Shown: positions 1-64,000 of the stretch, piece by piece
Numbering within the stretch: position 1 is the stretch's first letter
How the letters are laid out: each line of letters opens with the position of its first letter
Source of the DNA: an uncultured Candidatus Micrarchaeota archaeon
Lineage (GTDB): Archaea; Micrarchaeota; Micrarchaeia; Anstonellales; Bilamarchaeaceae
NCBI GenBank assembly: GCA_963714085.1
Contig: OY970229.1
Location: forward strand, 632,392 to 696,391
Direction: 5' to 3'
Length of the DNA stretch: 64,000 nt
Position numbers and translations under genes: made by a program
The notes under the pieces: generated by a model
Seen by the model: the letters and a program-made list of their open reading frames with translations, nothing else
Told to the model about the DNA's origin: nothing
The model's database searches: none

Positions 1-385
1 CGAGGTAATCATGCAATATCTTCGCCGCTGGCTCGGGCTTGTCAACGACCATGGAGAGCATGGTTGTCTTGCCGTCCCGGCTCACCATGTTCACCTTGTC
101 GATATGGATGCCTTCCTGCGCCAGCATGCTGGCCAGCCGGTTGAACTCGCCGGGCTTGTCGTCAAGCCGTATCATGACGCAGTTGTCGTCGGCGACCTTG
201 TAGCCTGCCTTCCCGAGCGCCGATTTGGCGCGCTCCGAATCTGCCACCACGAGCCCGACTATGGCCTTCTTGCCCACCACATCGAAATGCAGGGCCTCTA
301 TGTTTATGTCCTTCTTCGCCAAGGCGTAGGATATCTCGGCGAGAAGCCCCACCTTGTCCTCTGAAACCACCGTTATCTGCTTCAT
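1..385 (-). CDS. ACT-domain protein (tandem ACT), partial; runs off the window start
   Basis: Manual minus-strand translation from ATG (comp. 383-385): MKQITVVSEDKVGLLAEISYALAKKDINIEAL...IRLDDKPGEFNRLASMLAQEGIHIDKV. This gives two ACT-like beta-alpha-beta-beta-alpha-beta repeats. No stop occurs before position 1. The ORF is absent from the track because it is open-ended. Confidence 0.7.
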   Translation of the reverse strand, partial: MKQITVVSEDKVGLLAEISYALAKKDINIEALHFDVVGKKAIVGLVVADSERAKSALGKAGYKVADDNCVMIRLDDKPGEFNRLASMLAQEGIHIDKVNMVSRDGKTTMLSMVVDKPEPAAKILHDYL

Positions 386-404
386 CCCATCCCCCCCTTG
401 CAGA

Positions 405-722
405 TTATAGACGATAGAGCTGGATATGCGGCGTTTTATTTATATACATAACGTCGGACTGCCTGGCCAGGCCCGCCGCCAAAGCGGCTGCGACCGCCCT
501 TGGGCCGACCAGGTTCGCCGAGCTGAAACCGGCGAGCGAGCGCCCGAGCTCGTCGGCAGACACGAGCTCTCCCTCGTAGAAGCTTCGGTATGCCTTCAGA
601 TCGAGACAGGCCCTGCCGTCGTCAAGCACGGAACCGAGCAGCTCCCGGTCGCATGCCGCGACGATCTTCCCCTGGCGGGTGTCGTGTATCTTCAGGTACA
701 TCGTTTCCATGTGCACCGCCAA
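405..722 (-). CDS. DUF424-family archaeal protein
   Basis: 105 aa. MYLKIH..GKIVAACDRELLG...FYEGE..VS..E pattern typical of the archaeal DUF424 family. Confidence 0.65.
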   Translation of the reverse strand: MAVHMETMYLKIHDTRQGKIVAACDRELLGSVLDDGRACLDLKAYRSFYEGELVSADELGRSLAGFSSANLVGPRAVAAALAAGLARQSDVMYINKTPHIQLYRL

Positions 723-738
723 CGATTAAAAACATGAC

Positions 739-1404
739 TCACAGAATCCCGGCCGCGGAATTCAGTATGAGCACGCCGAACATGACCACGAACATGACGA
801 ACACGAGGATGTTCGCCAGCTTGACGAGGCCTATGACGTCGGATATGGACTGCTTCGCATCCGCGAGGCTGGCACGTTCGTTCGCGATGTCCGCATTTAT
901 GGAGTCCACGGACGCCTTCAGCCCGGTCAGGTTGCCCCAATGGTCCGCCAGGCTGCCGGCCTGCTGCAGCTGTTGCGCCCCCTGGATGATCTGATCCCCG
1001 GAGGAGGTGAGTTGCGCCCCGTACTGGCTCATCCCGGGGATGATGGTGATCTGTGAGATTGATGCGCCGAATTGCTGCATGGTGAGGCCTGTCCCGTTCA
1101 TGCCTTCGGATAGCGAATTCACGGAGCTGTTGATGTCGGCGAAGGTCGCGTTCATGGAGCCAATCTCGGAGTCGAGCGAGGACACCGTTTGGCCGGTGTC
1201 GTCGAGCAGCGCGGATATGCCGTCGATGTTCGTGTTTATGGACGTCTGCATCTTGTCGAGGGCGTCGTTTATCACGAAGGCCAGCACCAACGCTATGAGT
1301 ATGCCTAACCCGCTGAGCGCCATGCCCACTGCGTAGGTCGGCTTCTTGAGGTGGCTGAGGCGGAATCCGTCTTCTTCCTCAGGGTCGCTTCCTTTTTTTG
1401 GCAT
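739..1404 (-). CDS. Membrane protein with N- and C-terminal TM helices and a long helical/coiled middle; unknown function
   Basis: 221 aa. Hydrophobic stretches GMALSGLGILIALVLAFVI and ANILVFVMFVVMFGVLILNSAAGIL. S/N/Q-rich helical core. Confidence 0.55.
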   Translation of the reverse strand: MPKKGSDPEEEDGFRLSHLKKPTYAVGMALSGLGILIALVLAFVINDALDKMQTSINTNIDGISALLDDTGQTVSSLDSEIGSMNATFADINSSVNSLSEGMNGTGLTMQQFGASISQITIIPGMSQYGAQLTSSGDQIIQGAQQLQQAGSLADHWGNLTGLKASVDSINADIANERASLADAKQSISDVIGLVKLANILVFVMFVVMFGVLILNSAAGIL

Positions 1405-1454
1405 GGGGAAGCTCCGGTTTCATAATTTAAAAAACATGCAGTAGAAAGGGAGTC

Positions 1455-2030
1455 ATGCGGTTCATGCTCGCACTGGCCATAGCCGCCATGCTCCTGGCGA
1501 TAACCGGCTGCGTATCCCCCGGGGCAGAGGCGCCAGCCGTGAACTCCACTGTTCCTGCGAATCTTTCGCCTCAGACCACGAACCCGAACAGCACGGCTCC
1601 GGAAAACATGACAGCAAACCTTACCGTGCAGTCCAATGCCACGAATGCTTCTGGAAATCCTACCGCCAACCTCACCGTGCCTACGAATGCCGGCGCCGTG
1701 CAAAACGTGAGCTCTAACGTGACCGTGCCTGCCAATGCTACCAGCCCGGTGGAGAGCAATGCCACTCGGAACGCCAGCGGGACCGTTTTTGGTGATGGGG
1801 AGTACTCCATCTACGTGGATGACCTGTCGACCGCGACCGGACAGGTCTGCGCGCTGCTGAGCGTCCATTACGCATCGAACGATTCGATCATAACGAAACT
1901 GGAGATATGCCCCGGGGAATCGGAGAACTGGGTAGATCCCGGAGGCCGGGTTTTCAGGATTGTGGTCCTGAAAACCGCGGCAGGCTACTCCGGTAGCACG
2001 GGTTGGGCGCAGGTGGAGATCTTCGGCTGA
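1455..2030 (+). CDS. Secreted putative lipoprotein, rich in N-glycosylation sequons
   Basis: Signal peptide ending in the lipobox-like LAITGC. N-terminal half is a run of N-x-S/T sequons (NST, NLS, NMT, NLT, NAT, NAS, NVS, NVT...). TATA-like ataatttaaaaaa about 30 nt upstream. Confidence 0.6.
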   Translation: MRFMLALAIAAMLLAITGCVSPGAEAPAVNSTVPANLSPQTTNPNSTAPENMTANLTVQSNATNASGNPTANLTVPTNAGAVQNVSSNVTVPANATSPVESNATRNASGTVFGDGEYSIYVDDLSTATGQVCALLSVHYASNDSIITKLEICPGESENWVDPGGRVFRIVVLKTAAGYSGSTGWAQVEIFG

Positions 2031-2052
2031 TGGGCTAGGGGAAACCCAGCGC

Positions 2053-2406
2053 CTACTTTTTCTCTCTGCTTGCCGCCTTCCCGGCTTCGCCTTTCTCCTC
2101 CCGACTCTCCTGAGATTTGGCGAACATGACTGGCACGAGCGATATTATCACGTAGAACAGGACGGCCAGGACCACCAGGTTTATCGCTCCTGAGACGAGG
2201 CCGCTGCTCCCGAACGACCCTCCTGCCATGGCACCCCTGCCGGCCGCTCCTGCGTACTGGCTGGCGGCTCCGGCGTACTGGTCCGCGCTCCTCGGAACGA
2301 TGAGTCCCGAGACGATCCTCGAGACGAACCCGCCCACGTAGCTCGCGGCGAGAAGGAGGACGGTCCCCACTACGTTGCTTTTATTCGGTTTCAGAGCTGA
2401 TAACAT
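2053..2406 (-). CDS. Small two-TM membrane protein with G/A-rich loop and K/E-rich tail
   Basis: 117 aa. Hydrophobic segments VVGTVLLLAASYVGGFV and INLVVLAVLFYVIISLVPVMF. Confidence 0.45.
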   Translation of the reverse strand: MLSALKPNKSNVVGTVLLLAASYVGGFVSRIVSGLIVPRSADQYAGAASQYAGAAGRGAMAGGSFGSSGLVSGAINLVVLAVLFYVIISLVPVMFAKSQESREEKGEAGKAASREKK

Positions 2407-2460
2407 CCAAACACCCCTTGTTTTTATTCATTTAACGAAAGCGGATGCGCCCCCATGCGG

Positions 2461-3021
2461 CTAATCATTTGAGGTGATCTGCGGGTTGCCGCGATGGGGG
2501 TGGTGCATCCTGCCTGCGAAACCCATTCCGGCACCCATGCCGGAGATGGACCGGTTCCCGATGCCGAGCTCCTGGTCCAGCTTCAGGGCCAGGTTGCTCA
2601 TGTCGGAATAGTCAGCGAATGTGGTCTCGTTCAGCTTCCCGAACAGCGGACCGCCCAGCCCGTACTGCGTGTGGAGCTGCTCCGCGGTCTGGTAGTCCCC
2701 GTTCAGGACCGCCTGCTGGAAGTCGCTTATTTCGGTGGCGTTGGCATGCTGCGTGGCGTTCGTAGCGCCCCAAGTGCCGTTCTGGAAGGATTGGTTGACG
2801 CCATAGCGGCCGAATCCGCCCCGCATGCCGCGCATCGGACCGCACCCATTCCATGTGCCGTTCTGCATCGAACCGTTGCGGCCCTGCCAGGCACCATTCT
2901 GAATCGAAGCGTTGTGATTCAGCCAGCTATTCAATCCCGCATGCAGGCCGGGCATCGCGTAAACCACTCCTACGAAAGCGAGAGAGGCCACCAACACGAT
3001 TGCCAATATCTTCATGTCCAT
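2461..3021 (-). CDS. Secreted protein with QNG(A/T)W repeats and a His-rich C-terminus
   Basis: Signal peptide MDMKILAIVLVASLAFVGVVYA. Repeats QNGAWQGRNGSMQNGTWNG...FQNGTWGATNAT. C-terminal GRMHHPHRGN. Confidence 0.55.
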   Translation of the reverse strand: MDMKILAIVLVASLAFVGVVYAMPGLHAGLNSWLNHNASIQNGAWQGRNGSMQNGTWNGCGPMRGMRGGFGRYGVNQSFQNGTWGATNATQHANATEISDFQQAVLNGDYQTAEQLHTQYGLGGPLFGKLNETTFADYSDMSNLALKLDQELGIGNRSISGMGAGMGFAGRMHHPHRGNPQITSND

Positions 3022-3065
3022 AATCCCACCTTATTGAAACTCTAATGTAACCTTAAAGTAGCTTC

Positions 3066-3075
3066 AATTTAAAAA
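3066..3075 (+). promoter_or_regulatory. TATA-like box for the ABC transporter operon
   Basis: aatttaaaaa lies about 27 nt upstream of ATG 3098. This supports a leaderless-type start at 3098 rather than the TTG at 3080. Confidence 0.5.
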
Positions 3076-3097
3076 GCTTTTGTTCGAACAAAGGACC

Positions 3098-4099
3098 ATG
3101 GAATACGCCGTCAGCGTGAAAAAGCTCTCGAAAAAATACGGGGATTTCCTCGCCCTGGACAAAGTGGACCTGGACGTCGAGGCGGGAGAGCTCTTCGCGC
3201 TGCTGGGGCCCAACGGAGCCGGCAAGACGACGCTCATGCGCATACTCACCACCCAGCTCGAGCCCAGCGGCGGGGAGGCGTTCGTGCTCGGCAAGAACGT
3301 GGTCAGCCAAGGCGCGGATGTCAGGCGCCTCGTGAGCTATGTGCCGCAGGAGATGAGCGTGTGGACGGAAATCAGCGGCTATGAGAACCTGCTCATCTAT
3401 TCGAAGATATACGGGGTGCCGGCGTCTGATAGGAAGAAACTCATAGCTGATGCCCTCGCGCTCATGGAACTGGAGGATGTGGCGAACCATCTAGTCAGCA
3501 CGTACTCCGGCGGAATGATACGCAAGCTCGAGCTCGCATCGGCCACCATGATAAATCCCGGCATGCTTTTCCTGGACGAGCCGACCATCGGGCTCGACCC
3601 GTCCACAAGGAAGACTGTATGGGAGAGGCTCAAGACCCTGAACCGGGAGCGCGGGATCAACGTGTTTTTCAGCACCCATTATATGGACGAGGCCGGGACC
3701 TACGCGGACAAGATAGGGATAATCAACCGCGGGAGGGTGGTCACGGTCGCTTCGCCCGAGGACCTCAAGCGCTCGGTGGGCGACGACAGCATAGAGATAG
3801 AAACGGATATCCCGCTGAGCAAGCGGGCGCTGGACGACCTGAGGGCGCTCGACGGCATCAGCAAGGCGGAAGCCGAAGGCAACACGCTCAGGGTGATGGC
3901 CAAGGACAGCGCCCTTTCCCTCAACTCCATAATCTCCGCGCTCATCGCTGACAAAGTCAATGTGCACAGGGTGAACGCTTCGAAGCCGACCATAGACGAC
4001 GCATTCCTGAAATACGCCGGCACCAAGGACATGGAGGGCGGGCAGCGGGGCTCCCTCGCGGAGCTCAAGAGCACGAGAAGGAGGATAGTGAGGGGCTGA
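3098..4099 (+). CDS. ABC transporter ATP-binding protein (ABC-2/DrrA-like)
   Basis: Walker A GPNGAGKTT, signature YSGGMIRKLELA, Walker B LLFLDEPTIGLD, H-loop STHYMDEA. Confidence 0.9.
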   Translation: MEYAVSVKKLSKKYGDFLALDKVDLDVEAGELFALLGPNGAGKTTLMRILTTQLEPSGGEAFVLGKNVVSQGADVRRLVSYVPQEMSVWTEISGYENLLIYSKIYGVPASDRKKLIADALALMELEDVANHLVSTYSGGMIRKLELASATMINPGMLFLDEPTIGLDPSTRKTVWERLKTLNRERGINVFFSTHYMDEAGTYADKIGIINRGRVVTVASPEDLKRSVGDDSIEIETDIPLSKRALDDLRALDGISKAEAEGNTLRVMAKDSALSLNSIISALIADKVNVHRVNASKPTIDDAFLKYAGTKDMEGGQRGSLAELKSTRRRIVRG

Positions 4100-4101
4100 G
4101 C

Positions 4102-4866
4102 ATGAGGGATACCATACGCATAATCCTTTCCATGATAGAACTCGAGGTCAGGAGGCTCCTCCACGACCAGACCGAGATATGCCTCAGGGCGGTACAGCCC
4201 CTGCTCTGGCTGCTGATCTTCGGGCACGTGGTCGGTTCGCTAAACACCATCCCGACCGGCAATATCCCATACACGGATTACATAATGCCCGGCGTGCTGA
4301 TACAATCCACAACAACCATCGCCATATTCTTCGGGCTGATAATAATATGGGAGCGCGAATCCGGCATACTCAAGAAGCTGGTCGCCTCGCCATCACCCAA
4401 ATTCGCCATAGTCGCGGGCAGGTCCATGGCAGCCGGTACGCGGGCGATGTTCCAGGCGGTGTTCATCGTGCCGTTCGCCATATTGATCGGCGTGAGCGTC
4501 CTTCTGAACCCCATCTACCTCTTAGGGGCCGCGGCAGTGGTCTTCATCGCGTCCAGCGGGTTCGCGGCGCTTTCAATACTCATAGCGTCCATACTCAAAT
4601 CCAGGGAGCGCTTCATGGGCCTAGGCCAGGTGATAATACTGCCCATGTTCTTCGCGAGCAGCGCCCTCTACCCGATATCTTCTATGCCGCCGCTCCTCCA
4701 GACGCTGGCGCATCTGAACCCCATGACTTACATGGTGGACGCCTGCAGGGGGCTGCTCATAACGGGCAACCTGTCCGGGCTGGGTACCGACATGCTGGTC
4801 ATCCTCGTTTTCGACGCGGTTTTGATCGGGCTCGCCACTGTGAGCTTCAAGAGGATAATAGAATAG
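4102..4866 (+). CDS. ABC-2 type transporter permease
   Basis: 254 aa with six predicted TM segments. Immediately follows the ATPase (2-nt gap). ABC-2-like topology. Confidence 0.85.
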   Translation: MRDTIRIILSMIELEVRRLLHDQTEICLRAVQPLLWLLIFGHVVGSLNTIPTGNIPYTDYIMPGVLIQSTTTIAIFFGLIIIWERESGILKKLVASPSPKFAIVAGRSMAAGTRAMFQAVFIVPFAILIGVSVLLNPIYLLGAAAVVFIASSGFAALSILIASILKSRERFMGLGQVIILPMFFASSALYPISSMPPLLQTLAHLNPMTYMVDACRGLLITGNLSGLGTDMLVILVFDAVLIGLATVSFKRIIE

Positions 4867-4917
4867 GCGGGACGTTCGATGGTTTATAAAACTAAGCGAC
4901 AAACAACATATCCATCC

Positions 4918-5044
4918 GCAGGAGTAGCGAAGCGGTCAAACGCGCCAGACTCAAGATCTGTTTGACTCCGTGTTCCCGTTTCAATCGGGAGATGGGAAAT
5001 CTGCTGGCCTAGCGCCTTCGAAGGTTCAAATCCTTCCTCCTGCA
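4918..5044 (+). tRNA. tRNA-Leu (anticodon CAA, 4952-4954) with an intron of about 43 nt in the anticodon arm
   Basis: Acceptor GCAGGAG/CTCCTGC. D arm GCG-AAGCGGTCAAA-CGC. Anticodon loop CTCAAGA. Long variable arm. T arm GAAGG-TTCAAAT-CCTTC. Discriminator A. Intron about 4956-4998, but the junction is ambiguous because ATCTG occurs on both sides. Confidence 0.8.
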
Positions 5045-5045
5045 T
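5033..5045 (+). repeat. Left copy of a 13-bp direct repeat (tRNA-Leu 3' end, att-like)
   Basis: cttcctcctgcat at 5033-5045 is repeated exactly at 5934-5946. Confidence 0.6.
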
Positions 5046-5126
5046 CATCATTTTGGTTCGGGATTGTAGCCATTGGGCAGAATTCTGCCCAAAGGGGCAC
5101 GGACCTAAAAATAGACATTCATACTC

Positions 5127-5738
5127 TTAATTCATGTACTGCGATTGCCACTTTATAAATTCCGTAAATTTATCTTCCGGAAGAAATTTTCTTGCATATG
5201 CTGTGTGTAACTGTACTGCTTTATTATGGGCCTCGTCTAGTGAGAACTGGTCTGCAAAAACAAATTCCGCTTCTTTTAATTCGTGGAAAAATACTATGTC
5301 TCGAAAATCTTTAGGTACTCCTTCCCACACCCAAATAGAAAGGCTTTGACCCCTACCAGTATCGCTTGTAATTCTGTATAATCCTGGATTGTCTTGATTA
5401 ACTAATCTGCCTTCGGTGTGTTCTAAACTTCTATAAATTTTATATGGAATTCTTCCATAACGCATAAACCCTTTCGGATTTTCAAAAGTAGGCAATCTTT
5501 CAATATTTTCTTCAGTACTGCCCATATGATCCACCATGGGACGTTCTGTCTTAGTGCAATGACGTTTCTCTGATGCGTGGACTTTTCGATTTTTCAGTTG
5601 GTCGTCCATATACTTTGGCATAAAAGTTATTATGTCAATAAATGTTTTTAAATGTATGTAATAATTCTCGACGGACCGGCAAAACACCTCTCGGTCTCTC
5701 GTTACCCTTGTACTCGCCTTGATTGGCTCACCTTTCAC
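5127..5738 (-). CDS. Hypothetical protein encoded in the AT-rich islet
   Basis: 203-aa ORF in a region of clearly lower GC than its flanks. No family recognised. An internal Met (MPKYMDD) is an alternative start. Confidence 0.45.
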   Translation of the reverse strand: MKGEPIKASTRVTRDREVFCRSVENYYIHLKTFIDIITFMPKYMDDQLKNRKVHASEKRHCTKTERPMVDHMGSTEENIERLPTFENPKGFMRYGRIPYKIYRSLEHTEGRLVNQDNPGLYRITSDTGRGQSLSIWVWEGVPKDFRDIVFFHELKEAEFVFADQFSLDEAHNKAVQLHTAYARKFLPEDKFTEFIKWQSQYMN

Positions 5739-5933
5739 TCAGTAAAAAACAGCTGAATTTTAGAAAAACTGGCAAGACCTAGCTTTATATGCGTCTCTCA
5801 TCAGAGTGGTCCTCGGTTGTGAGGTCAGGGAGTTTCCTAAGACTCGAACCTGAGGTTCAATGCAGTTCGTGAGAGTCGAACCAAAAGGTTCGGGACAGTA
5901 AATCGGTTCTGTTCCGAGTCCTGGTCTCGGCAT

Positions 5934-5946
5934 CTTCCTCCTGCAT
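5934..5946 (+). repeat. Right copy of the 13-bp direct repeat (att-like)
   Basis: cttcctcctgcat, identical to the tRNA-Leu 3' end. It sits at the point where base composition returns to high GC. Confidence 0.6.
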
Positions 5947-6048
5947 TCCGATTCCCCGGACCGCGTCGCTTCGAGGCACGGGCCATGAGCGATGCGAGGC
6001 TTTTAGATAGCATAGCGCATCAAGAATGATTGGCAGAGGGAAGAGACA

Positions 6049-6237
6049 ATGAAGAAGGATTCGTTAGCCAATCTCGCGATGGATACCCTCATAGTCCTGG
6101 CAGGGTTCGCCATCGCCATGGTCGCGGCCGGGGAGTTCTTCGTCAACAGGGATCCGGCCGTTCTGGTGGTTTTCCTTTTCGGATTCATAGTCGTCTGCTT
6201 CGGGATGGGTAGGCGGATGGCGGCCAGATGGTACTAG
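6049..6237 (+). CDS. Small two-TM membrane protein (hypothetical)
   Basis: 62 aa with hydrophobic LIVLAGFAIAMVAAG and VLVVFLFGFIVVCFG. No homology recognised. Confidence 0.35.
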   Translation: MKKDSLANLAMDTLIVLAGFAIAMVAAGEFFVNRDPAVLVVFLFGFIVVCFGMGRRMAARWY

Positions 6238-6316
6238 AAGGTGCTGATTCATCTCCGGCCAGCGGAGGACTCTGCCTGCGGCAATATTATAAAAACGAAC
6301 ACCCCAACAGCCATCC

Positions 6317-6889
6317 ATGGAAAAGCTCGACATAGACAAAAAGACCACGGCGCTCGTGGTGATAGACCTGCAGAAGGGGATAGTCGCGAGGACCACGGTA
6401 CCGCACGACACGAAAACGGTCGTCGCCAACGCTGCTAAACTCGTCAACGCCTTCAGGGCGAACGGCATGCCAGTCTTCCTGGTCCACGTATCCTCCTCTG
6501 GGCCGGAGCGGCTCAACCCTGTGACCGACGAGAAATGGACCATGCCGGCCGGAATGCCGAAAGACTGGAACGAGTTCGTGGACGAGATGAGGCCGAAGGA
6601 ATCCGACATAGTGATTACGAAGAAACAATGGGGCGCGTTCTACGGCACGGATCTGGACCTCCAGCTCAGGAGGAGGGGCATGCGCACCATCATCCTCTGC
6701 GGCATAGCGACCAACTACGGGGTGGAGAGCACCGCCCGTTTCGCCTACGAGTATGGCTACCAGCAGCTGTTCCCGGAGGATGCGATGTCTGCGATGTCCG
6801 AGGAAGCCCACAGGGCATCAGTCAATTTCGTCTTAAAGAGGATGGGGAGGGTGAGGACCACGGATGAGATAATCCGGGCCCTGGGATAG
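6317..6889 (+). CDS. Isochorismatase-family cysteine hydrolase
   Basis: TALVVIDLQKG, ITKKQWGAFYGTDLDLQLRRRGMRTIILCGIATNYGVEST: Asp-Lys-Cys catalytic pattern of the isochorismatase/nicotinamidase fold. Confidence 0.85.
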   Translation: MEKLDIDKKTTALVVIDLQKGIVARTTVPHDTKTVVANAAKLVNAFRANGMPVFLVHVSSSGPERLNPVTDEKWTMPAGMPKDWNEFVDEMRPKESDIVITKKQWGAFYGTDLDLQLRRRGMRTIILCGIATNYGVESTARFAYEYGYQQLFPEDAMSAMSEEAHRASVNFVLKRMGRVRTTDEIIRALG

Positions 6890-6954
6890 GCTCCTTGTTT
6901 CCCTGACCCTGGGATCCAGCCAATGTTTATAACGCCCGCGCGCGAGAAGCATCC

Positions 6955-8445
6955 ATGCTCGCGTCCGTAAACAGGGTATTCGTGGCTGTCCTCGTCGCGC
7001 TTGCGCTCTGCGGCATAGGCATGAGCCTGCTCGTCATAGCCACGGATTTCCTCGGCGCAGAAACGGAGAGCGGCTTCAGCTCGATGCAGCTGAGCACCGC
7101 GGTCTCGATCGCCACCGTCCTGCCGTCCGCGCAGCCAGCCGACTCCCCTTACAACCTGAACATCACCGTGCTCACTCCCAGATTGGAACGCGGGGACCGG
7201 GTGAGCCTTGAGGCGTATTCCGGAGGGAAGCTGGAGACGGAGAGTGACTGCATCAACGACTCCGGCTATGAGACGGACGCTTATGTCGGCATGACGAACA
7301 TATCCTGCGGACTCGGGCTCCCCTACGGCTACAACAGCAGCCAGGAGTTCGACATCTACGCGCTGGTCCACGGTGCGAAAGGCGACATGTATTCCGGCCC
7401 CTATCGCATGCACGTCGGATGGTCCGCATACGAGCAGAACCTGGAGAGGGCCACCGTGCTCATGCTGGCCATCGTGTGCTGCGCGTACCTGCTGCTCGTG
7501 TTCCCGGTCGCCTTCCTGCTCTTCGACCAGGGCATGAAGACGGAACACCCGGGGGCGTGGGAAGGCGAGTACACGCTCGAGTCCCTGTTCCACCCGTTCA
7601 AGGGCGGCGCCACGATGCTCCAGAAATTCGAGTCGTTCCTGGTGTCCCCCTACTTCTGGGGTCTCGAGGTCGTCGGCGTAGTGGTCCTGCTGTTTTATCT
7701 CTTCGTCTCTGCGGATGCCTGGAGGAGCGTCCCGGTCTTCGCCTCGTTCGTCCTTTCCGGGCTCATCGCATTCGTCGTCCCGTTCCTCTGGTGCGCGGCA
7801 TTCTGGTACGCGGATTTCAGGAGGCGCGCGCCGCTGCGCATGATGATGACGTTCTTCCTGTGGGGCTGCATGGCGGCTCTCATGGCCGTGGGCATAAACA
7901 CCTTCTGGGGCGCGGCGTTCGAGCTCCTGGGCCTGGGCTCCATCGGCGCCGTGGTGGTCGCCCCGTTCACGGAGGAGCTTTTCAAAGGCAGCGGGCTCGC
8001 CCTGCTCTCCGAGCACAACGACTACAGCTCCGTCGAGGCCGGCCTGGTGTTCGGGTTCGCAATAGGCATGGGATTCTCGTTCATAGAGAACTGGATGTAC
8101 CTCCTAAGCAATCCATTCAGCGCGGACATCTGGGGCTGGCTCGCCGTGTTCCTGCTGCGCTCCGTGCTGTTCTCGGCGGACCACGGGGTGTACACCGCCA
8201 TAACCGGAGGCATCATCGGGCTTCTCAAGGAAAGGAGGTACGCGGCTCCGGCCCTCGGCCTCGTACCCGGGGTGCTCATCGCGTCCGTGCTCCACGCAAT
8301 CCACAACTCCGGCGCGCCCCTAGCGGACATGTTCGGCCTTGGCGGCAGCCTCGCCTATTTCTGCATACTCCTTCCGCTGGTGGATTACGGAGCGCTCCTC
8401 CTGCTGCTTGCCATCTTCGCATGGGCGGTGCTCAGGAAAAAATAG
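6955..8445 (+). CDS. PrsW-family intramembrane metalloprotease with a ~170-aa N-terminal extracytoplasmic domain
   Basis: C-terminal multi-TM region with FTEELFKGSG (EExxK), FSADHGVYTAITGG and SVLHAIHNS (HxxxN) motifs. Confidence 0.75.
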   Translation: MLASVNRVFVAVLVALALCGIGMSLLVIATDFLGAETESGFSSMQLSTAVSIATVLPSAQPADSPYNLNITVLTPRLERGDRVSLEAYSGGKLETESDCINDSGYETDAYVGMTNISCGLGLPYGYNSSQEFDIYALVHGAKGDMYSGPYRMHVGWSAYEQNLERATVLMLAIVCCAYLLLVFPVAFLLFDQGMKTEHPGAWEGEYTLESLFHPFKGGATMLQKFESFLVSPYFWGLEVVGVVVLLFYLFVSADAWRSVPVFASFVLSGLIAFVVPFLWCAAFWYADFRRRAPLRMMMTFFLWGCMAALMAVGINTFWGAAFELLGLGSIGAVVVAPFTEELFKGSGLALLSEHNDYSSVEAGLVFGFAIGMGFSFIENWMYLLSNPFSADIWGWLAVFLLRSVLFSADHGVYTAITGGIIGLLKERRYAAPALGLVPGVLIASVLHAIHNSGAPLADMFGLGGSLAYFCILLPLVDYGALLLLLAIFAWAVLRKK

Positions 8446-8485
8446 GGGCTTGCCCATACTATTTAAGTATAAGGTGCGCCATAAT

Positions 8486-8914
8486 ATGGATATGTCAGGA
8501 TGCATATTTTGCGCTATAATCAAGGGAGAATCGGCGGCTGTCAAGGTCTACGAGGACGAGAAGACGCTGGTGATAATGGATAGGAAGCCGATAACAAACG
8601 GCCATCTGCTGGTCATACCGAAGAAGCACGCCGAGTTCCTCACGGAGCTGGACGACGAGCGGGTGGGCGAGATGTTCAAGGTGGCCAAGAAGATGTCGCT
8701 TGCGCTCAAGAAATCGAAGCTCAGGTGCAAGGGGATGAACTACCTTCTTGCCGACGGCGCTGAGGCCGGGCAGGAGGTCTTCCACGTGCACCTCCATCTC
8801 ATACCCAGATACAGGGGAGACGGGTTCTACATGCACATGCCCCCGAAGTACGAGAACGAGACGAGCACCGAGGACCTTGAAAGGGTCGCGGCCAAGATAG
8901 AGACCATGTTCTGA
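8486..8914 (+). CDS. HIT-family nucleotide hydrolase/transferase
   Basis: CIFCAII..., NGHLLVIPKKH, and histidine triad HVHLHLIP. Start chosen at ATG 8486 (MDMSGC); the upstream extension in the ORF track is not protein-like. Confidence 0.9.
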   Translation: MDMSGCIFCAIIKGESAAVKVYEDEKTLVIMDRKPITNGHLLVIPKKHAEFLTELDDERVGEMFKVAKKMSLALKKSKLRCKGMNYLLADGAEAGQEVFHVHLHLIPRYRGDGFYMHMPPKYENETSTEDLERVAAKIETMF

Positions 8915-8932
8915 GCGGCTCAACCAGCACGC

Positions 8933-9511
8933 TCACTTCCTCGCGAAAACCAGATACGCAGAATGCATGAGCCCGAAGTGCTGCGGCCTGACGCCGAAAT
9001 CACGCACCTCGTACTCGCGGACTATGCCTTCCAGCATGAATGTCCCGGAGAAATGCTTCTTAGCCTCGAGCACGAGCGCCTTGGCCTGCTCTATGTTCAG
9101 GCAATGCGCCGCGAGGAAGCCGCCCTTCCTGAGGAGCTCGTGGCTGCGTTTGGCGACCTTCTCGCTGTCTGCGATGTCGCAGAACACCAGGTCGAACCCG
9201 CCATCTTCCTCTATGCCTTCCAGGACGTCCTTGCGCTTGAGGATTATGTTCGTTAGGCCGCTCTCTTTTATGTTGTGCTCGGCCAGGTCCGCGAACTCGG
9301 AGCGCTTCTCGTAGGTCGTGACCTCCTTCGCGATATTGGCCAGCTGGATGGTCATGAATCCCGAACCGGTGCCTAGCTCGAGCACGCGGGACTCGCGGCC
9401 GATACCGGTATATCCGATGACGAGGCCCGCGTCCTTGGGCAATGTCACTGCAGGGCCTCCGCGCTTGCATTTCCTGAGGAGTTCGGGGAAGTGGAAATCT
9501 GGCTTGTCCAT
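8933..9511 (-). CDS. SAM-dependent tRNA (adenine-N1) methyltransferase, TrmI/GCD14-like
   Basis: SAM motif VLELGTGSGFMTIQLA, DLVFCD, and C-terminal RPQHFGLMHSAYLVFARK resembling the TrmI C-terminus. Confidence 0.7.
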   Translation of the reverse strand: MDKPDFHFPELLRKCKRGGPAVTLPKDAGLVIGYTGIGRESRVLELGTGSGFMTIQLANIAKEVTTYEKRSEFADLAEHNIKESGLTNIILKRKDVLEGIEEDGGFDLVFCDIADSEKVAKRSHELLRKGGFLAAHCLNIEQAKALVLEAKKHFSGTFMLEGIVREYEVRDFGVRPQHFGLMHSAYLVFARK

Positions 9512-9528
9512 GTGTTCAACTCGTGTTC

Positions 9529-9966
9529 CTATCTCTTCATCTTCTCCCGGTATTCCTTCAGCCTCCTCTCTAACGCGCCGTCTTTGAGCGCGAGGATGGA
9601 GACCGCGAGCAGGGCCGCGTTCTTGGCGTTGTCTATCCCGACCGTAGCCACCGGGATTCCTGAGGGCATCTGGATCATGGAAAGGAGCGCATCAAGGCCG
9701 TCGAGCTTGACATCCACAGGCACGCCTATGACCGGTTTCAGGGTCTTCGAGGCGATTACGCCCGGGAGCGCGGCGCTCAGTCCGGCTATGGCGATGACCA
9801 CGTCTGCAGACGTGGTCGAGACCAGTTTGTCGACCTTCTCCGGGGTGCGGTGCGCGCTTGCGACCTCGGTCCGGAATTCGACGCTGAATTCCTTCAGGAC
9901 TTCCTCTGCCCTCTCGGCGATCTTCCTGTCGCTCTCACTTCCCGCGATTATCAGAACGCGTTCCAT
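9529..9966 (-). CDS. purE: N5-carboxyaminoimidazole ribonucleotide mutase
   Basis: [13 protein letters not shown]...SAHRTP...[16 protein letters not shown]...PVIGVP...[22 protein letters not shown]. Start set at the internal ATG (comp. 9964-9966). Confidence 0.9.
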
Positions 9967-9987
9967 AAAGGTGATTGGTTTGCAGGA

Positions 9988-9997
9988 TTTTATAAAA
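9988..9997 (+). promoter_or_regulatory. TATA box in the purE/pop5 divergent gap
   Basis: ttttataaaa about 26 nt upstream of ATG 10019. Confidence 0.5.
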
Positions 9998-10018
9998 CAT
10001 TCACTACCAATCCACTCC

Positions 10019-10333
10019 ATGGTCAAGGCGGCGGCGATGAGGAAAAGGTACATCCTGTTCGAATTGCAGGGCGAGCCTGCGGAAGAGGAAACGCTCAAGC
10101 GCGCGCTATATGCCGAGGCGCTGAGGTTCTTCGGAGAGTTGGGCATGTCCCGGGCAGCGTTCAAGCTCGTCGGATTCGACCCGAAGACGAATCAGGGTAT
10201 TATCCGGTGCGAGCGCTCCCACCTTGAGGAGGTGCTCGGCTTCCTCGCGCTCCTGGGCTCACTTGATGGGAAGCCCGCCCGGGTGCGCTCGCTAAAATCC
10301 AGCGGGACGATAGCTGCGCTGAAGCGGGCTTAG
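10019..10333 (+). CDS. RNase P protein component 2 (Pop5/Rpp14 homolog)
   Basis: 104 aa. RKRYILFEL...[14 protein letters not shown]...[17 protein letters not shown] pattern of archaeal Pop5. ATG 10037 is an alternative start. Confidence 0.7.
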
Positions 10334-10827
10334 GACGACTTGACGCCTTCGAGTATCTGCTTGTTCAGCCTTATTATGTTGGTCTTGCCGCTGGATTCCT
10401 TGGAAATCGTGCCCCTTCTCTCAAGCCGCTCCAATATGCGGTGTGCCTTGACCTTCCCTATGCCTTCTATGCGCGAGAGCTCGGCCTGGGTCGCCCTTCC
10501 GCCTTCTGCGACGAGCTTGGATATCACTTTCTTCTCATCCGAAGGGAGCATGCCGAGCATTGCCTGCTCCTGGCCAGGGGTTTTCGGCAACTCGACTTTC
10601 CTCTCGAAATATAGGTAGGACACTCCAACGCCTGCGAGGAATCCGCCGATGATAATCAATGGCAGGAACATGATGACTTCCTGCAGATACGACTCGTGCT
10701 CGCATTGACCGCTGGCGCTGATGCATTGCTGCGGCATGTTGGACTGCACGAGCTGCGGCACGTAGTACACCGCCAGCACGATTGCGGCGAGCAGCACAAG
10801 CCCTAGGAGTATTTTCTTGTTTTCCAT
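10330..10827 (-). CDS. Membrane-anchored winged-helix (MarR/TrmB-like) transcriptional regulator
   Basis: Two TM segments and a Cys-containing loop (CISASGQCEHE). C-terminal wHTH LSEDEKKVISKLVAEGGRATQAELSRIEGIGKVKAHRILERLERRG. Divergent from the copper genes. Confidence 0.65.
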   Translation of the reverse strand: MENKKILLGLVLLAAIVLAVYYVPQLVQSNMPQQCISASGQCEHESYLQEVIMFLPLIIIGGFLAGVGVSYLYFERKVELPKTPGQEQAMLGMLPSDEKKVISKLVAEGGRATQAELSRIEGIGKVKAHRILERLERRGTISKESSGKTNIIRLNKQILEGVKSS

Positions 10828-10942
10828 AGTGGTAATTGCGCAAATGAGGTATATAAATATGACGTTTGGTTTCAGGAAATGAAACCATGGTTGCGCTCAA
10901 AAATAAGTATGGTTTCAGCCCTTGAACCTGCAGGTGGTTTGC

Positions 10943-11149
10943 ATGGAAAAGAAAATTACGCTAAAAACAAAGGGAATGCATTGCGCTTCCTGCGAGAAGC
11001 TGATAGAAGGGGTGGTGGGGGATTTGGCCGGAGTGAAGAGCGTCAAATCCAGCCGGGCATCGGAAAGCACTGAAATAGTATACGAAGATGCCGAAGTGGA
11101 TGCGAAAGCGATAAAGGCCGCGATTGCAGGGCTCGGGTATAGCTGCTGA
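10943..11149 (+). CDS. Heavy-metal-associated (HMA) copper chaperone, CopZ-like
   Basis: [23 protein letters not shown]: GMxCxxC metal-binding motif in a ~68-aa single domain. Confidence 0.8.
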   Translation: MEKKITLKTKGMHCASCEKLIEGVVGDLAGVKSVKSSRASESTEIVYEDAEVDAKAIKAAIAGLGYSC

Positions 11150-11161
11150 CTAGGTGGGGCT

Positions 11162-12667
11162 ATGGAAAGGAATATTACGCTCAAGACCGGGGATATGCAC
11201 TGCGCTTCCTGCGAGAAGCTGATAGAACGGGCTGCGAGAGACGTCAAAGGTGTCAGGTCCGTCAAATCCGATTACAGCACGGAAATGACCGAGATTGTAT
11301 ATGATGATGCCGAAACAGACTTGGCGACCATCAGAACGGCTATAGAGAAGGAAGGGCATACGACAGAGGTGCAGTCAGCTGTAGCGGAAAGCGGGACAAC
11401 AGTGACGGTGCAGGTTGAAGAGCCTGCATCCGAGCCCGGGTCAGCGGAAATGCCGTATAAAGTGCCGAACGGCGAGGGAACGAACCAGGGTTCAGGGCTG
11501 AACTTCGGCACTTTATCCCTGGTCTTGGGTTTCATCGCGATACTGGTGGGGCTGTACCTCTTGCTGGTAAGGTCCGTCAGCCTTGATTTCAGCAGCATAA
11601 ACGAGAACACAGGAATCGCCGTGCTTCTGGTGATTGGCTTCCTTACGGGATTCCACTGCATAGGCATGTGCGGCGGCTTCGTGCTTTCCTACTCCGGAAA
11701 GATAAAAAAGCAGGGCGACCTAATGCCCCATCTCCAGTACGGCGCCGGCAAGACCATATCATACACCATAATTGGCGCAGTGTTCGGGCTTCTTGGCTCA
11801 ATCATAGCATTCACCACCGAGCTGCGCGGTTCGATAGCGGTGATCGCAGGGCTTTTCCTTGTGCTCTACGGGATAAACATGCTCAACCTCCTGCCGTCCC
11901 TGAGAAAGCTCCAGCCACGGCTCCCGTCCTTCATGCCGAACTGGGAGTGGGGAGGTAAAGGTCCGCTGGTGACCGGCCTGCTCAACGGGCTGATGTTGGC
12001 ATGCGGGCCTCTCATGGCACTCTACATATTCGCGGCAGGCACCGGAAGCCCGGTCGCAGGAGCCAAGGCCCTCTTCTTCTTCGGACTGGGGACGCTTGTG
12101 CCGATGCTCACTTTCGGAGTTGTTGCACGTTACCTCAGCGCCGCGTTCACGAGGAACGTAGTGAGGCTCTCCGGAGTGATGGTGATCGTGCTCGGCCTGC
12201 TCATGGCTAACAATGGCCTCGCCCTTCTCGGCACGGGGATTCCGCTCTCAGTGGGTTCTGTGACGAGCCTGGCTGCGGGCGGCCCGGCGCCGGCAGGCAA
12301 CACAACGGATATTAAACTTGACCCGGAGGGTTTCCAGGTGATAGAGATGAACGTCACGGGCAGCGGGTGGGCGCCGAACAGCTTCGTGCTGAAAAAGGGC
12401 GTTCCTGTGAAGTGGGAGATAGACGCGCTCGAACTGAACGGATGCAACAGCGAAGTAGTAGTGCACGACTACGGGTTGGACATAAGGCTCAAGCCGGGCA
12501 TGCAGACCGTGCAGTTCACCCCCCAGAATACCGGGACGATCCAGTTCAGTTGCGGGATGGGCATGATACGCGGACAGTTCCTAGTCTACGATTCCTCGTC
12601 CGCCGGAAGCGTGGCCCCGGCAGCGCCCGTGGTGCAGAAAAACGGGGGCTGCGGTTGCGGCGGGTGA
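11162..12667 (+). CDS. Fusion protein: HMA domain, then a DsbD_2/TauE-like polytopic membrane domain, then a C-terminal cupredoxin-like domain
   Basis: N-terminal [13 protein letters not shown]. Membrane core with [11 protein letters not shown]-terminal ~110 aa beta-rich segment ([24 protein letters not shown]...[12 protein letters not shown]) resembling cupredoxin_1. Confidence 0.7.
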
Positions 12668-12671
12668 GTGC

Positions 12672-14945
12672 ATGACGAAGACCACCATAGGCATCACCGG
12701 GATGGACTGCGCGAGCTGCGCCATGAACATCGAGCGCAAGGTGAAGAAGCTCAATGGGGTCGCGAGCGTCAATGTCAACATAGCCACGAATAAGGCGACA
12801 ATCGAGTACGATGAGAAGGAGTTGGGACTCAGGGACATAAAGGACGCGATAGAAAGCATAGGCTACGGTGCGGACATCCCGGAAGACGCAGAGAAGAAGA
12901 TAAATATGAACGCGGGTGAGGAGCAATCCGAGTTCGAAAAAGGGATTGACAGGGAGAAACTCGCCAGGGAGAGGGAGATGTCGAATCTTAAGTATAGGCT
13001 CACATGGTCCGCCATCCTGACGGTGCCCGTGCTTGTCCTCGGATTGCCTGGGATGCTAAAGGGCGCGGTAGCGCTCCAGTACCCGGAATTCTTCATGAGG
13101 AACATGACGATACTCCAGTTCCTCCTCACGAGCCCCGTGCTGTATCTGAACCGCGACTTCTTCGTGAGAGGGTTCAGGGGGCTGGTCAGCAGGATGCCGG
13201 GCATGGACACGCTCGTTGCGCTCGGCGTGGGAACCGCTTACGTCTACAGCGTGCTGGTCGGCTTCGATCTCATCAGCGGCAGTGTCTATTACGAGAGCGC
13301 GGCGCTGCTGCTCACTTTCATAGTCCTCGGGAAATATCTCGAGTCGGTCGCCAAGGGCAGGACATCAGAGGCCATAAAGCGGCTGATAGGGCTGCAGCCC
13401 AAGACCGCGCTAGTCGTGCGCAATGGAAAGGAGATTGAAATCCCGATAAAGGAGGTCGTTGTCGGAGACATGGTGATAATAAAGCCCGGAGACAAGATTC
13501 CAGTGGACGGGACCGTCATCGAAGGGGAAAGCAGCGTCGACGAGAGCATGATAACCGGGGAGAGCATCCCGGTCCATAAGAAGAAGGGGGCTCTTGTCAT
13601 CGGAGCGACTATAAACAAGACTGGCTCGTTCACGTTCAAGGCGACCAAAATCGGCAGTGCCACAATGCTCGCGCAGATAATCAAGCTCGTGGAGGACGCG
13701 CAGGGGAGCAAGGCCCCGATACAGATGCTTGCGGACATCGTCGCCGGCTATTTCGTGCAAGGGGTGATCCTGCTCGCCCTTATCGCGTTCGGATACTGGT
13801 ATGTTGTGGCTGGTAAGGCGTTCCTGTTCGCTATAACCGTGCTTGTTTCCACGCTTGTCATAGCGTGCCCGTGCGCCATGGGGCTTGCGACTCCGACCGC
13901 GGTGATGATGGGGACGGGAAAAGGCGCGGAGAACGGCGTGCTGTTCAAGGATGCGGAGAGCCTGGAACTGCTGCACCAGGCCAAGATAATAGTATTCGAC
14001 AAGACTGGTACGATAACGAAGGGCGAAGCGGTAGTCACGGACATAGTCCCGTATAAGATGGACAAGAACGAATTGCTGTCTCTTGCGGCATCGGCCGAGA
14101 AGGGCTCCGAGCACGCGCTGGCGGAAGCGGTCGTGCAGGTGGCGAAGCAGAACAAGGTGATTGTTCCCGCGGCGAGATCGTTCAAGGCCATACCAGGTTA
14201 TGGCGTGTCGGCCAGCGTAGGAAACGCCCGCGTATTGGTCGGGAACGCCGCCCTCATGAAGAAGGGAAATGTCGTGGTAAGCGCCTCCACGACGGAACGG
14301 ATGCATGGCCTCGAGCACGAAGGAAAGACCGTTGTGATGGTCGCTGCGGACGGAGAGATGGCCGGTCTCATGGCCATCGCAGATACGATAAAGGAGCACT
14401 CCAAAGAGGCTATTGGAAGGTTGCATGAGATGGGCTACGAGACCGCCATGATAACCGGGGACAACGAGAGGACCGCTATGGCGATTGCGAAGCAGGCGGG
14501 AATCGACAGGGTCCTTGCCCATGTGCTTCCCGAGGACAAGGCTAACGAGGTGAAGGTGCTGCAGGAGGGCGGCAGGCACAAGGTCGCTTTCGTCGGGGAC
14601 GGTATAAACGACGCCCCTGCACTCGCCCAGGCGGACATAGGCATCGCCATAGGCACGGGAACGGATGTGGCGATAGAGAGCGGCGGGATCGTGCTCGTGA
14701 AAAGCGATTTGCGGGACATCGTGGCCGCGATCCAGCTCAGCCGCTACACGATGGACAAGATAAAGCAAAACCTCTTCTGGGCCTTTGTCTATAATTCCAT
14801 CGGGATTCCCATTGCCATGGGCGTGCTCTACCCCATATCCGGTTTCCTCCTAAGCCCTGTCGTAGCAGGGGCGGCTATGGCGTTCTCGAGCGTGAGCGTG
14901 GTGAGCAACAGCCTGCTCATGAGACGCTGGAAGCCCAGGATATAA
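12672..14945 (+). CDS. copA: Copper-translocating P1B-type ATPase
   Basis: N-terminal HMA GMDCASC, TGES, CPC (IACPCAMGL), [15 protein letters not shown]. Confidence 0.95.
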
Positions 14946-15028
14946 GCCGGTTTAGGGAACCGTGATAGCATAAAGAATACAACGGTGCATAAGTTAGGAT
15001 GGTAATGAGCTAAAGCGAGGAGATTTCA

Positions 15029-15697
15029 TTGACGCTTGATTTCAAGGCATGGCTCGCGGAACTGACGCCCAGGCACTTCTACAGGTTCTGCATACTCGTC
15101 ATGCTGCCGTTCCTGGTGGGCTTATGGGTGCTTCCGCATACAACATACATGGACGGCCAGCTTCTCAGCACCCCGTCCGAGAACCAAAGCGGCTCGTCGC
15201 AGAGCATCACATACACGTTCACGCACAACACTGCGGATGTGTCGATGCTACAGCAGGTGAATGCGATATTCCCGCTAGCAGACTACCTGGATTTCCCGCC
15301 TTTTGTCGTACACAACAACCCGCTGATATGCTTCGAGGACCAGGGCAGCTACGTGGTCTTGCCGGACGGAAGCGACTTCACTCCGAATTTCGACTGGGAC
15401 GTTCAGTTCGGCAACAGCACCACGCTCGACATCCCGCCGAATTCCGTCAAATGCGCACGCACCACTCCGGGCCAGACCAACTCGTATGAATGGCACGCGA
15501 CCATGGACATAAACATGGCGGACCAGAACCTGACCAGCAACCTGACTTTCGTCCCGAAAACAACCACGTACCCCCGCTTCGTGATGGATTACGGCCTGCT
15601 CCAAGGCCTGGTGATGATACCGGTCTGCTACCTTTTCATATGGTATCCCGCAGCGGGCATATGGAAGAAGATGCACAAGGGCATGGGCGAGCAATGA
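15029..15697 (+). CDS. Hypothetical membrane-anchored extracytoplasmic protein
   Basis: 222 aa from a TTG start. N-terminal TM (FCILVMLPFLVGLWVL) and C-terminal TM (LVMIPVCYLFIWYPAAGI). Several sequons. Confidence 0.45.
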   Translation: MTLDFKAWLAELTPRHFYRFCILVMLPFLVGLWVLPHTTYMDGQLLSTPSENQSGSSQSITYTFTHNTADVSMLQQVNAIFPLADYLDFPPFVVHNNPLICFEDQGSYVVLPDGSDFTPNFDWDVQFGNSTTLDIPPNSVKCARTTPGQTNSYEWHATMDINMADQNLTSNLTFVPKTTTYPRFVMDYGLLQGLVMIPVCYLFIWYPAAGIWKKMHKGMGEQ

Positions 15698-15698
15698 C

Positions 15699-16007
15699 TC
15701 AGGTGGTGCTTTTTTCCACCCAGTCGAAATAGTTCTTCTCGCATCTCTTTATCGACAGGCCGATTATCTCCGGGACCTCGTGCGGATGGATCGCCCTGAT
15801 GTGCGCCTCGGCTTTTTTGTAGAGGGCGGCTTTAGTCTTGATTAGCAGCAGCCATTCCCCGACCTCTATTGTTTTCCCCTTCCACCTGTAGACGGATTTA
15901 CTTATAGGCAATATAGAGACGCATGCCGCGAGCTTCTCCTTTACGAGGGATTTCGCGATGCGCTCCGCGGCCTTCCTGTCCGGGCAGGTGTTCAGGATAA
16001 GCATCAT
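15699..16007 (-). CDS. cutA: Divalent-cation tolerance protein CutA
   Basis: 102 aa. KLAACVSILP...S.YRWKGKIE...E.LLLIKT...HPHEVPEII: CutA1 signature. Confidence 0.85.
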   Translation of the reverse strand: MMLILNTCPDRKAAERIAKSLVKEKLAACVSILPISKSVYRWKGKTIEVGEWLLLIKTKAALYKKAEAHIRAIHPHEVPEIIGLSIKRCEKNYFDWVEKSTT

Positions 16008-16016
16008 GCGGGAATG

Positions 16017-17204
16017 TCACCTCTTAAATGCTATTTCAAGCACGTCCCTGTGCTTGAGGACATAATCCGCGCCCAGGGCACGCTTGGTCCGCACGTCTAT
16101 GGCCTTGATGAAGTTCTCCGCGAACGTCGAGTGGATTGCTCCCGCGAAATCAATCGCGGTGGAGCCAGGCTTCATCAGCCAGACATCCGGCAAAACCCGG
16201 CCCTGATCGTCGGAGAGCTTGGCGACACCGCCGGCAAACACCGCGATGTACTTGAGATAGTCGAATACCGCGGAATTCAGGCACTTCTGCGCGCCGGTGC
16301 CCCCGAACTTGTCCATCAAGGCTTTCATTATCGCCATTGCCTTCTCCTGCTGGGGGTTCAGCTCCTTGAGCACCTTGAAGCTGGCGTCTCCGGGGATGTA
16401 TTCGATGAAACCGGTCTTCGCCGCGTTCTTTAGCGTGATCTCTGCCTCTGCGGAGCAGGGGACGATGAAATAGTTGGGGAATTCCTTTTTCAGCTTCAGG
16501 TAGTTATCATAGCCGGTCGAGAGGTCGCACTTGTTCGCCGCGATTATCGTGGGCTTTCCCAGCTCCCTTAGCGTCCGGGCCAGGCTTAGGATGTCTTCTT
16601 CGGTCCAGTCCGAGAGCTGTTTCTCCCGCAGGCCGAGCTTGTTCAGCACGCGGATGGCGACGTCCTTCGTGAAACCCAGTCCAGCCATCTGGTTCGCTAT
16701 CATCTCCTCGTTCTTCTTGTTCAGCTTCGCCTCGCGCTTGAGCTTGTCCCAGTTCCTCTTGAGTATGCCCTCTATCCAGTAGTTCAGCTCGTCCTCCAGG
16801 AAGCGGATGTCTTTGGCCGGGTCGTAGCTCCCCATGGGGACCTTCTCGCCCACCTCGTTCGTGGAGCCGGACACGTCCACGATGTGTATCAGCAGGTCCG
16901 CCTGGCGCAGGTCGTCGAGGAACTTGTTCCCCAGGCCCTTGCCTTCATGCGCTCCCGGAACCAGACCTGCCACGTCGAGCAGCTCCACCGGGACGAACCT
17001 GCGGCTGTTCTTGCAGAAGCCGGTGCGGGGGTTGCACTGGACGTTGAACTCCTTGTCCACGCACTCAATCTCCACGTAGGCGACCCCGTGGTTCGGCTTG
17101 ATTGTCGTGAACGGCCTTGGCGAGCGCTCGACCGGCACGGCTGTCAACGCCTCGAAGAAAGTGCTTTTGCCCGTGGATGGTTTTCCGACTATTCCAATTA
17201 GCAT
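16017..17204 (-). CDS. YchF/OLA1-like GTPase/ATPase with C-terminal TGS-like domain
   Basis: G1 GIVGKPSTGKST, DVAGLVPGAHEG, and an NKCD-type G4 (AANKCD). Confidence 0.85.
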   Translation of the reverse strand: MLIGIVGKPSTGKSTFFEALTAVPVERSPRPFTTIKPNHGVAYVEIECVDKEFNVQCNPRTGFCKNSRRFVPVELLDVAGLVPGAHEGKGLGNKFLDDLRQADLLIHIVDVSGSTNEVGEKVPMGSYDPAKDIRFLEDELNYWIEGILKRNWDKLKREAKLNKKNEEMIANQMAGLGFTKDVAIRVLNKLGLREKQLSDWTEEDILSLARTLRELGKPTIIAANKCDLSTGYDNYLKLKKEFPNYFIVPCSAEAEITLKNAAKTGFIEYIPGDASFKVLKELNPQQEKAMAIMKALMDKFGGTGAQKCLNSAVFDYLKYIAVFAGGVAKLSDDQGRVLPDVWLMKPGSTAIDFAGAIHSTFAENFIKAIDVRTKRALGADYVLKHRDVLEIAFKR

Positions 17205-17265
17205 AGGTCTATCTCTGTGCAGCTTTTTTCTTAATGGTTCCTACCAATGAAGCCGGTTCGATGCT

Positions 17266-17886
17266 TCACCACTTGCCCTTGAACCTGTCCTCGAGCGAGC
17301 TTAGCCCCAGCGAGGAGACGCTATTCCAGAGCCTGAGCCTCCAGATTCCCTCTTCCCAGGCGAGGATGGAGAGCCCGGCGTTGCCGAGCGCCAGCGTCCT
17401 CCATTTTTCCAGGGGCATGCCGAGGATGTGCATTGCCAGGAGCACGAGCGGGCCGTGATGCGAGATCACTAGGATTTTCTCATGCGCGTCCTTCGAGATA
17501 GTAGCCTCGAAATAATCCGCCACCCTCTTTTGCACCTCTTCCGGCGTCTCCCCTCCTGGCGCCCTCAGATACGGGTCGAGGTGGAACCTTTCGGGATCCG
17601 GCACGGAATCCCAGGGCTTGCCCTCCAGCGTCCCATAGTTCCTCTCCCGCAGCGCCGGGGAATATATCACCTCGCAACCTAGCCGCGCGCACTCAACGGT
17701 CTGCCTCGTCCGCAGCAGGTCGGAGCAATAGGCGATGCCTATCCCCTCCTTATCCAGTCGCTTCTGGAGCGCCTTTGCCTGCTCCTTGCCCAATTTGGTA
17801 AGCGGAGTGTCGCTCCAGCCTCCGAACGTATTCGTCTTATTTGCGTCAGATTCCCCATGCCTGAGCAGGAATATCTGTCTCGTCAT
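17266..17886 (-). CDS. Histidine phosphatase (phosphoglycerate mutase) family protein
   Basis: LLRHGESDAN catalytic RHG motif, and SHHGPL near the C-terminus. Confidence 0.85.
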   Translation of the reverse strand: MTRQIFLLRHGESDANKTNTFGGWSDTPLTKLGKEQAKALQKRLDKEGIGIAYCSDLLRTRQTVECARLGCEVIYSPALRERNYGTLEGKPWDSVPDPERFHLDPYLRAPGGETPEEVQKRVADYFEATISKDAHEKILVISHHGPLVLLAMHILGMPLEKWRTLALGNAGLSILAWEEGIWRLRLWNSVSSLGLSSLEDRFKGKW

Positions 17887-17887
17887 A

Positions 17888-18568
17888 TTACTTCACCTTC
17901 TTCGCTTCCAGCTCTCTCCGCGCATCCGAGCCGATCCATCTCGCAGCCCGATCCGAAGACGAAGCTAGCCTCCGGGCGATGGAGAGCGCTTCCTTGTGGA
18001 GTTTCGCATTGCGCTTCCCTATCTGCCGCAGCGCCCAGTTTACCGCCTTTTTCACGAAATTGCGCTGGTCAGTGGAATATTTTTCGATTAACGGCAAGTA
18101 TAAGAGGAATTCCGCGTCTTTCGCCTTCTTGTCATGGACCGCGCGCGCGGCCATCATCACGAAACCTGCGCGCCTCACGAACTCCCGCTCGTCCGCCACC
18201 CACTGTCGGATCTTTTTCTCGCAGTGCGGCGTCTTGTCGAACAGGTTGCCGCAGCACTGGTCGCAGATATCCCAGGAATAAAAATCGCCGGCCCACTTGT
18301 CCATCTGGTTCTCCGAGACCAGCTCCGGATCGTCTATCATGGACGCGAGTATTTTAGCCTCGTGGATGTCCTCCTTCCAGAGGCGCAGCGCGAGAGCGTG
18401 GTCCTTGCCTATCTCCTTTGCGAGCCTTCGGGTTTCGGGAACCGGAATCCCGAGCGCGGTGTCAGACACTATCCCGTACCTGGCCATCCCCTCCCTGAAG
18501 CCCGGTTTCGCGTTTTTCGAGAGGGCCTTGAGTTTCTTGATTACATCCTCGGGTTCCATAAAGATCAT
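17888..18568 (-). CDS. DNA alkylation repair enzyme (AlkD-like HEAT-repeat protein)
   Basis: LRLWKEDIHEAKILA...WDICDQCC...EREFVRRAGFVMM...FVKKAVNWALRQIGKRN. Start chosen at the ATGA overlap with the upstream Lrp stop. Confidence 0.75.
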   Translation of the reverse strand: MIFMEPEDVIKKLKALSKNAKPGFREGMARYGIVSDTALGIPVPETRRLAKEIGKDHALALRLWKEDIHEAKILASMIDDPELVSENQMDKWAGDFYSWDICDQCCGNLFDKTPHCEKKIRQWVADEREFVRRAGFVMMAARAVHDKKAKDAEFLLYLPLIEKYSTDQRNFVKKAVNWALRQIGKRNAKLHKEALSIARRLASSSDRAARWIGSDARRELEAKKVK

Positions 18569-19578
18569 TCCACTGGACTTCCTTGCGCCTCCTGGTTCAA
18601 AGGAGGATAGCATCCGGGCATGAAATCAACTTTGTACTCTCTTGATATCAGTATGGAGTCGTAGCTTCTTATGATGTCGCCGAAGTGCTCCCGGAGCTTC
18701 TTCATCTCGCTGTGAAAATACTCGAAATTAGGCACCTCCAGTTCGAGCTCCACGTCCCAGCTTCCGTAGGCGGTGACCATGTTAAGGATGTTCCTGTGCT
18801 GTCGGACATACGCCATAAAGGCGTCCAACCTTTTCCGGTTTATGTTCCTGAGGTATATGAACGATTTGCAGAACTCATAGCCATAACGGTTGAGATCCAA
18901 GCCTATGCGGTAGGATAGGATTACCCCTTGTTTTTCCATAGCTTTCATGCGATGGCGTACTACTGCGGGCGTGGTTTTAGCCAGTTTCGCGATGCGGGTG
19001 GTCGGGAGACGTGCGTTGTTGGCGATTATGCGCAGTATTTCCTTGTCCGTATCGTCCAACTCTGTCTTCTCCGCCCTTCCCCCGACATCCACGCTGACCG
19101 GCTTTTCGTCAACGGGATAGAACCAACGCCGGTTCTGCAGCATGTTGTGCTTAGTCGTGCTGACTTCCTTGGAAAGTATGTAATCGCTGAATTTCCCCAT
19201 GAAATCCATGAGGAACGAGTCATCCAGGTCGACCGGGTCCTCGGCCCAGGCGCCCACTACCATGTCCCACCTCCCGGAGCAGAAGCAGAGCCAGCCGTAG
19301 CGGGGCTGAGCATAGAGGTATTCTATTATCTCCTTCTCTAGTTTCGGGGTCGTGTTCTGGAGCTGGATGTATATCTTGAAGAAGTAATACCCGAATTTCG
19401 CGGTGTTGATTATGGTGTAGAACTTGGAGATGCGCCCGTTCTCCAGCAGGCGCTTGATCCGATAGTGGGCCGACTCCTTGCTTATGCCCGCTTTTTTCGA
19501 GAGCGTGCTCAGTGGAACCCTTGCGTTCCTGTCGAGCTGGTACAGTATCTTCCGGTCTATCAGGTCCAAATCCTTCAT
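18565..19578 (-). CDS. Transcriptional regulator with two tandem Lrp/AsnC modules
   Basis: Two HTH_AsnC-type segments (LDLIDRKILYQLDRNARVPLSTLSKKAGISKESAHYRIKRL and LDDTDKEILRIIANNARLPTTRIAKLAKTTPAVVRHRMKAM), each followed by an RAM-like domain. Confidence 0.8.
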   Translation of the reverse strand: MKDLDLIDRKILYQLDRNARVPLSTLSKKAGISKESAHYRIKRLLENGRISKFYTIINTAKFGYYFFKIYIQLQNTTPKLEKEIIEYLYAQPRYGWLCFCSGRWDMVVGAWAEDPVDLDDSFLMDFMGKFSDYILSKEVSTTKHNMLQNRRWFYPVDEKPVSVDVGGRAEKTELDDTDKEILRIIANNARLPTTRIAKLAKTTPAVVRHRMKAMEKQGVILSYRIGLDLNRYGYEFCKSFIYLRNINRKRLDAFMAYVRQHRNILNMVTAYGSWDVELELEVPNFEYFHSEMKKLREHFGDIIRSYDSILISREYKVDFMPGCYPPLNQEAQGSPVE

Positions 19579-19675
19579 AATGTTTAATATAATTAAGTAA
19601 ATTTATTAATATATATAATTTTGTTAAAATAATCAATAATAGTATTTAATAACATCTAAATCCCCTAAATAACAC
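19579..19675. promoter_or_regulatory. Extremely AT-rich 97-bp divergent promoter region (Lrp operon / radical SAM genes)
   Basis: Sequence taatgtttaatataattaagtaaatttattaatatatataattttgttaaaataatcaataatagtatttaataac is far more AT-rich than the ~60% GC background. It contains multiple TATA-like elements on both strands. Confidence 0.55.
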
Positions 19676-20734
19676 ATGAACACCACGAAAAGGGTCCGGT
19701 TCAAACCGATGGATTTCAGCGAGGCTGACATTTCAGATGTTTCCCGTAAGGGGAGGATGCCAACTATCATGGCTGAGACCATAGCAAGATGCTCCCTGAG
19801 ATGCATCAATTGCTATCGACAGGAAACTGATGGAGGATGGACGCAAAAAGGCCGGCAACTCAGCCTGGAGGAGAGGCTGACCCTCATACGGGATGCAGCC
19901 AAACTCGGTGCCATAACATACCAGATCGTAGGAGCTGGAGAAACACTGGACGACCCGGATTTCCCAAGGCAGCTTGAAGAAGCAAGGAAGTTCGGGATGG
20001 AAGTCATGGTGCCAACCAACGGGATCGGGCTGCAATCCGAACGTACTATGGATACGCTGGATGCATCCGGGGCCTCCGTACTCCTGAAACTGAATAGCTT
20101 CAGTGAGGATGTTGAAAGACAATTGACCGGGCGAGCAGGTTACGCGGGTATGCGGAACAAGGTGCTGGAGAAACTGCTGGGCAGGAATTCGTTCAACAGG
20201 GAGGAGATTGGCAGGAGCGGAGCGATAACGACGAGGCTGGCGATAAGCTGCATGATAACGCGCCTCAACCAGCACGAACTCCTTGACGTCCTGAAGTTCT
20301 GCCGGGAACGCAACATCGCCCCTTTCATCAATACTTTCATTCCTATGGGAAAGACGGCAAAGGAAATCGGACTGACTCCGGCACAGAAGGATGTCGAGGG
20401 ATTGTTCCGGCAGGCAAAGGAGCAGGATACCCGGATGGGGATCGACGCTGGCAATGGAAGCATCTACCTCGGGGGAACGGAATGCTTCCAGCGGGGGCTG
20501 GGACCATACGTAAACATCGTAGGGGAAGCGAGGGTCTGCGTAGGGGAGAAGGAAGCGGTGGGTAACATACGGGAAGAGCCTCTTGCAGCGATTTGGACGC
20601 GCATCAGGGAAACGACCGCGGATTACATCAGCCATTGCGGCCGCCGGGAATGCCCGCCCAGGGAAAACGCGCTCAAGGAGAGGGAAACAGAAGGCCAGGG
20701 CATGCATTGCAAAGACCTGGTTGTGCTGCGGTAG
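19676..20734 (+). CDS. Radical SAM protein with a C-terminal Cys-rich (SPASM/twitch-like) region
   Basis: CSLRCINCY (CX3CX2C). C-terminal cysteines CFQRG...RVCVGE...HCGRRECPP. Confidence 0.85.
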   Translation: MNTTKRVRFKPMDFSEADISDVSRKGRMPTIMAETIARCSLRCINCYRQETDGGWTQKGRQLSLEERLTLIRDAAKLGAITYQIVGAGETLDDPDFPRQLEEARKFGMEVMVPTNGIGLQSERTMDTLDASGASVLLKLNSFSEDVERQLTGRAGYAGMRNKVLEKLLGRNSFNREEIGRSGAITTRLAISCMITRLNQHELLDVLKFCRERNIAPFINTFIPMGKTAKEIGLTPAQKDVEGLFRQAKEQDTRMGIDAGNGSIYLGGTECFQRGLGPYVNIVGEARVCVGEKEAVGNIREEPLAAIWTRIRETTADYISHCGRRECPPRENALKERETEGQGMHCKDLVVLR

Positions 20735-20761
20735 GAGAAACGCGCTTCACAAGGTCTTTTT

Positions 20762-22222
20762 ATGAATAAAAAGATTTTTCTCATCAACGCAGGAAACGAC
20801 AGGAAGTATGGGAACGTGGTGCATGGCGCCAGTTTCCCTCCATTGGGCGTTGTCTCACTGGCGACGTATATCGGGAAAATGGCACCCAGATGGAACGTAA
20901 GGATATTGGACGGGGTAGTCACGGATGAAAAAGGGATCTCGGAAGAATTGCGCAAAGAAAAACCAGGCGTGGTCGGAATCAGCGTCCTGTCCACTTCCTA
21001 TCAAACTGCGCTGAGACTGGCAAGAACCGCGAAGGAGTTCGATGCTGTCACCATACTCGGCAACGACCAGGCTGCAAGCACGGGCCGGAACATACTGGCC
21101 GCCAGGCAGCAGATCGACTATATCTGCACCGCGGATGTCGGGGAAATGCCGCTGGTCCAATTTTTGGAATACCTTGAAGGGAAACGGAGGATAGCCGATG
21201 TCGCCAAGCTCATGTATCGGGCCGATGACGGGGCTATAATGCATAATTCCAATTTGCCGGAATTGAACCCTGGAAGGTTTGTTCTCGATCAAATACCGAT
21301 TCCCGACAGGTCGTTACTGCCCGAGACGGTCAGATCCATTTACCAGAAAAACTACGCCGCAGCTTATCCTGATGAAGGCGTCACCGGAACAGCGACTATC
21401 GACCGGATCAGAGGCTGCGCAAGGGCAAATGCCAGGTGCGTGTATTGCGGGATAGCGGACCTTGCGATACGGAGTTCCAGCCCAGAAGTGTTCTGGGATG
21501 ATGTCCGGAACGCGAGGGAAACCGGAGCAGAAAGGCTCATGGAAGCGAGCGATAGCTTTTCCGCCATGCCGGGGTACCTCGAGCAGCTTGCGGACGCGAA
21601 GCCCGAAGACCTGGATTTTCGCGCTTTTGTCTACACATCTGCCAGGGAGGTGAACCAAAGGCTGGTAGAGGCGTACAAGCGGCTGGGTATTTTTAGGGCG
21701 AACGTGGGCCTCGACAGCGGGGATGTGAACATGCTCAAAAGGTTGAAGGGACCTCGTGATTCCGTCGAACAGAATAAAGAGTCGGCCATGCTTCTCGCAG
21801 AAGCAGGCATAAGGATTTACGCTTCTTTCGTCATCGGCGGACCGGGTGAGACCATGGAGAGCCTGGAGAACACGGGACGATTCATCAGATGGCTCATCGA
21901 TGGAAATTTAGCGGATGGCGTAGAGGTGCAACCCCTTTTCCCGGGATTGAACACCAAAGCCGGAAGACTATTGACTAGTCCTGCGCTTGCCGCCAGGTAT
22001 GCAGAATTGGAGGGATTCGAATTAAGGGATGTTGATCTGCTTCATCACATGCCAAAAAAATGGCTCGGCCATGAGAATCCAGACCCGGAAGAGATATCCA
22101 GGGACTGGACGGCTATTTTTTCCGAAGTCCCCTATGACGACCTGCTCCATTTCAGCGATTCCGTTCAGAGCCATTCACAGGAAAAAGGAGTGCCAGCGGG
22201 TAGTTCCTGGACCGCAAGATAG
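20762..22222 (+). CDS. B12-binding-domain radical SAM protein (class B-like)
   Basis: N-terminal Rossmann-like cobalamin-binding-type region (PPLGVVSLATYI...VVGISVLSTSY). Cluster motif RGCARANARCVYCG. Radical SAM core follows. Confidence 0.75.
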   Translation: MNKKIFLINAGNDRKYGNVVHGASFPPLGVVSLATYIGKMAPRWNVRILDGVVTDEKGISEELRKEKPGVVGISVLSTSYQTALRLARTAKEFDAVTILGNDQAASTGRNILAARQQIDYICTADVGEMPLVQFLEYLEGKRRIADVAKLMYRADDGAIMHNSNLPELNPGRFVLDQIPIPDRSLLPETVRSIYQKNYAAAYPDEGVTGTATIDRIRGCARANARCVYCGIADLAIRSSSPEVFWDDVRNARETGAERLMEASDSFSAMPGYLEQLADAKPEDLDFRAFVYTSAREVNQRLVEAYKRLGIFRANVGLDSGDVNMLKRLKGPRDSVEQNKESAMLLAEAGIRIYASFVIGGPGETMESLENTGRFIRWLIDGNLADGVEVQPLFPGLNTKAGRLLTSPALAARYAELEGFELRDVDLLHHMPKKWLGHENPDPEEISRDWTAIFSEVPYDDLLHFSDSVQSHSQEKGVPAGSSWTAR

Positions 22223-22237
22223 GGGCAGAACAGGGCT

Positions 22238-23392
22238 TCATTTCCTAATTATGACTACGCTCTCGCGCGTCCTCACTTTCTGCGGCTTCACGTCCGCGAT
22301 GCGCTCCGCGCCCACGACTATCTCGACATCCGAAAATCCTATGCGCAGCGCCATCTCTGCGAATATCTCGTCCACGAGCACGTGGGTGTCGTGGATGACA
22401 GAGTTGGAGACGTTCACATAGGCTGCTCCGCCCGGGACGAGCACACGGTGCATCTCCTTGATCGCGCCTTCCATGTCCGCGAAATAAGTCCCGATTATCG
22501 GAATCCTTTCCCCTATCTCCCCGACTTCCACAGGCATCTCCTGAACCCGCATCTTCCTGCCTATGAACGAGCGCACGCTACGCATGCGGACCTCTTCGGC
22601 AGCGGCCTTGGACATTGCAAAAAGGCTGAGCTCCATGCCATAGATTTTGGAGTAATCGATATTGTTGAGGTAAGGCGGCGACGTGACAATGATGTCCTCG
22701 CTCGCGTCCGGAAGCCCCATGGACCGCGCATCTCCCAGGAAGACTTCCGGCTCTGGCGCAGCCTGATTAGCGCTCGCTTCCAGGTCCGCGAGCATCCGCT
22801 TGACCTTCCTACGGAAAGCGTCCTTAACCGGCATTGCGCTCTTGTCCTTGCTGATCTTGAGCACGCCTCCGTCCTTGATGATGAGGCTGGCTTGAGGCAG
22901 AGTGGAGAGCAGGGCGAGCAGGAGCAGGCTCCTCGGCCCCGGCTCCAGGTACTCGATGCGTTCGCGGAGGAAGAGTATGTCATTGAGATTACGCTTGGGG
23001 AACGCTTTCGAGGGGTCGAAAAGCTCGAATTCCCACTGCAACGGGGCTGGGGGCCTGCTCTCAGCGAAGATGCTGGCGCTGAACTCCTTCGCTATCTCTA
23101 TATCACGGGACGAATAGTTCCGGGTCTTCGTCTTCGAGACGAACGCCGCCAGGTCAGACGCATCTACACCTGTCGCGAAAATCCCTTCCTCCTTAGCCTC
23201 GAGAAGGCTTGTTCCAACGCCGCAGAACGGGTCGAGCAGGCGCTCCGGGGACGTCCTCTCATTGTTGATAGCCCACTTGACCAGCTCTGGCGAGAAGCCC
23301 TCCTTGTACCAGAACCAGCAGTGGAACGGAAGCTCCTTGCTCTGGTCGAAGGTCATGTAGGGGCCGAGGGAGAAATCGTTCGTGATTTTCAT
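22238..23392 (-). CDS. DNA methyltransferase (N6-adenine or N4-cytosine type); no adjacent restriction enzyme
   Basis: Motif I LDPFCGVGTSLLEA and motif IV VTSPPYLNNIDY, in the order I then IV. Confidence 0.75.
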   Translation of the reverse strand: MKITNDFSLGPYMTFDQSKELPFHCWFWYKEGFSPELVKWAINNERTSPERLLDPFCGVGTSLLEAKEEGIFATGVDASDLAAFVSKTKTRNYSSRDIEIAKEFSASIFAESRPPAPLQWEFELFDPSKAFPKRNLNDILFLRERIEYLEPGPRSLLLLALLSTLPQASLIIKDGGVLKISKDKSAMPVKDAFRRKVKRMLADLEASANQAAPEPEVFLGDARSMGLPDASEDIIVTSPPYLNNIDYSKIYGMELSLFAMSKAAAEEVRMRSVRSFIGRKMRVQEMPVEVGEIGERIPIIGTYFADMEGAIKEMHRVLVPGGAAYVNVSNSVIHDTHVLVDEIFAEMALRIGFSDVEIVVGAERIADVKPQKVRTRESVVIIRK

Positions 23393-23398
23393 CGGAAT

Positions 23399-23830
23399 CT
23401 ACACCAGCTTCTGCTGCCCTGTCCTCTTTTTATGCGCCTTACCCTCTTCAGCCGCGGCTTTCGAAAGCGCGTCAGCATCCTGATTCTGCTCCCTTGGGAT
23501 GTGCTCGAATTTCACCGCCATGCCGGTGCGGAGATCGTCCACCCTGAGCTTGAGCTCCTTGAGCTTCGCGTCCTTCACCTTGTATTGCCCGTTGAGCTGC
23601 CGCACGATGAGCTGGCTGTCGGACTTGATATGGACGCCGTTCTCGCCTTCATGCTTCGCGTATTCCAGGCCGCGGATGACGGCGCTGTACTCGGCTATGT
23701 TGTTCGTCCCTTCCCCGATATATTCGCTTATCTCCTTCACTTTTTTACCGTGACGGAGCACTACGACGCCTATGCCCATGGGCCCGGGGTTGCCCAGCGA
23801 AGCCCCGTCTGTGAAGATGGTGAGCGCCAT
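23399..23830 (-). CDS. rnhA: Ribonuclease HI (type 1 RNase H)
   Basis: IFTDGASLGNPGPMGIGVV...NNIAEYSAVIRGLEYA...SDSQLIVRQL...REQNQDADALS: DEDD catalytic residues in place. Confidence 0.9.
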   Translation of the reverse strand: MALTIFTDGASLGNPGPMGIGVVVLRHGKKVKEISEYIGEGTNNIAEYSAVIRGLEYAKHEGENGVHIKSDSQLIVRQLNGQYKVKDAKLKELKLRVDDLRTGMAVKFEHIPREQNQDADALSKAAAEEGKAHKKRTGQQKLV

Positions 23831-23882
23831 GGAGAGCTTCGGCGGGGTTCGTTTTTAAAATGCTTTGTGGCGGTAGAATAGC

Positions 23883-24317
23883 ATGGTCAAGGTCATCCAT
23901 CCTACGCCCGTGGTCAAGGTGGCGAAGGCCATCCTGCTCGCGGTCCTGCTTACGATCGTTCTCTACGCCATGAGGGATTACGTACAGGGCATCTTCGTAC
24001 AGGTGCTGGCGATAATCTGGGGGCTGGCGATCCTTGCGTGCCTGGCCGCCTTCGTCTCCGTCATGTTCACCACGTTGGAGATAGGGGACGACGACCTGGT
24101 CTTCAAAAAGGGCCTGCTGGCCGTGAAGACCGTGCTGGTCCCGTACGACAAGGTGACGAACACGCGCTACAACCAGTCCCTCGTCGACAGGCTCTTCGGC
24201 GTCGGCAGGCTGGATGTGGAGACCGCCGGCCAGTTGGCCTTCATGATACCCTCGGTCCGCTACGATGACGTGAAGGGGATAATGCAGAGCGTGACCGGAA
24301 GCGGGGCGAAGAAATGA
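23883..24317 (+). CDS. Membrane protein with bacterial-type PH domain (bPH_2/DUF304)
   Basis: Two N-terminal TM helices, then KKGLLAVKTVLVPYDKVTNTRYNQSLVDRLFGVGRLDVETAG. Confidence 0.7.
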   Translation: MVKVIHPTPVVKVAKAILLAVLLTIVLYAMRDYVQGIFVQVLAIIWGLAILACLAAFVSVMFTTLEIGDDDLVFKKGLLAVKTVLVPYDKVTNTRYNQSLVDRLFGVGRLDVETAGQLAFMIPSVRYDDVKGIMQSVTGSGAKK

Positions 24318-24814
24318 AAGAAACCAAGGAGGCCGAACTCACGGACAGGTTCGTGGTCATAAAGGACAAGCCGCTCATGCTCTTATTGCGGAACATAGGC
24401 GCTGCGGTGGAGGAGGGGAAGGAAGCGAAGGTTCCTCTCATCGAGGCGGCGTATTTCGCGGAAAAGGGGAAGCTGCCGTTCACAAAAGACGAAATCCTCT
24501 CCCGTGCGTCCGAAAACGACCCGCTCGCGAAGGAGAAGTACCTGGTCATCGAGCACCTAAGGAGCAGGGGTTATATCACCCGCGTCTCGCTCGACACGGA
24601 CGAGTTTTTGCGTTTGCACAGGAAGGGCTTCAGGCCTGGCGAGGACAGGACTTATTACCTGGTGAAGGTCGTGGCCGACTCGTGGGTGCCCAAGCCAGGG
24701 GAATTGGACGAGGCCCTGGATTTCGCCGGCAAGCTGCGGAAGGAGCTGGTGATCGCAGTAGTCAGACCGAACGGGCTCAGGTTCATCAAGCTGGGAAGGG
24801 CTAATTTCGAATAG
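24314..24814 (+). CDS. endA: tRNA-splicing endonuclease
   Basis: EAAYFAEKGKL...YLVIEHLRSRGYITR...FLRLHRKG...YYLVKVV...AGKLRKELVIAVV matches the archaeal EndA catalytic domain. It is consistent with the two intron-bearing tRNAs here. ATGA overlap with the upstream gene. Confidence 0.8.
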   Translation: MKETKEAELTDRFVVIKDKPLMLLLRNIGAAVEEGKEAKVPLIEAAYFAEKGKLPFTKDEILSRASENDPLAKEKYLVIEHLRSRGYITRVSLDTDEFLRLHRKGFRPGEDRTYYLVKVVADSWVPKPGELDEALDFAGKLRKELVIAVVRPNGLRFIKLGRANFE

Positions 24815-24815
24815 C

Positions 24816-25454
24816 TCAGAATATCTCTATCCTGGATTTCTCTGATATGTCCCTTCTCACGAAAAGGTAGGTCAGCAGCAGCGTGATGAACATGAACAAC
24901 AGCGGGCTGATGGGGAAGAACAGCAGCGCCGCGATGTAGAACAGCGCGTTTATGGTGCTGGAGAAGTCGTCATAGGTGTTGTCCATCAGGCGGCCAAGGT
25001 ACTCCTCCTTGCTCATCTTCTCGTGCTTCTCTATGAGCTTCCCGTCCACCGAGAATATCAGCGGTATGTAGGTGCTGGTGCGTATCTCCATGAGCAGGTG
25101 GAAGAACGCGAATATCATGACCACCAGGATGAGCCCCAGATGCAGCAGGGAGATTGCCGTTGCGGCTGAGCCGATGGCACTGAGCACGAAGCCGGCCGCG
25201 ACCACGAGGCCGCCGAGCATCGCGGTCAGTATGGTGAGGTTGTTCCTGAACAGGTCCGCCACCGGGGAGACGTTGCCTGCCTTGAGGACCGCGGCCGCCC
25301 AGCTGCGCCTGTACTCCGAGCGGACCTCGCGCGCGGTGTTGCCGCGCTTGAACGACCTGCCGCTGGTGATGATGCTTATGATGAAGCACAATGCGAAGAT
25401 TGCCAGCGACACGATCTCGGTGAAGTTCGATGAATCCCCGAACGTGAAGTCCAT
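24816..25454 (-). CDS. Polytopic membrane protein, unknown function
   Basis: 212 aa from the internal ATG (comp. 25452-25454) with about 5 hydrophobic helices. The upstream part of the 484-aa track ORF is antisense to herA and is not protein-like. Confidence 0.5.
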   Translation of the reverse strand: MDFTFGDSSNFTEIVSLAIFALCFIISIITSGRSFKRGNTAREVRSEYRRSWAAAVLKAGNVSPVADLFRNNLTILTAMLGGLVVAAGFVLSAIGSAATAISLLHLGLILVVMIFAFFHLLMEIRTSTYIPLIFSVDGKLIEKHEKMSKEEYLGRLMDNTYDDFSSTINALFYIAALLFFPISPLLFMFITLLLTYLFVRRDISEKSRIEIF

Positions 25455-25514
25455 GGATTGCAATGGTACGAGAAAGCTTATTAAGTTGCGACGTGTATCG
25501 GTTTGGGAGAAGAC

Positions 25515-27026
25515 ATGGACAAGCAGCTCGGTACGATAGTGGCGCTCGAGGGCTCGCCCTCGACGTCCGATTTCTCGTTCGTGATAAACAGCGGGGCTGA
25601 CGTCAAGAAAGGCCAATACGTCCAGGTGGAGAGCGGCAAGGAGCTGGTCTTCGGCTTCGTGGCCGAGATTGTGCGCGCTAACCGGTATTTCGAGCAGGTG
25701 GAATCCGTGGCCGAGTACGAGAAGTCCGGCAGGATAGCCGATTCCTTCCCTTCGGATGGCTGGGAGTACGTGCTCGCCCAGGTCAGGATACTGGGCAACC
25801 GCCAGAACGGGAAGTTCGTGAGGACCTTCACGCCGCCGTGCCCGGGCGCGGCGGTCTCGAATGCCGATGACGACGTCCTCAGGGAGTTCCTGGGCTTCGA
25901 CGGGAACGGACTGCACATGGGCGAGATACAGCACCACGACGTCGCGGCGAAGCTGAGCATGACTAGGCTGCTGCAGAAGCACCTGGCCATACTCGCCATG
26001 AGCGGAGCCGGGAAGAGCCATCTCGCGAGCGTGCTCCTCGAGGAGCTGCTCGAACGCAAGAAGGAGCAGGGGAGGATTGCGGTCATCGTCGTGGACATAC
26101 ACGGGGAGTACAACGGCTTCGCGCATGATGAAAGATACGGCCATCTGACGAAGGTAGTCGAGGGGAGCGACATCGCGGTCCCGTTCAGGAAGGTCCCTCC
26201 GGAATTCGTGGAGGAATGGCTGCCGAATCTTTCGGGTCCGCAGCGCGAGCTGCTGCGCCATGCCATGCACGAGTTGCGCAAAAGCAAGGGAAAGGACGGG
26301 TACTCGCTAAAGGATCTATTAGCCGGAGTGAACGCGGCGGCTGTCGCGAAGGAGGACACGAAGAAGACCCTCGCCCGGGCGCTCAACGAGCTGCGCAGGT
26401 ACAGGTTCCTCTCCCAGGGCAAGGAGAACCCGAAGCTGATTTCGGACATCCAGCCCGGAAAGCTGCTGATCCTGGATTTCAGCAGCATCGACTCGCTGCG
26501 CAAGAAGCAGATACTCGTGGCGCTGCTCGCAAGAAGATTGTTCAACCTGCGCAAGAAGGGCAGGATACCGCCGTTCCTCCTGCTCATCGAGGAGGCGCAC
26601 AACTTCGCCCGTGAGAAGGCCGAGGCGCACGAGGCGATATCCAGGAGCGTCATAGAGACCATAGCCAGGGAAGGCAGGAAATTCGGCGCATCTTTATGCC
26701 TCATATCGCAGAGGCCGGTGAACCTCAGCACCACCGCGCTTTCACAATGCAACACGCACATCATATTACGTATCACGAACCCGAATGACCTGGACCACAT
26801 ACAGATGTCCAGCGAAGGCATAGACTCGCGGGTTGCGAAAAGCATCACCGGCCTCAAAGTCGGTGAGGCCATAATCGTGGGCGAGGCGGTCAACTATCCG
26901 GTGTTCGTCAGCATCCGCAACCGCAAGTCGCTCAAGCGCGAGAGGGGCGCGCCATTGCAGCAGCAGGCGCTGGACTACGAAATGGCCAAGGAAGATAAGG
27001 GGAAGCAGGTCGAGGCGTTCCTTTAG
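25515..27026 (+). CDS. herA: HerA-like (DUF87) FtsK/HerA-superfamily ATPase
   Basis: HAS-barrel-like N-terminus (GTIVALEGSPSTSDFSFVI...GQYVQVE). Walker A MSGAGKSH. Walker B LLLIEEAHNF. QRP...THIILR. Confidence 0.8.
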   Translation: MDKQLGTIVALEGSPSTSDFSFVINSGADVKKGQYVQVESGKELVFGFVAEIVRANRYFEQVESVAEYEKSGRIADSFPSDGWEYVLAQVRILGNRQNGKFVRTFTPPCPGAAVSNADDDVLREFLGFDGNGLHMGEIQHHDVAAKLSMTRLLQKHLAILAMSGAGKSHLASVLLEELLERKKEQGRIAVIVVDIHGEYNGFAHDERYGHLTKVVEGSDIAVPFRKVPPEFVEEWLPNLSGPQRELLRHAMHELRKSKGKDGYSLKDLLAGVNAAAVAKEDTKKTLARALNELRRYRFLSQGKENPKLISDIQPGKLLILDFSSIDSLRKKQILVALLARRLFNLRKKGRIPPFLLLIEEAHNFAREKAEAHEAISRSVIETIAREGRKFGASLCLISQRPVNLSTTALSQCNTHIILRITNPNDLDHIQMSSEGIDSRVAKSITGLKVGEAIIVGEAVNYPVFVSIRNRKSLKRERGAPLQQQALDYEMAKEDKGKQVEAFL

Positions 27027-27050
27027 CCACATCGCGCGCAAACCGCCAAC

Positions 27051-27059
27051 TTTATAATT
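27051..27059 (+). promoter_or_regulatory. TATA-like box
   Basis: tttataatt about 26 nt upstream of ATG 27081. Confidence 0.45.
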
Positions 27060-27080
27060 CTTGAGAGTAAAAACAGGAAC

Positions 27081-27908
27081 ATGCGACCGAGTACCCTGTT
27101 GATAGCGATTTTTGCGTTGGCAGCATTAGCCTCCGCGGTTCCGGTGCAGATGACATCCCCGTTCGAGCAGACCATCAACACCGGGGACACGGTCTTCATC
27201 GGGACAATAGGCCCTGGCCAGACGCTGGCTGTGGAGATAAACCCCATCGTGACCACAGGGGGGATCTACGGCGCAGGAGGCCAGTACGACATCGCACAGG
27301 TCTCCAACCTGCCGCCTGGCTGGAATGCGCAGCAGAGCAAGCTGTACCAGAACCCGCTCCAGGTCAAGATAACCGCCGACAAGGCAGCGCCCCCGGGCCA
27401 ATACAACGTGGACATCACGGTGATCAACGAGAACAACGGCGAGGAGCTCGGTAACGTCACGTTCACGGCGAGGATAAACGTAACCTGGGACGTGCTGGGC
27501 ATGAGCGTCTCCCCGACGCAGGCCATCGCCGGGCCGGGCCAGCCGGCCCAGTTCGGGATAACGATTATGAACAAGGGCTCTGCGAGCGACACCTATATCG
27601 TGAACGCGAGCGGGGTGGACCAGTGGGATTTCGTCAAGCAGGTCTATGTGCCGGCGCAGAGCTCGATAACGGTCCCCTACGAGATAGCCGGCAATGAGGA
27701 GGAGACTTACAACCCGAGCATAAGCGTGGTCTCGGTGTCGAGCGGCATAATACAGCAGGAGCAGAATGTCACGCTCACCGTGAGATCAGGCCTCATCGGG
27801 GACTATCGGGCGACCAGCGACGGCACGCTGCTTTTCCCGATCTTCGAGGCGCCTATATACGCCCTGGCAGGCCTTATCGGAGCTGCCGCTAAGCTGTTCG
27901 GATTATAA
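27081..27908 (+). CDS. Secreted protein with Ig-like/NEW3-like repeats and a C-terminal hydrophobic anchor
   Basis: Signal peptide LLIAIFALAALASA. Beta-rich repeats (KAAPPGQYNVDITV..., GPGQPAQFGITIMNKGSASDTYIV). C-terminal IYALAGLIGAAAKLFGL. Confidence 0.55.
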   Translation: MRPSTLLIAIFALAALASAVPVQMTSPFEQTINTGDTVFIGTIGPGQTLAVEINPIVTTGGIYGAGGQYDIAQVSNLPPGWNAQQSKLYQNPLQVKITADKAAPPGQYNVDITVINENNGEELGNVTFTARINVTWDVLGMSVSPTQAIAGPGQPAQFGITIMNKGSASDTYIVNASGVDQWDFVKQVYVPAQSSITVPYEIAGNEEETYNPSISVVSVSSGIIQQEQNVTLTVRSGLIGDYRATSDGTLLFPIFEAPIYALAGLIGAAAKLFGL

Positions 27909-27940
27909 AACTGACGACGGAAAGATAATCCTGATTCTGC

Positions 27941-29467
27941 ATGGATGACCGAGAAAAGGCGCTTGATTACATCATAGCCCGGCTCAGGAAAGGCCGCAGG
28001 GACGTCTCCAGCCTCAAGCTCGATGCCGCGAGGAAGCTCGGCATGGGAAGCGTGGTGAGGAACAGCGAACTCATCACGAGGGTGAGGGCGCGGAACCCGG
28101 AGCTGCTTCCGCTGCTACAGAAGCGCCCCATGCGCACGCTCTCCGGAGTGACCCCGGTCGCAGTCATGGTCAGACCCGAGGGCTCCTGCCCCTACTCCTG
28201 CGCATACTGCCCGACCGGGCTCGGCGCCAAGAGCTACACCGGCTTCGAGCCTGCGGCGCTCAGGGCGAGGGAGGAGGGTTTCGATTCCTACGGCCAGGTA
28301 CGGAACAGGCTGAGGCATTACACCGAATGCGGACATCCTACTGACAAATGCGAGCTCATAGTGATGGGCGGCACGTTCCTGAGGATGGGCGCGGCCTATA
28401 AGCGCTCCTTCGTGAAGGGGATATACGACGCGCTGAACTGCAGGAGAGGCAGGACACTGGCGGATTCCCAGAAACGGAATGAGCACGCGCGCAGCCGAGC
28501 CGTGGGACTGACCATAGAGACCAGGCCCGACGTCTGCGGGGAAAAAGAGATAGACGAGATGCTCGGCTTCGGTGCGACGCGCGTCGAGCTCGGGGTCCAG
28601 CACCCGGACGACAGGATATACAAGGCGATAAACAGGGGGCATGAGACCAGCGACGTGATAAGGGCGACCGCGCTGCTCAAGGACAGCGCGTTCAAGGTCC
28701 TCTACCATATCATGCCGGGGCTGCCGGGGTCCAGCCCCAGGAAAGACGTATCGATGGTGAAGCGGCTCTTCTCCGACCAGAGGTTCAGGCCGGACATGCT
28801 GAAGATATATCCAGCCCTGGTGATGCCCGGGACCGGGTTGGAGAGGATGATGCGGGAGGGCGGTTACGAACCGTACGACACCGAGAAGGCGGTGGAGACG
28901 ATATCGGAGTTCTACCGCCATCTGCCCTCTTATGTGCGCGTGATGCGCATACAGCGCGACATACCCGCCGGCCTGATAGCCGCCGGTGTGAGGAACAGCA
29001 ACCTGAGGCAGTTGGTCGAGGAGAGGATAGGGGAGAAGAGGATCAGGTCGCACGAGATCAGGATGCGGGAGATAGGCGGCTGCAGCATGAGGGGCTTCAG
29101 GACGAAAAGGCTCGAGTACGAAGCGAGCTCCGGCAAGGAGGTCTTCCTCTCTTACGAGAACGGCGATTCGATGATCGCCGGGTTCCTGCGCCTGCGCATC
29201 CCGCACGAGCCGTTCCGCAGGGAGATAAGCGAGGGGACCGGGCTCCTCAGGGAGCTCCACGTCTACGGAGCCGAGACGCGGCTCAGGCAGAGCGGGCGCG
29301 TGCAGCACAGGGGCGTCGGGAGCCGCCTGCTCATGGAAGCAGAACGGATCGCGCGCGATCAGTTCGATATGAGGAGGATGGCTGTCATAAGCGGGATAGG
29401 CGCAAGGGACTACTACAGGAAAAGGGGATACCGCCTCGAAGGCGGCTACATGACGAAAAAGATATGA
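27941..29467 (+). CDS. elp3: Elp3-type tRNA uridine(34) modification enzyme (radical SAM + GNAT)
   Basis: CPYSCAYCP cluster motif, a radical SAM core, and C-terminal GNAT QHRGVGSRLLMEAERIA. Confidence 0.9.
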   Translation: MDDREKALDYIIARLRKGRRDVSSLKLDAARKLGMGSVVRNSELITRVRARNPELLPLLQKRPMRTLSGVTPVAVMVRPEGSCPYSCAYCPTGLGAKSYTGFEPAALRAREEGFDSYGQVRNRLRHYTECGHPTDKCELIVMGGTFLRMGAAYKRSFVKGIYDALNCRRGRTLADSQKRNEHARSRAVGLTIETRPDVCGEKEIDEMLGFGATRVELGVQHPDDRIYKAINRGHETSDVIRATALLKDSAFKVLYHIMPGLPGSSPRKDVSMVKRLFSDQRFRPDMLKIYPALVMPGTGLERMMREGGYEPYDTEKAVETISEFYRHLPSYVRVMRIQRDIPAGLIAAGVRNSNLRQLVEERIGEKRIRSHEIRMREIGGCSMRGFRTKRLEYEASSGKEVFLSYENGDSMIAGFLRLRIPHEPFRREISEGTGLLRELHVYGAETRLRQSGRVQHRGVGSRLLMEAERIARDQFDMRRMAVISGIGARDYYRKRGYRLEGGYMTKKI

Positions 29468-30286
29468 TCAGGGCAGCCCTTCCGGGGGTTTGAGCAGCTC
29501 GTCCTGCTGCTTGAGCAGCTTCAGATACTCGTTCTGCAGGTCCGCGAACTCCTTCTCCTCCTCGTCGCTGAATATCCTGACATGGCGCACGGCGTTCTTC
29601 ACCTGTATCTTCGGCGAGATGTCCGCTATGAGCTTGAGGTTCTCGCTCAGCTTGTCCCGCACATCCGGCGTCACCCAGACCCTGCGGTTCTGCAGCTGGA
29701 CCGCTACCTCCGGATGAGTAGGCGCTGGGAATAGCGAGCCGTTACTCACCTCGGCGGGCATGCCCAGCCTTCCAAGGACCAGAGCGATCTCCCTGCCCAA
29801 AGGCTCCTCGCCTTTGAGTATAGGGATGGGGACATCGAGCTTGCCTTTGCGCACCTGCTCGGCCAGCGAGTCCCGGACGTCCTTCTGCAGCCTCGCGAGC
29901 AGGAGCGCGAGCTTGGCGATGCTCTCCCGCTCTTCGTAGTTCCGCTTGAGCAGCGCTCCGCGGCTGGAGAGGAGCTCGTAGCTGCCGCCCGCGCGCTTCG
30001 CCATGCAATCCGCCAGCTCCTTCGGCGGGCAGGAGGAGAGCAGCTGGTTGAGCCTCGCTATCTCCTGCTCGTTGGGAATTGCGATCTTCACCCCTGCGGC
30101 GTCCATCCTGGCCGAGAGCGCGTCGAGCTGACCCTGCACTGAGCGCAGGGCGGCCTCCGCCTGCTCCAGCGCGGCGGGTTCTGCCCCAGCGGACTTCCGG
30201 ACGTCCAGCTTGAACGACAGCTCAGCCCTGCTTTTGGCCAGTTCTAGGAACGTGACGAGGTCTTTTGATTCCACGCTTGGCGCCAT
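29468..30286 (-). CDS. Coiled-coil hypothetical protein (last gene of the long minus-strand run)
   Basis: 272 aa, Ala/Leu/Glu/Lys-rich heptad-like sequence. Its start overlaps the upstream gene's 3' end by about 65 nt, so the start is uncertain. Confidence 0.45.
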   Translation of the reverse strand: MAPSVESKDLVTFLELAKSRAELSFKLDVRKSAGAEPAALEQAEAALRSVQGQLDALSARMDAAGVKIAIPNEQEIARLNQLLSSCPPKELADCMAKRAGGSYELLSSRGALLKRNYEERESIAKLALLLARLQKDVRDSLAEQVRKGKLDVPIPILKGEEPLGREIALVLGRLGMPAEVSNGSLFPAPTHPEVAVQLQNRRVWVTPDVRDKLSENLKLIADISPKIQVKNAVRHVRIFSDEEEKEFADLQNEYLKLLKQQDELLKPPEGLP

Positions 30287-31970
30287 CGGATAACCCTTGG
30301 TCGTAGGCTTTCCTGACTAATATGTAGATTAGCACTATCAATATTAAAAACATTAACAACACGACGAGGATTGTCTGGAGGCCGGACGACGGCTGGGTTT
30401 GGGGCTGCGCCGCGGGGCGCGCCGATGATTCCATCCGCGCGAAGAGCGCGTCCAATCCCTCGGCGTAGCGCAGCGTGGTGAACGCCTCTGGCTCCAGGGA
30501 CGTGTTGTTCTGGGCCGCGAGCCATGCGGCGTGGGACTGGTAGACCGCGCCCCAGAGCGAGATCCGCTTCTCGGCCAGCATCGCCTGCACCTGCGATTTC
30601 ATGTCCGCGCTGCCCATGCCTACCATGTCGGAGTCCGCCTGGGAGGTCTCGATCACGTAGGTGCAGTCGAACAGCGCCGCGCCGTACCTGCCCTGGTCGA
30701 AGGACAGCCTGGCCGAATCCAGATGCTGCGCGAGGTCGGCATCCAGGTTGTCAAGGCCCTCGGCTTGGGCGAGCTCTGCGGACGCGAGCCCTTTCCATGC
30801 GGATTCGTTGAGCTCCGTGCCGTTCCTTCCAGCGGCGTCGCTGAGCAGGCCGGACACCGAGCACCAGGCGTAGGCGTACATGATCGCGTCGTAATCGCTG
30901 TACTTCTCATCGACCGTGTCCGCGCCAGAGATGTCCGTGGAGTTCAGCTGGTTCTCGGCCCAGGATCTCCGCGCGTCCGCGCCCACCAGCCATTGGAAGT
31001 TCTCGCTCGTCTTTGGGATGTCTGGCAGCGATGCTATGCACCTGGCCACGGATTCCTTCTCCGTCTGCAGGTCTGTGTCCTGGGTGAGCATGGCGCCCAC
31101 CGTGGAAGCCTCTATGTAATCCTCGAACGCCTCGTTGGCAGCGCTGAAGAGATAGCCTTTCCCCAGGATCTTCTCCTGCCTAGAGAGCTCCGAGGAGTAG
31201 TACTTCTTTATGGTGGCGGAATCGTTGTCCGATGACGGAAGGCCCTGGACGGTCCGGTTCTCCAGCGACATCATGCCGGCTGCCACGTTGTAGAAACCGG
31301 CCGCGGCGGATGGGTCGTACTGCGGCACGTCCGGGACCGGCTCGGACTCGCGTTCCAGTGATGGGGCGGGCAGGGACTGGTTGAAGAGCATGAATCCGAT
31401 TGCGTCGTCCATGTTCCCGGCCTCGACCACCCTGAGCCCGGTGGCCGCTTCGCTGTTCCTGAGCATGAGGGTGTCGAAGATGCTGTCGTTCGGAGTCATG
31501 AAGTACTTCGCGCCCGATGCCGCCACAGCCAGGGATTTCTCATAGAGCCCGCCGACCTGTCCGACGCCGCCTTCGGGGTCCACCGCGCCGGTCATCATGG
31601 CGTCCTGCCTCGGGGACATGCCGGTCGCGGCGCCATAGGTGAGGACGGCTATCGCGGCGCCCGCGCTGGGACCGTCCACGTAGCTGGCTGAACCCGAGCT
31701 GATGCTGACGATCGCATCGCAGCCGGACTCGTTGGCTTTCCCCAGCCCGTATTCCACGGCATCATGCACGGACTGCTGGGTTGTGGTGCTGGTCTGGGGA
31801 TAGACGGAAAGATACGCCCCTCCGCTCCCGGGCACGATTGTCACGGAGATGTTCACGGTATCCGAACCCGAGCCCACCACGGCCGGCACGCTCATACCCG
31901 CGCTGCCGTTGCACTGCGCAACGCAGAGGGCGCTCAGCAGGATGAGGAACAGAAAACATCGTGGGTCCAT
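30222..31970 (-). CDS. Exported, C-terminally membrane-anchored protein with a Lon (S16) protease-like domain
   Basis: Signal peptide MDPRCFLFLILLSALCVAQC. VDGPSAGAA (Lon catalytic Ser context) and VGGLYEKSLAVAASGAKYFMTP (catalytic Lys context). Long helical region. C-terminal TM ILVVLLMFLILIVLIYILV. Start set at the internal ATG (comp. 31968-31970). Confidence 0.7.
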   Translation of the reverse strand: MDPRCFLFLILLSALCVAQCNGSAGMSVPAVVGSGSDTVNISVTIVPGSGGAYLSVYPQTSTTTQQSVHDAVEYGLGKANESGCDAIVSISSGSASYVDGPSAGAAIAVLTYGAATGMSPRQDAMMTGAVDPEGGVGQVGGLYEKSLAVAASGAKYFMTPNDSIFDTLMLRNSEAATGLRVVEAGNMDDAIGFMLFNQSLPAPSLERESEPVPDVPQYDPSAAAGFYNVAAGMMSLENRTVQGLPSSDNDSATIKKYYSSELSRQEKILGKGYLFSAANEAFEDYIEASTVGAMLTQDTDLQTEKESVARCIASLPDIPKTSENFQWLVGADARRSWAENQLNSTDISGADTVDEKYSDYDAIMYAYAWCSVSGLLSDAAGRNGTELNESAWKGLASAELAQAEGLDNLDADLAQHLDSARLSFDQGRYGAALFDCTYVIETSQADSDMVGMGSADMKSQVQAMLAEKRISLWGAVYQSHAAWLAAQNNTSLEPEAFTTLRYAEGLDALFARMESSARPAAQPQTQPSSGLQTILVVLLMFLILIVLIYILVRKAYDQGLSDGAKRGIKRPRHVPRTGQKQG

Positions 31971-31978
31971 TGCGATCA

Positions 31979-32545
31979 CTATAGCCTTTTGGCTGCCAAT
32001 ATGCCCTTGTCCGTCTTGAAGAACTCGTATTCCTCCGCCAGATAGAGCTTGCCGAGCTGGGAGCCGGCCCCTTTTATCGAGTCCACTATGCTGCCGCTCG
32101 GCAGATCCTCGTAGAGGTAGGCCACTGCGTAGGACTTCCCCATGGACCTGGCGTCCTCCTCCCTCTGCCTGAGCAGGATGCGCCTTATGTCCCTGCCTTC
32201 GAAGGACAGCAGGACCGCGGGGTCTTCGAGATATATGGCGTTCGTCTGCTCCCCGCCCCGCACCGTGCGCCTCTCCGGGTCGTATACCGCGGGCCATGAG
32301 AGGCCCACGCCTATGAGCATGCGGTTGACGCAGCAGCCGAATGAGGTCTTGTAGTCTATTATGCCGCCGACCTCGGCAGGCGTGACGTCGAAGGCGCACT
32401 TCTGCATCACCTTGACGCATTCCTCCAGATCCTCGCGCGTGAGCCTCTTGACCTCGACCTGGTCCTCGTCGAGAAGGTAGAGGAATTTCTTCTTCTGGGC
32501 TTCCGGCTTCTTCTCCTCCTGCTTCAAGGCAAACGACTCGCTCAT
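31979..32545 (-). CDS. Hypothetical cytoplasmic protein (possibly GNAT-like fold)
   Basis: 188 aa with no TM. The weak resemblance to the acetyltransferase fold is an impression only. Confidence 0.45.
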   Translation of the reverse strand: MSESFALKQEEKKPEAQKKKFLYLLDEDQVEVKRLTREDLEECVKVMQKCAFDVTPAEVGGIIDYKTSFGCCVNRMLIGVGLSWPAVYDPERRTVRGGEQTNAIYLEDPAVLLSFEGRDIRRILLRQREEDARSMGKSYAVAYLYEDLPSGSIVDSIKGAGSQLGKLYLAEEYEFFKTDKGILAAKRL

Positions 32546-32563
32546 CTCAAATACCCTCCGGAC

Positions 32564-32902
32564 TCACATGAATTTCGTGTTGCATGCCGGGCACTGGGTG
32601 AGGAAGGCCTCGCTCCTGTACCCGCATATAGGGCATATGTAATAAGTCCTTTTAGCCCTTTCCAATTCGGCTTCGAAGCTGTATTTGCACTGGCCGCACC
32701 TCGGGGCGTCCAGCTCGTTGAGGAAACCGCAGTTCGGGCACTTGCGCCTGAACATGCTCTTTATGTGCGTGCCGCACTTCGGGCAGCGCTCCATGTCCAG
32801 CGTGACCGGGGCGCCGCAGTTCGGGCAGTTCTGCGACTGGCCCTTATGCGTGGAGCCGGACTGGCCGCGCAGCGCGTCCTTGAACATCTGGAGGATTCCC
32901 AT
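32564..32902 (-). CDS. Multi zinc-ribbon protein (six CxxC pairs)
   Basis: CPNCG...CPKCG...CPNCG...CGQCK...CPICG...CPACN in 112 aa. Confidence 0.7.
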   Translation of the reverse strand: MGILQMFKDALRGQSGSTHKGQSQNCPNCGAPVTLDMERCPKCGTHIKSMFRRKCPNCGFLNELDAPRCGQCKYSFEAELERAKRTYYICPICGYRSEAFLTQCPACNTKFM

Positions 32903-32910
32903 GCACCCAC

Positions 32911-35900
32911 CTATCCTGACCCGGGGGACGGCACGCAGTTTATGTCATAGTTCTTCACAGGCAGGCTGATGCCGCAGAACCCGCCCAGCTGGGTGAGCGA
33001 ATTGCCAGTCCCGATGCCGCAGTCCTGGTTCGCGTTTCCGGTCCTGGAGAACACCGCCGGGGCGGTCACGGACGTGTAGTACATCTGCTTGAAGTACGTG
33101 TAGTTGGCCCCGGTCGAATCCGTCAGGCAGCATTTGCCGGGCTTGCTCATGCCGGCCATCACGTCCTCGTAGGCGTCCGAGACCATGTTCACGGATTTCA
33201 CAAGCGGTTCTGACTCCTGGGTGCCGTTCCCGAAGCTCTCGGTGCAGTTGTATACCGTATTGGTCATGTTGCAGGGCGTGCATGGCTCGACCACGGTCTC
33301 ATCCGGGCATTTGTACTTGCCTACGTCCTCCAAGGGCACGCCCCCGGGCATCGTGCATTGGACGCCGTTGTCGCACGTCTTGCCGCACTCCCCCTGGGCC
33401 AGCTCCAGGGAGGTGCAGAGCGTGCAGTTCACGGACGGCACGGTAAACACCTGGACGAAAGTCGCGTACGGGTTGGTGCCGGCCATCCTGTTTATGGCGC
33501 TCTCGAGCGCGCAGAATTTCGTGGTTTTCATTCCGTATGGCAGTGCGATGCTGGTGCTAGTACCCGGCAGGGAAAACGACAGCACAGTGCTCACGAGGCT
33601 CTCCTTCTGCCCGGCCGTATTCGAGCTGTCGACGCGGACGGGCTGGTATATGAGGCCGATGATGCCGGCTTTCACCAGCTGGTCCTCGTTATTCACTATG
33701 CTGCTGAAGAGCGTCCCGTAGGTGTTGCCATTCCAGTATTGGTCGTCGGTCACGGTGAAATTGGTTATGATGACCGGCTTGCTATAGTTCAGCGCGGCCT
33801 CGCCATATGTCATCACGTCGTTGATCACGAATGAGGCCCTCGTGTCCGCTGTGATCGAACTGGCTGAGTATATCACCGTGTTCGCCAGCCGGGTTATGTA
33901 CCCCGCCAAGCCCAAAAATCCTCCTGCTGTGGCCGCCCCATTGCCGTAATTCGAGGTGTCGTAGTCGGTCACGATCATGTCGACGTTGACCTTCAGCCTC
34001 GGGTCGAAGCCGAATAGCTGGCTCAGGTCGTTATCGTAGGTCGATAACCCTACGCTGCTTCCTGGCACCCTAACCGCGGTCAGGCATCTGGGACAGGCCG
34101 CCCTGACCACCGCGGTCCTGTTCAATATCCTGTTCCTGGACAACGAAGCCGAGGAGGAATTGAACGTGTCCACGACCACCACTATCGCTCCGCTGTTGCC
34201 CAGGAGGCGCTGGAAATCGTACTCTTGGTACAGGCTCGAGTCCTGATGGCCCGATACTAAGCTGCTATCAACCCGTACTATCACATAGGGCGCGGTGAGG
34301 TTCCAGTTGCTGTTATCCGAGATGTCGATCACGGGCATTATGCCGGATTTGAGGTAGTTGCCCATGCGCTCCTTGATCAGGGTCGGGTCCTGGTCGGTCC
34401 TTGGAGCGCCTTCCGGAGTGACGTCGTAGGTGGTGTTCGTCACATAGACGCTGCCGCTGGTGCCCGAGTAGCCGTCTGTACTGCTGACGGATTCATAACC
34501 GGATGTCGACGTCACGTGATAGATGAACAGGTTGCTGTAATCTCCGATGTCGGTCACGTACGGGTCGCCGCAGGAGGTGGTAATGTTGCTCGGTGAGTTA
34601 GCCGTGATACTGCATATCGTGGTCGGGCTCACTCCCTGCCAGAGCTCCTGCTCCATCGATGGGATTGCCACCCTGTTGTCGCTGTTTGCGGATTTCGTGC
34701 CCGCTGTTATCTTCTGGTAAGCCAGGGTCGTGAGCGTGCACGGCTCGCACCAACCGAAGCTCTGGATCTGCGGCAGGGTCGAACCCGGCTCTATGTCGCA
34801 CCTGCCGATCTTCATGTTGCCCCCTGAATCCTTCGTGCCCACGAGCAGGTATATGGTGCTCGGGACCAGAGCCTGGTAAGCCATGGGTTGCCAGTCAAGT
34901 CCATTGCCCTGGCCCAGATTTATCTGCCTGATTGACGCCTTTTGGAGGTTGCAGAGGTTGTTTCCTGCGAAATAGGGCGAGGTTGTCTGCTGGTATATGT
35001 TGTCCTGGTCCCTGAAGAAGTTCAGCGCTGGCGAGTTCAGGATGTCGTACTCAGGGTCGCCATACTTGGGGTCGCCACCGCCGCCACCGCCGCCATCACC
35101 AGAATCGTCCCCGCTAGAAGAATAGTACGCTGGAATGGCCACGAATTTCTTGTACTCGGGTATCCACGGCATGGAGGCGAAGAACAGGTCATCGATGTCG
35201 ACTGAATTCGAGCGGTCGCAGTGCTCGTTCCACTCGTTAGCGTCATTCATATAGCCGTCCATGGTGTCGTTGTAGAGCGGCGCGAACGCGGTCAGAAGGC
35301 CTTGATAGGTGTCATAGAAGTCCTGCCCGGTGCCCGAGAGGTCGACTTTTATGTAGCTGGCGGTGGAAGGATAGCTGGTAACCGTATAATTGCACGGCGA
35401 GGGCGGCTCAGGATTGAATGTCGGGGCGTCTACCGGTGTGTCGGGGTTGGTTGTGTTGATGTAAGCTCTGCAATAAGCGAGGCATCTGCTTAATGTCGAA
35501 TAGGCGCCGTTGGCGTAATTAAACTCGTCAGCCGGGCACTTTCCTGACTTTCCTAGAGTTCCCGCGCAATCGTCCTGGCAGATGGTTACCATCTGGTTCG
35601 GGGTCACTGGCGAATTATAAATGGGTTGGCCCCCCGGCATAGCGTCGAACGAGTAGTTCAGCACTGTGCTCACGGACGCGAAGATGCAGCTCTTGGCGAA
35701 ATAGGTCTGCTCGAACTGCCCCGGGTCCGCCACCGCATAGCCGACTATGGTCTGGCCGTCGTATTGCACGTTCTGGTCGTCGAAGAACACGATCTGGCCC
35801 GCGGGCGGGTATGCGCCTGTCGTGTCCACATAGGAGTCCACCACATTGTTGGTCGAATCCCAGGTGACGCTGAAATCCGACGGAAGCAGGCTCACGGTCG

Positions 35901-37512
35901 CGGGGTCGCCGAACATCTCGTTCTGTATCGTATTGCCAAACTGATCCTGGTACGATCCAGTATTATAGAAGGAACCATCATTTGAGTCCCATAGCTGGAT
36001 GTAGGTGTTCGTACCATCGAAGTAACCGCCCCCAGATGTAAGAGGCGTAGTGAAGAAGTTGTTCCACATCCAGTCGAGCTGGCACTTGTCGTGCTTCTGC
36101 TCGCCGCTCGCCGCACAGCTCGGAATGCCAGCGATCGGTACGTTATCCTGGACATAAGGAGCGTTTTCGGTGTCGCTGCCTGCGTCCTGCAGCTGGTTCC
36201 TGTCGTAGTCCTCAGTGGCAAGCGTAAACTGGACCGGCCTGTAGGTTACGTTGGCGTACACGAAGCTGGCGGTACCGCCTGCGTTGCTCGCGTTGATGGT
36301 CGGGTAGCACACCACGACATTCTGGCCCGTCACCGTTTGGGTGCTCTTGCAGTCCGTGACCACGTAGCTCTGCGTGCCGGCCGCGTCCGTCACGACGTTC
36401 ACGCCCCTGCTGTAGAAATCGTTCGAGCATTCCCCGGAGAGGCACTCGTACGCGGATTTGTCGCACTCGAAGGGCGCGCGCCCCACCGTCGTGTTGTAGA
36501 ACTCCGGTATGTAAGCGGTGGAGAGCGCCTCCCTGTAGAATCCTTTATCCAGCTTCTCGTAGTAGTAAAGGGCAGATTTGTTCAGCCTGCTCGAGGAATT
36601 GGAATTGGGCCAGTCGACTACGCCGGTCGTCGGATGAAGCGTAACCGTCCAGGCATAACCGAGATAATCTATGTACTTGTAGGATTTGAAATCCGTGATG
36701 AAGCTCGGGTTCATGCTCAATGCCTTCGTGATGGTGACGTTCAAGAACGCGTTGGTTCCTGCGGTCGTGAGCGGCAGTATGCTCGCGGTCGGGGTTATGC
36801 TCGCTGGGGGCACCGGCGCCGCGTCGCTCGTGCATGATGTGTTCATCTTCGTCGGGTCGTAGGCGACGTAGGTGCCGGATGCGGTCCCGGGCTGCAGGTA
36901 ATTCATGTACCTGTCTATGGTCCCGGTGGGGTTGATCATGCAGTCCTTGTCCGATATGGGGAAGTAATAATGATAGTAGTCGTATTCGTCGAAATTCGCT
37001 CCTATGCCGAACCTGAAGTCCCCTACCGCGGATTTCGAGGTCTTCATGATCCTCTCGAAGCTCGAGTCCAGGGGAAGGAACCTGCACTGGCCGTTGTAGA
37101 GCGCCTGCGTTTTCGTGCTGGTGCTGCTGGTCGGCATCTCGTTCGCCGCCTCCTGCACCGAGGCCACCCCGGGCGCGACCTGGGGCGCATAGGCGAAATC
37201 GCCGCACGCCATGGCCAGGCAGTCCGGCTTTATGCACTCGGTCAGGTTGTCGTCCGTGCAGAATGGTATGGCAGAGTCGACCGAATCGATGGTGACGTTG
37301 CACATCTCGCTGGTCTGGTTGCAATAGATGGTCTGCGGGTACATGTCGATGAAGGCGTCGTTGGACATGTTGAACCAGTAGCATTTGCCGTCTTTGGTCG
37401 CGTTGTTCCTGACGCAGCAGCCCAGCTCCTTGGATTTGGTTATGCAGCCCGCGGAGAGCAGCATGGCGAAGGCGATCGCGAGCGAGATTGCGAGTGCGGT
37501 CCTGGGCTTCAT
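32911..37512 (-). CDS. Giant (1533 aa) exported Cys-rich, sequon-rich protein with a lipobox-like signal peptide
   Basis: N-terminus MKPRTALAISLAIAFAMLLSAGC. No other TM. Numerous Cys and N-x-S/T sites. Gly run SGDGGGGGGGDP. Start abuts the stop of the upstream membrane gene. Confidence 0.8.
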   Translation of the reverse strand: MKPRTALAISLAIAFAMLLSAGCITKSKELGCCVRNNATKDGKCYWFNMSNDAFIDMYPQTIYCNQTSEMCNVTIDSVDSAIPFCTDDNLTECIKPDCLAMACGDFAYAPQVAPGVASVQEAANEMPTSSTSTKTQALYNGQCRFLPLDSSFERIMKTSKSAVGDFRFGIGANFDEYDYYHYYFPISDKDCMINPTGTIDRYMNYLQPGTASGTYVAYDPTKMNTSCTSDAAPVPPASITPTASILPLTTAGTNAFLNVTITKALSMNPSFITDFKSYKYIDYLGYAWTVTLHPTTGVVDWPNSNSSSRLNKSALYYYEKLDKGFYREALSTAYIPEFYNTTVGRAPFECDKSAYECLSGECSNDFYSRGVNVVTDAAGTQSYVVTDCKSTQTVTGQNVVVCYPTINASNAGGTASFVYANVTYRPVQFTLATEDYDRNQLQDAGSDTENAPYVQDNVPIAGIPSCAASGEQKHDKCQLDWMWNNFFTTPLTSGGGYFDGTNTYIQLWDSNDGSFYNTGSYQDQFGNTIQNEMFGDPATVSLLPSDFSVTWDSTNNVVDSYVDTTGAYPPAGQIVFFDDQNVQYDGQTIVGYAVADPGQFEQTYFAKSCIFASVSTVLNYSFDAMPGGQPIYNSPVTPNQMVTICQDDCAGTLGKSGKCPADEFNYANGAYSTLSRCLAYCRAYINTTNPDTPVDAPTFNPEPPSPCNYTVTSYPSTASYIKVDLSGTGQDFYDTYQGLLTAFAPLYNDTMDGYMNDANEWNEHCDRSNSVDIDDLFFASMPWIPEYKKFVAIPAYYSSSGDDSGDGGGGGGGDPKYGDPEYDILNSPALNFFRDQDNIYQQTTSPYFAGNNLCNLQKASIRQINLGQGNGLDWQPMAYQALVPSTIYLLVGTKDSGGNMKIGRCDIEPGSTLPQIQSFGWCEPCTLTTLAYQKITAGTKSANSDNRVAIPSMEQELWQGVSPTTICSITANSPSNITTSCGDPYVTDIGDYSNLFIYHVTSTSGYESVSSTDGYSGTSGSVYVTNTTYDVTPEGAPRTDQDPTLIKERMGNYLKSGIMPVIDISDNSNWNLTAPYVIVRVDSSLVSGHQDSSLYQEYDFQRLLGNSGAIVVVVDTFNSSSASLSRNRILNRTAVVRAACPRCLTAVRVPGSSVGLSTYDNDLSQLFGFDPRLKVNVDMIVTDYDTSNYGNGAATAGGFLGLAGYITRLANTVIYSASSITADTRASFVINDVMTYGEAALNYSKPVIITNFTVTDDQYWNGNTYGTLFSSIVNNEDQLVKAGIIGLIYQPVRVDSSNTAGQKESLVSTVLSFSLPGTSTSIALPYGMKTTKFCALESAINRMAGTNPYATFVQVFTVPSVNCTLCTSLELAQGECGKTCDNGVQCTMPGGVPLEDVGKYKCPDETVVEPCTPCNMTNTVYNCTESFGNGTQESEPLVKSVNMVSDAYEDVMAGMSKPGKCCLTDSTGANYTYFKQMYYTSVTAPAVFSRTGNANQDCGIGTGNSLTQLGGFCGISLPVKNYDINCVPSPGSG

Positions 37513-38598
37513 TCATATCACCTTGGTCACCATTCTCATCAGCGTGTACGGGTCTCCGCCCAGCAGGGTCATCATGTAGCGCACGAAGGCGAGCGTGAGG
37601 AAGAGAGCGACGAGGGGCTGCAGTATGAGGCCTATGTAGGCCTGCGAGAGCTGGTCGCTGATACGGGCGAAGCTGAGCGACTGTGTCGCGGCGCCCGCGG
37701 TGTTGGTGGACACCATCGCCACCGCTGCGCTGAGCGTGGGATAGCAGAGCTGCTGCGCCAGGACCTGCGGGCTCCCCATGACCGGGGGCGAGTCCACCTT
37801 CACGAAGCCCGGGTCCAGAAGCACGAAGAAGACCGGGAACAGGAAGAAGAGCCCGACGCCGAGCGAGATGAACAGCGCGCCCGCGCCCCTCGTGAACTGG
37901 AACGAGCGGAGCAGTATGCCCAGCGGTATGAACATCGTCAGCATGGTGTTCTTCACGTAGAGCACCAGGAAGGACTGGGCGTCCAGCCCTATGAGCAGCA
38001 CCGTGGCGAGGTTGTTCGATATGCGTATGGACTCTGTCTCCTGGAACATGCTGCCTATCCAGTCGCCCCTGAACACTGTGATCCCGAAGAACGATACCTG
38101 CATGTTGAGCAGGTTGAAGTCCAAGGCGCTGCCGCTGACGATGGCGTCCTGGATCTTCGCTATGGCCATCGCCTTCTCCTGGAGCCTGCACTGCACTATC
38201 GCGAGCATATCCTGGAAGGATTGCGTTGCGACCTGGTCCGAGGTATCGGACGGGCCATTTATGTTTCCGGCCATGACCGGCATCTGCGTGCCGCCGCATG
38301 TGACGTAGGAGCTGCTGCTCCCCAGGACGCCGGCCACGAACGAGCCCGCGCCGGTGACGATGGTGGCGCCGCCGATGAGACACATCGCCATCAGGGCGGT
38401 TGCGATCGCCTGGAGTATCTCGGATTCGGCGTAATGCTCCAGCTCGGTCATTTTGAATGCCTTGGCGAACGCGATGAACAGGGCGTAGATGGTGACGGCT
38501 ATCAGCGTGGCGAGTATGCACATGGGGAGCCAGCTGGCCCAGCTCCCGAAGAAATCCATGGCGTCAAGCAGCGGCATAACAGGCAACATAGTCATCAC
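37513..38598 (-). CDS. Polytopic membrane protein, paralog F of a six-member tandem family
   Basis: 361 aa. Motifs HYAESEILQAIAT, GILLRSFQFTRGAGALFISLGVGLFFLFP, and C-terminal LLGGDPYTLMRMVTKVI. ATGA overlap with the upstream paralog. Confidence 0.8.
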   Translation of the reverse strand: MMTMLPVMPLLDAMDFFGSWASWLPMCILATLIAVTIYALFIAFAKAFKMTELEHYAESEILQAIATALMAMCLIGGATIVTGAGSFVAGVLGSSSSYVTCGGTQMPVMAGNINGPSDTSDQVATQSFQDMLAIVQCRLQEKAMAIAKIQDAIVSGSALDFNLLNMQVSFFGITVFRGDWIGSMFQETESIRISNNLATVLLIGLDAQSFLVLYVKNTMLTMFIPLGILLRSFQFTRGAGALFISLGVGLFFLFPVFFVLLDPGFVKVDSPPVMGSPQVLAQQLCYPTLSAAVAMVSTNTAGAATQSLSFARISDQLSQAYIGLILQPLVALFLTLAFVRYMMTLLGGDPYTLMRMVTKVI

Positions 38599-39770
38599 AC
38601 CATCTGGAGCAGCCTGCTCAGGTCTATCTCCTCACCGTAAATCCTCGCCAGGTAGTTCACCGAGGCCAGTGCCGCGAGCAGCGCGGCGGTCGGCAGGAAC
38701 ACTCCGGCTATGAACGCGTAGGCCGCGAATGCTATCGCCCCCGCGGCGTTATCGACGCCGCCCGGGAAATATAACTTCTCGAAGTAGGCCGCCCCGCTGC
38801 TCAACGCGGCCGCCGTGGATGCGCCCAGCGCGCTGGCGCCGGCATTGTTGGGGAACACGTTCTCGTCCAGGAAGGGCGCCACATTCTGAGGCGGGCTCAG
38901 CAGCACGTCCGTCATCATCCCGAGTATCGCGAGCATGAGGGGGTATATCACCATGAACGAGAGGGCCAGGGCTATGAGCAGGGAGCCGAAGGAGCGCATG
39001 TAGGGCATGGAGCGCATGAATATGGCGAACGGGAGCAGGAACAGCACGAATCCCTTGTATATGAACATCAGTATGAACAGGAAATTGAGCGTCGTAAGGT
39101 ATGCGACGAGGGTGCTGTTGAAGAACAGGTTGAGGGGGCCCATGACCGAGGAATAGGCGCCGAGGGCCGGGCCCTGGGTGCCGGAATAGGAGAAGAAGCA
39201 GCCCCACCCTATTGCCGGGATCGTGAAGACCCCGAAGACGCTTATCGGCGGCTGCCTCAGGTCGCAGCTGAACATGCTTATCTGGCTCAGGATGGTGAAG
39301 GCCTCGAGATGGTAGCGCACCATCATGAGCGCGGTATGGCTGTAGATCAGCGTATTGGTGAGGTACGCCTGCGCCGCGGAGTACACCGAGCCGGAGTAGT
39401 CCGAACCGATGGGCACCCCGAATATGGACGCCACGTCGCCCATGTTTATCGCGCAGAAGGAGTCCACCAGGAAGAGCAGGAGCGCCACTGAGGCCACGGA
39501 CATGAGTATCTGGATTATCTCCCCTTTGGCCCAGACGGTCACCTTGGGATTGCTTATGATCTGGCCTATGTAATAGCCGAACACTATGATCATTATGCCG
39601 GCCGCGCTTGCGATCGCGCATATGTCCAGTATCGGTCCGTTGAGGATCGTGTCGAATCCCGGGGAGCACACCTCGGTCCCTTCGATCGGCGGCGTAGCCG
39701 GTGGCACGGCCGCGTGCAGGGCGCTTATCAGCAGGAGGAGGAACGCGAGGAGGAGGATGTGTTTCGCCAT
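38595..39770 (-). CDS. Polytopic membrane protein, paralog E
   Basis: 391 aa. Signal peptide MAKHILLLAFLLLLISALHA. Motifs TVWAKGEIIQILMS, AIFMRSMPYMRSFGSLLIALALSFMVIYP, and C-terminal IYGEEIDLSRLLQMV. Confidence 0.8.
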   Translation of the reverse strand: MAKHILLLAFLLLLISALHAAVPPATPPIEGTEVCSPGFDTILNGPILDICAIASAAGIMIIVFGYYIGQIISNPKVTVWAKGEIIQILMSVASVALLLFLVDSFCAINMGDVASIFGVPIGSDYSGSVYSAAQAYLTNTLIYSHTALMMVRYHLEAFTILSQISMFSCDLRQPPISVFGVFTIPAIGWGCFFSYSGTQGPALGAYSSVMGPLNLFFNSTLVAYLTTLNFLFILMFIYKGFVLFLLPFAIFMRSMPYMRSFGSLLIALALSFMVIYPLMLAILGMMTDVLLSPPQNVAPFLDENVFPNNAGASALGASTAAALSSGAAYFEKLYFPGGVDNAAGAIAFAAYAFIAGVFLPTAALLAALASVNYLARIYGEEIDLSRLLQMV

Positions 39771-40748
39771 TCAGACCACCCTCGACAGCGCGCTCACGTC
39801 GACCTCCGCTCCGGCGAGCGAGGTTATGGCCCTTATGCCAGCGCTCATCATGAGCACCGCGACGACGGGGCCCAGCGTGGCTTTCACGAATATCAGGTAC
39901 ATGTAGGACTTTATCGCGGTCCTGAGCGAATTGTACACTTTTATGGCGGCGTCCGAATTGCCGTCACCGACGTCGCCCGGCGTGCATGAGGGGCTGATGC
40001 CGCTCAGGCTCCCGCTCCCGGGCTGGTAGCCGGCCGCGTCCGGGCTGGCCAGGAACGACTTGCCGAGTATGTCAACGAAGACTATGCCCATGGGCAGCAG
40101 GAGGTAGAGGGAGATGGCCAGCGCGATGAGGAAGCCGCCCGCGCCGCGCGTGAACCTGAAGGTGCGCAGCACGATGCCCAGCGGCAGGATCAGGTTCAGC
40201 CCGTAATTGACCGCGATGTCTATCAGCCGGTAGGCCGCGTTCAGCTCGCCCAGCGCGAAGCCCATGATGGTGCCTGCCAGCGAGAACGGGCCCGCGAGCA
40301 TGGAGAACCCGCCGCATCCGGACACGGAGTATCCTATGCCCTGGAGGTTGCAGGAGAGCATCTGGGAGCCCTGTATGCCCGCGTTCTTGTCCACCGCGCG
40401 CACGTCGTCATATGCCGAGGACAAGTCGGTTATGGAGGTGTTCAGGCTGTCGAGGGCGGCCAGCTGCAGCGTGGGCGCTCCCTGGGTGAGGTCCGAATTC
40501 GTTGACAGCCCGTCTATGAAACTGTTCGCGCCGTAGAAGACCGCGATCATGATGGCGAGCGCGATGAGCTGGTAGACCTCGTCCTTGGCCAGCGCGGTGA
40601 GGGCGTCGACGCCGAAGCCGAACCCTATCATGTACACCACCGCGACCAGTATGAGGGATGTGAGGATGGCCAGGGCTGCCGTGTCCTGCCATGCGGCGAA
40701 GCTGGCGGACACCAGCAGGAACAGCGCCAGCAATGCCTTTCCCTTCAT
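39771..40748 (-). CDS. Polytopic membrane protein, paralog D
   Basis: 325 aa. Signal peptide MKGKALLALFLLVSASFA. Motifs LAKDEVYQLIAL, GIVLRTFRFTRGAGGFLIALAISLYLLLP, and C-terminal LAGAEVDVSALSRVV. Confidence 0.8.
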   Translation of the reverse strand: MKGKALLALFLLVSASFAAWQDTAALAILTSLILVAVVYMIGFGFGVDALTALAKDEVYQLIALAIMIAVFYGANSFIDGLSTNSDLTQGAPTLQLAALDSLNTSITDLSSAYDDVRAVDKNAGIQGSQMLSCNLQGIGYSVSGCGGFSMLAGPFSLAGTIMGFALGELNAAYRLIDIAVNYGLNLILPLGIVLRTFRFTRGAGGFLIALAISLYLLLPMGIVFVDILGKSFLASPDAAGYQPGSGSLSGISPSCTPGDVGDGNSDAAIKVYNSLRTAIKSYMYLIFVKATLGPVVAVLMMSAGIRAITSLAGAEVDVSALSRVV

Positions 40749-40757
40749 AATATCGCC

Positions 40758-42890
40758 TCAGAATATCCTTGACATGCCCGGGATCTCCACGTCCCCGCCA
40801 AGCATCTCGGAGAGGGACTTTATCACTATGAGCGTCGCTGCTATGTTCAGCAGCGGAAGCAGGTAGGCCGGCCCCATGAACTTGGCCACAGACTGTATCT
40901 CCTGCGCGCCGACCATGCCCTCGGCCCCTATCTGGGTATACGCGCCGGACGTCTTGGACGGCCCGCTGTCCGAAGGCGCGCACAGGTTCGTGCATTCGGT
41001 GTCTATCGGAGGGTTGTAGGTGTACGACTCCTGGCTGGTCGCGCACGTGTCGCATGAGCTGTAAGGCACCTGCACCCGATAATCCAGGGGGCAGCTCGTG
41101 GGGGAGCAGTCCTCGTGTATAACCCAAAAGTCGAAGTCAGTGAGGTATAGGGCCGGGAGGTTCGTGCCGATTATCCTCATATCCTCCGGGCAGGTGCTGC
41201 AATTGATGCTGTCCGTGGGGGCCTTCGCCTCTATGGCGGCCAGCGGCACCTTGCACGTGTCAGGGCATTGCTTGCACGAGACGCCGTCCTCGCTGTCATT
41301 GCTGCAGTATTCCGGGAGTATCTTCGACATGTCGGACGTGCCGTTGTTCATCCTGCACTCCTCCGGGCATCCGGTGCACAGGTCGTCGCACGAGCCGAAA
41401 TTGGGCATCACCCAGACGCAGCTCTGGTTCGCGTCCAGGCTCGCGATGCAGTCCTTGGGATACGTGTTGCAGCGGCTGGCGTTCGCGACGCTCGGGTCCA
41501 CGGAGGGCCTCCAACTCAGGTCGCTCACCTCCGCCACCCTGCAGTCGAACCTCGACTGCAGGCAGTTGCCTCCTGACTTGTTCCCGTTATTGGCGTTCAG
41601 ATCGCAGTCGCTCCTCAGCGGCGGGACTATCTTGCACTCGCTGGGGCATGCGGCCGCCTCGGTGGTGTTGATATGCACGATTATGCGGGTCACCTTGCAT
41701 TCCGCTGGAAGCGCCGCGCATGCGAACTGCTGGGTGTAGTTCGCGCACAGGTTGGAGCCTGCCGGGTAGGGAAGATCCCTGCAGGAGCGGTCGCAAGCAA
41801 TGTCACACTGACCGTTTCCTCCGCAGCTCGGATCGGTTATATGCACGGTCCAGTTCTCGCAGGAGGTCACGTTTACGCCGGAGTTGTTGAGCATGGAGTG
41901 GGTGTTGCCGAGTATGAGGTCCCTGACGGCGTCTGTCTGCGAGTCGTCGAACAGGGCGTATACCTGCGTGGTGGTGTTCAGGGCCACCGTCTCGCCGCCC
42001 TGCTTGTAAAAGGCGATCGGAGCCACGTAGCTGCATTCCGCTGGGCAGAAGCTGGGGAGCGTACTGCTCGCGTCCCCGGTTATCGTCATGTCGAGGCTCA
42101 TCCAGTCGAAGATGTACATGGCCGGGAAGAAGAACATCACTCCCACGGCGATTGCTATGAGGAGGCCGCCTACCTTGCGCGATATGAAGAACGACCGCGC
42201 CACTATGCCCAGCGCGAGAAGGAGCGGCGCGACCTTGAAGCATATCTCGCTCACGAAGAATACCTGGGAGTATAGCGAGGACAGCACGCCCTGGTAGTAC
42301 TCGAAGACCAGGCCGTACCTGTCGGCATCCAGTATGTAATTGGCCCAGAGCGACCATGTCACCCCGGCCTCCGCGCACCATACCGAGTAGCAGTAGATCC
42401 CGAAGCGCCTGTTCGCCCAAGCGGTGGCCACCAGGTCCTGGTGCAGCACGTTCTTCGCACCGTCCTGCGCGATTCCTATGTAGTCGCTCAGGTAGGCGTT
42501 CGCGGTCTTGTTCAGGCAGTTCTCGCCGGGGACGCAGTGGAGGCCTCCTATGCCGGAGGCGTTCACCATGGTCATGGTCGTGACATCCATGAGCGCGACT
42601 ACGCCTATGAGCGCGATCACGATGATCGCGTTCGCGAACACCTGGCCAAGCTCGCTCCTAGCCCAGGCCTGCATCTCGGGCAGCTCGAATCCTATACCCA
42701 CCATGTAGCCGATGCCCACGAGCACGGTGGATAACACGAGGGCGATCACCGAGATGGACTGCCAGTTGTTGAACAGCTCGAACGCGGAGCTGGACGGAGC
42801 CTGCTGCACGACCTGGGTGACGTTCTGGGCGAGCGCCGTGGCTGATAGCAGCAGAAGGACGATCGCCAGCGTGAGTCTGTGCTTCATCAT
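40758..42890 (-). CDS. Polytopic membrane protein, paralog C, with a ~360-aa Cys-rich ectodomain insertion
   Basis: 710 aa. Signal peptide MMKHRLTLAIVLLLLSATALA. Motifs AWARSELGQVFAN, GIVARSFFISRKVGGLLIAIAVGVMFFFP, and C-terminal MLGGDVEIPGMSRIF. The insertion carries CPAEC, LPAEC, CPSEC, CPEEC, CPDTC and CPED motifs. Confidence 0.8.
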   Translation of the reverse strand: MMKHRLTLAIVLLLLSATALAQNVTQVVQQAPSSSAFELFNNWQSISVIALVLSTVLVGIGYMVGIGFELPEMQAWARSELGQVFANAIIVIALIGVVALMDVTTMTMVNASGIGGLHCVPGENCLNKTANAYLSDYIGIAQDGAKNVLHQDLVATAWANRRFGIYCYSVWCAEAGVTWSLWANYILDADRYGLVFEYYQGVLSSLYSQVFFVSEICFKVAPLLLALGIVARSFFISRKVGGLLIAIAVGVMFFFPAMYIFDWMSLDMTITGDASSTLPSFCPAECSYVAPIAFYKQGGETVALNTTTQVYALFDDSQTDAVRDLILGNTHSMLNNSGVNVTSCENWTVHITDPSCGGNGQCDIACDRSCRDLPYPAGSNLCANYTQQFACAALPAECKVTRIIVHINTTEAAACPSECKIVPPLRSDCDLNANNGNKSGGNCLQSRFDCRVAEVSDLSWRPSVDPSVANASRCNTYPKDCIASLDANQSCVWVMPNFGSCDDLCTGCPEECRMNNGTSDMSKILPEYCSNDSEDGVSCKQCPDTCKVPLAAIEAKAPTDSINCSTCPEDMRIIGTNLPALYLTDFDFWVIHEDCSPTSCPLDYRVQVPYSSCDTCATSQESYTYNPPIDTECTNLCAPSDSGPSKTSGAYTQIGAEGMVGAQEIQSVAKFMGPAYLLPLLNIAATLIVIKSLSEMLGGDVEIPGMSRIF

Positions 42891-42891
42891 G

Positions 42892-43854
42892 TCACCCTAG
42901 TGCCCGCAATGCTTTGTTAGTTGCAGCGATGAAGGTTATGAACATTGCCATTGTGAGGTTCGGCAGGAAGAACGCCTGCGGTATCAGCCTCCCCACGTTC
43001 CAGAACCCGTAGGTGGCGCAGCCCGGGCCGAACACGAAATCGTTGACGCCGGCGGCGAACGTGCTGCAGTTCTGGCCCATTATGTCGTACATGGACAGGT
43101 TGAACGCGTACATGAAGGGCACGAGCACGTAGAGCCCCACAGCCACGGCGATGAGCATGTTGCCCATGTTGCGGAAGGGGGGTATCACCCTGAAGAGGAA
43201 CGCTATGGGCAGCACCCAGGTTATCACGTTGCTGTTTATGAATTCCAGGACCATCTTCTGCATGTTGATGCTGATGAGCGCGGGCAGCACGAAGCTGTTC
43301 ATCACCATGTCGTACTGCTGGGCATGCACCTTGAGGTAGCTGTCCGCCACCGCGGTGTACGCGTCCATCAAGGGAATCTGGACCGTGAATGCGAATGTGG
43401 ACTGCATCATGAGCTGTATGTTCTGGTTGATGTAGTACTGGGCGATGTTGTCCGCGTCGTCCTGCGCCATTTTGATGTAGCACATGGAGGTCGCGTTCAT
43501 GTTGCCTTGCACGTAGCACGAGAGGGTCCCCATCTTGGACATTGTGGAATCGAAGAAATAGTTCATGGTCTGGCAGGAGACGAGCAGTATGCCGGAGAAG
43601 CCGATGAGCAGCAGGATCGAGAAGAACAGATGGTAGAGCTCGTCCTTTGCCAGCACGGTGAGCCCGGAGTTGCTCGTGATGCTGCCGCCCGCGTACGCGA
43701 CCGCGATTATCATCACCGTCAGGCTGAATGCCGCGACTATCGCCGCCCCCTGGCCGTTCACCGGATCCAGTATCGCCTGGGTGGCATTGCCTATGCAGGA
43801 CGATGCGGAGAACACCGCGGGCATCAGGAGAAGGAGCAGCAGCAGGCGCCTCAT
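42892..43854 (-). CDS. Polytopic membrane protein, paralog B
   Basis: Start at MRRLLLLLLLMPAVFSASSC (comp. 43852-43854), overlapping the paralog A stop by 1 nt. Motifs LAKDELYHLFFS and AFLFRVIPPFRNMGNMLIAVAVGLYVLVP. Confidence 0.75.
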   Translation of the reverse strand: MRRLLLLLLLMPAVFSASSCIGNATQAILDPVNGQGAAIVAAFSLTVMIIAVAYAGGSITSNSGLTVLAKDELYHLFFSILLLIGFSGILLVSCQTMNYFFDSTMSKMGTLSCYVQGNMNATSMCYIKMAQDDADNIAQYYINQNIQLMMQSTFAFTVQIPLMDAYTAVADSYLKVHAQQYDMVMNSFVLPALISINMQKMVLEFINSNVITWVLPIAFLFRVIPPFRNMGNMLIAVAVGLYVLVPFMYAFNLSMYDIMGQNCSTFAAGVNDFVFGPGCATYGFWNVGRLIPQAFFLPNLTMAMFITFIAATNKALRALG

Positions 43855-45059
43855 CACACAAACCTCTGTATCCCGGCTAGATACCATTCGCCGCCGAGCG
43901 CAGTCGAGATGCTGCGCGCCCCGGACATGGTTATTATCGCTATCACTATGGTGTCGAGGTAGCTGAGCAGGATGGCGTTGTTAACGTTGCTCAGGAAGGT
44001 CACGAGCACTCCGAACGCCTGGTCAGTGTAGCCGACGCCCTCCCCGGCGAACGCGATCCAGGCCCCGAGGGCGGTGTCGTAGCTGACCTGCAGGCCTATC
44101 ATGAGGAGGGGGTATACGACGTACTGCACCAGGTCCTGGCATGGCAGGAAGAATCCGGCTGTCCAGGGGGTCAGAAGGAGCGGCAGGCACACCACTATGG
44201 AGAAGAGGAGGTCGTTGAGCGAGAGGAGCACGCGTATGGGCATGAGCTCGCAGAACGGCTGCGCCACGGTCATCGCCCACGTGCCCGGGTCCAGCTGGTC
44301 CAGCTGGGAGCTGGTCAGGTATGCCTTCGGATAGTCGATGACCTTGTTCGTCTCTCCGATCAGGATGACCGAGAACGGCACGAGCACCATGCCCGCGAGG
44401 CAGATGGCGACCAGCGTGTTCCCGGTTTTCCGCGTGAACGGGATCATGCGGAGGGAGAGCGAGACGGGCAGCAGCACCGCGGGCACGGCAGTGGCGCAGA
44501 ATTTGAGGATGAACAGCAGGCCCTCGTAGATGAAGATGCTGTTCGCGATGCCGCTGGTCGCTGAGGTGAGCGAGGAGAAAAGCGGGGCCACGCCGCCCAG
44601 CGGGGACGTCGAGTATGTCAGGCCCACTACGTACAGGGGGACGCTGATGTATGGGGAATACGTCGCAGCGGCCCTTATCTTGGTCGCGGCCCTTATGATG
44701 TCGTCGAACGACCGGTCCAACCCGGTCGTCTGGTTAGTCATGAGGTTGGTTATGACGTCCTGCGAAGCGGTCAGGTAATCTCCCTGACCGGTTATCGCCT
44801 TCGTCAGGCTCGTGGAGCCCACGAAGAACGCGTATATGAGCGCCGCGAGTATCACGCCGGCGATGAGCTCCCGGAGCTCGTTCTTGGACCAGGCCTCCAG
44901 CTGGGGCGATGAGACCGCGGTGGAGAGCATCATCATCAGTGCGAGGAATATGGCCACCAGCACGGCCGTGATCGGCACTATTGACGTGAAGTCGGGGCCG
45001 GATGCGAATGAGAGTCCGAGCACGATTAGCAATAGCAATAGGTGCCTGAACGGACGCAT
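43854..45059 (-). CDS. Polytopic membrane protein, paralog A (first gene of the operon)
   Basis: 401 aa. Signal peptide MRPFRHLLLLLIVLGLSFASG. Motifs AWSKNELRELIAG, LSLRMIPFTRKTGNTLVAICLAGMVLVP, and C-terminal ALGGEWYLAGIQRFV. Confidence 0.8.
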   Translation of the reverse strand: MRPFRHLLLLLIVLGLSFASGPDFTSIVPITAVLVAIFLALMMMLSTAVSSPQLEAWSKNELRELIAGVILAALIYAFFVGSTSLTKAITGQGDYLTASQDVITNLMTNQTTGLDRSFDDIIRAATKIRAAATYSPYISVPLYVVGLTYSTSPLGGVAPLFSSLTSATSGIANSIFIYEGLLFILKFCATAVPAVLLPVSLSLRMIPFTRKTGNTLVAICLAGMVLVPFSVILIGETNKVIDYPKAYLTSSQLDQLDPGTWAMTVAQPFCELMPIRVLLSLNDLLFSIVVCLPLLLTPWTAGFFLPCQDLVQYVVYPLLMIGLQVSYDTALGAWIAFAGEGVGYTDQAFGVLVTFLSNVNNAILLSYLDTIVIAIITMSGARSISTALGGEWYLAGIQRFV

Positions 45060-45079
45060 GCTAACATCTCCATGGTAAT

Positions 45080-45089
45080 GATTAAAATG
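45080..45089. promoter_or_regulatory. Single central AT-rich TATA-like element in the 50-bp divergent gap
   Basis: gattaaaatg is centred about 25 nt from both divergent start codons (comp. 45059 and 45110). Confidence 0.5.
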
Positions 45090-45109
45090 CTTGTTCCTGA
45101 TAGTTCATT

Positions 45110-48100
45110 ATGCGGACGAGACTGCTTTTTGTGGCATTGCTGGTTTTAGTAGCGCTGATGGCCCGGCCGATCATGGCCGACTGCACGATCCCTGGCACCG
45201 ACTGCCCGGCGTGCAGCGAGACGAACGGCGTGCCCCAGGCGCAGATGTTCCTCAAGGTGAATTCCGCGAATGAGTCGCTCGTCGGCACCTTTTTCTACGA
45301 GAACATCTCCGACGAGGCGAATCCCAGGCCGCTGCTCGTGGACGCGCCCGTGATAGTGGAGATGTACAACAACACCGTAGACAAGACATACCGCATATAC
45401 ACGGACGCGAACGGCAAGGCGGTGTTCGACTTCTCGGCGTACGCAGGAGCATGCATGAACTTCAAGGTCATGTACTGCCCCTTCGCATGCACCACCGGTC
45501 CCTCAAAGTCGGACTGCGGGTTCCAGAACTGCCTCAATTACTCCGGCATACCGTGCAGCCCGGGCACGTGCCTGGCCTCATGCACAGCAGGGAGCGTATT
45601 GGACGCCCCTAACATCCAAGCTCCGCAGACCCCGCAGTGCTACATCCTGCTACCGACCATGGACACCGCGAGCTACTGCCCGCCGCCGCCCCCGATCAGC
45701 AGCGTGCCGGCGATATGCTTCCCGCTGCTGCTCATATTCGCTGTGCTCGGAGGCGGGCTTTTCCTCAGCGGGAAGAATCCGTTCGGGGGCTTCGACTTCA
45801 CCACTCCGAGGACCGGGAAGCACATAAGGTACGAGGCCAAAGGCAGGGGGCTCGGGGTGAGCGCGCCGAACGTAGTCACCCAGAAGATACACGAAACCGG
45901 AAACAAGCTCGCGACAGCCGGCGCGAAGAAATTAGCTGGCGGAGCCGCTTCACTGATGGCAGGAGGCGGCAAAAAGGGAGCGGCCGCATCCGCGTCTGTC
46001 GCAGGACACATAGAAATGAAGCAAGCAGGAGGACAGAGAGGAGGCGGCATGGTCACGATGGCCGGCGGCAGGACGATGGCGACGGGAAGCCCTGCTGAAA
46101 GGTTTGGCGGTTTCGGGAAGGTCCTGGGCCTTGTCGGTTATGGGATCAAGGGGACTGTACAGGCCATAAGCGGGAATACCACCGGCGCGAAAGCCACATT
46201 CATGAAAAGCTCGATGATATCCCAGAGCGTGGGCGGCATCAAGAGCATGGTTAATACCAACAGGGCCGTGAATAAGGCTATGGCGAATGCCGCTTCGGCC
46301 AACCCCATCGTCTACACTCCGGTGGCATGGGCGATGCTCATCTCAACGCTGAAGAACGCCCAGGACGTGAATGATGGGAAGAAAACCCAGGCCGGATTGG
46401 GCTCGATCGTATCCCAGCTCATGAATGTCAAAAAAGGGAAGGCAGGCGCCAAGACAACCATAGATAATTCCAAGACAGTGACGGTGAAAGAAAACCCCGC
46501 GGATCCAAATAGCAAGAATGTGAACAAGGTCGTATACGAGATGACAGTAGGGGGCAAAAAGGTGGTGGCGACGCTCGATGAGGCCTCCCTGCGCCTCGGC
46601 AAATTCAACGGGACTGTGACTGTCGGAAACAAGACAGTCAATATAGAAGAAGGCAAGGTTGTAAGCGGCTGGAACGAGCTGGGCGGCAAGGACAGGAACG
46701 CGGTGACAGACAGGGTCAGCATCAGCGAGGTCAGGCAGCTGGTGGATGGGGATAAGACCGCCAAAAAAGAGCTCGAGAAAACTGGCACGACCACGGTCAC
46801 GCTGGGCAGTGGAGAGACGATAAAGGTCTCGGTCGCTGCCGATAAGGAAGGCAAGTTCAGCGCATCCGCGATCAGCGATGAGAAAGGCACCAAGGGCAGT
46901 TTCACCATAACGACCTCGGATGAGCGGGTGACCTTCGTCAAAGACGGCAAACCCACGACGCCTATTGGCGAGAGACTCGACATGACCGAGATCACGGGCA
47001 AGCTGAGGAGCGAGGGCGCCATGAGCGATATCGCGGAATCCGGCAAGACCACGATCAAGCTGGAAAGCGGGGAGAAGGTGACGGTCATAGCCGCGGATGT
47101 CGCTTCCCTGGATAGCGGCAAGTTCAGCATAAAGACAGACGATGACAAGATAGTGGTGGTCGATACCAGCAAGAAGGATCCGAACACTGGCAAGCCGGAT
47201 CCAATCGTATCCGTGGGCACGTCCATAACCGGAGCCAGTGATCTGGCCGCGACCGGGAAGGAGTTGGGCATGCCTGCCATCACCGCCACGCTCACTGCTG
47301 CGGTGACCATGGAAAGCAGGTTCAGCTCAAACGAGTACGGCGGCGCGGTCACGGTGGTGACGAACCCGCTCGGCTCGCCGGACGACTATACGGTCATAAG
47401 GCCCCGAGACAATGACGACTTGAAAGGCGTGGCGTTCGAGGTCGTTGATGGGAAGGTCAAGACGATAACCGACAATAGCACCGGCGAGTCCCTGAAGGCA
47501 GACAGCACGACCGGGATCAAGGTGGGCTCGGGCGCACCCGGATACATACCGGACAAGGTGGCCGCACTCGGCGCATCCGTGGTGCAGGTGCAGATGGCGG
47601 GCCAGGACCTGGCGAACGATACCATGAGACTCGAAAAGTCGCTCCACGACATCCGCGTGACCGACTCCGTGAGCAGCGCCAACGGAGGGGCACCGGAAGA
47701 GGTGAGGGATTACCTCAGCGAGCACCCCGAGGTGCACGCGACGATTATCCAGCAAGCGCACGAGGATGCGATAGAGACAATGGCGAGGAAGGATTATCCG
47801 GAAAAGGCGGATGAATTCAGGGCAGCGAACCAGCAGTTTGAGAAGGACAGGCAGACCATGGGTTCTGAGGCGGCATACGACAAGGATCTGAAGCCGGTCA
47901 CGGAAAAGCCATTCGAAGAGTTTGCAGCGAGGTCCGTCAGGGAAGAGACAAGCTCGCAGGGAGCGAGATACGCCGAACTCGTCAACAAGCCGGAGATCAG
48001 CGAGGGCCTCAGTTACGATGAGATCGCGAAAATGAAGGCGGATACGAAGCCGTATGGTGCGGCGATGGCAGCGGCCGCGGCGACCGAGCTCCAGTCCGGA

Positions 48101-48511
48101 GCCAGGAGCGATACCGAGGTGCGGATCCACGAGATAGGCGTATACGCGCAGGCAGAAGCCAAAAACACGGGCCCGACCGAGCCGCAGAAAGGGGTGGACA
48201 TGCTCAACTCCGCGATAGCGAGTCTCCAAAAGGAGGAACAAGAAAGGAAACCTCCCGAAGCTGCCGAAGCAACGGCCCGGCAGGCAGTCGTACCGGTCAG
48301 GACAGGCGGCGGGGGATCCGAACCGCCATCCAAACCCGAGACCCCGGCCGTCAGCGAACCCGTCAAACCAGAGGCGCCGGAAGAAACGAAGCGGGCCAAA
48401 CGTGAAGAGACAGTGACCCCCAGCGAACCCGTCAAAGTCGAGAAGCCCGAGGAGCGGGAAGCAGAGGAAACCACGAAGCCCAGGAAGAGGGGCGGCAAGA
48501 AGGAATCCTGA
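45110..48511 (+). CDS. 1133-aa single-pass membrane protein: Cys-rich ectodomain, one TM, then a long repeat-containing K/G/T/E-rich region
   Basis: Signal peptide MRTRLLFVALLVLVALMARPIMA. Cys-rich ~190 aa. PPPPP then TM PAICFPLLLIFAVLGGGLFLSG. Internal repeats (TGTTTVTLGSGETIKVSVAADKEGKFSAS / SGKTTIKLESGEKVTVIAADVASLDSGKFSIK). Acidic/basic tail. Confidence 0.8.
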   Translation: MRTRLLFVALLVLVALMARPIMADCTIPGTDCPACSETNGVPQAQMFLKVNSANESLVGTFFYENISDEANPRPLLVDAPVIVEMYNNTVDKTYRIYTDANGKAVFDFSAYAGACMNFKVMYCPFACTTGPSKSDCGFQNCLNYSGIPCSPGTCLASCTAGSVLDAPNIQAPQTPQCYILLPTMDTASYCPPPPPISSVPAICFPLLLIFAVLGGGLFLSGKNPFGGFDFTTPRTGKHIRYEAKGRGLGVSAPNVVTQKIHETGNKLATAGAKKLAGGAASLMAGGGKKGAAASASVAGHIEMKQAGGQRGGGMVTMAGGRTMATGSPAERFGGFGKVLGLVGYGIKGTVQAISGNTTGAKATFMKSSMISQSVGGIKSMVNTNRAVNKAMANAASANPIVYTPVAWAMLISTLKNAQDVNDGKKTQAGLGSIVSQLMNVKKGKAGAKTTIDNSKTVTVKENPADPNSKNVNKVVYEMTVGGKKVVATLDEASLRLGKFNGTVTVGNKTVNIEEGKVVSGWNELGGKDRNAVTDRVSISEVRQLVDGDKTAKKELEKTGTTTVTLGSGETIKVSVAADKEGKFSASAISDEKGTKGSFTITTSDERVTFVKDGKPTTPIGERLDMTEITGKLRSEGAMSDIAESGKTTIKLESGEKVTVIAADVASLDSGKFSIKTDDDKIVVVDTSKKDPNTGKPDPIVSVGTSITGASDLAATGKELGMPAITATLTAAVTMESRFSSNEYGGAVTVVTNPLGSPDDYTVIRPRDNDDLKGVAFEVVDGKVKTITDNSTGESLKADSTTGIKVGSGAPGYIPDKVAALGASVVQVQMAGQDLANDTMRLEKSLHDIRVTDSVSSANGGAPEEVRDYLSEHPEVHATIIQQAHEDAIETMARKDYPEKADEFRAANQQFEKDRQTMGSEAAYDKDLKPVTEKPFEEFAARSVREETSSQGARYAELVNKPEISEGLSYDEIAKMKADTKPYGAAMAAAAATELQSGARSDTEVRIHEIGVYAQAEAKNTGPTEPQKGVDMLNSAIASLQKEEQERKPPEAAEATARQAVVPVRTGGGGSEPPSKPETPAVSEPVKPEAPEETKRAKREETVTPSEPVKVEKPEEREAEETTKPRKRGGKKES

Positions 48512-48843
48512 TGCTCTCCCATGAAAGCGGCGCCAAAGGCACCAAACCCATCAAGCGCCTCGAGAACCTGCTCACGTTCGGCAACCTCTGGCTCTACATC
48601 CTCTCGCTAATAAAGAGGAAAGGCAGGGCTTACGCCTACATGCTCGACTCCGGCATCGAGAAGGAGTTCGCGTTCAAGCCTTCCAAGGTCATGGTCTACA
48701 TAGTGCTCTACAAACTCGAGAACGAGGGCCTCATAAAGTCCGAGTTCGAGGAGCGCAGGAAGTACTACAGCATGACGAAGAAGGGCGACGGCACCCTCAA
48801 GGCGGCGAGGCAGTATTTCAAGGTCCTTGCAAGCAAACTGTGA
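48511..48843 (+). CDS. PadR-family transcriptional regulator
   Basis: LWLYILSLIKRKGRAYAYML...MVYIVLYKLENEGLIKSEFEERRKYYSMTKKG: PadR wHTH pattern. The ATG overlaps the upstream TGA by 1 nt. Confidence 0.8.
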   Translation: MLSHESGAKGTKPIKRLENLLTFGNLWLYILSLIKRKGRAYAYMLDSGIEKEFAFKPSKVMVYIVLYKLENEGLIKSEFEERRKYYSMTKKGDGTLKAARQYFKVLASKL

Positions 48844-48849
48844 CCTAAG

Positions 48850-49398
48850 ATGCGGATCATCATAACTGGAACCCCAGGTACCGGCAAGACCAGGATCAGC
48901 CGGATGCTCGCCAAGAGGATGAGGCTCCCGCTCGTCGAGATAAAGGAATTCGTGAACGATAACCGTATCTTCAGGATGGAGAAGGGTGAGAAGACGGTCG
49001 ATGTAGGAAAGCTGAGGAGAAAGCTCCTTCCGCGTTTGACCGGCCTCGGGCGGGCAGGCGGCTACGTGGTGGAAGGCCACCTCGCCTGCGAGATGAAGCT
49101 GCCTGCGGATTTCGTCTTCGTGCTCCGGACCCACCCTAAAAAGCTCAGGCAAAGGCTCGCACCGAGGCGTTATAGCAGGAAGAAAATAGACGAAAACCTC
49201 GAAGCCGAGATGCTCGATTACTGCGTGCAGAGGGTGGAGTCGGTCTACGGCATAAGACCGCTCGAGCTCGACACCACGGAGCGCACGGCCCTGGTTTCCG
49301 CGCAGGTTATGCTAAAAGCCGTGAAGGCAAAGAAAAAAAAGCTTGACGCACCAGATTACTCATCGGAACTGGAATCCTTCCTGGGGCTACGATCATGA
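48850..49398 (+). CDS. Fap7/adenylate kinase isoenzyme 6-like nucleotide kinase
   Basis: MRIIITGTPGTGKT P-loop. Size and layout match archaeal Fap7/AK6. Confidence 0.75.
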   Translation: MRIIITGTPGTGKTRISRMLAKRMRLPLVEIKEFVNDNRIFRMEKGEKTVDVGKLRRKLLPRLTGLGRAGGYVVEGHLACEMKLPADFVFVLRTHPKKLRQRLAPRRYSRKKIDENLEAEMLDYCVQRVESVYGIRPLELDTTERTALVSAQVMLKAVKAKKKKLDAPDYSSELESFLGLRS

Positions 49399-49946
49399 GC
49401 GAGAAAGAGGAAACGAGGATAATCGAGGCTGCTTTGTTCATCTCAGCCAGGCCCATGGCGCTTGAGGAGCTGCGCACGCTCACAGGCATCGGGGCGCTGG
49501 GCTATCTGAGGAAGGTCGTGGAGGACCTGCAGTCCGAATACGCCGGGCGCAACAGCGCCATAGAGATACTGAGCGTTGACGGCAAATACGAGATGCGCGT
49601 GCGCCAGGACTACGTGGGCAGGGTGAAGCAGTTCGCCCAGGATACGGAGATATCCAAGCCCGCGCTGCGCACGCTGGCCTATATATCCAAGCACGACGGG
49701 GTGCTCAAATCCGAGATTGCCAGGCGCATCGGCTCGTCCATCTACGAGGATGTACGCGAGCTGGTGGAAGCCGGATTCGTGAAGCCGAAGAAGGCGGGCA
49801 GGAGCTCGAGCCTCTGGCTCACGGACAAGTTCCACAAATATTTCGTCAAGGGCGAGGTCGCCGCCGTAGCCCCCAAGCCGCAGGACGCCGAGGCGCAGAC
49901 CACGCTTCCGGCTGCTGCTCCGGAACCAGATGAAACAATGGAATAG
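49395..49946 (+). CDS. scpB: Segregation and condensation protein B
   Basis: IIEAALFISARPMALEEL...YEMRVRQDY...LSKPALRTLAYISKHDGVLKSEIARRIG: ScpB tandem wHTH pattern. Confidence 0.8.
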   Translation: MSEKEETRIIEAALFISARPMALEELRTLTGIGALGYLRKVVEDLQSEYAGRNSAIEILSVDGKYEMRVRQDYVGRVKQFAQDTEISKPALRTLAYISKHDGVLKSEIARRIGSSIYEDVRELVEAGFVKPKKAGRSSSLWLTDKFHKYFVKGEVAAVAPKPQDAEAQTTLPAAAPEPDETME

Positions 49947-50002
49947 GATGTTTCCGGGAGCGGGTTTTAGCTAAATCAGATGGGCGTTAACCTGGGCGAT
50001 GC

Positions 50003-51397
50003 CTAGAACCCGAGCAGGTCCTTCACCATACCCACCGCATTGCCGCCGGTCTCCTCTTCTTCTTCAGGCTCCTCCTCCTTGGCGGTCTTTTTGCCTTTGG
50101 CTTTTTTAGGTTTTTTCGCGGGTTTCGGCTCAGGCTCTTCCTCTTCTGGTTCCTTCTTGGCCTCCTTCTCCTCTGATTCGTCGCCTAGGCCGATGTCCCA
50201 GAAAGGCTTCCCTTCTTTCTTTTGCTTTTTCCTGGGTTTGGGCTCTGGCTTCTTCTCCTCAGGTTCTTGCTTCTCCTTTTCAGCCGGCTCGCCCTCCCCG
50301 GATTCATCGCCGAAGCCTAGGCCCCAGAACGGCTTGCCTTCCTTCTTCGGCTGTTCCTCGGGCTCTTTCTCTTCATGAGCTTCCTTCTCCTCTTCTGCAG
50401 GTTTAGCCGGGCTCTCCGCGGACTCTCCGCCGAAGCCGAGGTTCCAGAACTGCCTGCCTTCTTTCTTAGGCTTTTCCCTGGGCTTCGCCCCGGAACCGAG
50501 CAGCTTGAGCAGCAGCGCCTCCTGCGCCCACATCCTGTTCTCGGCCTGGTCCCATACCGCGGTGGCGCTCGCGCCGTCCAGCACGGAATCCGTTATCTCC
50601 TGGCCCCTGTGCGCGGGCAGGCAGTGCATCACTATGCAGTCCGGCTTCGCGAGCTTCAACAGCCCGTCGTTCACCTGGTATGGCGTGAGCTTCTCGATGC
50701 GCTCGGCCTGGCTGGCCTCCTCGCCCATGGACACCCAGACGTCGGTGTATATCACGTCGGCGTCCTTGACCGCATGATTCGGGTCGCTCGTGACCTCGAC
50801 CTTGGCCCCGGATTTCCATGCGGACTCCAGCGTCTCGCCCTTGGGGAGGTATCCCTTCGGGCCGCAGAGCACCACGTGCATGCCATAGCGCGCGGCTATG
50901 TGCATTATCGAGGTCGCCACGTTGTCCGCCGCGTCCCCTATGAAGACCAGCTTGCCCTTGTCCTTGCCGTGCTCGATTATGGTCTGCATGTCAGCGAGCG
51001 CCTGGCAGGGGTGCTCGAGGTTCGTGAGCGCGTTTATGACCGGGACCGTTGCGTGCTTCGCCAGCTCCTCCAGGTCCGAGTGCTTGGAAAGCCTCGCGGT
51101 TATGGCATGGCAGTAGCGGGAGAGCACGCGCGCGGTGTCGGCCAGGGTCTCGCCCCTGCTGATCTGGGAGCTGTTGAAATCCATGACTATGGACTGGCCG
51201 CCGAGGTTAGCCATCGCGGTCTCGAAGGAGAGCCGCGTGCGTGTGGACGGCTTCTCGTAGAGCGATATTAGGACCTTGCCCCTCAGGTCGTCCCGCGCCC
51301 GATCGTTCTCCTCCTTGAGCTGCATCGCGAGGTCAACTACTTCCCTCATGAAGTCTTCGGGCATGTCCCGCATGGTCAGCACGTTCATAGTAATCAT
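50003..51397 (-). CDS. argF: Ornithine carbamoyltransferase with a ~163-aa K/E/P-rich C-terminal repeat extension
   Basis: STRTR, HPCQALAD, DVWVSMG (OTCase-type SMG), HCLPAHRG. Start uncertain (Met codons at comp. 51397, 51388, 51373). The track ORF start at 51442 lies inside tnpB. Confidence 0.85.
   Translation of the reverse strand: MITMNVLTMRDMPEDFMREVVDLAMQLKEENDRARDDLRGKVLISLYEKPSTRTRLSFETAMANLGGQSIVMDFNSSQISRGETLADTARVLSRYCHAITARLSKHSDLEELAKHATVPVINALTNLEHPCQALADMQTIIEHGKDKGKLVFIGDAADNVATSIMHIAARYGMHVVLCGPKGYLPKGETLESAWKSGAKVEVTSDPNHAVKDADVIYTDVWVSMGEEASQAERIEKLTPYQVNDGLLKLAKPDCIVMHCLPAHRGQEITDSVLDGASATAVWDQAENRMWAQEALLLKLLGSGAKPREKPKKEGRQFWNLGFGGESAESPAKPAEEEKEAHEEKEPEEQPKKEGKPFWGLGFGDESGEGEPAEKEKQEPEEKKPEPKPRKKQKKEGKPFWDIGLGDESEEKEAKKEPEEEEPEPKPAKKPKKAKGKKTAKEEEPEEEEETGGNAVGMVKDLLGF
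50177..50467 (-). repeat. Three spaced copies of a KKEG(K/R)(P/Q)FW-x-(L/I)G(F/L)G(G/D)ES coding repeat within the argF tail
   Basis: KKEGRQFWNLGFGGES (about 50417-50467), KKEGKPFWGLGFGDES (about 50300-50347), KKEGKPFWDIGLGDES (about 50177-50221). Confidence 0.8.
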
Positions 51398-51399
51398 CG

Positions 51400-52790
51400 T
51401 ATCCTGGAAAGCATCATCCCGGCAACCGCGTGAACTACCCATGTCTAAAGCCCTGGGCTTCCTGTTTCATTGAAGATACTTGCCAGTTACGTTTATAACC
51501 AGTAGAGGTCTCTTCTCCACAGGCCTTACTTCCCGGCGTCCCGCCGGTAGCTCGTTGGAGTATGTTTATCGCCGCATTGAGGTCCCTGTGCATGGATGCC
51601 CCGCACGGGCAATCGTGCCACCTCTCCGCAAGCGACTTCTTTCGTATAAGACCGCAGTTGCTGCACCTCTGCGAGGTGTGGGCAGGATTCACCAGCACGA
51701 CTTCGCAACCAGCTCCTTCCGCCTTGTAGCTGATCATGCTGACGAACTCCGCCCAGCTGCAGTCCAATACCTCTTTCGCCAGGAAACCCCGCGTCAATCC
51801 TTCGTTGTTCAGCGCTTCCATGGCTATGAGCGAATGATTCTCCACAAGGGCGCGGCTTGCCTTGTGCAGGAAATCCCTTCTTTTGTTCGCGAGCCTCTCA
51901 TAGGCGATTGCAACCGCTTTTCTGTTTTTGGCCCTGTTTGAGCTGCCTTTCGTTTTATTCGACATCCTCCGCTGGACGAGCTTAAGCCGTTCCTCTGCCA
52001 ATCTGAGATTCCGCGGATTCTCTATCCTTGAGCCGTCGCTCAGATAGGCGAATGTTTCTATCCCCAAGTCGATTCCGACTGGAGACGCCTTATTTCTCTC
52101 CGGCGTCTTTCTTTCGGATTCGGTCGTGAAAATCGCATACCACTTCCCTGAAGGGGATTTCTTTATGGTAAGGGTTTTGATTCTACCATCCATCTCCCTG
52201 TGTTTCCTGATTGCCACGCTCCCGATTCCTGACAGCTCCAGCTTGTCTTTGAGCTTGAAGCCGAACTGGGGATAAGTCATGGATTTCACCCGTTCGAATG
52301 ATTTGAACCGCGGAAATCCTGCTTTCCTGCGGGCTTTTTTCCTTGCGACCACCCCTTTCAGGGATTTCACAAGCCTGTCTGCGACGTTCTGGGCTACCTG
52401 GGAATAAAGCCCCGTATCCTTTGCCAGAATATAGAGATGCTTTCGAGTCGGGAATTTCTTTGTTTCCTCGTAATATCCCTTCGTGTGATCCAGCAAGGAA
52501 TTCCAGAGTGTTTTGCATTCGTAGAACTGACGGTTCAGCAATTTTTCCTGGCTTCTTGAAGGGTATAACCTGTACTTCCAAGCGCGCGTCAGTCTCATAA
52601 AGCTTTGCCGGAAAGGCTGTTTATAAGCGTTTCCCGGGTGCATTTCCGCGGTGCGCACGACGCAGTTGAGCAGATTCGGCCCTTTCATCCCATATTTGAA
52701 AATATGGGACTTCCCGGGCCTAAGGCATTTAAAAGTCGTCCCCGAACGTTTAAATATGTTTGCGCCCAAATCTCATCTCTACGTAATTCT
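51400..52790 (-). mobile_element. TnpB-only IS200/IS605-family (IS1341-like) element; ends approximate
   Basis: Contains only tnpB. No tnpA and no obvious terminal inverted repeats. It is wedged between argF and rps10. Boundaries were not determined. Confidence 0.55.
51435..52598 (-). CDS. tnpB: TnpB (IS605 OrfB) RNA-guided endonuclease family protein
   Basis: MRLTRAWKYRLYPS start. RuvC-I GIDLGI, RuvC-II IAMEALN, zinc finger CSNCG...CPCG, RuvC-III HRDLNAAINIL. All catalytic positions present. Confidence 0.9.
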   Translation of the reverse strand: MRLTRAWKYRLYPSRSQEKLLNRQFYECKTLWNSLLDHTKGYYEETKKFPTRKHLYILAKDTGLYSQVAQNVADRLVKSLKGVVARKKARRKAGFPRFKSFERVKSMTYPQFGFKLKDKLELSGIGSVAIRKHREMDGRIKTLTIKKSPSGKWYAIFTTESERKTPERNKASPVGIDLGIETFAYLSDGSRIENPRNLRLAEERLKLVQRRMSNKTKGSSNRAKNRKAVAIAYERLANKRRDFLHKASRALVENHSLIAMEALNNEGLTRGFLAKEVLDCSWAEFVSMISYKAEGAGCEVVLVNPAHTSQRCSNCGLIRKKSLAERWHDCPCGASMHRDLNAAINILQRATGGTPGSKACGEETSTGYKRNWQVSSMKQEAQGFRHG

Positions 52791-52802
52791 CACAGAGTTG
52801 AT

Positions 52803-53111
52803 ATGATGACAAAGGTAAGGATAACTTTGAGCGGCGAGGACCCCAAGGCCCTTGAATCAGTCATAGGCCAGGTCAGGGAGCTCTCTACCGCGCTGCAGAT
52901 GAAATTCCACGGCCCGGTTAGGATGCCGGTCAGGCGCCTCAACATCGCGTGCAGGCGCACGCCCTGCGGAGACGGCTCTGACACCTACGAGATATGGGAG
53001 AAGCGCGTCTCCAAGCGGCTCGTGGACATCGAGGGGGACGAGAAGTACATAAAGCAGATACTCAGGATAAAAGTCCCGACCAACGTGTTCGTGAAGATAT
53101 CGATATCATGA
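52803..53111 (+). CDS. rps10: 30S ribosomal protein uS10
   Basis: MMTKVRITLSGEDPKALESVIGQV...GPVRMPVRRL...WEKRVSKRLVDIEGDEK...LRIKVPTNV. Start at ATG 52803. Confidence 0.9.
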   Translation: MMTKVRITLSGEDPKALESVIGQVRELSTALQMKFHGPVRMPVRRLNIACRRTPCGDGSDTYEIWEKRVSKRLVDIEGDEKYIKQILRIKVPTNVFVKISIS

Positions 53112-53581
53112 AACTCCTTCTGGACGAGATGCTCAAGAAAGCAGTGAAACTGCTGCGTATTTTCGGCATGGACGCGGAGTTCGCGGAAGGCAGGAACGAC
53201 AACGAGCTCCTTGAAGCGGCCAGAGACTCCGGCGCTGTGCTGGTCACGCGGGACGCGGAGCTCTATTCAAGATGCCTCAAAGCCGGAGCGAGGGGCTTCT
53301 TCGTGAAGAGCGACGCGATCGAGGAGCAGATAGCCGAGATGAAGAACGGGCTGGCCCTGGAGTTCACTTTCCCGAAGGAGAGCAGGTGCCCGGCGTGCAA
53401 CACCCCCTTGGAAGCGGTCCTGCCCGGCCAGGTCGCTGATCTCGTGCAGCCGAATGTGCTCAAGGAGTACGAGAAGTTCTACTTGTGCAGGAAATGCAAC
53501 AAGGCCTACTGGGAAGGGTCGCACTGGAGGAACATAACCAGGATATACGAGAATGCCCAGAGGATAGCGCGCGGCGAGTAG
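53108..53581 (+). CDS. Mut7-C/DUF82 PIN-like RNase domain protein with a zinc ribbon
   Basis: MKLLLDEMLKKAVKLLRIFGMDA...LVTRD...CPACN...CRKCNKAYWEGSHW. ATGA overlap with the rps10 stop. Confidence 0.75.
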   Translation: MKLLLDEMLKKAVKLLRIFGMDAEFAEGRNDNELLEAARDSGAVLVTRDAELYSRCLKAGARGFFVKSDAIEEQIAEMKNGLALEFTFPKESRCPACNTPLEAVLPGQVADLVQPNVLKEYEKFYLCRKCNKAYWEGSHWRNITRIYENAQRIARGE

Positions 53582-53659
53582 ACGTTCCCCACAGCGGGTA
53601 GGCGATGAGTGGGGATTCCCACAGCCAGAACGGCATTCAACGTGATGCTCGCCAAAAAA

Positions 53660-53667
53660 TTTATAAA
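53660..53667 (+). promoter_or_regulatory. Strong TATA-like box with an A-rich upstream element, in a gap with no convincing ORF
   Basis: gccaaaaaatttataaatg. No credible CDS for about 290 nt downstream. Confidence 0.4.
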
Positions 53668-53954
53668 TGTTGGTGAAGTATACCTTCCCGCCTCCGAAGG
53701 GCTCTGAGGAGGACATTTCGGTTGTCCTGAAAAGGATGGATACGCTTCAGCCTCTGTCAAGTGATCGGCCATTAATGCGGTGACTGGACTATAACTCACC
53801 ACACGAAACCCCGGCTTGTCATGCTTCCGGCGTTCCGAAAGAGATCACCTCTAGAACGAGCGAATCGGGTTAAGATTGATATTCGCAATCGCTCGGGGAA
53901 CTCTTTCACCGAGTCCAGATAACAGAGCCCCAAGGATTCTTTTAGGTGTGTGTG

Positions 53955-54107
53955 ATGGCGAAGAAACAGAAGAAAGCCTCCCGTGTGGTGAAGAAAGCGA
54001 AGCCTGGCCCGAACAGGAAGGGCGGGAGGAGCGCGAGCGGGAAGGACAAGCACTCCAAGGTCAGGAAGCTCATCGCGCTCGCGAAGAAGATGCTGCGCAG
54101 GAAGTAA
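53955..54107 (+). CDS. Small (50 aa) highly basic protein; not in the ORF track because it is under 60 aa
   Basis: Manual translation MAKKQKKASRVVKKAKPGPNRKGGRSASGKDKHSKVRKLIALAKKMLRRK. Lies 36 nt upstream of the next gene on the same strand. Confidence 0.35.
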   Translation: MAKKQKKASRVVKKAKPGPNRKGGRSASGKDKHSKVRKLIALAKKMLRRK

Positions 54108-54143
54108 AGCAAGCTATTTATTAGTGCGCTCCGAATCCCGAAC

Positions 54144-55067
54144 ATGCAGACCAGGGTCCGACGCATAGTGAGTGACATAAAAGCGCTCAAGATACAGGGC
54201 GCGAGGAATGTCGCCAGGTCAGCCATAGGCGCGCTGATCATCGAAGCCGATGGGTCCAAGGCGAAGAGCCCCGCGGCGCTGGTGCGCGAGATAAGGCTCG
54301 CCGGAGACGCGCTCGCGGCTTCGAGGCCCACCGAGCCCATGATGAGGAACGCGATCGAGGATGCGAACCGGTACCTCGCAGGGGAAGCGAAGAAGAAACA
54401 GGCCATCGGACGGCTCAAAAGCTCGTTCGCCGCGCGGGAGAACGCACAGCTCGAGCGCATGGTCAGGGAATTCGAGAAGCTCACCGAGTACGGCGCGGGG
54501 CTAATCCCGGACAACGCGGTCGTGCTCACCCACTGCCACTCCTCCACCGTGACCGGGATACTCAAAAGGGCCAAGATGAATAGGACGAGGTTCAGCGTCG
54601 TCGCATGCGAGACCAGGCCCAGGTGGCAGGGAAGGATAACCGCGACCGAGCTCGCCAAGGCTGGCATAGACGTGACGCTCGTGGTGGACGGGGCGGCGAA
54701 CATGATGATGAAGAAGGCGGACCTCTGCCTGGTGGGCGCGGATTCCATCACATCCAAGGGCGACCTGATAAACAAGGTCGGGACCAGCATGATAGCGCAC
54801 CTGGCGAGGATGCACGATGTGTCGTTCTTCTCGGCGGCCGAGCTCTCGAAGTTCAGCCGCTTCACCATGTACGGCGCGCGGGAGCAGATAGAGGAGAGGG
54901 ACCGCGCCGAGGTCTGGGACATGCCCGCCCGCGGGGTGAGGATAAGGAACCCTGCCTTCGACGTCACCGCTTCGTCCTACATAAGCGGATACGTGACCGA
55001 ACTGGGCGTGATACCGGCCCAGTCGTTTTTCAATGTTGCTGCGCAGAAGCTCGGAATAGACATATGA
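54144..55067 (+). CDS. Ribose-1,5-bisphosphate isomerase (eIF-2B alpha/beta/delta-like family)
   Basis: IKALKIQGARNVA...VLTHCHSSTV...ETRPRWQGR...TLVVDGAA...VGADSI...GDLINKVGT...NPAFDVT. Adjacent to AMP phosphorylase. Confidence 0.75.
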   Translation: MQTRVRRIVSDIKALKIQGARNVARSAIGALIIEADGSKAKSPAALVREIRLAGDALAASRPTEPMMRNAIEDANRYLAGEAKKKQAIGRLKSSFAARENAQLERMVREFEKLTEYGAGLIPDNAVVLTHCHSSTVTGILKRAKMNRTRFSVVACETRPRWQGRITATELAKAGIDVTLVVDGAANMMMKKADLCLVGADSITSKGDLINKVGTSMIAHLARMHDVSFFSAAELSKFSRFTMYGAREQIEERDRAEVWDMPARGVRIRNPAFDVTASSYISGYVTELGVIPAQSFFNVAAQKLGIDI

Positions 55068-55076
55068 GGTGTTCAC

Positions 55077-56687
55077 ATGGCGAAGAAAGACGAAAAGGAA
55101 GACGAGAAAGAGCCCATGTTCGTGGAGAAGGAGATGAAGAAGGTTGATGTGTGGAGGTACAAGAAGTACATCTGCAGGGCAAGGATAGTGAACATACTCA
55201 CCACCATGAACATCATAGTGCTCAACACCGCGGAGGCCAAGCAGCACGACATCTACGGCGGCTACCGCACCGAGATGCACTTCGGGGGCAAGAACGTCAT
55301 CGCCATAGTGGATGTGAGCGACGCGCTGGTGAAGCCCGGCGAGGTGGGCGTGTACAAGGACATCGCCGACGCCTACGGCTTGAAGGACGGCGAAAGCGTG
55401 GAGATAGTCCACATGGACAGGCCCGCGTCCATAGAGTACATCAAGAAGAAGCTCGACAACGGGACCCTCTCCACCGACCAGATAAGGACCGTGGTGCAGG
55501 AAGTGATGGACGGCAAGCTGAACGACGTAGAGACATCGGCCTGGATAACCGGCACCTACGTGAACGGGCTGGCGGACAGCGAGATAATCGCCCTCACCAA
55601 CGCGACGGTGGAATCCGGCGAATCGCTGGACCTGGGCGTCAAGCCGGTGCTGGATAAGCATTGTATCGGAGGAGTCGCCGGGAACCGGACCACCATGATA
55701 CTCGTCCCCATAATCGCCGCGGCAGGGCTTTACATACCGAAGACCTCGAGCAGGTCCATAACCTCGGCATCCGGCACCGCGGACACCATGGAGGTTCTCT
55801 GCGACGTTGACTTCAAGATAGAGGAGATGAAGACCATCGTGCTCAAGGCCAAGGGCGCGGTGGTGTGGGGCGGAGGCATGAACCTGGCTCCTGTCGACGA
55901 CAAGCTCATCAAGATAAGGCACCCCCTGAGCCTGGACCCGGAAGGCATGCTCCTGGCGTCCATACTGGGCAAGAAGAAGTCCGTGGGCGCGCAGTACATC
56001 GTGATTGACATACCGGTCGGCCGCGGGGTCAAGGTGCCCTATGTCGAGAAGGCGCGGGACCTGGCTAAGCACTTCCTCACGATAGGCAAGTCTCTCAACA
56101 TGGGCATCGAGGCGCTGATAACTGACGGCGCCGAGCCCGTGGGCAATGGCATAGGGCCGGCGCTCGAATGCCGGGACGTGCTCCAGGTGCTCGAAGGCGG
56201 CGGACCTGAGGACCTGCGGCACAAGTCCCTGCTCATGTCAGGCAAGCTCATGGAGCTCTGCGGCAAGGTGGAGAAGGACGGGGGCTATGCGGCTGCGGAG
56301 AATCTCCTCAAATCAGGCAAGGCGCTCGCCAAGATGAAGGAGATAATCGAGCTCCAGGGCGGGGACCCGAAGGTGAAATCCTCGGACATGCCCATCGGCC
56401 AGTACAAGTTCACGGTCAAGGCCGAGCAGGGAGGCAGCATATTCCACATCGACAACCATACGATGTCCAAGATAGCCAGGATAGCGGGCGCGCCCAGGGA
56501 CCAGGGCGCTGGCATAGACCTCTACAAGCTCAGGGGCGACCGGATAAACACCGGGGACGACCTGTTCACCATCTACGCGGAGAGCGAGACCGCCCTGGAT
56601 TTCACGCTCAAGGCCCTGGAGGAGCTGGAACCCATCGAGATGCGCAAGATGCTGCTGGGCACCATGGGAGGCGGGGGCGGCCAGTGA
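55077..56687 (+). CDS. AMP phosphorylase (thymidine phosphorylase family with an archaeal N-terminal extension)
   Basis: About 536 aa. N-terminal domain typical of archaeal AMPpase, then DKHCIGGVAGNRTT...SSRSITSASGTADTME and GPALECRDVLQVL. Confidence 0.8.
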   Translation: MAKKDEKEDEKEPMFVEKEMKKVDVWRYKKYICRARIVNILTTMNIIVLNTAEAKQHDIYGGYRTEMHFGGKNVIAIVDVSDALVKPGEVGVYKDIADAYGLKDGESVEIVHMDRPASIEYIKKKLDNGTLSTDQIRTVVQEVMDGKLNDVETSAWITGTYVNGLADSEIIALTNATVESGESLDLGVKPVLDKHCIGGVAGNRTTMILVPIIAAAGLYIPKTSSRSITSASGTADTMEVLCDVDFKIEEMKTIVLKAKGAVVWGGGMNLAPVDDKLIKIRHPLSLDPEGMLLASILGKKKSVGAQYIVIDIPVGRGVKVPYVEKARDLAKHFLTIGKSLNMGIEALITDGAEPVGNGIGPALECRDVLQVLEGGGPEDLRHKSLLMSGKLMELCGKVEKDGGYAAAENLLKSGKALAKMKEIIELQGGDPKVKSSDMPIGQYKFTVKAEQGGSIFHIDNHTMSKIARIAGAPRDQGAGIDLYKLRGDRINTGDDLFTIYAESETALDFTLKALEELEPIEMRKMLLGTMGGGGGQ

Positions 56688-56731
56688 GGCGCGAGATTTA
56701 TAAGGACTTCTCAGCACTTTCATGTTCCATC

Positions 56732-56852
56732 CCCGCCTTAGCTCAATGGTAGAGCGGTCGGCTGTAGCTTGGTCCGGCTCCTTTTTGGAGCTTCACTACT
56801 GTAATCAGCAGTAGATACCGACAGGTTGCTTGTTCAAGTCAGGCAGGCGGGA
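56732..56852 (+). tRNA. tRNA-Tyr (anticodon GTA, 56764-56766) with a 49-nt intron at the canonical 37/38 position
   Basis: Acceptor CCCGCCT/AGGCGGG. D arm GCTC-AATGGTA-GAGC. Anticodon stem GTCGG/CCGAC. T arm GCTTG-TTCAAGT-CAGGC. Discriminator A. Intron about 56768-56816. Confidence 0.8.
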
Positions 56853-56908
56853 TCGCACTCCTCCAGCACCATTTTTAACCTTTCAAATGGAATTTGAGCT
56901 GATAAAGC

Positions 56909-57871
56909 ATGATTGACATAGTATACTTCCCGGGTCTCGTACTGATGCTGGCCATGTCGGCCTTCTTCGCGCTGGCAGAGGTCGGGATAATCGGGATACC
57001 CTACCCGAAAGTCCACAGGTTCGCCAAGGAGGGCAGATGGGGGGCCGAGAGCCTGCGCAGGCTGAAACAGAACCTGAGGAGCACCATAATCACCATAATC
57101 ATAGGGAACAACATCGTGAACATCGTGCTATCGTCCATATCCACCCTGCTGGCCATAGAGGCCTTCGGCTCCGTGGGCGTGGGGCTGGCAATAGGGGTGA
57201 TATCCCTGCTGGTGCTGACCTTCGGGGAGGTTTTCCCCAAGACCTTCGCCACTACCCACATGGAGAAGGCGGCGCTCTATTCCGCCCCGCTGATCGAGAT
57301 CTTGTCGTTCGTCCTCTCGCCGTTCGTGCTCATGTTCAGGGCCGTGCCAGACGTGATATTCCGCACCTCCAAGGAGCACAGCAGGGTGATGGTCACCGAA
57401 AAGGAGATACACGACCTCATGGAGCTGGGCATGGACGAGAACGTGCTCGAGAAGAACGAGGTGGGCATGATAAAGCGCGTGCTCCTGTTCAACGACATCC
57501 CGGTGAAAAGCATAATAACCCCGATAGAGCGGGTGGCGAAGCTCTCCGAGGACGCCACAGTGGAGGAGGCCATAAAGCAGGTGTCCATCCACGACTACAC
57601 CAGGTATCCGATAGTCGATGCCTCGGGGAGGATAACCGGCAGCCTGAGGGTGAAGAACCTCTTCCACCACGCCTACGACGGCAGGAACAAGAAAATCGCG
57701 GAGCTGGCGGACAAACCGCTGTTCATGGACGGGGAGATAATGATAGACGACGCCTTCGGTCTCATGAAGAAGGAGCACGCCCACATAGCCTACATCACCG
57801 ACCCTGCAGGCAAGGTGACAGGCATAGCGACTACGGAAGACGTGCTCGAGGAGATAGTCGGCGAGTTCTAG
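56909..57871 (+). CDS. CNNM/CorC-HlyC family transporter (DUF21 + CBS pair)
   Basis: N-terminal four-TM DUF21 region (GEVFPKTFA), followed by two CBS-like segments. Confidence 0.8.
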   Translation: MIDIVYFPGLVLMLAMSAFFALAEVGIIGIPYPKVHRFAKEGRWGAESLRRLKQNLRSTIITIIIGNNIVNIVLSSISTLLAIEAFGSVGVGLAIGVISLLVLTFGEVFPKTFATTHMEKAALYSAPLIEILSFVLSPFVLMFRAVPDVIFRTSKEHSRVMVTEKEIHDLMELGMDENVLEKNEVGMIKRVLLFNDIPVKSIITPIERVAKLSEDATVEEAIKQVSIHDYTRYPIVDASGRITGSLRVKNLFHHAYDGRNKKIAELADKPLFMDGEIMIDDAFGLMKKEHAHIAYITDPAGKVTGIATTEDVLEEIVGEF

Positions 57872-58449
57872 GTCTTTTTCTCGACTATATAACTGACTTC
57901 GAGCAGCTCGCCTCTCGCCTGCTCTATCTGCATGCGGGCCACGTCCTGCTTGTGCCGGAAATCCGGCAGCACCGCGTTCGAGAAGCGCAGCGGCAGGAGT
58001 TCGTCGTAGACCTGCTCCATCATCGCGAAGTAGTACTTCGCCTCGTGGCGGTTCCCGCGCCGCAGCGACTCGTACATCTCGCGCTTGAGCTCGCCTATCG
58101 CGTCCAGCAGGCCGTTCAGATAGGGTATCTCGCCGACGTCCAGCTCGCCGTAGGACGGGATCTTCTTCTTCTCTATGGCGGACAGCACGATCCTCGCCTC
58201 CGCGTATTCCTGGAGTATGTGGTTGAGCTGGCCGGGGAAGGACACTGATAATGCACGGATCTCCTTGAGGTCCTTCTCCGCATCCTTGAGATGCGCCCTA
58301 GCTGTCTTCAGGTCGTAGGCGTGGAGCGCCTTTATGGCGTTGGAGCAGTCCCTCACGATCTGCCTGCTGCCGGTCATTACGCTGTCCAGCTGCTCCTCTT
58401 TCTTCCGGAGTGATTTGTCTATCGTTTCTATACCGAGATGTAATGGCAT
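57868..58449 (-). CDS. Translin-family protein
   Basis: QEYAEARIVLSAI...IPYLNGLLDAIGELKREMYESLRRGN: translin signature. Start at the internal ATG (comp. 58447-58449). Confidence 0.7.
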   Translation of the reverse strand: MPLHLGIETIDKSLRKKEEQLDSVMTGSRQIVRDCSNAIKALHAYDLKTARAHLKDAEKDLKEIRALSVSFPGQLNHILQEYAEARIVLSAIEKKKIPSYGELDVGEIPYLNGLLDAIGELKREMYESLRRGNRHEAKYYFAMMEQVYDELLPLRFSNAVLPDFRHKQDVARMQIEQARGELLEVSYIVEKKT

Positions 58450-58508
58450 GTATGCACCGAAGAGAATAGGAAAAGAGCATTTATATCCTTTCTCAAGTAA
58501 AGAGACTT

Positions 58509-58976
58509 GTGTTCGATAATCCAAAAAGTTTTGTGAAGCAGATAGCCATCTTCATAGACAAAAAGGACAGCAAGAGAGCGTATGAGACCTCAAAGGAAAT
58601 GGCAGCGGCGTTTCCACGCATGATGATATCGCATTTCCTGCTGGCCAAATCAGCTTTCGCACTGGAATTGTACGGAGAATCATTTTCAGAGGCCGGCAAG
58701 GCGCTCAATCTGGCTACTGAAAAAGAAGACAGGATATCTTCAGCCATTATCGCTTCTGCCGCCCTATTCATGCTCGGGAGATACTCCGATGGCTATGAAC
58801 TGCTCAAACGTTTCGAAGACGCAAACAACGAACGCATCGAGAAGCTGCTTATAGCGTTTTCAGCTACGCTTGGAGAAGAATCAGCGAGTTTCAAACATGC
58901 GAAAACGCTTATAAGGCTGAACCGTTTTGCTGCTCAAAAGCTGATTTCCCGTTTTCTCGGAAAAGAGGGCGACTGA
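58509..58976 (+). CDS. Hypothetical helical (TPR-like) protein
   Basis: 155 aa from a GTG start. All-helical appearance. Lower-GC segment. Confidence 0.4.
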   Translation: MFDNPKSFVKQIAIFIDKKDSKRAYETSKEMAAAFPRMMISHFLLAKSAFALELYGESFSEAGKALNLATEKEDRISSAIIASAALFMLGRYSDGYELLKRFEDANNERIEKLLIAFSATLGEESASFKHAKTLIRLNRFAAQKLISRFLGKEGD

Positions 58977-58997
58977 AGCCGCAGTTTGGGAAGACGC

Positions 58998-59918
58998 CTA
59001 TTCTTCGATGAAAGAATCGACTGCCTGCGTTATCCTCCGCATTGCCGCGGCACTGACATACATATCTATTTGCCCGGTTGCGAGCCTGTTGATTCTAGCG
59101 AGGTATTTTTTCGCGTCCTCCGGATTCGTATATCCTATTCTTCCGGTCTTGTATTCCGTACATCCGGCGCAATCGTATCTCTTCCCAAATTTATTGAAGC
59201 TGTTGTCTACGCGGAATTCTTTGCCGCCGATGCTCACCACGGTTTCCACATGGTCGCTCCCGGTCATGATTATCCTGCCATGCAGCCCCGAATAGAGCAG
59301 CAGCCGCCTGTATACCATCTCGAGCTCGTCGCAGTCCCCGAATGAGAATATCCTCACGGTTTTCGGCCCTTGACCATCCTGATCAGAGATGGCCATGACA
59401 TAGCTTGCTTTTTCTGAGAACATGTCCCGCGTCATCTTGCCCGGATACCGTTGGCTCGCATCGGCACCTATCTTGGTTGTCCCTTTTTTTGCGACCTTGG
59501 CTAGCCGGCTGTCACGCTCTTCTACGATCACATAATGATTATCAAGAATGCCCCTGTGCTTCACCATCTCATGGAGCAGCCTGGCGGTCGCGTATTCTCT
59601 CTTAACCGAGCTGTCATCTGGGTTCAGGTCGTTTTCCTGGCAAAAAGCTTCGAATTCGCCTCTCCTACGTTCCAGATAGGCTTTCGCCTTGCTGGACAGG
59701 AGGCGGCTGACGAATCCAGACACGCAATCCCGACACTGTTTAATCTGCGGCCTCGATTCTTCAGCAGACACGCACTGCGCAACCTGCGGTCTCGATCCCT
59801 CAGCAAACACGTCTTTGGAACTGAAAAGGCCGATGCCTACCGCTAAGGCTGTTGCAAGCCGGAATTGTTTGAATCCGGAGCTTGTTACCTGACAGTAGCT
59901 GTTCACGTGCGCCATCAT
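58998..59918 (-). CDS. Transglutaminase-like (Cys-His-Asp) fold protein, paralog 1
   Basis: FSFGDCDELEMVYRRLLLYSGLHGRIIMTGSDHVETVVSIGGKEFRVDNS resembles the transglutaminase-core pattern G-x-C...H...D. Confidence 0.55.
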   Translation of the reverse strand: MMAHVNSYCQVTSSGFKQFRLATALAVGIGLFSSKDVFAEGSRPQVAQCVSAEESRPQIKQCRDCVSGFVSRLLSSKAKAYLERRRGEFEAFCQENDLNPDDSSVKREYATARLLHEMVKHRGILDNHYVIVEERDSRLAKVAKKGTTKIGADASQRYPGKMTRDMFSEKASYVMAISDQDGQGPKTVRIFSFGDCDELEMVYRRLLLYSGLHGRIIMTGSDHVETVVSIGGKEFRVDNSFNKFGKRYDCAGCTEYKTGRIGYTNPEDAKKYLARINRLATGQIDMYVSAAAMRRITQAVDSFIEE

Positions 59919-59966
59919 ATAATAGGTGATACAAACTGTTTAAAAATGTTCGCAATTCGTACGAAG

Positions 59967-61439
59967 TCATGCGATAGCGAAGCGTTTCTTAGCCTCGCTC
60001 ATGGAATACCCGGTTCTCTTCATGTCCATAGCCATGTCCTTGAGGATGCTGATTTTTTGAGCTTCGGTCCTCTCATGGATGGCCGCCTGCAGCTCCTCGA
60101 CATTCTGGCGGTATGGGCCGTCTAGCGACGACGCGACCAGGTCGGTGAGCATGCTTATCGCCCTCGCGGTTCCGCCAGGTTCTTTGAGCAGCTTGGGGAG
60201 CACGTTTTTATCGAGGCGGTACGAGATGCTTACGAAGCTGTTGCCCCAGCGCCTCCGCGACGCTTCGCGCCTCACCAGGGCTTCCTCTGGTGACATTCCG
60301 ACTGCGGTTTTCGCAGCTGCCGTAACCATCTCTTGCTGTGAAGGCGAAATCGAAGGCAGGGAGATGGTCTTTATGACTTTATCCCTGTCTTTATCCGACA
60401 TAGAACGCCATCTTGGCCAGAGCTCAGGCTTCTGCTTTAGCGCGGCTTCGAGCCGCCTGGCAGGGCCGGATTCGTAGTCGTCCTTGAAAATCGAGGCTGG
60501 CGGCTTGCCTTTGGACAGGGCTGAAAGCGCTACATTGACCAGCTTCTTGTCCAGTTCAGACGAGCCTTCCAAATCACGGCGTTCCGTCAGTTCCCTTGCC
60601 AGATTCTTCGGATATTCGATTTCGTAGAGGGATGGCTCCAGGTAAAACCATTTCTCTCCAATCGTAACACCCACGCCGGCATGCGAGGGGCCGCTGAGTC
60701 GGTAGACCATCATATCCATGCCCAAATTGTTTTTATCGCTCATGTAGCGGAGCATCTGGGCCATCATGAGGGACACCTCGTCGCAGTCCCCGAATGTGAG
60801 ATAATCCTGCTTGCTCGCCCCGTCACGATAGCGCGATCCATAGACGACATCCTTCATGAGGAAGCTGAATGCTTTCCCGTGGATGCTGGCGTCGTCACGC
60901 ACAGAAGGAGGGACCTCCCCTACGTTTTTCAAAGTAACGCGTTTATCTGTGTACTTGAAATTCACGCCCATGGATCCGCCATAGCGGCCCATCCTGTAGA
61001 CCATCCATGCCACAGACCATTGCTTGCGCACCTGTTCGTTGTCAGCGAGGCCTCCGCTCTGCTTGAGGAAGAGACTATACTCGTCCTTGTGATTTTCAAA
61101 GAACTGCTTCCAGTTGTCAGCAAAAAGCTGCCCGAAGAATGCTTCGGCGGGTAGGTTGCCAACTTTTCTTGGAACGATGCCTTCTGGCTGGTTTTTCAGG
61201 GCTGCAGAAAGTGCATTTCTCACGGCATCAGGCGTGCCTTTTTTCAGCGCCGCCTCGAGAGTCTTTGCAACCTCGCCGTTGACGCTCGACAGCGCACCGC
61301 CATAGCGCTCTGAATACTGCCTCAGCACGCCTTCGACTTCCTTGCGGGCAGGAGAAGGCACCAGTGTCAGCATCTTCCGTATCGTCGCTTCCTCAGGGCT
61401 CGCTTGCTGCTCTGCCATGGCTATAAATTGGAGCAGCAT
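59967..61439 (-). CDS. Transglutaminase-like (Cys-His-Glu/Asp) fold protein, paralog 2
   Basis: LTFGDCDEVSLMMAQMLRYMS...GPSHAGVGVTIGEKWFYLEPS parallels paralog 1 and the transglutaminase-core pattern. Confidence 0.6.
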   Translation of the reverse strand: MLLQFIAMAEQQASPEEATIRKMLTLVPSPARKEVEGVLRQYSERYGGALSSVNGEVAKTLEAALKKGTPDAVRNALSAALKNQPEGIVPRKVGNLPAEAFFGQLFADNWKQFFENHKDEYSLFLKQSGGLADNEQVRKQWSVAWMVYRMGRYGGSMGVNFKYTDKRVTLKNVGEVPPSVRDDASIHGKAFSFLMKDVVYGSRYRDGASKQDYLTFGDCDEVSLMMAQMLRYMSDKNNLGMDMMVYRLSGPSHAGVGVTIGEKWFYLEPSLYEIEYPKNLARELTERRDLEGSSELDKKLVNVALSALSKGKPPASIFKDDYESGPARRLEAALKQKPELWPRWRSMSDKDRDKVIKTISLPSISPSQQEMVTAAAKTAVGMSPEEALVRREASRRRWGNSFVSISYRLDKNVLPKLLKEPGGTARAISMLTDLVASSLDGPYRQNVEELQAAIHERTEAQKISILKDMAMDMKRTGYSMSEAKKRFAIA

Positions 61440-61481
61440 TGCTTAAAAAGGATAATATGAGAGTAAAGAGCTGGTGCGTGT

Positions 61482-62159
61482 ATGCATGTCGTCCTCTCAA
61501 TAGGCGGAAGCGCGGTGGTGCCTGATGGGAAACCGAATATAAAGTTCCTCAGGGAGCTCGCTGGCGTCATAAGGGCGAGCAAGAACGAGTTCGGCATCGT
61601 CGTCGGCGGAGGGCCGCCCGCGAGGACGTACGCCAACGCGGCGCGCGAACTCGGCGCTGGCGAATTCGACGCGGACCAGATAGCCATAATGTCCACGAAG
61701 CAGAATGCGAAGCTTCTCCTGGCAGCGTTCGGTGACGTGGCTGCGTCGGAGGTCATCCGGAGCTTCGACAAGGCACGGGAGCTGGCCGGCAGGCACAAAG
61801 TCGTGGTCATGGGAGGGACGATTCCCGGCATAACCACGGACACAGATGCCGTGCTCCTTGCAGAGGCCACTGGCGCGAAACGCCTGGTCAACGTATCCAA
61901 CGTCACCGGCATTTATGATAAAGACCCGAAGAAGGATCCGAAGGCGAAGAAGTTCGACACTATGGGCTACGACCAGCTGGTGTCGCTCGCAATGTCCTCG
62001 GACAAGAGGACCGCTGGCATGAACTTCGTGTTCGACCTCCTTGCCTGCAAGCTAATAGCCCGCTCGAAAATAGAGACCCATTTCGTGGGCTGGAAAAGCA
62101 TGGACGACGTGAAGGCAGCGATGGAAGGCAAGAGGCATGGGGGGACCGTGGTAAGGTAG
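61482..62159 (+). CDS. pyrH: Uridylate (UMP) kinase, archaeal type
   Basis: VVLSIGGSAV...VVGGGPPAR...VVVMGGTIPGITTDTDAVLLAE...VSNVTGIYDKDPKK. Confidence 0.9.
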   Translation: MHVVLSIGGSAVVPDGKPNIKFLRELAGVIRASKNEFGIVVGGGPPARTYANAARELGAGEFDADQIAIMSTKQNAKLLLAAFGDVAASEVIRSFDKARELAGRHKVVVMGGTIPGITTDTDAVLLAEATGAKRLVNVSNVTGIYDKDPKKDPKAKKFDTMGYDQLVSLAMSSDKRTAGMNFVFDLLACKLIARSKIETHFVGWKSMDDVKAAMEGKRHGGTVVR

Positions 62160-62383
62160 TCAGAGGACGCAGACGAACAAGGCTTAAAACAATTCCCTTC
62201 AGCATACGGCTTTGACATGCTAAAGGCCATCGAGGGAGTAAAGCACACGGAAGAGCTTGCGCGGCTCTTTTAATACCGGCGCTGGACGACCAGGAAGAGG
62301 CACATCGACGACCTTTACCGGCTGAATAAGAAAACAGTAGAAAGACTCATGGTGCAGTTTATCTGAAAATGATAGTGACTGGA

Positions 62384-62965
62384 TTACTTCTTAGTTGCAG
62401 TTCCGATCAGCCTGTCTGCAAGTCCCTCTGGCTTCTCTTCGGAAAGCACCCAGGTCCTGACTTCCTTGAGCCTTCCCTCGTTCTCAGGCGTGGTTTTCTT
62501 GAACGTGCTGAAAACCTCTTCAACGTAGGCAGGACCGCCGGAAGTTTTGGCGATTGCCCTCATCTCGCTGGCCGTGGTCACTGCCAGACCAAGCACGATC
62601 TGGCGCCTCTGCTCTGCTGTGAACATATGGCCTCCCTTGACCAGGCACTCCAGCTTTCTAGCCACGTGACGCTGTTCTTTCCCTTTGGTTTCATTATCGA
62701 ATACGTAGTTGATGATCCCCATAAGACTCTCTTTGTCTTTATTCTGGATGTCGTCTTCGATGCCCTTGCCCCGGACCATGTCCATCGTGAGCATGGACTT
62801 GTAGAGCTTTTCAACGGTGGACTGGGGCTCCATGAACCTGTCGGTTGCTGGGGTCCTGTCGTGGAAGCCGCGGTTCTCGCTCCCGACGTTGGCCCTGCAT
62901 GGCTGCGCTGCCAGCACCAACGCCAGGGACGAAGCCGCAAGAAGCCTGTAACTAGTAACACGCAT
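62384..62965 (-). CDS. Secreted hypothetical protein
   Basis: 193 aa. Signal peptide LLAASSLALVLAAQPCRA. No family recognised. Lower-GC segment. Confidence 0.5.
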   Translation of the reverse strand: MRVTSYRLLAASSLALVLAAQPCRANVGSENRGFHDRTPATDRFMEPQSTVEKLYKSMLTMDMVRGKGIEDDIQNKDKESLMGIINYVFDNETKGKEQRHVARKLECLVKGGHMFTAEQRRQIVLGLAVTTASEMRAIAKTSGGPAYVEEVFSTFKKTTPENEGRLKEVRTWVLSEEKPEGLADRLIGTATKK

Positions 62966-63000
62966 AACTATGTTTTATAACATAGAATTTAAAAGGCTTG

Positions 63001-63708
63001 TCACTTCAGGTACTTGGCGACTTCCTTGTCGAAGAGCGTCCTGCAGTTCTTGGTCTTGAGGTCGCATATTGAGATCTCGACGTTCTCCTGCTGGAGCTTC
63101 TCGTCCTGGGTCTTGCGCAGGGCCTCGAGCGCGAGCTCGACCGCCTCGTCCGTGTTCATGGTGTCCTTGTAGTGCTTCTCCAGCAGGTCGTCAACTTCCT
63201 TCTTGTTGGCGCCTATGGAATCGGCCTTGTATGCAGTCATGGCGCCGCTCGGCTCGGCCTCGAAAAGCCTGGGCGAGCTGTCCACGCCCGCGATGAGCAG
63301 CGACACGCCGAATGGCCTGATGCCGCCGTACTGGGTGTACACCTGCATGAGGTCGCACACGGAGCGTGAGATGTTCTCCACAGTGGGCGCCTCGTTGTAA
63401 GTTATCCTGTGCTTCTGGGACTCCATCCTCGCGACGTCCACGAGCCGCCTCGCGTCCGCGATCAGCCCCGAAGCCGTGACCACGATGTGGCTGTCCACCT
63501 CGAATACCTTCTTGAGCGACTCCGGCATCACGAGCTTGGAGTGTATGGACTTGAACGCCACGAGCACTGCCCCGTCCTTGGCGGTTATGCCGATTGCCGT
63601 CGCTCCTCTTTTCACCGCTTCCTTCGCGTACTCCACCTGGAACAGCCGTCCGTCCGGGGAGAAAACAGTGATCGCACGATCATACGCCTGTGGGGATACT
63701 CCATACAT
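63001..63708 (-). CDS. psmA: Proteasome subunit alpha
   Basis: YDRAITVFSPDGRLFQVEYAKEAVKRGATAIGI: canonical alpha-subunit N-terminus. Confidence 0.95.
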   Translation of the reverse strand: MYGVSPQAYDRAITVFSPDGRLFQVEYAKEAVKRGATAIGITAKDGAVLVAFKSIHSKLVMPESLKKVFEVDSHIVVTASGLIADARRLVDVARMESQKHRITYNEAPTVENISRSVCDLMQVYTQYGGIRPFGVSLLIAGVDSSPRLFEAEPSGAMTAYKADSIGANKKEVDDLLEKHYKDTMNTDEAVELALEALRKTQDEKLQQENVEISICDLKTKNCRTLFDKEVAKYLK

Positions 63709-63771
63709 AACAAATTCACCTCTAATCGTTCATAGGATTGTTAGCATATCCTATCGAAGTATTTAAAATGT

Positions 63772-64000
63772 TCACATCGCCCGCAGCCGCTTTATCCGGT
63801 CGTCTATGGGCGGGTGGGTGGAGAACAGGGTCGACACCTTGCCTGTGAACGGGCTCGCGATATAGAGCGGCGCCGTGGCGTCCGAAGCCTTCTGCACAGG
63901 CATGGCGGCGTTCTTTATCTTCTCCAACGCGGATGCGAGGCCTTCAGGATAGCGCGTGAGCTTGGCGGCATTGGCGTCCGCGAGGTATTCCCTCTGCCTC
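63772..64000 (-). CDS. htpX: M48 zinc metalloprotease HtpX-like, C-terminal part (runs off the window end)
   Basis: Manual minus-strand translation ends ...[18 protein letters not shown]-stop, which is typical of the HtpX C-terminus. Confidence 0.6.

Follow-up and report, generated by a model that had tools for sequence, protein, structure and literature searches.

A tRNA-Leu(CAA)-associated islet of a Micrarchaeota genome with the ends of integrative elements and no integrase gene

The tRNA-Leu(CAA) gene and the islet behind it

The DNA analysed here, a stretch of 64 kb called the window (C1:632392-696391), is part of a genome consisting of a single contig of 1.57 Mb with 57% GC. It contains a tRNA gene followed by an islet of 0.9 kb that comprises a conserved left end, one ORF on the opposite strand, and a right arm, and that is bounded on both sides by a copy of the tRNA 3' end (Table 1). 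The tRNA identified by Rfam at 4918-5044 has a long insertion after the anticodon loop, and the anticodon context CUCAAGA assigns it to tRNA-Leu(CAA). Default ARAGORN did not find any tRNA in the window because it misses this gene with its intron of ~43 nt. The gene was recovered by Rfam and by aragorn -i, which wrongly labels it as tRNA-Pro. It is 95% identical to its counterpart in G001, a genome of the same genus.

The sequence CTTCCTCCTGCAT occurs exactly at both borders, as claimed in the preliminary description, and these two copies are the only ones in the window: no third copy was detected in the 64 kb even when one mismatch was allowed. Genome-wide (1.57 Mb), there are six copies of the 12-mer CTTCCTCCTGCA. 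Two of these copies are the 3' ends of tRNA-Leu genes (CAA and UAA) and four are repeats downstream of those tRNAs, namely the right repeat of the islet and three copies in tandem after tRNA-Leu(UAA). The insert is thus bounded by a 13-bp duplication of the 3' end of its target tRNA as direct repeats. With a length of only 13 nt, such a repeat might have arisen by chance around an ordinary AT-rich orphan gene. However, none of 100 dinucleotide shuffles gave two matches to CTTCCTCCTGCAT, and the islet shares homology with element ends from other genera on both of its flanks (see below), which refutes this explanation and leaves it virtually no probability.

The preliminary description had also reported an AT-rich composition between the repeats. 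Overall this holds true, since the GC content of 5046-5933 is 0.405 compared to 0.58 in the rest of the window on both sides, but the 160 nt immediately preceding the right repeat have a GC content of 0.50 and the right part of the islet is therefore not AT-rich. An integrase gene is absent from the islet. Searches of 4000-8000 by tblastn with six integrases of the element family as queries retrieved neither an integrase nor an integrase fragment, in agreement with the earlier claim, and the nearest match to Pfam PF00589 is located hundreds of kb from the islet. A second copy of the whole islet was not found in any of the sequence sets searched.

Comparison with the close relatives points to turnover at this site. 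G001 has a syntenic frame that consists of a gene for a 186-aa secreted protein, tRNA-Leu(CAA), and a gene for a 496-aa membrane protein, and lacks the islet. Compared to G001, the window contains 1.84 kb of extra DNA with ABC transporter genes upstream of the tRNA (3083-4916) and 1.87 kb of extra DNA downstream, which is made up of the islet and of 5947-6914 with the genes for a 62-aa membrane protein and an isochorismatase. The tRNA of G001 is followed by 0.75 kb of sequence unrelated to both the islet and the right flank in the window, and the polarity of the insertion thus rests on synteny. In G002, the other genome of the genus, the tRNA is succeeded by ~50 nt, then by an incomplete core (CCTGCA), and finally by the left end of a different type of element. 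The islet is absent from both genomes and represents a presence/absence polymorphism; these relatives do not carry the segment, an outcome in favour of the earlier view. The suggested check for an empty site, in which tRNA-Leu would be joined directly to the sequence from 5947 onward, did not recover this exact junction. No clean empty site was retrieved from G001, G002, or the metagenome contigs, where the exact pattern gave 0 matches in a set that may exclude near-identical records. The additional and unrelated DNA relative to G001 and the other element in G002 mark the site as a hotspot of turnover and indicate that the islet is not ancestral to the genus.

Table 1. Features of the islet and its target gene (window positions).
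Feature	Position	Strand	Remarks
tRNA-Leu(CAA) with intron of ~43 nt, integration target	4918..5044	+	Rfam RF00005, 53.2 bits
attL core, left copy of 13-bp repeat	5033..5045	+	tRNA positions 62-73 plus 1 nt; exact repeat
Element left end (P' arm)	5046..5126	+	motif TTTTGGTTCGGGA, palindrome GGGCAGAATTCTGCCC; conserved to ~5101
Cargo ORF, 203 aa	5127..5738	-	part common to relatives 5130-5537, 136 aa
Right arm, 5' module	5775..5860	+	nhmmer E 2.8e-19 against profile of 15 copies
TATA-like box TTTATATG in 5' module	5784-5791	+	consensus of arms CTAGCTTTATATAG
Conserved block TCAGAG in 5' module	5801-5806	+	
Hairpin CCTCGGTTGTGAGG in 5' module	5811-5824	+	
Degenerate inverted tRNA-Leu 3' end (TGCAG..GAGAGTCGAACC)	5861..5882	+	read as fossil inverted att site
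Right arm, hairpin part	5877..5933	+	repeats D5 and I5; alignment of 12 arms
Palindrome CGAACCAAAAGGTTCG	within 5877..5933	+	
Hairpin CGGGACAG/CTGTTCCG	5891-5916	+	
Hairpin CCGAG/CTCGG	5914-5930	+	
attR core, right copy of 13-bp repeat	5934..5946	+	exact repeat; read as displaced original tRNA 3' end

Conserved ends and the cargo gene

The left end of the islet is closely related to that of an integrase-bearing element in another genus (G065). The 69 nt that start with the left repeat, core included, are 94% identical to the junction between tRNA-Leu and the integrase gene of the G065 element, and near-identity to the left end of that element extends over the 56 nt that follow the tRNA. Similarity also exists to the junctions in G091. 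The resemblance to G065 ends abruptly at ~5101. The left end carries the motif GGTTCGGGA, which recurs in the hairpin part of the right arm.

The hairpin-rich stretch mentioned in the preliminary description corresponds to a conserved right arm of ~170 nt, which constitutes a repeat family. In the arms of this family, a TATA-like box is followed ~ten nt later by a TCAGAAC block and a short hairpin. This 5' module is common to six to seven genera and also adjoins the att cores of elements at tRNA-Glu. The 3' module contains an inverted tRNA end, two overlapping hairpins, and the core on the sense strand, in this order. In G024 and G091, the 5' module is located directly downstream of, and antisense to, an intact tRNA-Leu (UAA, GAG, or UAG), and this arrangement explains the fossil inverted tRNA end in the composite arm. 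The last ~9 nt of the arms vary between genomes together with the acceptor stem of the local tRNA; the 3' ends observed are CCTCCTGCA, CCCCTGCA, CCCCGGCA, and CAGGGTGCA.

Two more copies of 5775-5933 are present in the same genome (C1:487765-487917 and C1:489635-489794, with about 70-72% identity). All three copies end in CTTCCTCCTGCAT, and the arm in the window is the most divergent of them and belongs to a sub-family common to G056 and G041. Arms were found in 17 of the 99 genomes of the family (the window genome counted), which represent 7 of its 23 genera, and in 0 of 77 genomes from other families of the order. Viral contigs gave 0 matches to the arm motifs, and 0 of 3 arm-carrying metagenome contigs were circular as judged by terminal overlap.

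The hairpins raise the question of whether the arm functions as DNA or as RNA. The hairpin-rich stretch folds better than shuffled sequences (z -3.2), a TATA-like box stands at a fixed distance from the conserved block, several copies have a T-run after the core, and the 5' TGCAG pairs with the 3' CTGCA. These features would be expected if the arm were a small-RNA gene with a TATA box, the 13-mer merely mimicked the acceptor end of tRNA-Leu, and the AT-rich gene were an unrelated insertion. We regard this as very unlikely. Covariation among 12 arm copies was negligible in RNAalifold (covariation term +0.31, double changes in 3 of 18 pairs), so that no RNA structure is claimed for the arm, and the Rfam scan of 4850-6100 gave no family that matches it. 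Furthermore, the last ~9 nt follow the acceptor stem of the local tRNA, a tRNA or core always lies upstream of the arms, some of the units that they delimit carry integrases, and a small-RNA gene would leave the conserved left end unexplained. The arm is therefore treated as a DNA-level feature with a promoter-like box and putative recombinase-binding sites, for which the palindrome, the hairpins, and the GGTTCGGGA motif are candidates. A coding function of the arm as part of a split integrase of the SSV type was rejected, because the copies differ by indels of 1, 2, 5, and 7 nt, have differing frames, and gave no tblastn match.

The single unrecognised ORF described earlier is indeed present between the two ends, but only its residues 68-203 align with related proteins, which are ~145 aa long. 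The cargo protein stops ~10 residues before the C-terminal end of these relatives; this early end would be compatible with an illegitimate deletion or fusion as well. The conserved part of the ORF has a GC content of 0.365. The protein family is small, with 110 cluster representatives (E <= 1e-3) among 1.84 billion proteins, and the cargo protein has no match in Pfam, PHROG, PADLOC, or the PDB sequences. Its near-invariant residues H85, E86, E89, and H104 form an HExxE...H pattern. A first AF2 model based on 7 sequences was poor (pLDDT 66), whereas the model based on 43 sequences (pLDDT 92.5) predicts a sheet of four strands and, after it, three helices bearing these four residues. This model has no significant fold neighbour in the PDB. 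Fold matches in a viral library were consistent but weak (E 0.007-0.1) and point to SprT-like and IrrE/ImmA-like metallopeptidase domains. With low confidence, the predicted structure may thus be a minimal zincin-like fold with a variant HExxE...H site. The gene was found in 1 of the 175 other genomes of the order and hence is not a conserved core gene, in line with the earlier view of the islet. Other homologs are scattered in Micrarchaeota and Nanoarchaeota MAGs, where they are located beside housekeeping or nucleotidyltransferase genes. Neither arms nor tRNAs were detected on the contigs with these homologs, which shows that the cargo is independent of the element ends. It is a foreign, rare accessory gene that moves independently of them.

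Related units at other tRNA genes

Integrase-bearing relatives of the islet exist in other genomes. The unit in G065 (3.7 kb) consists of tRNA-Leu, a gene for a 405-aa tyrosine recombinase with a PF00589 domain and a zinc ribbon, small ORFs, the arm, and the core. G071 and G008 also contain units that combine this arm with an integrase, and the metagenome contig L068 carries arsenic-type cargo (an SBF/ACR3-like gene, a methyltransferase, and an LMW phosphatase), the arm, the core, and, 115 nt further, an integrase. The left end of the islet is thus homologous to an end of an integrase-bearing element in G065, and the right end to those in G065, G071, G008, and L068. The integrases of the family are intact and located 96-200 nt from the core. 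Among the ten arm-bounded units for which both borders could be placed, three contain an integrase and seven show no trace of one; additional integrase-less units were found on the metagenome contigs L066 and L067.

Several tRNA genes of the window genome carry comparable units. At tRNA-Leu(UAA) (C1:498325), three extra cores in tandem delimit an array of three units, all without an integrase. One unit of 8.7 kb encodes an aminotransferase, a TPR-glycosyltransferase, two radical SAM proteins, an oxidoreductase, and a kinase, one of 1.86 kb contains a fluoride riboswitch and a gene of the Na+/H+-exchanger family, and one of 0.67 kb carries a DUF4389 gene. tRNA-Leu(GAG) is followed by a 20-kb unit with an integrase at its far end and then by an integrase-less unit of 1.66 kb, which repeats both ends of its larger neighbour. 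At tRNA-Glu(CUC), an integrase gene lies after the tRNA. Downstream of this gene come arm-like modules and an integrase-less unit of 0.94 kb, which is enclosed by two repeats of the tRNA-Glu 3' end. Tandem accretion with an integrase-bearing unit is thus observed at tRNA-Leu(GAG) and tRNA-Glu, and not at the tRNA-Leu(CAA) of the islet. An intron-aware tRNA scan revealed that tRNA-Thr(GGU) and tRNA-Lys are also followed by 12-mer repeats, at a distance of 807 nt and 750 nt, respectively; neither has a recognisable arm.

In total, the genome encodes three integrases of the element-linked family (C1:284707-285906, C1:1287825-1289132, and C1:1308419-1309636); besides those at tRNA-Leu(GAG) and tRNA-Glu(CUC), one follows tRNA-Asn. 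They are 44-62% identical to the enzyme of G065, and one of them is 72-75% identical to the enzymes of G071. No integrase of the G065 type is located beside tRNA-Leu(CAA) or tRNA-Leu(UAA) in this genome. With respect to orientation, the genes that adjoin arms mostly read toward the arm. An arrangement in which the arm module points through the core at an integrase is physically present in L068 and at C1:284451-284707, and gene order indicates the same geometry for G065, G008, and the tRNA-Glu unit. The integrase of G071 diverges from the arm module, however, and each integrase also has a TATA-like box of its own.

Interpretation and comparison with known systems

That both ends are homologous to those of integrase-bearing elements substantiates the initial idea of a decayed or miniature integrated element at a tRNA gene. 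We consider it probable that 5046-5946 is a non-autonomous, integrase-less member of a group of site-specific integrative elements that, in this archaeal family, target tRNA-Leu 3' ends. According to this reading, a tyrosine recombinase of ~400 aa with a zinc-ribbon tail would have catalysed strand exchange in the terminal 12-13 nt of the tRNA-Leu(CAA) gene. The copy brought by the element would now complete the tRNA as attL, so that the last 12 nt of the gene were presumably supplied by the element, and the displaced original would persist as attR. The conserved left end and the right arm would have been kept, with one foreign accessory gene of low GC content between them. The islet may have arrived without an integrase or may have lost it later. 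Lacking its own recombinase, it would depend for any later excision or reintegration on an integrase that an autonomous relative might supply in trans, in the manner of cis-mobilizable elements (CIMEs) beside ICEs. The lack of a recombinase combined with the retention of both ends leaves either a non-autonomous element that can be moved in trans or a fixed deletion derivative.

The latter would be a dead remnant: a G065-like element would have lost its integrase by deletion or replacement, a foreign gene would have been fused between the ends, and the result would be an immobile scar. Although somewhat unlikely in our view, this alternative draws on the same observations that count against a non-autonomous element, which are the lack of a cognate G065-type integrase beside any tRNA-Leu(CAA/UAA) of the genome, the divergence of the arm from the other copies, and the failure to find the islet a second time. 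The similarity to G065 also breaks off 26 nt short of the point where the cargo gene is clipped at its 3' end, and integrated plasmids of archaea are known to lose the integrase after integration (PMC8371274). However, the 13-bp repeats are still perfect, and both ends have kept the motifs of active-looking relatives, with the arm sub-family being shared by G056 and G041. Moreover, integrase-less units with intact ends are found at five tRNA loci of this genome and make up most of the delimited units elsewhere. Such recurrence would be unusual for random decay, and no integrase pseudogene fragments were detected by tblastn. On balance, these features argue for the non-autonomous element.

Taken alone, the islet is an ordinary genomic scar with one orphan gene. 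It is of broader relevance as one unit of a lineage-specific set of tRNA-targeting units, most of which lack an integrase and possess both recombination ends. Little has been written about the gain of accessory genes in these small archaeal genomes. If the units still moved in trans, they would offer the group a simple route for the exchange of single genes, and the conserved arm would be a sequence handle for the detection of cassettes in metagenomes. The kind of element is known, as tRNA-targeting tyrosine-recombinase elements and CIMEs have been described, but a description of this element family or of the arm was not found in our literature searches.

Several other classes of mobile DNA differ from the islet. 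SSV-type elements have the att site inside the integrase ORF, and once integrated are flanked by two integrase fragments. Integron arrays are headed by an IntI integrase, an attI site, and a Pc promoter, and their cassettes end in attC hairpins, whereas MITEs have terminal inverted repeats and a target-site duplication made by a transposase. A partitioning element of the SSV type was rejected for the islet because neither end contains integrase fragments and the integrases of the family are intact. An integron gene cassette does not apply either, as tRNA genes anchor the arrays, the position of the integrases is unlike that of IntI, and the arm terminates in a core derived from a tRNA. A MITE or IS-derived element is excluded because the ends are not mutual inverted repeats and the repeat is a tRNA end. 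The 'suicidal' integrases of the SSV type (PMC7253208) differ also in that the att site of the present family lies outside the integrase ORF.

Closer counterparts are the CIMEs, which occur beside ICEs in streptococci, are catalogued in ICEberg (PMC6323972), and have been discussed elsewhere (PMC5704250, PMC7563491). Like the islet, CIMEs have att sites derived from the target gene on both sides and lack genes for recombination and transfer, their ends are related to autonomous elements at the same site, and they undergo tandem accretion, which is seen here in the sister units at tRNA-Leu(GAG) and tRNA-Glu. The islet differs from CIMEs in its archaeal host and in the associated family of ~400-aa integrases with a C-terminal zinc ribbon. 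Furthermore, no conjugation module is known in the archaeal elements, the islet stands alone at its tRNA, and its mobilisation is putative. Among archaeal systems, pNOB8-type (non-partitioning) integrases, tandem integration, and integrase loss have been reviewed (PMC8371274), and cryptic integrated elements have been reported from Thaumarchaeota (PMC6563490). These elements also target tRNA 3' ends, are bounded by short direct repeats, and form arrays by re-use of the same site, and the pNOB8-type integrase likewise stays intact beside the att site. The element family described here is absent from both publications.

The arrangement of the arm invites a further comparison. In lambda sib retroregulation and in the junction promoters of Tn916-type elements or circularised IS, a regulatory element lies across attP from the integrase gene and is linked to it only in the circle or in tandem. 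The order of module, core, and integrase in L068 and at C1:284451-284707 resembles this situation. It differs in that the integrase of G071 diverges from the module and that the promoter in the arm is putative. According to our hypothesis, the TATA module may face the core and, in a circle or tandem, would point at the 5' end of the integrase gene. The G071 unit does not fit this hypothesis, and the direction of the TATA box, as judged from the neighbouring genes, is ambiguous.

The tycheposons and the tRNA-anchored genomic islands of Prochlorococcus (bioRxiv 10.1101/2020.12.28.424599) resemble the archaeal units as a group. Both are tyrosine-recombinase elements at tRNA genes that carry niche cargo, which in the archaeal elements comprises a fluoride riboswitch and exchanger, arsenic-type genes, and glycosylation genes. 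In small, streamlined genomes, both accumulate in stacks at a single tRNA, where partial tRNAs and stretches lacking an integrase are left behind. Unlike tycheposons, the archaeal units belong to another lineage with another integrase, a replication module was not seen in them, and most are bounded by a conserved promoter-like arm, which has not been described for tycheposons. It is conceivable, albeit unlikely, that the arm and the tRNA-derived core form a cassette system, in which a few trans-acting integrases would capture, stack, and exchange mostly integrase-less units of one to a few genes at tRNAs. The fluoride exchanger, the arsenic-type genes, and the HExxE protein would then be examples of its cargo. 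The TATA module would serve as a promoter whose link to the integrase or to the following unit forms across the att core and exists only in circles or tandem arrays. If so, the units would represent a tycheposon- or integron-like platform for gene capture in small archaeal genomes.

Units behind other tRNA genes

Elsewhere in the genome (contig C1, 1.57 Mb), units bounded by cores, i.e., repeats of a tRNA 3' end, lie behind further tRNA genes (see table). Three stand in tandem behind tRNA-Leu(UAA), with copies of the 3' end of this tRNA as the borders between them, and the 1.86-kb unit of this array is made up of a gene of the Na_H_Exchanger family preceded by a fluoride riboswitch (RF01734 in Rfam, 41.6 bits). 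At tRNA-Leu(GAG), the integrase of a 20-kb unit is located at the distal end, 96 nt away from the core, and both ends of this unit recur in the integrase-less 1.66-kb unit that follows. Behind tRNA-Glu(CUC), where the core is flanked by the inverted repeat CACTCAGATAA/TTATCTGAGTG, the 405-aa integrase and its cargo are accompanied by modules resembling the arm, the conserved right end of these elements. At the 12-mer repeats 3' of tRNA-Thr(GGU) and tRNA-Lys(UUU), the arm is not recognisable.

Features at tRNA genes and in the window
Feature	Location	Remark
tRNA-Leu(CAA) orthologue, G001	L011 525-703	
tRNA-Leu(CAA) orthologue, G002	L019 1330-1606	
ABC transporter pair	window 3083-4916	5' of tRNA-Leu(CAA)
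62-aa membrane protein, isochorismatase	window 5947-6914	after islet
Cargo gene, part common with relatives	window 5130-5537	minus strand
tRNA-Thr(GGU) and its 3'-end repeat (12-mer)	C1:159331-160222	repeat 807 nt 3' of tRNA
tRNA-Lys(UUU) and its 3'-end repeat (12-mer)	C1:1472737-1473562	repeat 750 nt 3' of tRNA
Three-unit tandem array, 3' of tRNA-Leu(UAA)	C1:487073-498410 (L004 2074-13411)	minus strand
tRNA-Leu(GAG), 20-kb unit, 1.66-kb unit	C1:282948-304665	
Integrase of 20-kb unit	C1 284707-285906	
tRNA-Glu(CUC), integrase, cargo	C1:1308139-1315150	
Arm-like modules, 3' of tRNA-Glu(CUC) integrase and cargo	C1 1312521, 1314106, 1315052	
tRNA-Glu 3'-end repeats	C1 1314199, 1315138	borders of 0.94-kb unit without integrase

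The tRNA-Leu(CAA) site

Both segments adjoining the tRNA-Leu(CAA) gene and its islet, the transporter pair and the membrane protein with the isochorismatase, are missing from the syntenic frame of the same-genus genome G001. With a host-like GC content (0.575-0.585), they may represent older acquisitions at the hotspot occupied by the islet.

The orthologous tRNA genes themselves differ in their introns: an additional one interrupts the T-loop in G001, and G002, a second genome of the genus, has additional introns, apparently three in all. In both genomes, 13 nt of the tRNA 5' end (GCAGGAGTAGCGA) recur ~70-140 nt 5' of the gene.

Cargo

The protein encoded by the islet belongs to a family of about 110 cluster representatives, its relatives stemming mostly from DPANN MAGs. 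The fold of the family is predicted with confidence and an HExxE...H motif is near-invariant; a PDB search with the predicted fold revealed no significant neighbour. One relative adjoins a serine recombinase (contig L054), and two adjoin nucleotidyltransferase genes (L056, L059).

Adaptive cargo on arm-bearing elements is exemplified by the metagenome contig Ga0315268_10008655. Here genes resembling an arsenic-resistance set (SBF/ACR3-like, SAM methyltransferase, and LMW phosphatase) terminate in arm and core, and an integrase of the same family of tyrosine recombinases follows directly downstream.

Follow-up and report, generated by a model that had tools for sequence, protein, structure and literature searches.

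What kind of apparatus is encoded by a tightly packed, divergent cluster of genes for exported and membrane proteins in the Micrarchaeota? We addressed this question in a 64,000-nt stretch of DNA (hereafter, the window), for which a preliminary description had given a gene inventory but no recognisable system assignment.

Gene layout and conservation across the Micrarchaeota

All ORFs of that inventory were found at its coordinates. Eleven genes run on the minus strand from 45059 to 29468, each separated from the next by an overlap or by a gap of ≤18 nt, and the 1133-aa single-pass protein P1133 is encoded divergently, across a 50-bp spacer. The locus comprises the following features:

48511..48843, plus strand: PadR-family regulator, 110 aa (Pfam PadR 1.7e-9)
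45110..48511, plus strand: P1133, type I membrane protein, no Pfam or NCBIfam match
45060..45109, no strand: divergent intergenic spacer, 50 bp, with one AT-rich TATA-like element, ATTTTAAT, at 45081-45088
43854..45059, minus strand: M1, first paralog, 401 aa, signal peptide and five TM helices; its orthologs come first in the arrays of types A and B
42892..43887, minus strand: M2, paralog of 320-331 aa, likely start ATG 43854
40758..42890, minus strand: M3, paralog of 710 aa, ~400-aa extracellular insert between TM4 and TM5
39771..40748, minus strand: M4, paralog of 325 aa, modelled with AlphaFold2
38595..39770, minus strand: M5, paralog of 391 aa
37513..38598, minus strand: M6, paralog of 361 aa with a GTG start
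32911..37512, minus strand: Big, exported, 1533 aa, lipobox-like LLSAGC, no Pfam or PDB match
32564..32902, minus strand: Znr, cytoplasmic triple zinc-ribbon protein, 112 aa, six CxxC (Pfam DZR 4e-16)
31979..32545, minus strand: U188, cytoplasmic, GNAT-like, with family matches to Pfam Acetyltransf_1
30222..31970, minus strand: Lon, S16 (Lon_C) peptidase of 582 aa, exported and anchored at its C-terminus (Pfam Lon_C 8e-10)
29468..30286, minus strand: CC272, soluble, 272 aa, no TM predicted; 65-nt overlap of its start with the protease gene

The junctions confirmed the tight run and the divergent gap described earlier. The likely M2 start at 43854 shares 1 nt with the M1 stop, M5 and M6 overlap by 4 nt, and no nucleotide separates M4 from M5 or M6 from Big; gaps of 1 nt (M2/M3), 9 nt (M3/M4), 8 nt (Big/Znr), 18 nt (Znr/U188) and 8 nt (U188/Lon) make up the others. 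Lon starts at ATG 31970 (MDPRC...) rather than at the ORF start at 32420, and its overlap with CC272 is also present in relatives. The TATA-like element of the spacer lies ~22 nt from the start codon on either side. In relatives, GTTTAAAT is kept ~25 nt 5′ of M1, and a second element facing the opposite way, AAATTTATAAAT, is often present; these elements are candidate promoters.

M1-M6 keep a single gene order across 64 species-level Micrarchaeota loci, and a giant, Cys-rich, exported protein is usually encoded next (in types A, B and D it comes after M6). HMMs built from type A families only recognised M2-M6 at positions 2-6 of even the most distant loci. Since dozens of Micrarchaeota loci keep the gene order at 40-50% identity, the arrangement is not due to chance; the cluster is real and conserved across the Micrarchaeota, a group of very small, symbiotic archaea. 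Such phylum-wide, fixed-order conservation of six positionally orthologous paralogs also fits the multi-subunit envelope assembly that had been suggested. We found no published description of this six-paralog cluster in the literature.

The six membrane proteins

For each of the M proteins, five TM helices are predicted, the N-terminus lying outside and the C-terminus inside, and M6 is the only one of the six without a cleavable signal peptide. They resemble each other pairwise in blastp (E 1e-12 to 1e-4) and in hhalign (probability 99.9-100%), and E61, R204, R210, G213, P228 and G389 are invariant across all of them. On this sequence evidence M1-M6 are true paralogs, bearing out the earlier view of six paralogous polytopic membrane proteins. 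The residues common to the six all lie on the cytoplasmic face, in an AKxE loop, an RxFxFxRxxG loop and a C-terminal LGGE tail, which suggests a common cytoplasmic partner. On the outside, the M3 insert carries 34 Cys and 12 sequons. The AlphaFold2 model of M4 (pLDDT 85, pTM 0.77) consists of a signal peptide and five long TM helices, with an extracellular helical loop and a TM2-TM3 beta hairpin. Among the best 120 of 144 M4 homologs, all those with a named source were hypothetical proteins from Micrarchaeota-type MAGs.

Searches of Pfam, NCBIfam and PDB gave no match for M1-M6, Big or P1133. The sole topical Foldseek match, TrwI/VirB6 chain 7o3v_G, was not significant (E 0.14, TM-score 0.26-0.29). 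Similarly, Pfam TrbL/VirB6 was matched by 0 of 113 M proteins, and hhalign of each M family against the TrwI family profile gave a probability of ≤2.4%. A VirB2-like pilin profile aligned to the N-terminal hairpin of M3 with a probability of 88.8% and to that of M2 with 24.6%, compared with ≤1.7% for control TM families, so that the similarity was strong for one paralog family only; it was weak (≤11.5%) for the type C M proteins, which adjoin pilins. The likeness of the M3 hairpin to pilins echoes the relationship reported for CedA-CedA1 and VirB6-VirB2 (PMC9905601), and CedE is described as a protein of five TM helices that can be superposed on VirB6 (PMC11868833).

Accessory proteins of the window locus

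Several proteins of the inventory could be characterized further. Big has a signal peptide, an invariant lipobox-like G-C, 51 Cys (~27 of them invariant within the family) and 28 N-x-S/T sequons for N-glycosylation, in line with its description as an exported Cys-rich protein. The zinc-ribbon assignment of Znr, which accompanies the M genes in loci of types A and B, held as well, given its six CxxC motifs and DZR match. U188 had been called a small unknown cytoplasmic protein; it is cytoplasmic but can now be described as GNAT-like, with Acetyltransf_1 matched by 14 of 35 family members (best E 0.0034) and a family consensus, EGRGIRRILL, that resembles GNAT motif A. It had no match in a PDB search, and it is the most highly conserved of the locus-specific proteins (55-66% identity across most type A loci). 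CC272, which the preliminary description took for a coiled-coil protein, was found in 21 type A loci.

The exported, membrane-anchored Lon-S16-like protease was confirmed by its Lon_C score (39.1 bits, gathering cut-off 21.1), GPSAG Ser100 and EK Lys145, a signal peptide at the N-terminus and a TM helix at the C-terminus. Like the exported S16 peptidases SepM/YlbL, it combines a Lon_C fold and an intact Ser-Lys dyad with a position outside the membrane, and it has no AAA+ domain. Unlike them, it has no detected PDZ domain and carries a long C-terminal helical region and a C-terminal membrane anchor, and its similarity to SepM is weak (24.9 bits on the SepM model against a cut-off of 200).

With a giant Cys-rich exported protein directly after M6 in nearly all non-type-C loci, a lipobox and many Cys and sequons in Big, an exported peptidase in the same operon and GT-C/PMT_2 glycosyltransferase genes adjoining related modules, M1-M6 could be a dedicated machine that inserts, folds, glycosylates or anchors Big, with the S16 peptidase processing it. 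We regard this as improbable: known single-substrate chaperones and insertases need far fewer than six positionally fixed paralogs, type C loci keep all six without a Big-family gene directly after M6, and we found no similarity to YidC, Sec, Dsb or oligosaccharyltransferase families.

The ectodomain of P1133 (~residues 30-150) contains Cys and is conserved; a CPPPPP motif and TM helix lie within residues 181-240, and the G/A/K/T-rich cytoplasmic tail (~890 aa) is poorly conserved. P1133 is divergent in type A loci and located 3′ of Big in type B loci and in one further locus (L043). Its coupling to the PadR regulator was verified (1-nt TGATG overlap, PadR match). The plus-strand run extends past PadR, over a 6-nt gap to a Fap7-like kinase and a 4-nt overlap to ScpB; PadR may therefore belong to a Fap7-ScpB housekeeping operon. 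Indeed, in L043, where P1133 has been relocated, PadR remains beside Fap7-ScpB, and it probably does not belong to the system as a dedicated component.

Gene context in Fermentimicrarchaeum-type genomes and proposed function

In type A, B and D loci, which are the majority, the array has its own partners (Big, P1133, Zn-ribbon, GNAT-like), with no ATPase or pilin gene nearby. In the eight type C loci, which include the complete genome of Ca. Fermentimicrarchaeum limneticum, the orthologous array has VirB2-like pilin genes on one side and a VirB4-like ATPase gene on the other, in one tight same-strand run of two to three pilin genes, the six M genes, two paralogous 2-TM proteins and the ATPase; in Ca. 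F. limneticum (L059), neighbouring genes from the second pilin gene onwards to the ATPase are 0-86 nt apart. As far as gene context goes, the locus is no longer without a recognisable system. All 15 of the small type C proteins matched Pfam T4SS_pilin (best E 2.4e-4) and 3 of the 15 matched TrbC/VirB2 (best E 1e-4), with a layout of signal peptide, helix, basic loop and helix. The best NCBIfam models for the ATPase were CedD (5e-19), CedB (5e-18) and VirB4-like CD1110 (3e-15). Its 65-68 bits against the CedB/CedD models are far under their cut-offs of 600-700. It also matched AAA_10, DUF87 and P-loop_TraG in Pfam, aligned over residues 59-335 to VirB4-like PDB 4ag5 (2e-10), and had plasmid matches to TraC/VirB4/TraG-type genes. 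The operon link comprises one clade and one more distant genome (L060), so few evolutionary events may lie behind the pairing of array and ATPase.

The ATPase is present at 61-67% identity across many Micrarchaeota (>1170 matches). Outside the Fermentimicrarchaeum-type genomes, its module occupies a locus separate from the M array; at four loci (L069, L070, L072, L073) the same 2-TM, ~100-aa, ~130-aa, ~255-aa and ~850-aa genes lie alongside, and in Gugararchaeum (L072) pilin genes adjoin it. Searching the window with tblastn and HMMs revealed no VirB4-like ATPase or pilin gene, in keeping with the preliminary description, which saw no pilin or secretion ATPase signatures inside the locus; the sole match was a canonical HerA (25503-27026).

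These data bear on whether M1-M6 make up, with Big and P1133, an independent envelope complex that is specific to the phylum and unrelated to T4SS, such as a surface organelle that serves adhesion, contact with the host or the architecture of the envelope, with an accidental pilin/ATPase adjacency in one clade. The separate partners of type A, B and D arrays, the missing profile or fold similarity of the M proteins to VirB6 and the lack of detectable homology between the accessory genes of the window-type locus and those of the ATPase module all speak for this reading. We nevertheless consider it possible but rather doubtful, as the type C array is sandwiched by pilin and 2-TM/ATPase genes on one strand in eight genomes, and a common cytoplasmic partner would be needless for a purely surface structure.

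At roughly even odds (about 0.5), we instead propose that the window encodes the channel/envelope module, analogous to VirB6, of a T4SS-derived or T4SS-like (Ced-Ted) apparatus found throughout the phylum. T4SS membership remains a proposal because VirB6 homology was tested and not detected. The earlier speculation about a transfer apparatus has gained real support from the type C operon context, but no confident T4SS/Ced profile or structure match for the window proteins.

Ced and Ted are T4SS-derived DNA-import machines of the Sulfolobales and Thermoproteales, with a channel (CedA/CedE or TedA), a pilin (CedA1 or TedC) and an ATPase (CedB/CedD or TedB) (PMC9905601, PMC11868833). Like them, the Micrarchaeota loci are chromosomal rather than plasmid-borne and conserved within their lineage, and those examined showed neither a relaxase nor a coupling protein. 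Type C relatives follow the same logic of three parts, with a small VirB2-like pilin whose signal peptide is cleaved, several polytopic membrane proteins and an ATPase of the VirB4/HerA clade, and five-TM channel proteins occur as paralogs in both, CedA and CedE being proposed to form a joint channel. The differences are six fixed-order paralogs instead of one or two, the undetectable VirB6 similarity, the low CedB/CedD scores, an ATPase that would sit at another locus in the window lineage, and partners unknown from Ced/Ted (the Cys-rich lipoprotein, P1133, the triple Zn-ribbon, the GNAT-like protein and the exported S16 peptidase).

VirB6/TrbL proteins such as TrwI of R388 (PDB 7o3v) share the predicted topology of the M proteins and, in type C, their place in an operon that also encodes a pilin and a VirB4-type ATPase, whereas the profile and fold comparisons above set the two apart. 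Several VirB6 copies per system have precedent in the Bartonella Trw system, with two TrwI-like proteins on a single chromosome (e.g. P0280 and P0316), and VirB6 genes are amplified in the rvh system of Rickettsiales. Almost the whole phylum of Patescibacteria/CPR has a chromosomal, relaxase-less, VirB4-centred T4SS, with VirB6 homologs often too divergent to detect (PMC12102498). There, too, ultra-small, host-dependent organisms retain such a system; it is, however, bacterial and of MPF-FATA type with recognisable VirB6/PrgH, VirB3/PrgI and VirB8, and has neither a six-paralog array nor Big-like or P1133-like partners.

DPANN archaea commonly lack lipid biosynthesis. Micrarchaeota genomes are reduced and host dependence is thought likely (PMC8975820), and six tandem paralogs with long extracellular helices and a conserved order, which in mycobacterial Mce1A-F mirrors fixed ring positions, might form a heterohexameric conduit through which lipids or other small molecules are taken up from the host, similar in logic and not in ancestry. 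This is very unlikely, given polytopic rather than single-pass M proteins, a locus without an MCE domain, ABC ATPase or YrbE-type permease, and a VirB4/HerA-class (DNA/protein translocation) enzyme as the only ATPase linked to the array.

In the T4SS-like apparatus that we propose, M1-M6, ancient paralogs with a predicted VirB6/CedA/CedE-type topology (N-out, 5 TM, large post-TM2 loop, C-in), would form a hetero-oligomeric, probably heterohexameric, channel or platform. Its conserved cytoplasmic loops and tail would dock the M ring to a hexameric VirB4/CedB/CedD-like ATPase, presumably encoded elsewhere in the window lineage and in the same operon in Fermentimicrarchaeum-type genomes. Big, as a lipid-anchored, disulfide-rich glycoprotein, and the ectodomains of M3 and P1133 would be the extracellular part, spanning from membrane to S-layer; the S16 peptidase may mature the exported parts, and the Zn-ribbon and GNAT-like proteins would work cytoplasmically. 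The cargo would likely be macromolecules moving between the symbiont and another cell, with Ced/Ted DNA import as the precedent. If this is true, the window probably encodes the membrane channel of a machine for transfer between cells that has not been described before.

Gene order and conservation of the locus

The ORF map agreed with the layout given in the preliminary description, in which 11 minus-strand genes (M1 to CC272) are joined by overlaps or gaps of ≤18 nt, and 50 bp separate M1 from the divergent P1133–PadR pair.

Genes of the locus according to the ORF map
43854–45059, minus strand: M1, first of six membrane proteins
42892–43887 (likely start 43854), minus strand: M2
40758–42890, minus strand: M3
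39771–40748, minus strand: M4
38595–39770, minus strand: M5
37513–38598, minus strand: M6
32911–37512, minus strand: Big, 1533-aa Cys-rich exported protein
32564–32902, minus strand: Zn-ribbon protein (Pfam double zinc ribbon)
31979–32545, minus strand: U188, small protein
real start ATG at 31970, minus strand: S16 peptidase (Lon_C)
29468–30286, minus strand: CC272, 272-aa protein
45110–48511, plus strand: P1133, 1133-aa single-pass protein
48511–48843, plus strand: PadR (Pfam PadR)

An AT-rich, TATA-like element, ATTTTAAT, lies at 45081–45088, ∼22 nt from both divergent start codons. In relatives, GTTTAAAT is kept ∼25 nt upstream of M1, often with a separate AAATTTATAAAT for the opposite direction. 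Judging from the sequence, transcription in both directions probably starts from the single shared ATTTTAAT element of the window. PadR, described earlier as a regulator coupled to P1133, was recovered as such (Pfam PadR 1.7e-9, 38 bits against a cut-off of 27). On the plus strand, P1133 overlaps PadR by 1 nt, the Fap7-like kinase follows PadR after 6 nt and in turn overlaps ScpB by 4 nt (48511–49946 from PadR on); this transcription unit probably extends past the right boundary of the locus as originally described. Since PadR, Fap7 and ScpB are still together in locus L043, where P1133 has moved, PadR may not be dedicated to the system.

Scanning all 13 locus proteins against Pfam and NCBIfam gave matches for the Zn-ribbon protein, Lon_C and PadR only. 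M1–M6, Big, P1133 and CC272 had no match in Pfam, and NCBIfam added nothing. The profile searches proposed in the preliminary description (Pfam; PDB for the M4 and Big families) yielded no family for M1–M6, Big or P1133.

The locus is real, and its conservation is strong. For M4 there are 144 close homologs; of the best 120, all those with a source name are called hypothetical proteins and come from Micrarchaeota, Bilamarchaeum or similar MAGs. When one genome per GTDB species was scanned, 64 loci were found, 62 of them labeled Micrarchaeota or plain 'archaeon' and two labeled 'Candidatus ainarchaeum sp.', which is probably Iainarchaeum. When the window proteins were mapped onto these loci, the order M1–M6 was identical across all 64, and HMMs built from window-type families only assigned positions 2–6 of the most distant loci to M2–M6 in order. 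We therefore conclude that the six-fold duplication and the gene order go back to the ancestor of the sampled phylum; the synteny search suggested earlier for archaeal genomes thus found a conserved neighborhood. The constant order is what would be expected for six non-equivalent positions in a single assembly. Globally, a HMMER scan of 1.84 billion representative proteins detected 2903 M-family members at E up to 1e-3 (∼2900 clusters at 50% identity), making this a large family without annotation and outside Pfam coverage. A tblastn search with M4 against 72 556 plasmids gave no match and hence no sign of a mobile-element origin.

The surroundings of the array fall into several arrangements.

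Gene arrangements around M1–M6
Type A (window, L001–L042): PadR, P1133, divergent from M1–M6, Big, Zn-ribbon, U188, [antisense PP-loop ATPase, not in the window], S16 peptidase, CC272
Type B (L047–50, L055, L057): U188, Zn-ribbon, Cys-rich 2-TM protein, divergent from M1–M6, Big, P1133
Type C (L052, L053, L056, L058, L059, L060, L061, L067): PMT_2 glycosyltransferase, 2–3 small membrane proteins, M1–M6, two 2-TM proteins, 512-aa ATPase, 99/121/260/∼810-aa proteins
Other lineages (L062, L063, L066): giant Cys-rich exported protein after M6, as in types A and B

Type A loci are flanked by ScpB/Fap7 and ELP3. Their antisense PP-loop ATPase (Asn_synthase/NAD_synthase/QueC-like) lies between U188 and the S16 peptidase, for example at L001:17803–18498 and L003:18001–18804 (both minus strand), where the window has an 8-nt gap only. 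The gene upstream of type B loci encodes a Cdc48-like double AAA+ ATPase and was set aside as probably unrelated.

Other features of the window
4918–5044 (127 nt) and 56732–56852 (121 nt), plus strand: Rfam full-length tRNA matches missed by ARAGORN, probably carrying ∼50-nt introns
24314–24814: tRNA-intron endonuclease gene
11162–14945, plus strand: metal-handling pair, an HMA + DsbD_2 + cupredoxin fusion adjoining an HMA-bearing P-type ATPase
19676–22222, plus strand: pair of neighboring radical-SAM genes, with a B12-binding domain in the second
51435–52769, minus strand: TnpB/IS605 OrfB-type gene (OrfB_IS605 + Cas12f-like TNB domain), adjoining an aspartate carbamoyltransferase gene and beside a lower-GC stretch
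57037–58248 (plus), 58998–59918 (minus) and 59967–61439 (minus): sizeable ORFs with no Pfam match

Paralogy, predicted topology and the VirB6 question

That the six membrane proteins are paralogs, as previously claimed, was borne out by local blastp (E 1e-12 to 1e-4), by hhalign between the family profiles (probability 99.9–100%) and by six residues common to all of them (E61, R204, R210, G213, P228 and G389), every one of which is placed on the cytoplasmic side by the predicted topology. The AF2 model of M4 (pLDDT 85, pTM 0.77) has five long TM helices behind a signal peptide, with the N-terminus outside and the C-terminus inside, a helical loop with a disulfide-capable hairpin after TM2, and three Arg in the TM3–TM4 loop. 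VirB6 of A. tumefaciens has its N-terminus outside, five TM helices, a large loop after TM2 and its C-terminus inside; a topology of this type, predicted from hydropathy and the M4 model, fits the M proteins. CedE is likewise described as a five-TM VirB6-like protein (PMC11868833). In relatives, M1–M6 also occupy the place in the operon expected of a polytopic VirB6/CedA-like channel protein.

Membership of the VirB6 family itself drew no support from the TrbL HMM or from profile comparison with TrwI (VirB6 of R388, PDB 7o3v). Across all locus types, 113 M proteins were without a Pfam TrbL/VirB6 (PF04610) match at E ≤1; the six of the window had none either, and no recurrent Pfam family was present among the 113. 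NCBIfam gave no CedA/CedE/TedA-type match for the six window proteins. By hhalign, M1–M6, the superfamily alignments and the type C families all reached 0.1–2.4% probability against the TrwI family, whose alignment (37 sequences, built from the R388 protein, ≥50% identity) is narrow and hence of limited sensitivity. The Foldseek check proposed earlier for the monomers, carried out for M4, gave no confident fold of a known system; the TrwI chain stood ninth, with E 0.14, a probability of 0.63, TM-scores of 0.26/0.29 and an rmsd of 11.9. The other PDB matches of the model were generic long helices (aspartase, designed bundles). PDB profile searches with the M4, U188, pilin and Big families returned nothing meaningful.

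By hhalign, the pilin profile built from relatives reached 88.8% probability with the N-terminal hairpin of M3 and 24.6% with that of M2, with control TM families at ≤1.7%; for type C M proteins the similarity was weak (≤11.5%). This likeness resembles the reported relationship between CedA and CedA1 and between VirB6 and VirB2 (PMC9905601). Weighing the M4 topology, the likeness to CedE and the M3/M2–pilin alignment against the TrbL, TrwI, Foldseek and type C results, we retain as leading hypothesis that the M proteins work like VirB6.

Pilin and ATPase genes in related loci

In type C loci, the M array is inserted exactly between pilin and ATPase genes, all on one strand starting with the pilin genes; in L059, the stretch that begins with the second pilin gene and ends with the ATPase has gaps of 0–86 nt. 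The complete genome of Ca. Fermentimicrarchaeum limneticum is among the type C loci. Their small proteins consist of a signal peptide, a helix, a basic loop (GAETKAKAQ) and a second helix. All 15 match Pfam T4SS_pilin (best E 2.4e-4) and three match TrbC/VirB2 (best E 1e-4), with all pilin scores, here and in the Gugararchaeum locus L072, below the Pfam gathering thresholds. Two paralogous 2-TM proteins of ∼270 aa lie between M6 and the ATPase.

The ATPase of these orthologous loci is of the VirB4/CedB class. It matches AAA_10 (3.6e-13), DUF87 and P-loop_TraG (6e-10) in Pfam, lacks the HAS barrel of canonical HerA, and aligns over residues 59–335 with the VirB4-like structure 4ag5 (2e-10). Its best NCBIfam models are CedD (5e-19), CedB (5e-18) and the VirB4-like CD1110 (3e-15), with scores that fall far short of the equivalog cut-offs, and its plasmid matches are TraC/VirB4/TraG-type genes at 22–27% identity. 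Conservation is unusually high, at 61–67% identity across >1170 Micrarchaeota proteins. At L067:12618–15761 the ATPase contains an intein that includes a LAGLIDADG endonuclease; an intein is also present in the eRF1 gene at L073:1–264. In L065 (MAG LFW-29), an M-like gene (50–943, plus strand) lies 4.7 kb from a minus-strand gene (5650–8961) whose 1103-aa product has two TM segments and a TraG P-loop domain (4.7e-26).

The ATPase module (2-TM, ATPase, ∼100-, ∼130-, ∼255- and ∼850-aa genes) also stands alone in Anstonellales-type and other genomes, adjoining glycosyltransferase genes; in L072 it is preceded, at a distance of 2 kb, by pilin genes. Together with the type C run, this means that the pilin–ATPase pairing recurs in two arrangements. 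An alternative that we consider plausible is that the M array belongs to a surface complex independent of any T4SS: most loci have their own partners and no ATPase, and no homology was found between window-type accessory genes and ATPase-module genes. The position of the array within the type C run argues for the connection.

The preliminary description had reported neither a pilin nor a secretion ATPase in the locus, and our searches agree. The HMM of the relatives' VirB2/CedA1/TedC-type pilin had no match in the window ORFs of ≥50 aa, and tblastn with their VirB4/CedB-class ATPase found canonical HerA only (25503–27026, plus strand; HAS barrel + DUF87, beside the tRNA endonuclease gene). We rejected HerA as the missing ATPase given its canonical HAS barrel, its housekeeping context and a similarity to the relatives' ATPase of 138 residues only. 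It is followed by a gene whose Ig/CARDB-like product is exported and anchored at its C-terminus, the two (25503–27908, plus strand) lying 1.6–2.4 kb from the locus end and showing no evidence of system membership. No relaxase or coupling protein was matched by Pfam or NCBIfam among the locus proteins and the flanking genes scanned; these are features of conjugative T4SS only, whereas Ced/Ted systems (T4SS-derived DNA import) lack them. Nor did Pfam or NCBIfam match a PilB/FlaI ATPase, a PilC/FlaJ platform or class III signal-peptide pilins in the locus. A Mce-like uptake ring is a less likely explanation of the six-fold array, as neither database revealed an MCE domain, a YrbE permease or an ABC ATPase there, the last as the preliminary description had claimed.

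Accessory proteins and the proposed assembly

In Big, a lipobox-like G22-C23 is invariant, and the protein contains 51 Cys and 28 sequons; 36 members of its family had no Pfam match. PF05123 is a feature of the Micrarchaeota S-layer protein, which is nearly devoid of sulfur-containing residues (bioRxiv 10.1101/2021.04.28.441871); with 51 Cys and no PF05123 in any of the 36, we discarded Big as an S-layer protein, in keeping with the S-layer signature noted as absent before. Predicted extracellular parts rich in Cys and glycosylation sites also occur in the M3 insert, the P1133 ectodomain and the S16 peptidase. The Zn-ribbon assignment held (Pfam double zinc ribbon, 4e-16). U188, previously a small protein of no assigned type, is probably a GNAT-fold protein, going by Acetyltransf_1 matches in 14 of 35 family members (best E 0.0034, all below cut-off) and a family motif, EGRGIRRILL, that resembles GNAT acetyl-CoA motif A. 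It had no PDB match, and its single-sequence AF2 model (pLDDT 38) was discarded.

The exported, membrane-anchored Lon-S16-like protease of the preliminary description was likewise recognized: Lon_C scored above cut-off (8e-10, 39.1 bits against 21.1), and the 582-aa product has a Ser-Lys dyad (GPSAG Ser100, YEK Lys145), a signal peptide and a C-terminal anchor. Pfam and NCBIfam matched no AAA+ module, and we rejected LonA/LonB since the Lon equivalog models cover the peptidase part only (28–36 bits against cut-offs >500). Homologs occur at L069:3919–5688 (minus strand; 27% identity, E 1e-48) and L073:331–2064 (minus strand; recognized solely via a precomputed Lon_C Pfam domain), 4–8 kb from a separate ATPase module; this proximity could reflect either another link between the modules or mere local synteny. 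In the proposed assembly this peptidase would mature Big and P1133; that the whole locus is a dedicated Big-maturation machine seems less likely.

The explanation that we favor, with a chance of about one in two, is that the window locus is the channel/envelope module of a T4SS-like apparatus. The earlier idea of an envelope assembly, speculatively a transfer apparatus, gains from the conserved array and the type C pilin/ATPase context, but VirB6 homology went undetected. M1–M6 would assemble into a heterohexameric ring, whose identical cytoplasmic motifs would dock a hexameric VirB4/Ced-like ATPase; lipid-anchored Big and P1133 would build the extracellular portion, with the Zn-ribbon and GNAT-like proteins working on the cytoplasmic side. 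The cargo would be macromolecular, for which DNA import of the Ced/Ted type is the precedent.

Neither the M array nor a T4SS-like system of Micrarchaeota turned up in full-text literature searches. Nanohaloarchaeal giant proteins contain VirB4-like domains (PMC10266531), and cryo-ET of Microcaldus ARM-1 revealed an unidentified ∼21 nm barrel-shaped complex beneath the S-layer where host nanotubes enter (PMC11329633). It is conceivable, if improbable, that a six-fold envelope port is built from M1–M6, Big and P1133, as a phylum-defining docking and translocation organelle on the symbiont side that takes up host macromolecules, derives from a family without detectable relatives and is only loosely coupled to T4SS parts; the ARM-1 barrel would then be one candidate complex.

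DPANN archaea depend on physical contact with their hosts, and to our knowledge the molecular machines of this interface are almost entirely unknown. The locus is a concrete, phylum-wide candidate for such a machine, its six-fold paralog architecture yields clear structural predictions, and gene context ties the M family to a highly conserved VirB4/Ced-like ATPase. If this link is true, Micrarchaeota would parallel Patescibacteria, nearly all of which have a chromosomal T4SS that is reportedly essential for epibiotic growth (PMC12102498), and Ced/Ted-type transfer, described in Thermoproteota (PMC9905601, PMC11868833), would extend to DPANN.

Follow-up and report, generated by a model that had tools for sequence, protein, structure and literature searches.

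A Lon-type (S16) serine protease without an ATPase module, near-universal in Micrarchaeota and predicted to be exported and membrane-tethered

Canonical LonA and LonB proteases have a cytoplasmic catalytic domain fused to an AAA+ module. A preliminary description of the 64,000-nucleotide stretch of Micrarchaeota DNA analysed here (the window) placed at 30222-31970 a Lon-like protease domain that would be exported, tethered to the membrane and free of any ATPase, and proposed it as the dedicated maturation protease of a giant protein encoded upstream. The questions raised by this locus were whether the protein is a Lon-type protease, on which side of the membrane it lies, and what it is for.

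The open reading frame was found to be real and to lie on the minus strand, which the preliminary description had left unstated. Its product of 582 aa starts at 31970 (MDPRCF...), 8 nt past the stop codon of the upstream gene for a 188-aa protein (p188). A longer reading frame, 30222-32420, was dismissed, as it would overlap the genuine p188 gene. Coordinates of all parts of the gene were re-translated and found consistent, and the strings quoted earlier for the signal peptide (MDPRCFLFLILLSALCVAQC, residues 1-20), the serine context (VDGPSAGAA, residues 98-106) and the lysine context (VGGLYEKSLAVAASGAKYFMTP, residues 139-160) were all present in the translation. The full-length protein was modelled with AF2 at pLDDT 90.4 and pTM 0.81, and about 68 full-length homologues were collected at 28-84% identity. 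The order of parts is signal peptide, Lon_C (S16) domain, linker, 12-helix domain, C-terminal transmembrane helix and basic tail, as follows.

30222..31970 (-), whole protease gene, 582 codons and stop (open reading frame and translation)
31911..31970 (-), predicted signal peptide, residues 1-19, then conserved Cys20 (MDPRCFLFLILLSALCVAQ / C) (N-terminal hydrophobic stretch)
31383..31907 (-), Lon_C (S16) proteolytic domain, residues 22-196 (Pfam, PDB sequence search, Foldseek and AF2 model)
31665..31667 (-), codon of the predicted catalytic Ser102, within DGPSAG at nt 31659-31676 (codon verified)
31536..31538 (-), codon of the predicted catalytic Lys145, within GGLYEK at nt 31536-31553 (codon verified)
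31296..31382 (-), extended Pro-rich linker, residues 197-225, modelled by AF2 without secondary structure
30420..31295 (-), 12-helix all-alpha domain, residues 226-517 (AF2 model)
30315..30380 (-), predicted C-terminal transmembrane helix, residues 531-552 (LQTILVVLLMFLILIVLIYILV) (AF2 helix and hydrophobicity)
30222..30314 (-), predicted basic cytoplasmic tail, residues 553-582 and stop; the next gene begins inside it and shares its last 21 codons

By its fold and its putative Ser-Lys dyad the protein belongs to peptidase family S16. Pfam Lon_C (PF05362) was matched at 39.7 bits (E 5e-10; cut-off 21.1), Lon proteases were matched in the PDB sequence search at E about 1e-8, and Foldseek aligned the model with the E. 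coli Lon proteolytic domain (1rr9, 3wu3, 3wu6) at E 1e-10 and a target-normalised TM of 0.79-0.82. The sequence DGPSAG aligns with the DGPSAG of Lon, the active-site serine motif, and GGLYEK aligns with Lon GG(V/L)KEK, Lys145 being the second lysine of the latter. Both residues thus fall on the Lon dyad; none of the 188 family representatives differs at either of them or at Gly100, and only T or S occurs at the position of Thr127. The full NCBIfam lon, lon_rel and spore Lon models scored 29-37 bits against cut-offs of 517-723. No AAA+ or any second Pfam domain was found with Pfam and NCBIfam, and the protease domain begins at residue 22, which bears out the claim that an ATPase is absent; a PDZ domain gave no Pfam match at E up to 1. 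The protein thus departs from canonical LonA and LonB in carrying no fused AAA+ module and, we infer, in the location of its catalytic domain.

Several features point to a location of the Lon and helical domains outside the membrane. Of 183 family members, 170 have a hydrophobic N-terminal stretch and 170 a hydrophobic C-terminal 19-mer; the AF2 C-terminal helix spans residues 532-559, with its hydrophobic core at 531-552. The tail behind it is net positive in 172 of 183 members, with a family-wide net charge of about +6. The protein contains 12 N-x-S/T sequons, whereas shuffled sequences have 3.2 +/- 1.6 (0 of 2000 shuffles reached 12), and the family-wide figure is 8.2 against 3.5 expected. 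Cysteines occur in pairs: C311 and C370 are both present in 169 sequences, both absent in 18 and single in 1. Cys20 is conserved in at least 90% and, where lost, has mostly disappeared along with Cys84, a pattern more in keeping with a disulfide than with a lipidated lipobox cysteine; the latter is also unlikely from position -1, where some members have E, D or Q. Signal peptide, transmembrane helix, sequons, cysteine pairs and basic tail all agree with the exported, tethered topology proposed earlier, and taken together they are strong indirect evidence that the two domains face outwards. The protease would probably be displayed on the surface and sugar-coated. In Micrarchaeota the envelope consists of an S-layer above a pseudoperiplasm of 20-25 nm (bioRxiv 10.1101/2021.04.28.441871).

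A helical region was correctly foreseen behind the protease domain, at a size of about 330 aa that the AF2 model reduces to about 290 aa (residues 226-517). Modelled separately, this domain reached pLDDT 95.6 and pTM 0.92. It contains a Y-x-F-S-A-A-N-E-A-F motif, the cysteine pair C311/C370, the invariant residues F282, R334 and W369, and the near-invariant N279 and W473. No fold relatives were found by Foldseek in the PDB (best E 0.65, TM at most 0.2) or in BFVD, and neither PDB sequence profiles nor Pfam families were matched. A profile search with the domain retrieved 476 representatives that carry it; among the 150 matches listed it follows an N-terminus of Lon_C size, incomplete entries excepted. 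The protein analysed here has the features of the Micrarchaeota family, namely the helical motif, R334, W369-C370 and W473 after Lon_C, as seen in alignments and the profile search. When the protease domain alone served as query in a word-indexed search, few relatives outside the family came up.

The gene was found in 383 of 401 sampled Micrarchaeota genomes, in 185 of 188 of high quality and in 150 of 155 genera, mostly as one match per genome. Family sequences are otherwise only 25-40% identical (188 compared). A sister family in Woesearchaeota/Nanoarchaeia (P0069, about 585 aa) has the same build, with signal peptide, Lon_C, a helical domain of about 330 aa, transmembrane helix and basic tail. 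Profile-profile comparison of the two families gave a probability of 99.9% and E 2e-36 over 420 columns, extending into the helical domain, where YSSASYCF of P0069 aligns with FSAANEAF of Micrarchaeota; against the helical domain alone the match was moderate (probability 63%, E 7e-5). Homologues are named 'S16 family serine protease' at NCBI and 'predicted S18 family serine protease' at JGI, the latter presumably being the COG1750 label. No paper was found on COG1750 or 'S18 family serine protease'. Judging from database names and the MEROPS listing, the family possibly corresponds to MEROPS S16.A12, 'PF1438 (P. furiosus)'. S16.A12 is an uncharacterised peptidase group across Crenarchaeota, Euryarchaeota and Korarchaeota (PMC3625958).

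The genes that flank the protease in the window are listed below.

29468..30286 (-), p272, orphan protein of the cytoplasm, encoded downstream; its gene and that of the protease share 65 nt
31979..32545 (-), p188, possibly a GNAT-like protein of the cytoplasm, encoded upstream and ending 8 nt before the protease start
32564..32902 (-), Zn112, triple zinc-ribbon protein (Pfam DZR, E 4e-16)

The most constant neighbour is p272, present downstream at 63 of the 69 loci, where it overlaps the protease gene or lies about 10 nt off; no relatives of p272 were found in Pfam or the PDB. A convergent ELP3 gene, at 27941-29467 (+) in the window, accompanies it in 58 of 63 loci. On the upstream side p188 occurs at 35 of 51 loci, at 46-63% identity between loci and with weak Acetyltransf_1 matches in 6 of 20 members, and Zn112 travels with it (also 35 of 51).

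The near-universal distribution, the mostly single match per genome and the housekeeping character of the syntenic block argue for a core role rather than that of an accessory to one cargo. The protein is probably a housekeeping protease of the cell surface, independent of ATP, with a function in envelope maintenance or regulation. In this explanation the signal peptide would export a Lon-fold endopeptidase (Ser102/Lys145) and its packed 12-helix domain to the space between membrane and S-layer, and the single C-terminal helix would anchor a type-I membrane protein whose short basic tail remains cytoplasmic. Exported or membrane proteins would then be cut at accessible or unfolded segments, necessarily without energy input, since there is neither an AAA+ motor nor extracellular ATP. 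This is the mode of action thought to apply to the bacterial ecto-Lon proteins YlbL/DdcP and SepM. Because the helical domain occupies the place of the PDZ domain of YlbL and SepM, substrate selection or gating is its most likely task, an argument from position.

Other proteases are available to this cell. A canonical LonB of 688 aa with its AAA+ module is encoded elsewhere in the genome, together with SppA (S49), a Trypsin_2/HtrA-like protease and two large subtilases (S8). The S49, Trypsin_2 and S8 genes rule out that the exported protease is the sole extracytoplasmic one, replacing SppA or HtrA, and a general quality-control role is not forced on it by missing alternatives. In the accessible part of the supplements to PMC8975820, on Ca. 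Micrarchaeum harzensis, only LonB was seen.

The earlier proposal of a dedicated maturase holds that the protease cleaves or activates products of the upstream envelope module: a Cys-rich exported protein of 1533 aa, six membrane paralogs that share a C-terminal motif, or both. It is an unlikely reading. The adjacency from which it was argued does exist in the window, where protease and giant gene belong to one minus-strand run with gaps of at most 18 nt. Among closer relatives, paralogs, giant, Zn112, p188 and protease follow one another in this order. Of the 51 loci with sufficient sequence, 29 have the giant gene at most 10 kb upstream, as do 10 of the 11 whose protease is at least 40% identical. 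Both proteins are also rich in sequons and cysteines, so that both are probably outside the cell. Against generality, none of the 12 loci with a protease less than 32% identical has a giant gene within 10 kb, though 10 of the 12 keep p272. At two loci (L002 and L003) Zn112, p188 and the protease adjoin rhomboid and FtsZ genes, and neither paralogs nor a giant gene were called within 10 kb upstream. Between protease and giant gene lie two genes for cytoplasmic proteins and often one on the opposite strand as well. The related Woesearchaeota family has other surroundings altogether: a PLD-type gene adjoins it, and p272, Zn112, p188 and the giant protein are lacking. The adjacency is therefore lineage-specific, and as the argument for a maturase it speaks only weakly. 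An S-layer identity of the 1533-aa neighbour, which would make the S-layer protein the substrate, is unsupported, since the published S-layer protein differs: it is of 101 kDa, has a PF05123-like domain and contains almost no sulfur amino acids (10.1101/2021.04.28.441871).

A more ambitious reading is quite improbable. Here the 12-helix domain would be a new fold that replaces the AAA+ ring or PDZ domain and makes an ATP-free, tethered and gated chamber, possibly ring-forming, in the pseudoperiplasm throughout DPANN; in Micrarchaeota it would be required for maturing the undescribed envelope machine encoded alongside, and the basic tail and the overlapping p272 gene would connect it to the cytoplasm.

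Very doubtful, too, is a foraging or host-directed protease that digests host or environmental protein for peptides and amino acids or remodels the host contact surface. In its favour, the gene is near-universal in a phylum whose members depend on hosts and have reduced genomes (PMC8975820), and other DPANN lineages also have proteins built in this way. A transmembrane tether beneath the S-layer, in a pseudoperiplasm of the stated depth, limits the reach to foreign proteins (10.1101/2021.04.28.441871); no linked peptide-transporter genes were present at the loci examined, and the large subtilases of the genome are more typical of this task.

Lon-fold domains without proteolysis exist, as in RadA/Sms and ComM, but a non-catalytic structural or binding module of an envelope protein is scarcely credible here, because an invariant Ser102, Lys145 and Gly100 and a T/S-restricted Thr127 in sequences as diverged as these are the pattern expected only with catalysis under selection. 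Proteolysis by the protein is inferred from this conservation.

A surface protease with a core role in envelope maintenance or regulation, the preferred reading, would matter for organisms whose envelope building and upkeep are almost unexplored, the Micrarchaeota and other DPANN being host-attached. It offers a practical entry to surface-protein substrates in the cultivated Ca. Micrarchaeum harzensis, being near-universal, confidently modelled, probably surface-displayed, equipped with an accessory domain that has no structural relative, and open to easy controls (S102A, K145A).

The combination of an extracytoplasmic Lon domain and no ATPase, presented at first as a departure from the rule, stands as an architecture and falls as a novelty: ATPase-less ecto-Lon proteases are already known in bacteria, the archaeal family is already named in databases, and this is not a new kind of system. 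YlbL/DdcP of Bacillus subtilis and SepM of streptococci share with it the Lon_C Ser-Lys dyad, the LonA-type GPSAG, the lack of AAA+, the membrane tether and a catalytic domain that is likely extracellular (PMC6051672); the architecture of the Micrarchaeota protein agrees with ATP-independent proteolysis of the same kind outside the cytoplasm. YlbL consists of a transmembrane segment, Lon and PDZ domains without ATPase, is likely extracellular and needs both Ser and Lys for function; the purified soluble protein was inactive in vitro (PMC6051672). Ecto-Lon domains may therefore depend on partners or on the membrane. How a Lon domain works without ATP is thus a question that the Micrarchaeota protease shares with YlbL and offers a way to ask. 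Archaeal LonB (PDB 3k1j, 1z0b, 1xhk) shares the protease fold, is likewise archaeal and membrane-associated, and differs in its AAA+ module with a transmembrane insertion and in its cytoplasmic action; the genome's own LonB reads EGDSAS where the exported protease reads DGPSAG, and among PDB structures bacterial LonA scored about 38 bits and archaeal LonB at most 29. The SepM family model NF041438 gave 25.5 bits against a cut-off of 200, which places the protein outside that family. Whereas YlbL and SepM have an N-terminal transmembrane anchor, a PDZ domain and Firmicutes hosts, the Micrarchaeota protease has a predicted signal peptide, a 290-aa all-alpha domain, a C-terminal anchor and an archaeal host.

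The protease gene lies on the minus strand of the window (30222-31970) and encodes 582 aa. MDPRCF... was taken as the protease start because 8 nt separate the stop codon of the upstream gene p188 from the ATG at 31970. A longer frame up to 32420 overlaps this 188-aa gene and was ruled out as the protease ORF. The final 65 nt overlap the start of the downstream gene p272 (29468-30286, minus strand), whose product has an N-terminus conserved from its ATG inside the overlap.

Pfam Lon_C (PF05362) matched residues 35-167 (E 5e-10, 39.7 bits, cut-off 21.1), and the Pfam search returned no second domain, specifically neither AAA+ nor PDZ. The NCBIfam LonA, LonB, spore Lon and SepM models matched the active-site region only (25-37 bits against cut-offs of 200-891). 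Sequence matches to Lon proteases in the PDB were obtained at E about 1e-8, with DGPS102AG aligned to DGPSAG, MT127G to MTG and GGLYEK145 to GG(V/L)KEK. An AlphaFold2 model, with 43 homologues as input, had a pLDDT of 90.4 and a pTM of 0.81, and its N-terminal domain superposed on the proteolytic domain of E. coli Lon (TM 0.79-0.82, E 1e-10). Gly100, Ser102 and Lys145 are invariant across 188 family representatives, otherwise 25-40% identical, and position 127 has Thr in 180 of them and Ser in 8. The protein thus contains a Lon-fold domain whose dyad is conserved, and no ATPase: given these matches and the invariant residues, the S16 fold and aligned Ser/Lys dyad assigned in the preliminary description of an exported Lon-S16 protease withstood the check, as did its gene coordinates and the three sequence strings that it quoted, all found in the protein.

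The GPSAG-type protease coexists with a canonical membrane LonB (688 aa), encoded in the same genome as follows.

G000:C1:1076454-1078520 (L084 58-2124), plus strand: canonical LonB with AAA+ module, LonB LID domain and active site EGDSAS.

Judged by sequence, the exported protease is no recent offshoot of this LonB, because it reads DGPSAG where LonB has EGDSAS and because its top PDB sequence scores were to bacterial LonA. The GPSAG motif is of the LonA/YlbL type.

Twelve helices make up residues 226-517. A separate model of this helical domain, with 48 sequences from related loci as input, had a pLDDT of 95.6 and a pTM of 0.92. Foldseek searches gave no relative among PDB structures (lowest E 0.65, TM no higher than 0.2) and no match in BFVD; a sequence profile found none among PDB chains, and no Pfam family matched. 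F282, R334 and W369 are invariant in the 188 representatives, and N279 (187/188) and W473 (186/188) nearly so; the conserved residues fall within or close to three motifs, Y-x-F-S-A-A-N-E-A-F, A-W-C and S-L-W-G. A profile search of 1.84 billion representatives yielded 476 proteins, 362 of them at E up to 1e-10. Among the matches listed, the domain was seen in one fixed architecture only, since in the 150 listed of the 476 it occupies about residues 210-530 of proteins of 530-670 aa (incomplete entries excepted) and in the ten most distant Lon_C always precedes it. The protease domain is therefore in fixed fusion with a helical domain without a detectable structural relative. The full-length pTM suggests that the two may be held in a fixed orientation.

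The N-terminus resembles a signal peptide: MDPR is followed by a hydrophobic 14-mer. The sole further hydrophobic segment (residues 531-552) is the C-terminal anchor, and the tail beyond it contains 9 Lys/Arg and 2 Asp (family mean net charge +6). Both hydrophobic ends are present in 170 of 183 family members. The stretch between them contains 12 N-x-S/T sequons; composition-preserving shuffles gave 3.2 +/- 1.6, and none of the 2000 reached 12. The family mean is 8.2 (3.5 expected). Conservation reaches at least 90% for four cysteines, which vary pairwise. In 169 sequences C311 and C370 occur together, in 18 neither is found, and 1 has just one of the two; C20 and C84 are mostly lost jointly. 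Such pairwise loss is what disulfides would predict. Cys20, directly after the signal peptide, was considered as a lipidated lipobox cysteine; this is disfavoured because of its joint loss with C84, although C20 is retained without C84 in four sequences. The Micrarchaeota envelope has an S-layer above a pseudoperiplasm of 20-25 nm (bioRxiv 10.1101/2021.04.28.441871), which the predicted outward-facing ectodomain would occupy.

Full-length homologues are 28-84% identical, and all 78 genome loci recovered came from Micrarchaeota-type MAGs. The helical domain was found in 383 of 401 sampled Micrarchaeota genomes, mostly as one match per genome, in 185 of 188 high-quality genomes and in 150 of 155 genera; the protease is a near-universal core gene of Micrarchaeota. 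Weak matches led to a large sister family in Woesearchaeota/Nanoarchaeia (1758 or more clusters at 90% identity) with its parts in the same order. Profile-profile alignment of the whole families gave a probability of 99.9% (E 2e-36, 420 columns extending well into the helical domain), and of the helical domains alone 63% (E 7e-5, 206 collinear columns), so that homology of the latter is likely, short of proof. The uncharacterised archaeal MEROPS group S16.A12, 'PF1438 (P. furiosus)' (PMC3625958), may be the wider family.

Window proteins were placed on the 78 loci by tblastn. The constant partner is p272, which lies downstream in 63 of the 69 loci that had sufficient sequence; it either overlaps the 3' end of the protease gene by some 60-100 nt or starts after a gap of about 10 nt. 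Beyond it lie ELP3, in convergent orientation (58 of 63 loci), and p275. The orphan p272 is cytoplasmic; it lacks a membrane segment, and neither Pfam nor PDB searches gave a relative. The first 21 codons of p272 coincide, in a different frame, with the last 21 of the protease gene, and this overlap or short gap, kept across the phylum, is the tightest gene pairing observed. Upstream genes were counted in the 51 loci that had 9 kb or more of sequence. Of these, 35 contain both p188 and Zn112, whose product is a double or triple zinc ribbon. p188 (31979-32545, minus strand) has weak GNAT acetyltransferase matches in 6 of 20 members, is far better conserved across loci (46-63% identity) than the protease (about 40%), and travels with the zinc-ribbon gene (32564-32902) even where the giant gene is not nearby. 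Many relatives carry an opposite-strand gene between p188 and the protease, a spot where the window has none and the gap is 8 nt.

PP-loop-like genes between p188 and the protease (236-245 aa, weak Asn_synthase/QueC matches)
L001 9237-9947, minus strand: PP-loop-like gene
L004 9210-9947, minus strand: PP-loop-like gene
L002 9229-9948, minus strand: PP-loop-like gene

We favour, with some reserve, a housekeeping or regulatory ecto-protease. The preliminary description proposed a dedicated maturase of the giant, the 1533-aa exported protein encoded upstream, which we consider unlikely. The giant gene is upstream in 29 of the 51 loci and in 10 of 11 with a protease of 40% identity or more, but in 0 of 12 with one below 32% (p272 is kept in 10 of these 12). 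In L002 and L003, Zn112, p188 and the protease adjoin rhomboid and FtsZ genes, and neither the giant nor the paralogous membrane proteins of the window were called within 10 kb upstream; the Woesearchaeota sister protease neighbours a PLD-type gene. The exported, tethered, ATPase-less S16 protease of that description stands, and the interpretation given there is supported in part: the operon link to the giant is real in this genome and closer kin, but is no property of the whole family. In Woesearchaeota loci L086 (8001-10848) and L087 (8001-11392), a PLDc_2 (HKD) gene follows the exported protease, and a 931-aa database protein (P0328) carries PLD and Lon_C domains together, as a fusion or merged gene call. 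A foraging or host-directed role is quite improbable, and a non-catalytic role of the Lon-fold domain hardly credible.

As a housekeeping or regulatory ecto-protease, the protein would face outward and, with no need of ATP, cut exported or membrane proteins in segments that are exposed or unfolded. The helical domain is the natural candidate for substrate selection or gating, and the basic tail and the gene overlap with p272 hint at a partner in the cytoplasm. The activity is an extra one and no substitute, because SppA, an HtrA-like protease and two large subtilases are encoded elsewhere in this genome. The subtilase (S8) domains lie at G000:C1:926254-927195 and 846930-847604 (both plus strand), within very long open frames (1576 and 4001 aa) that probably encode giant surface proteases; the genome is a single contig of 1.57 Mb.

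ATPase-less membrane-anchored ecto-Lon proteases are already a known kind, and this archaeal family is already named in databases ('S16 family serine protease [Candidatus Micrarchaeota archaeon]'; JGI 'predicted S18 family serine protease'). YlbL/DdcP has been proposed to act ATP-independently on membrane-anchored YneA (PMC6051672). SepM is a pheromone-processing protease by its NCBIfam name. We take it to be a second example of such ATP-independent cleavage outside the cell. The architecture of the Micrarchaeota protease differs from that of the known ecto-Lons: these have an N-terminal anchor and, in the bacterial YlbL/SepM type, a PDZ domain, whereas it has a signal peptide, a C-terminal anchor and, in place of the PDZ domain, a new helical domain.
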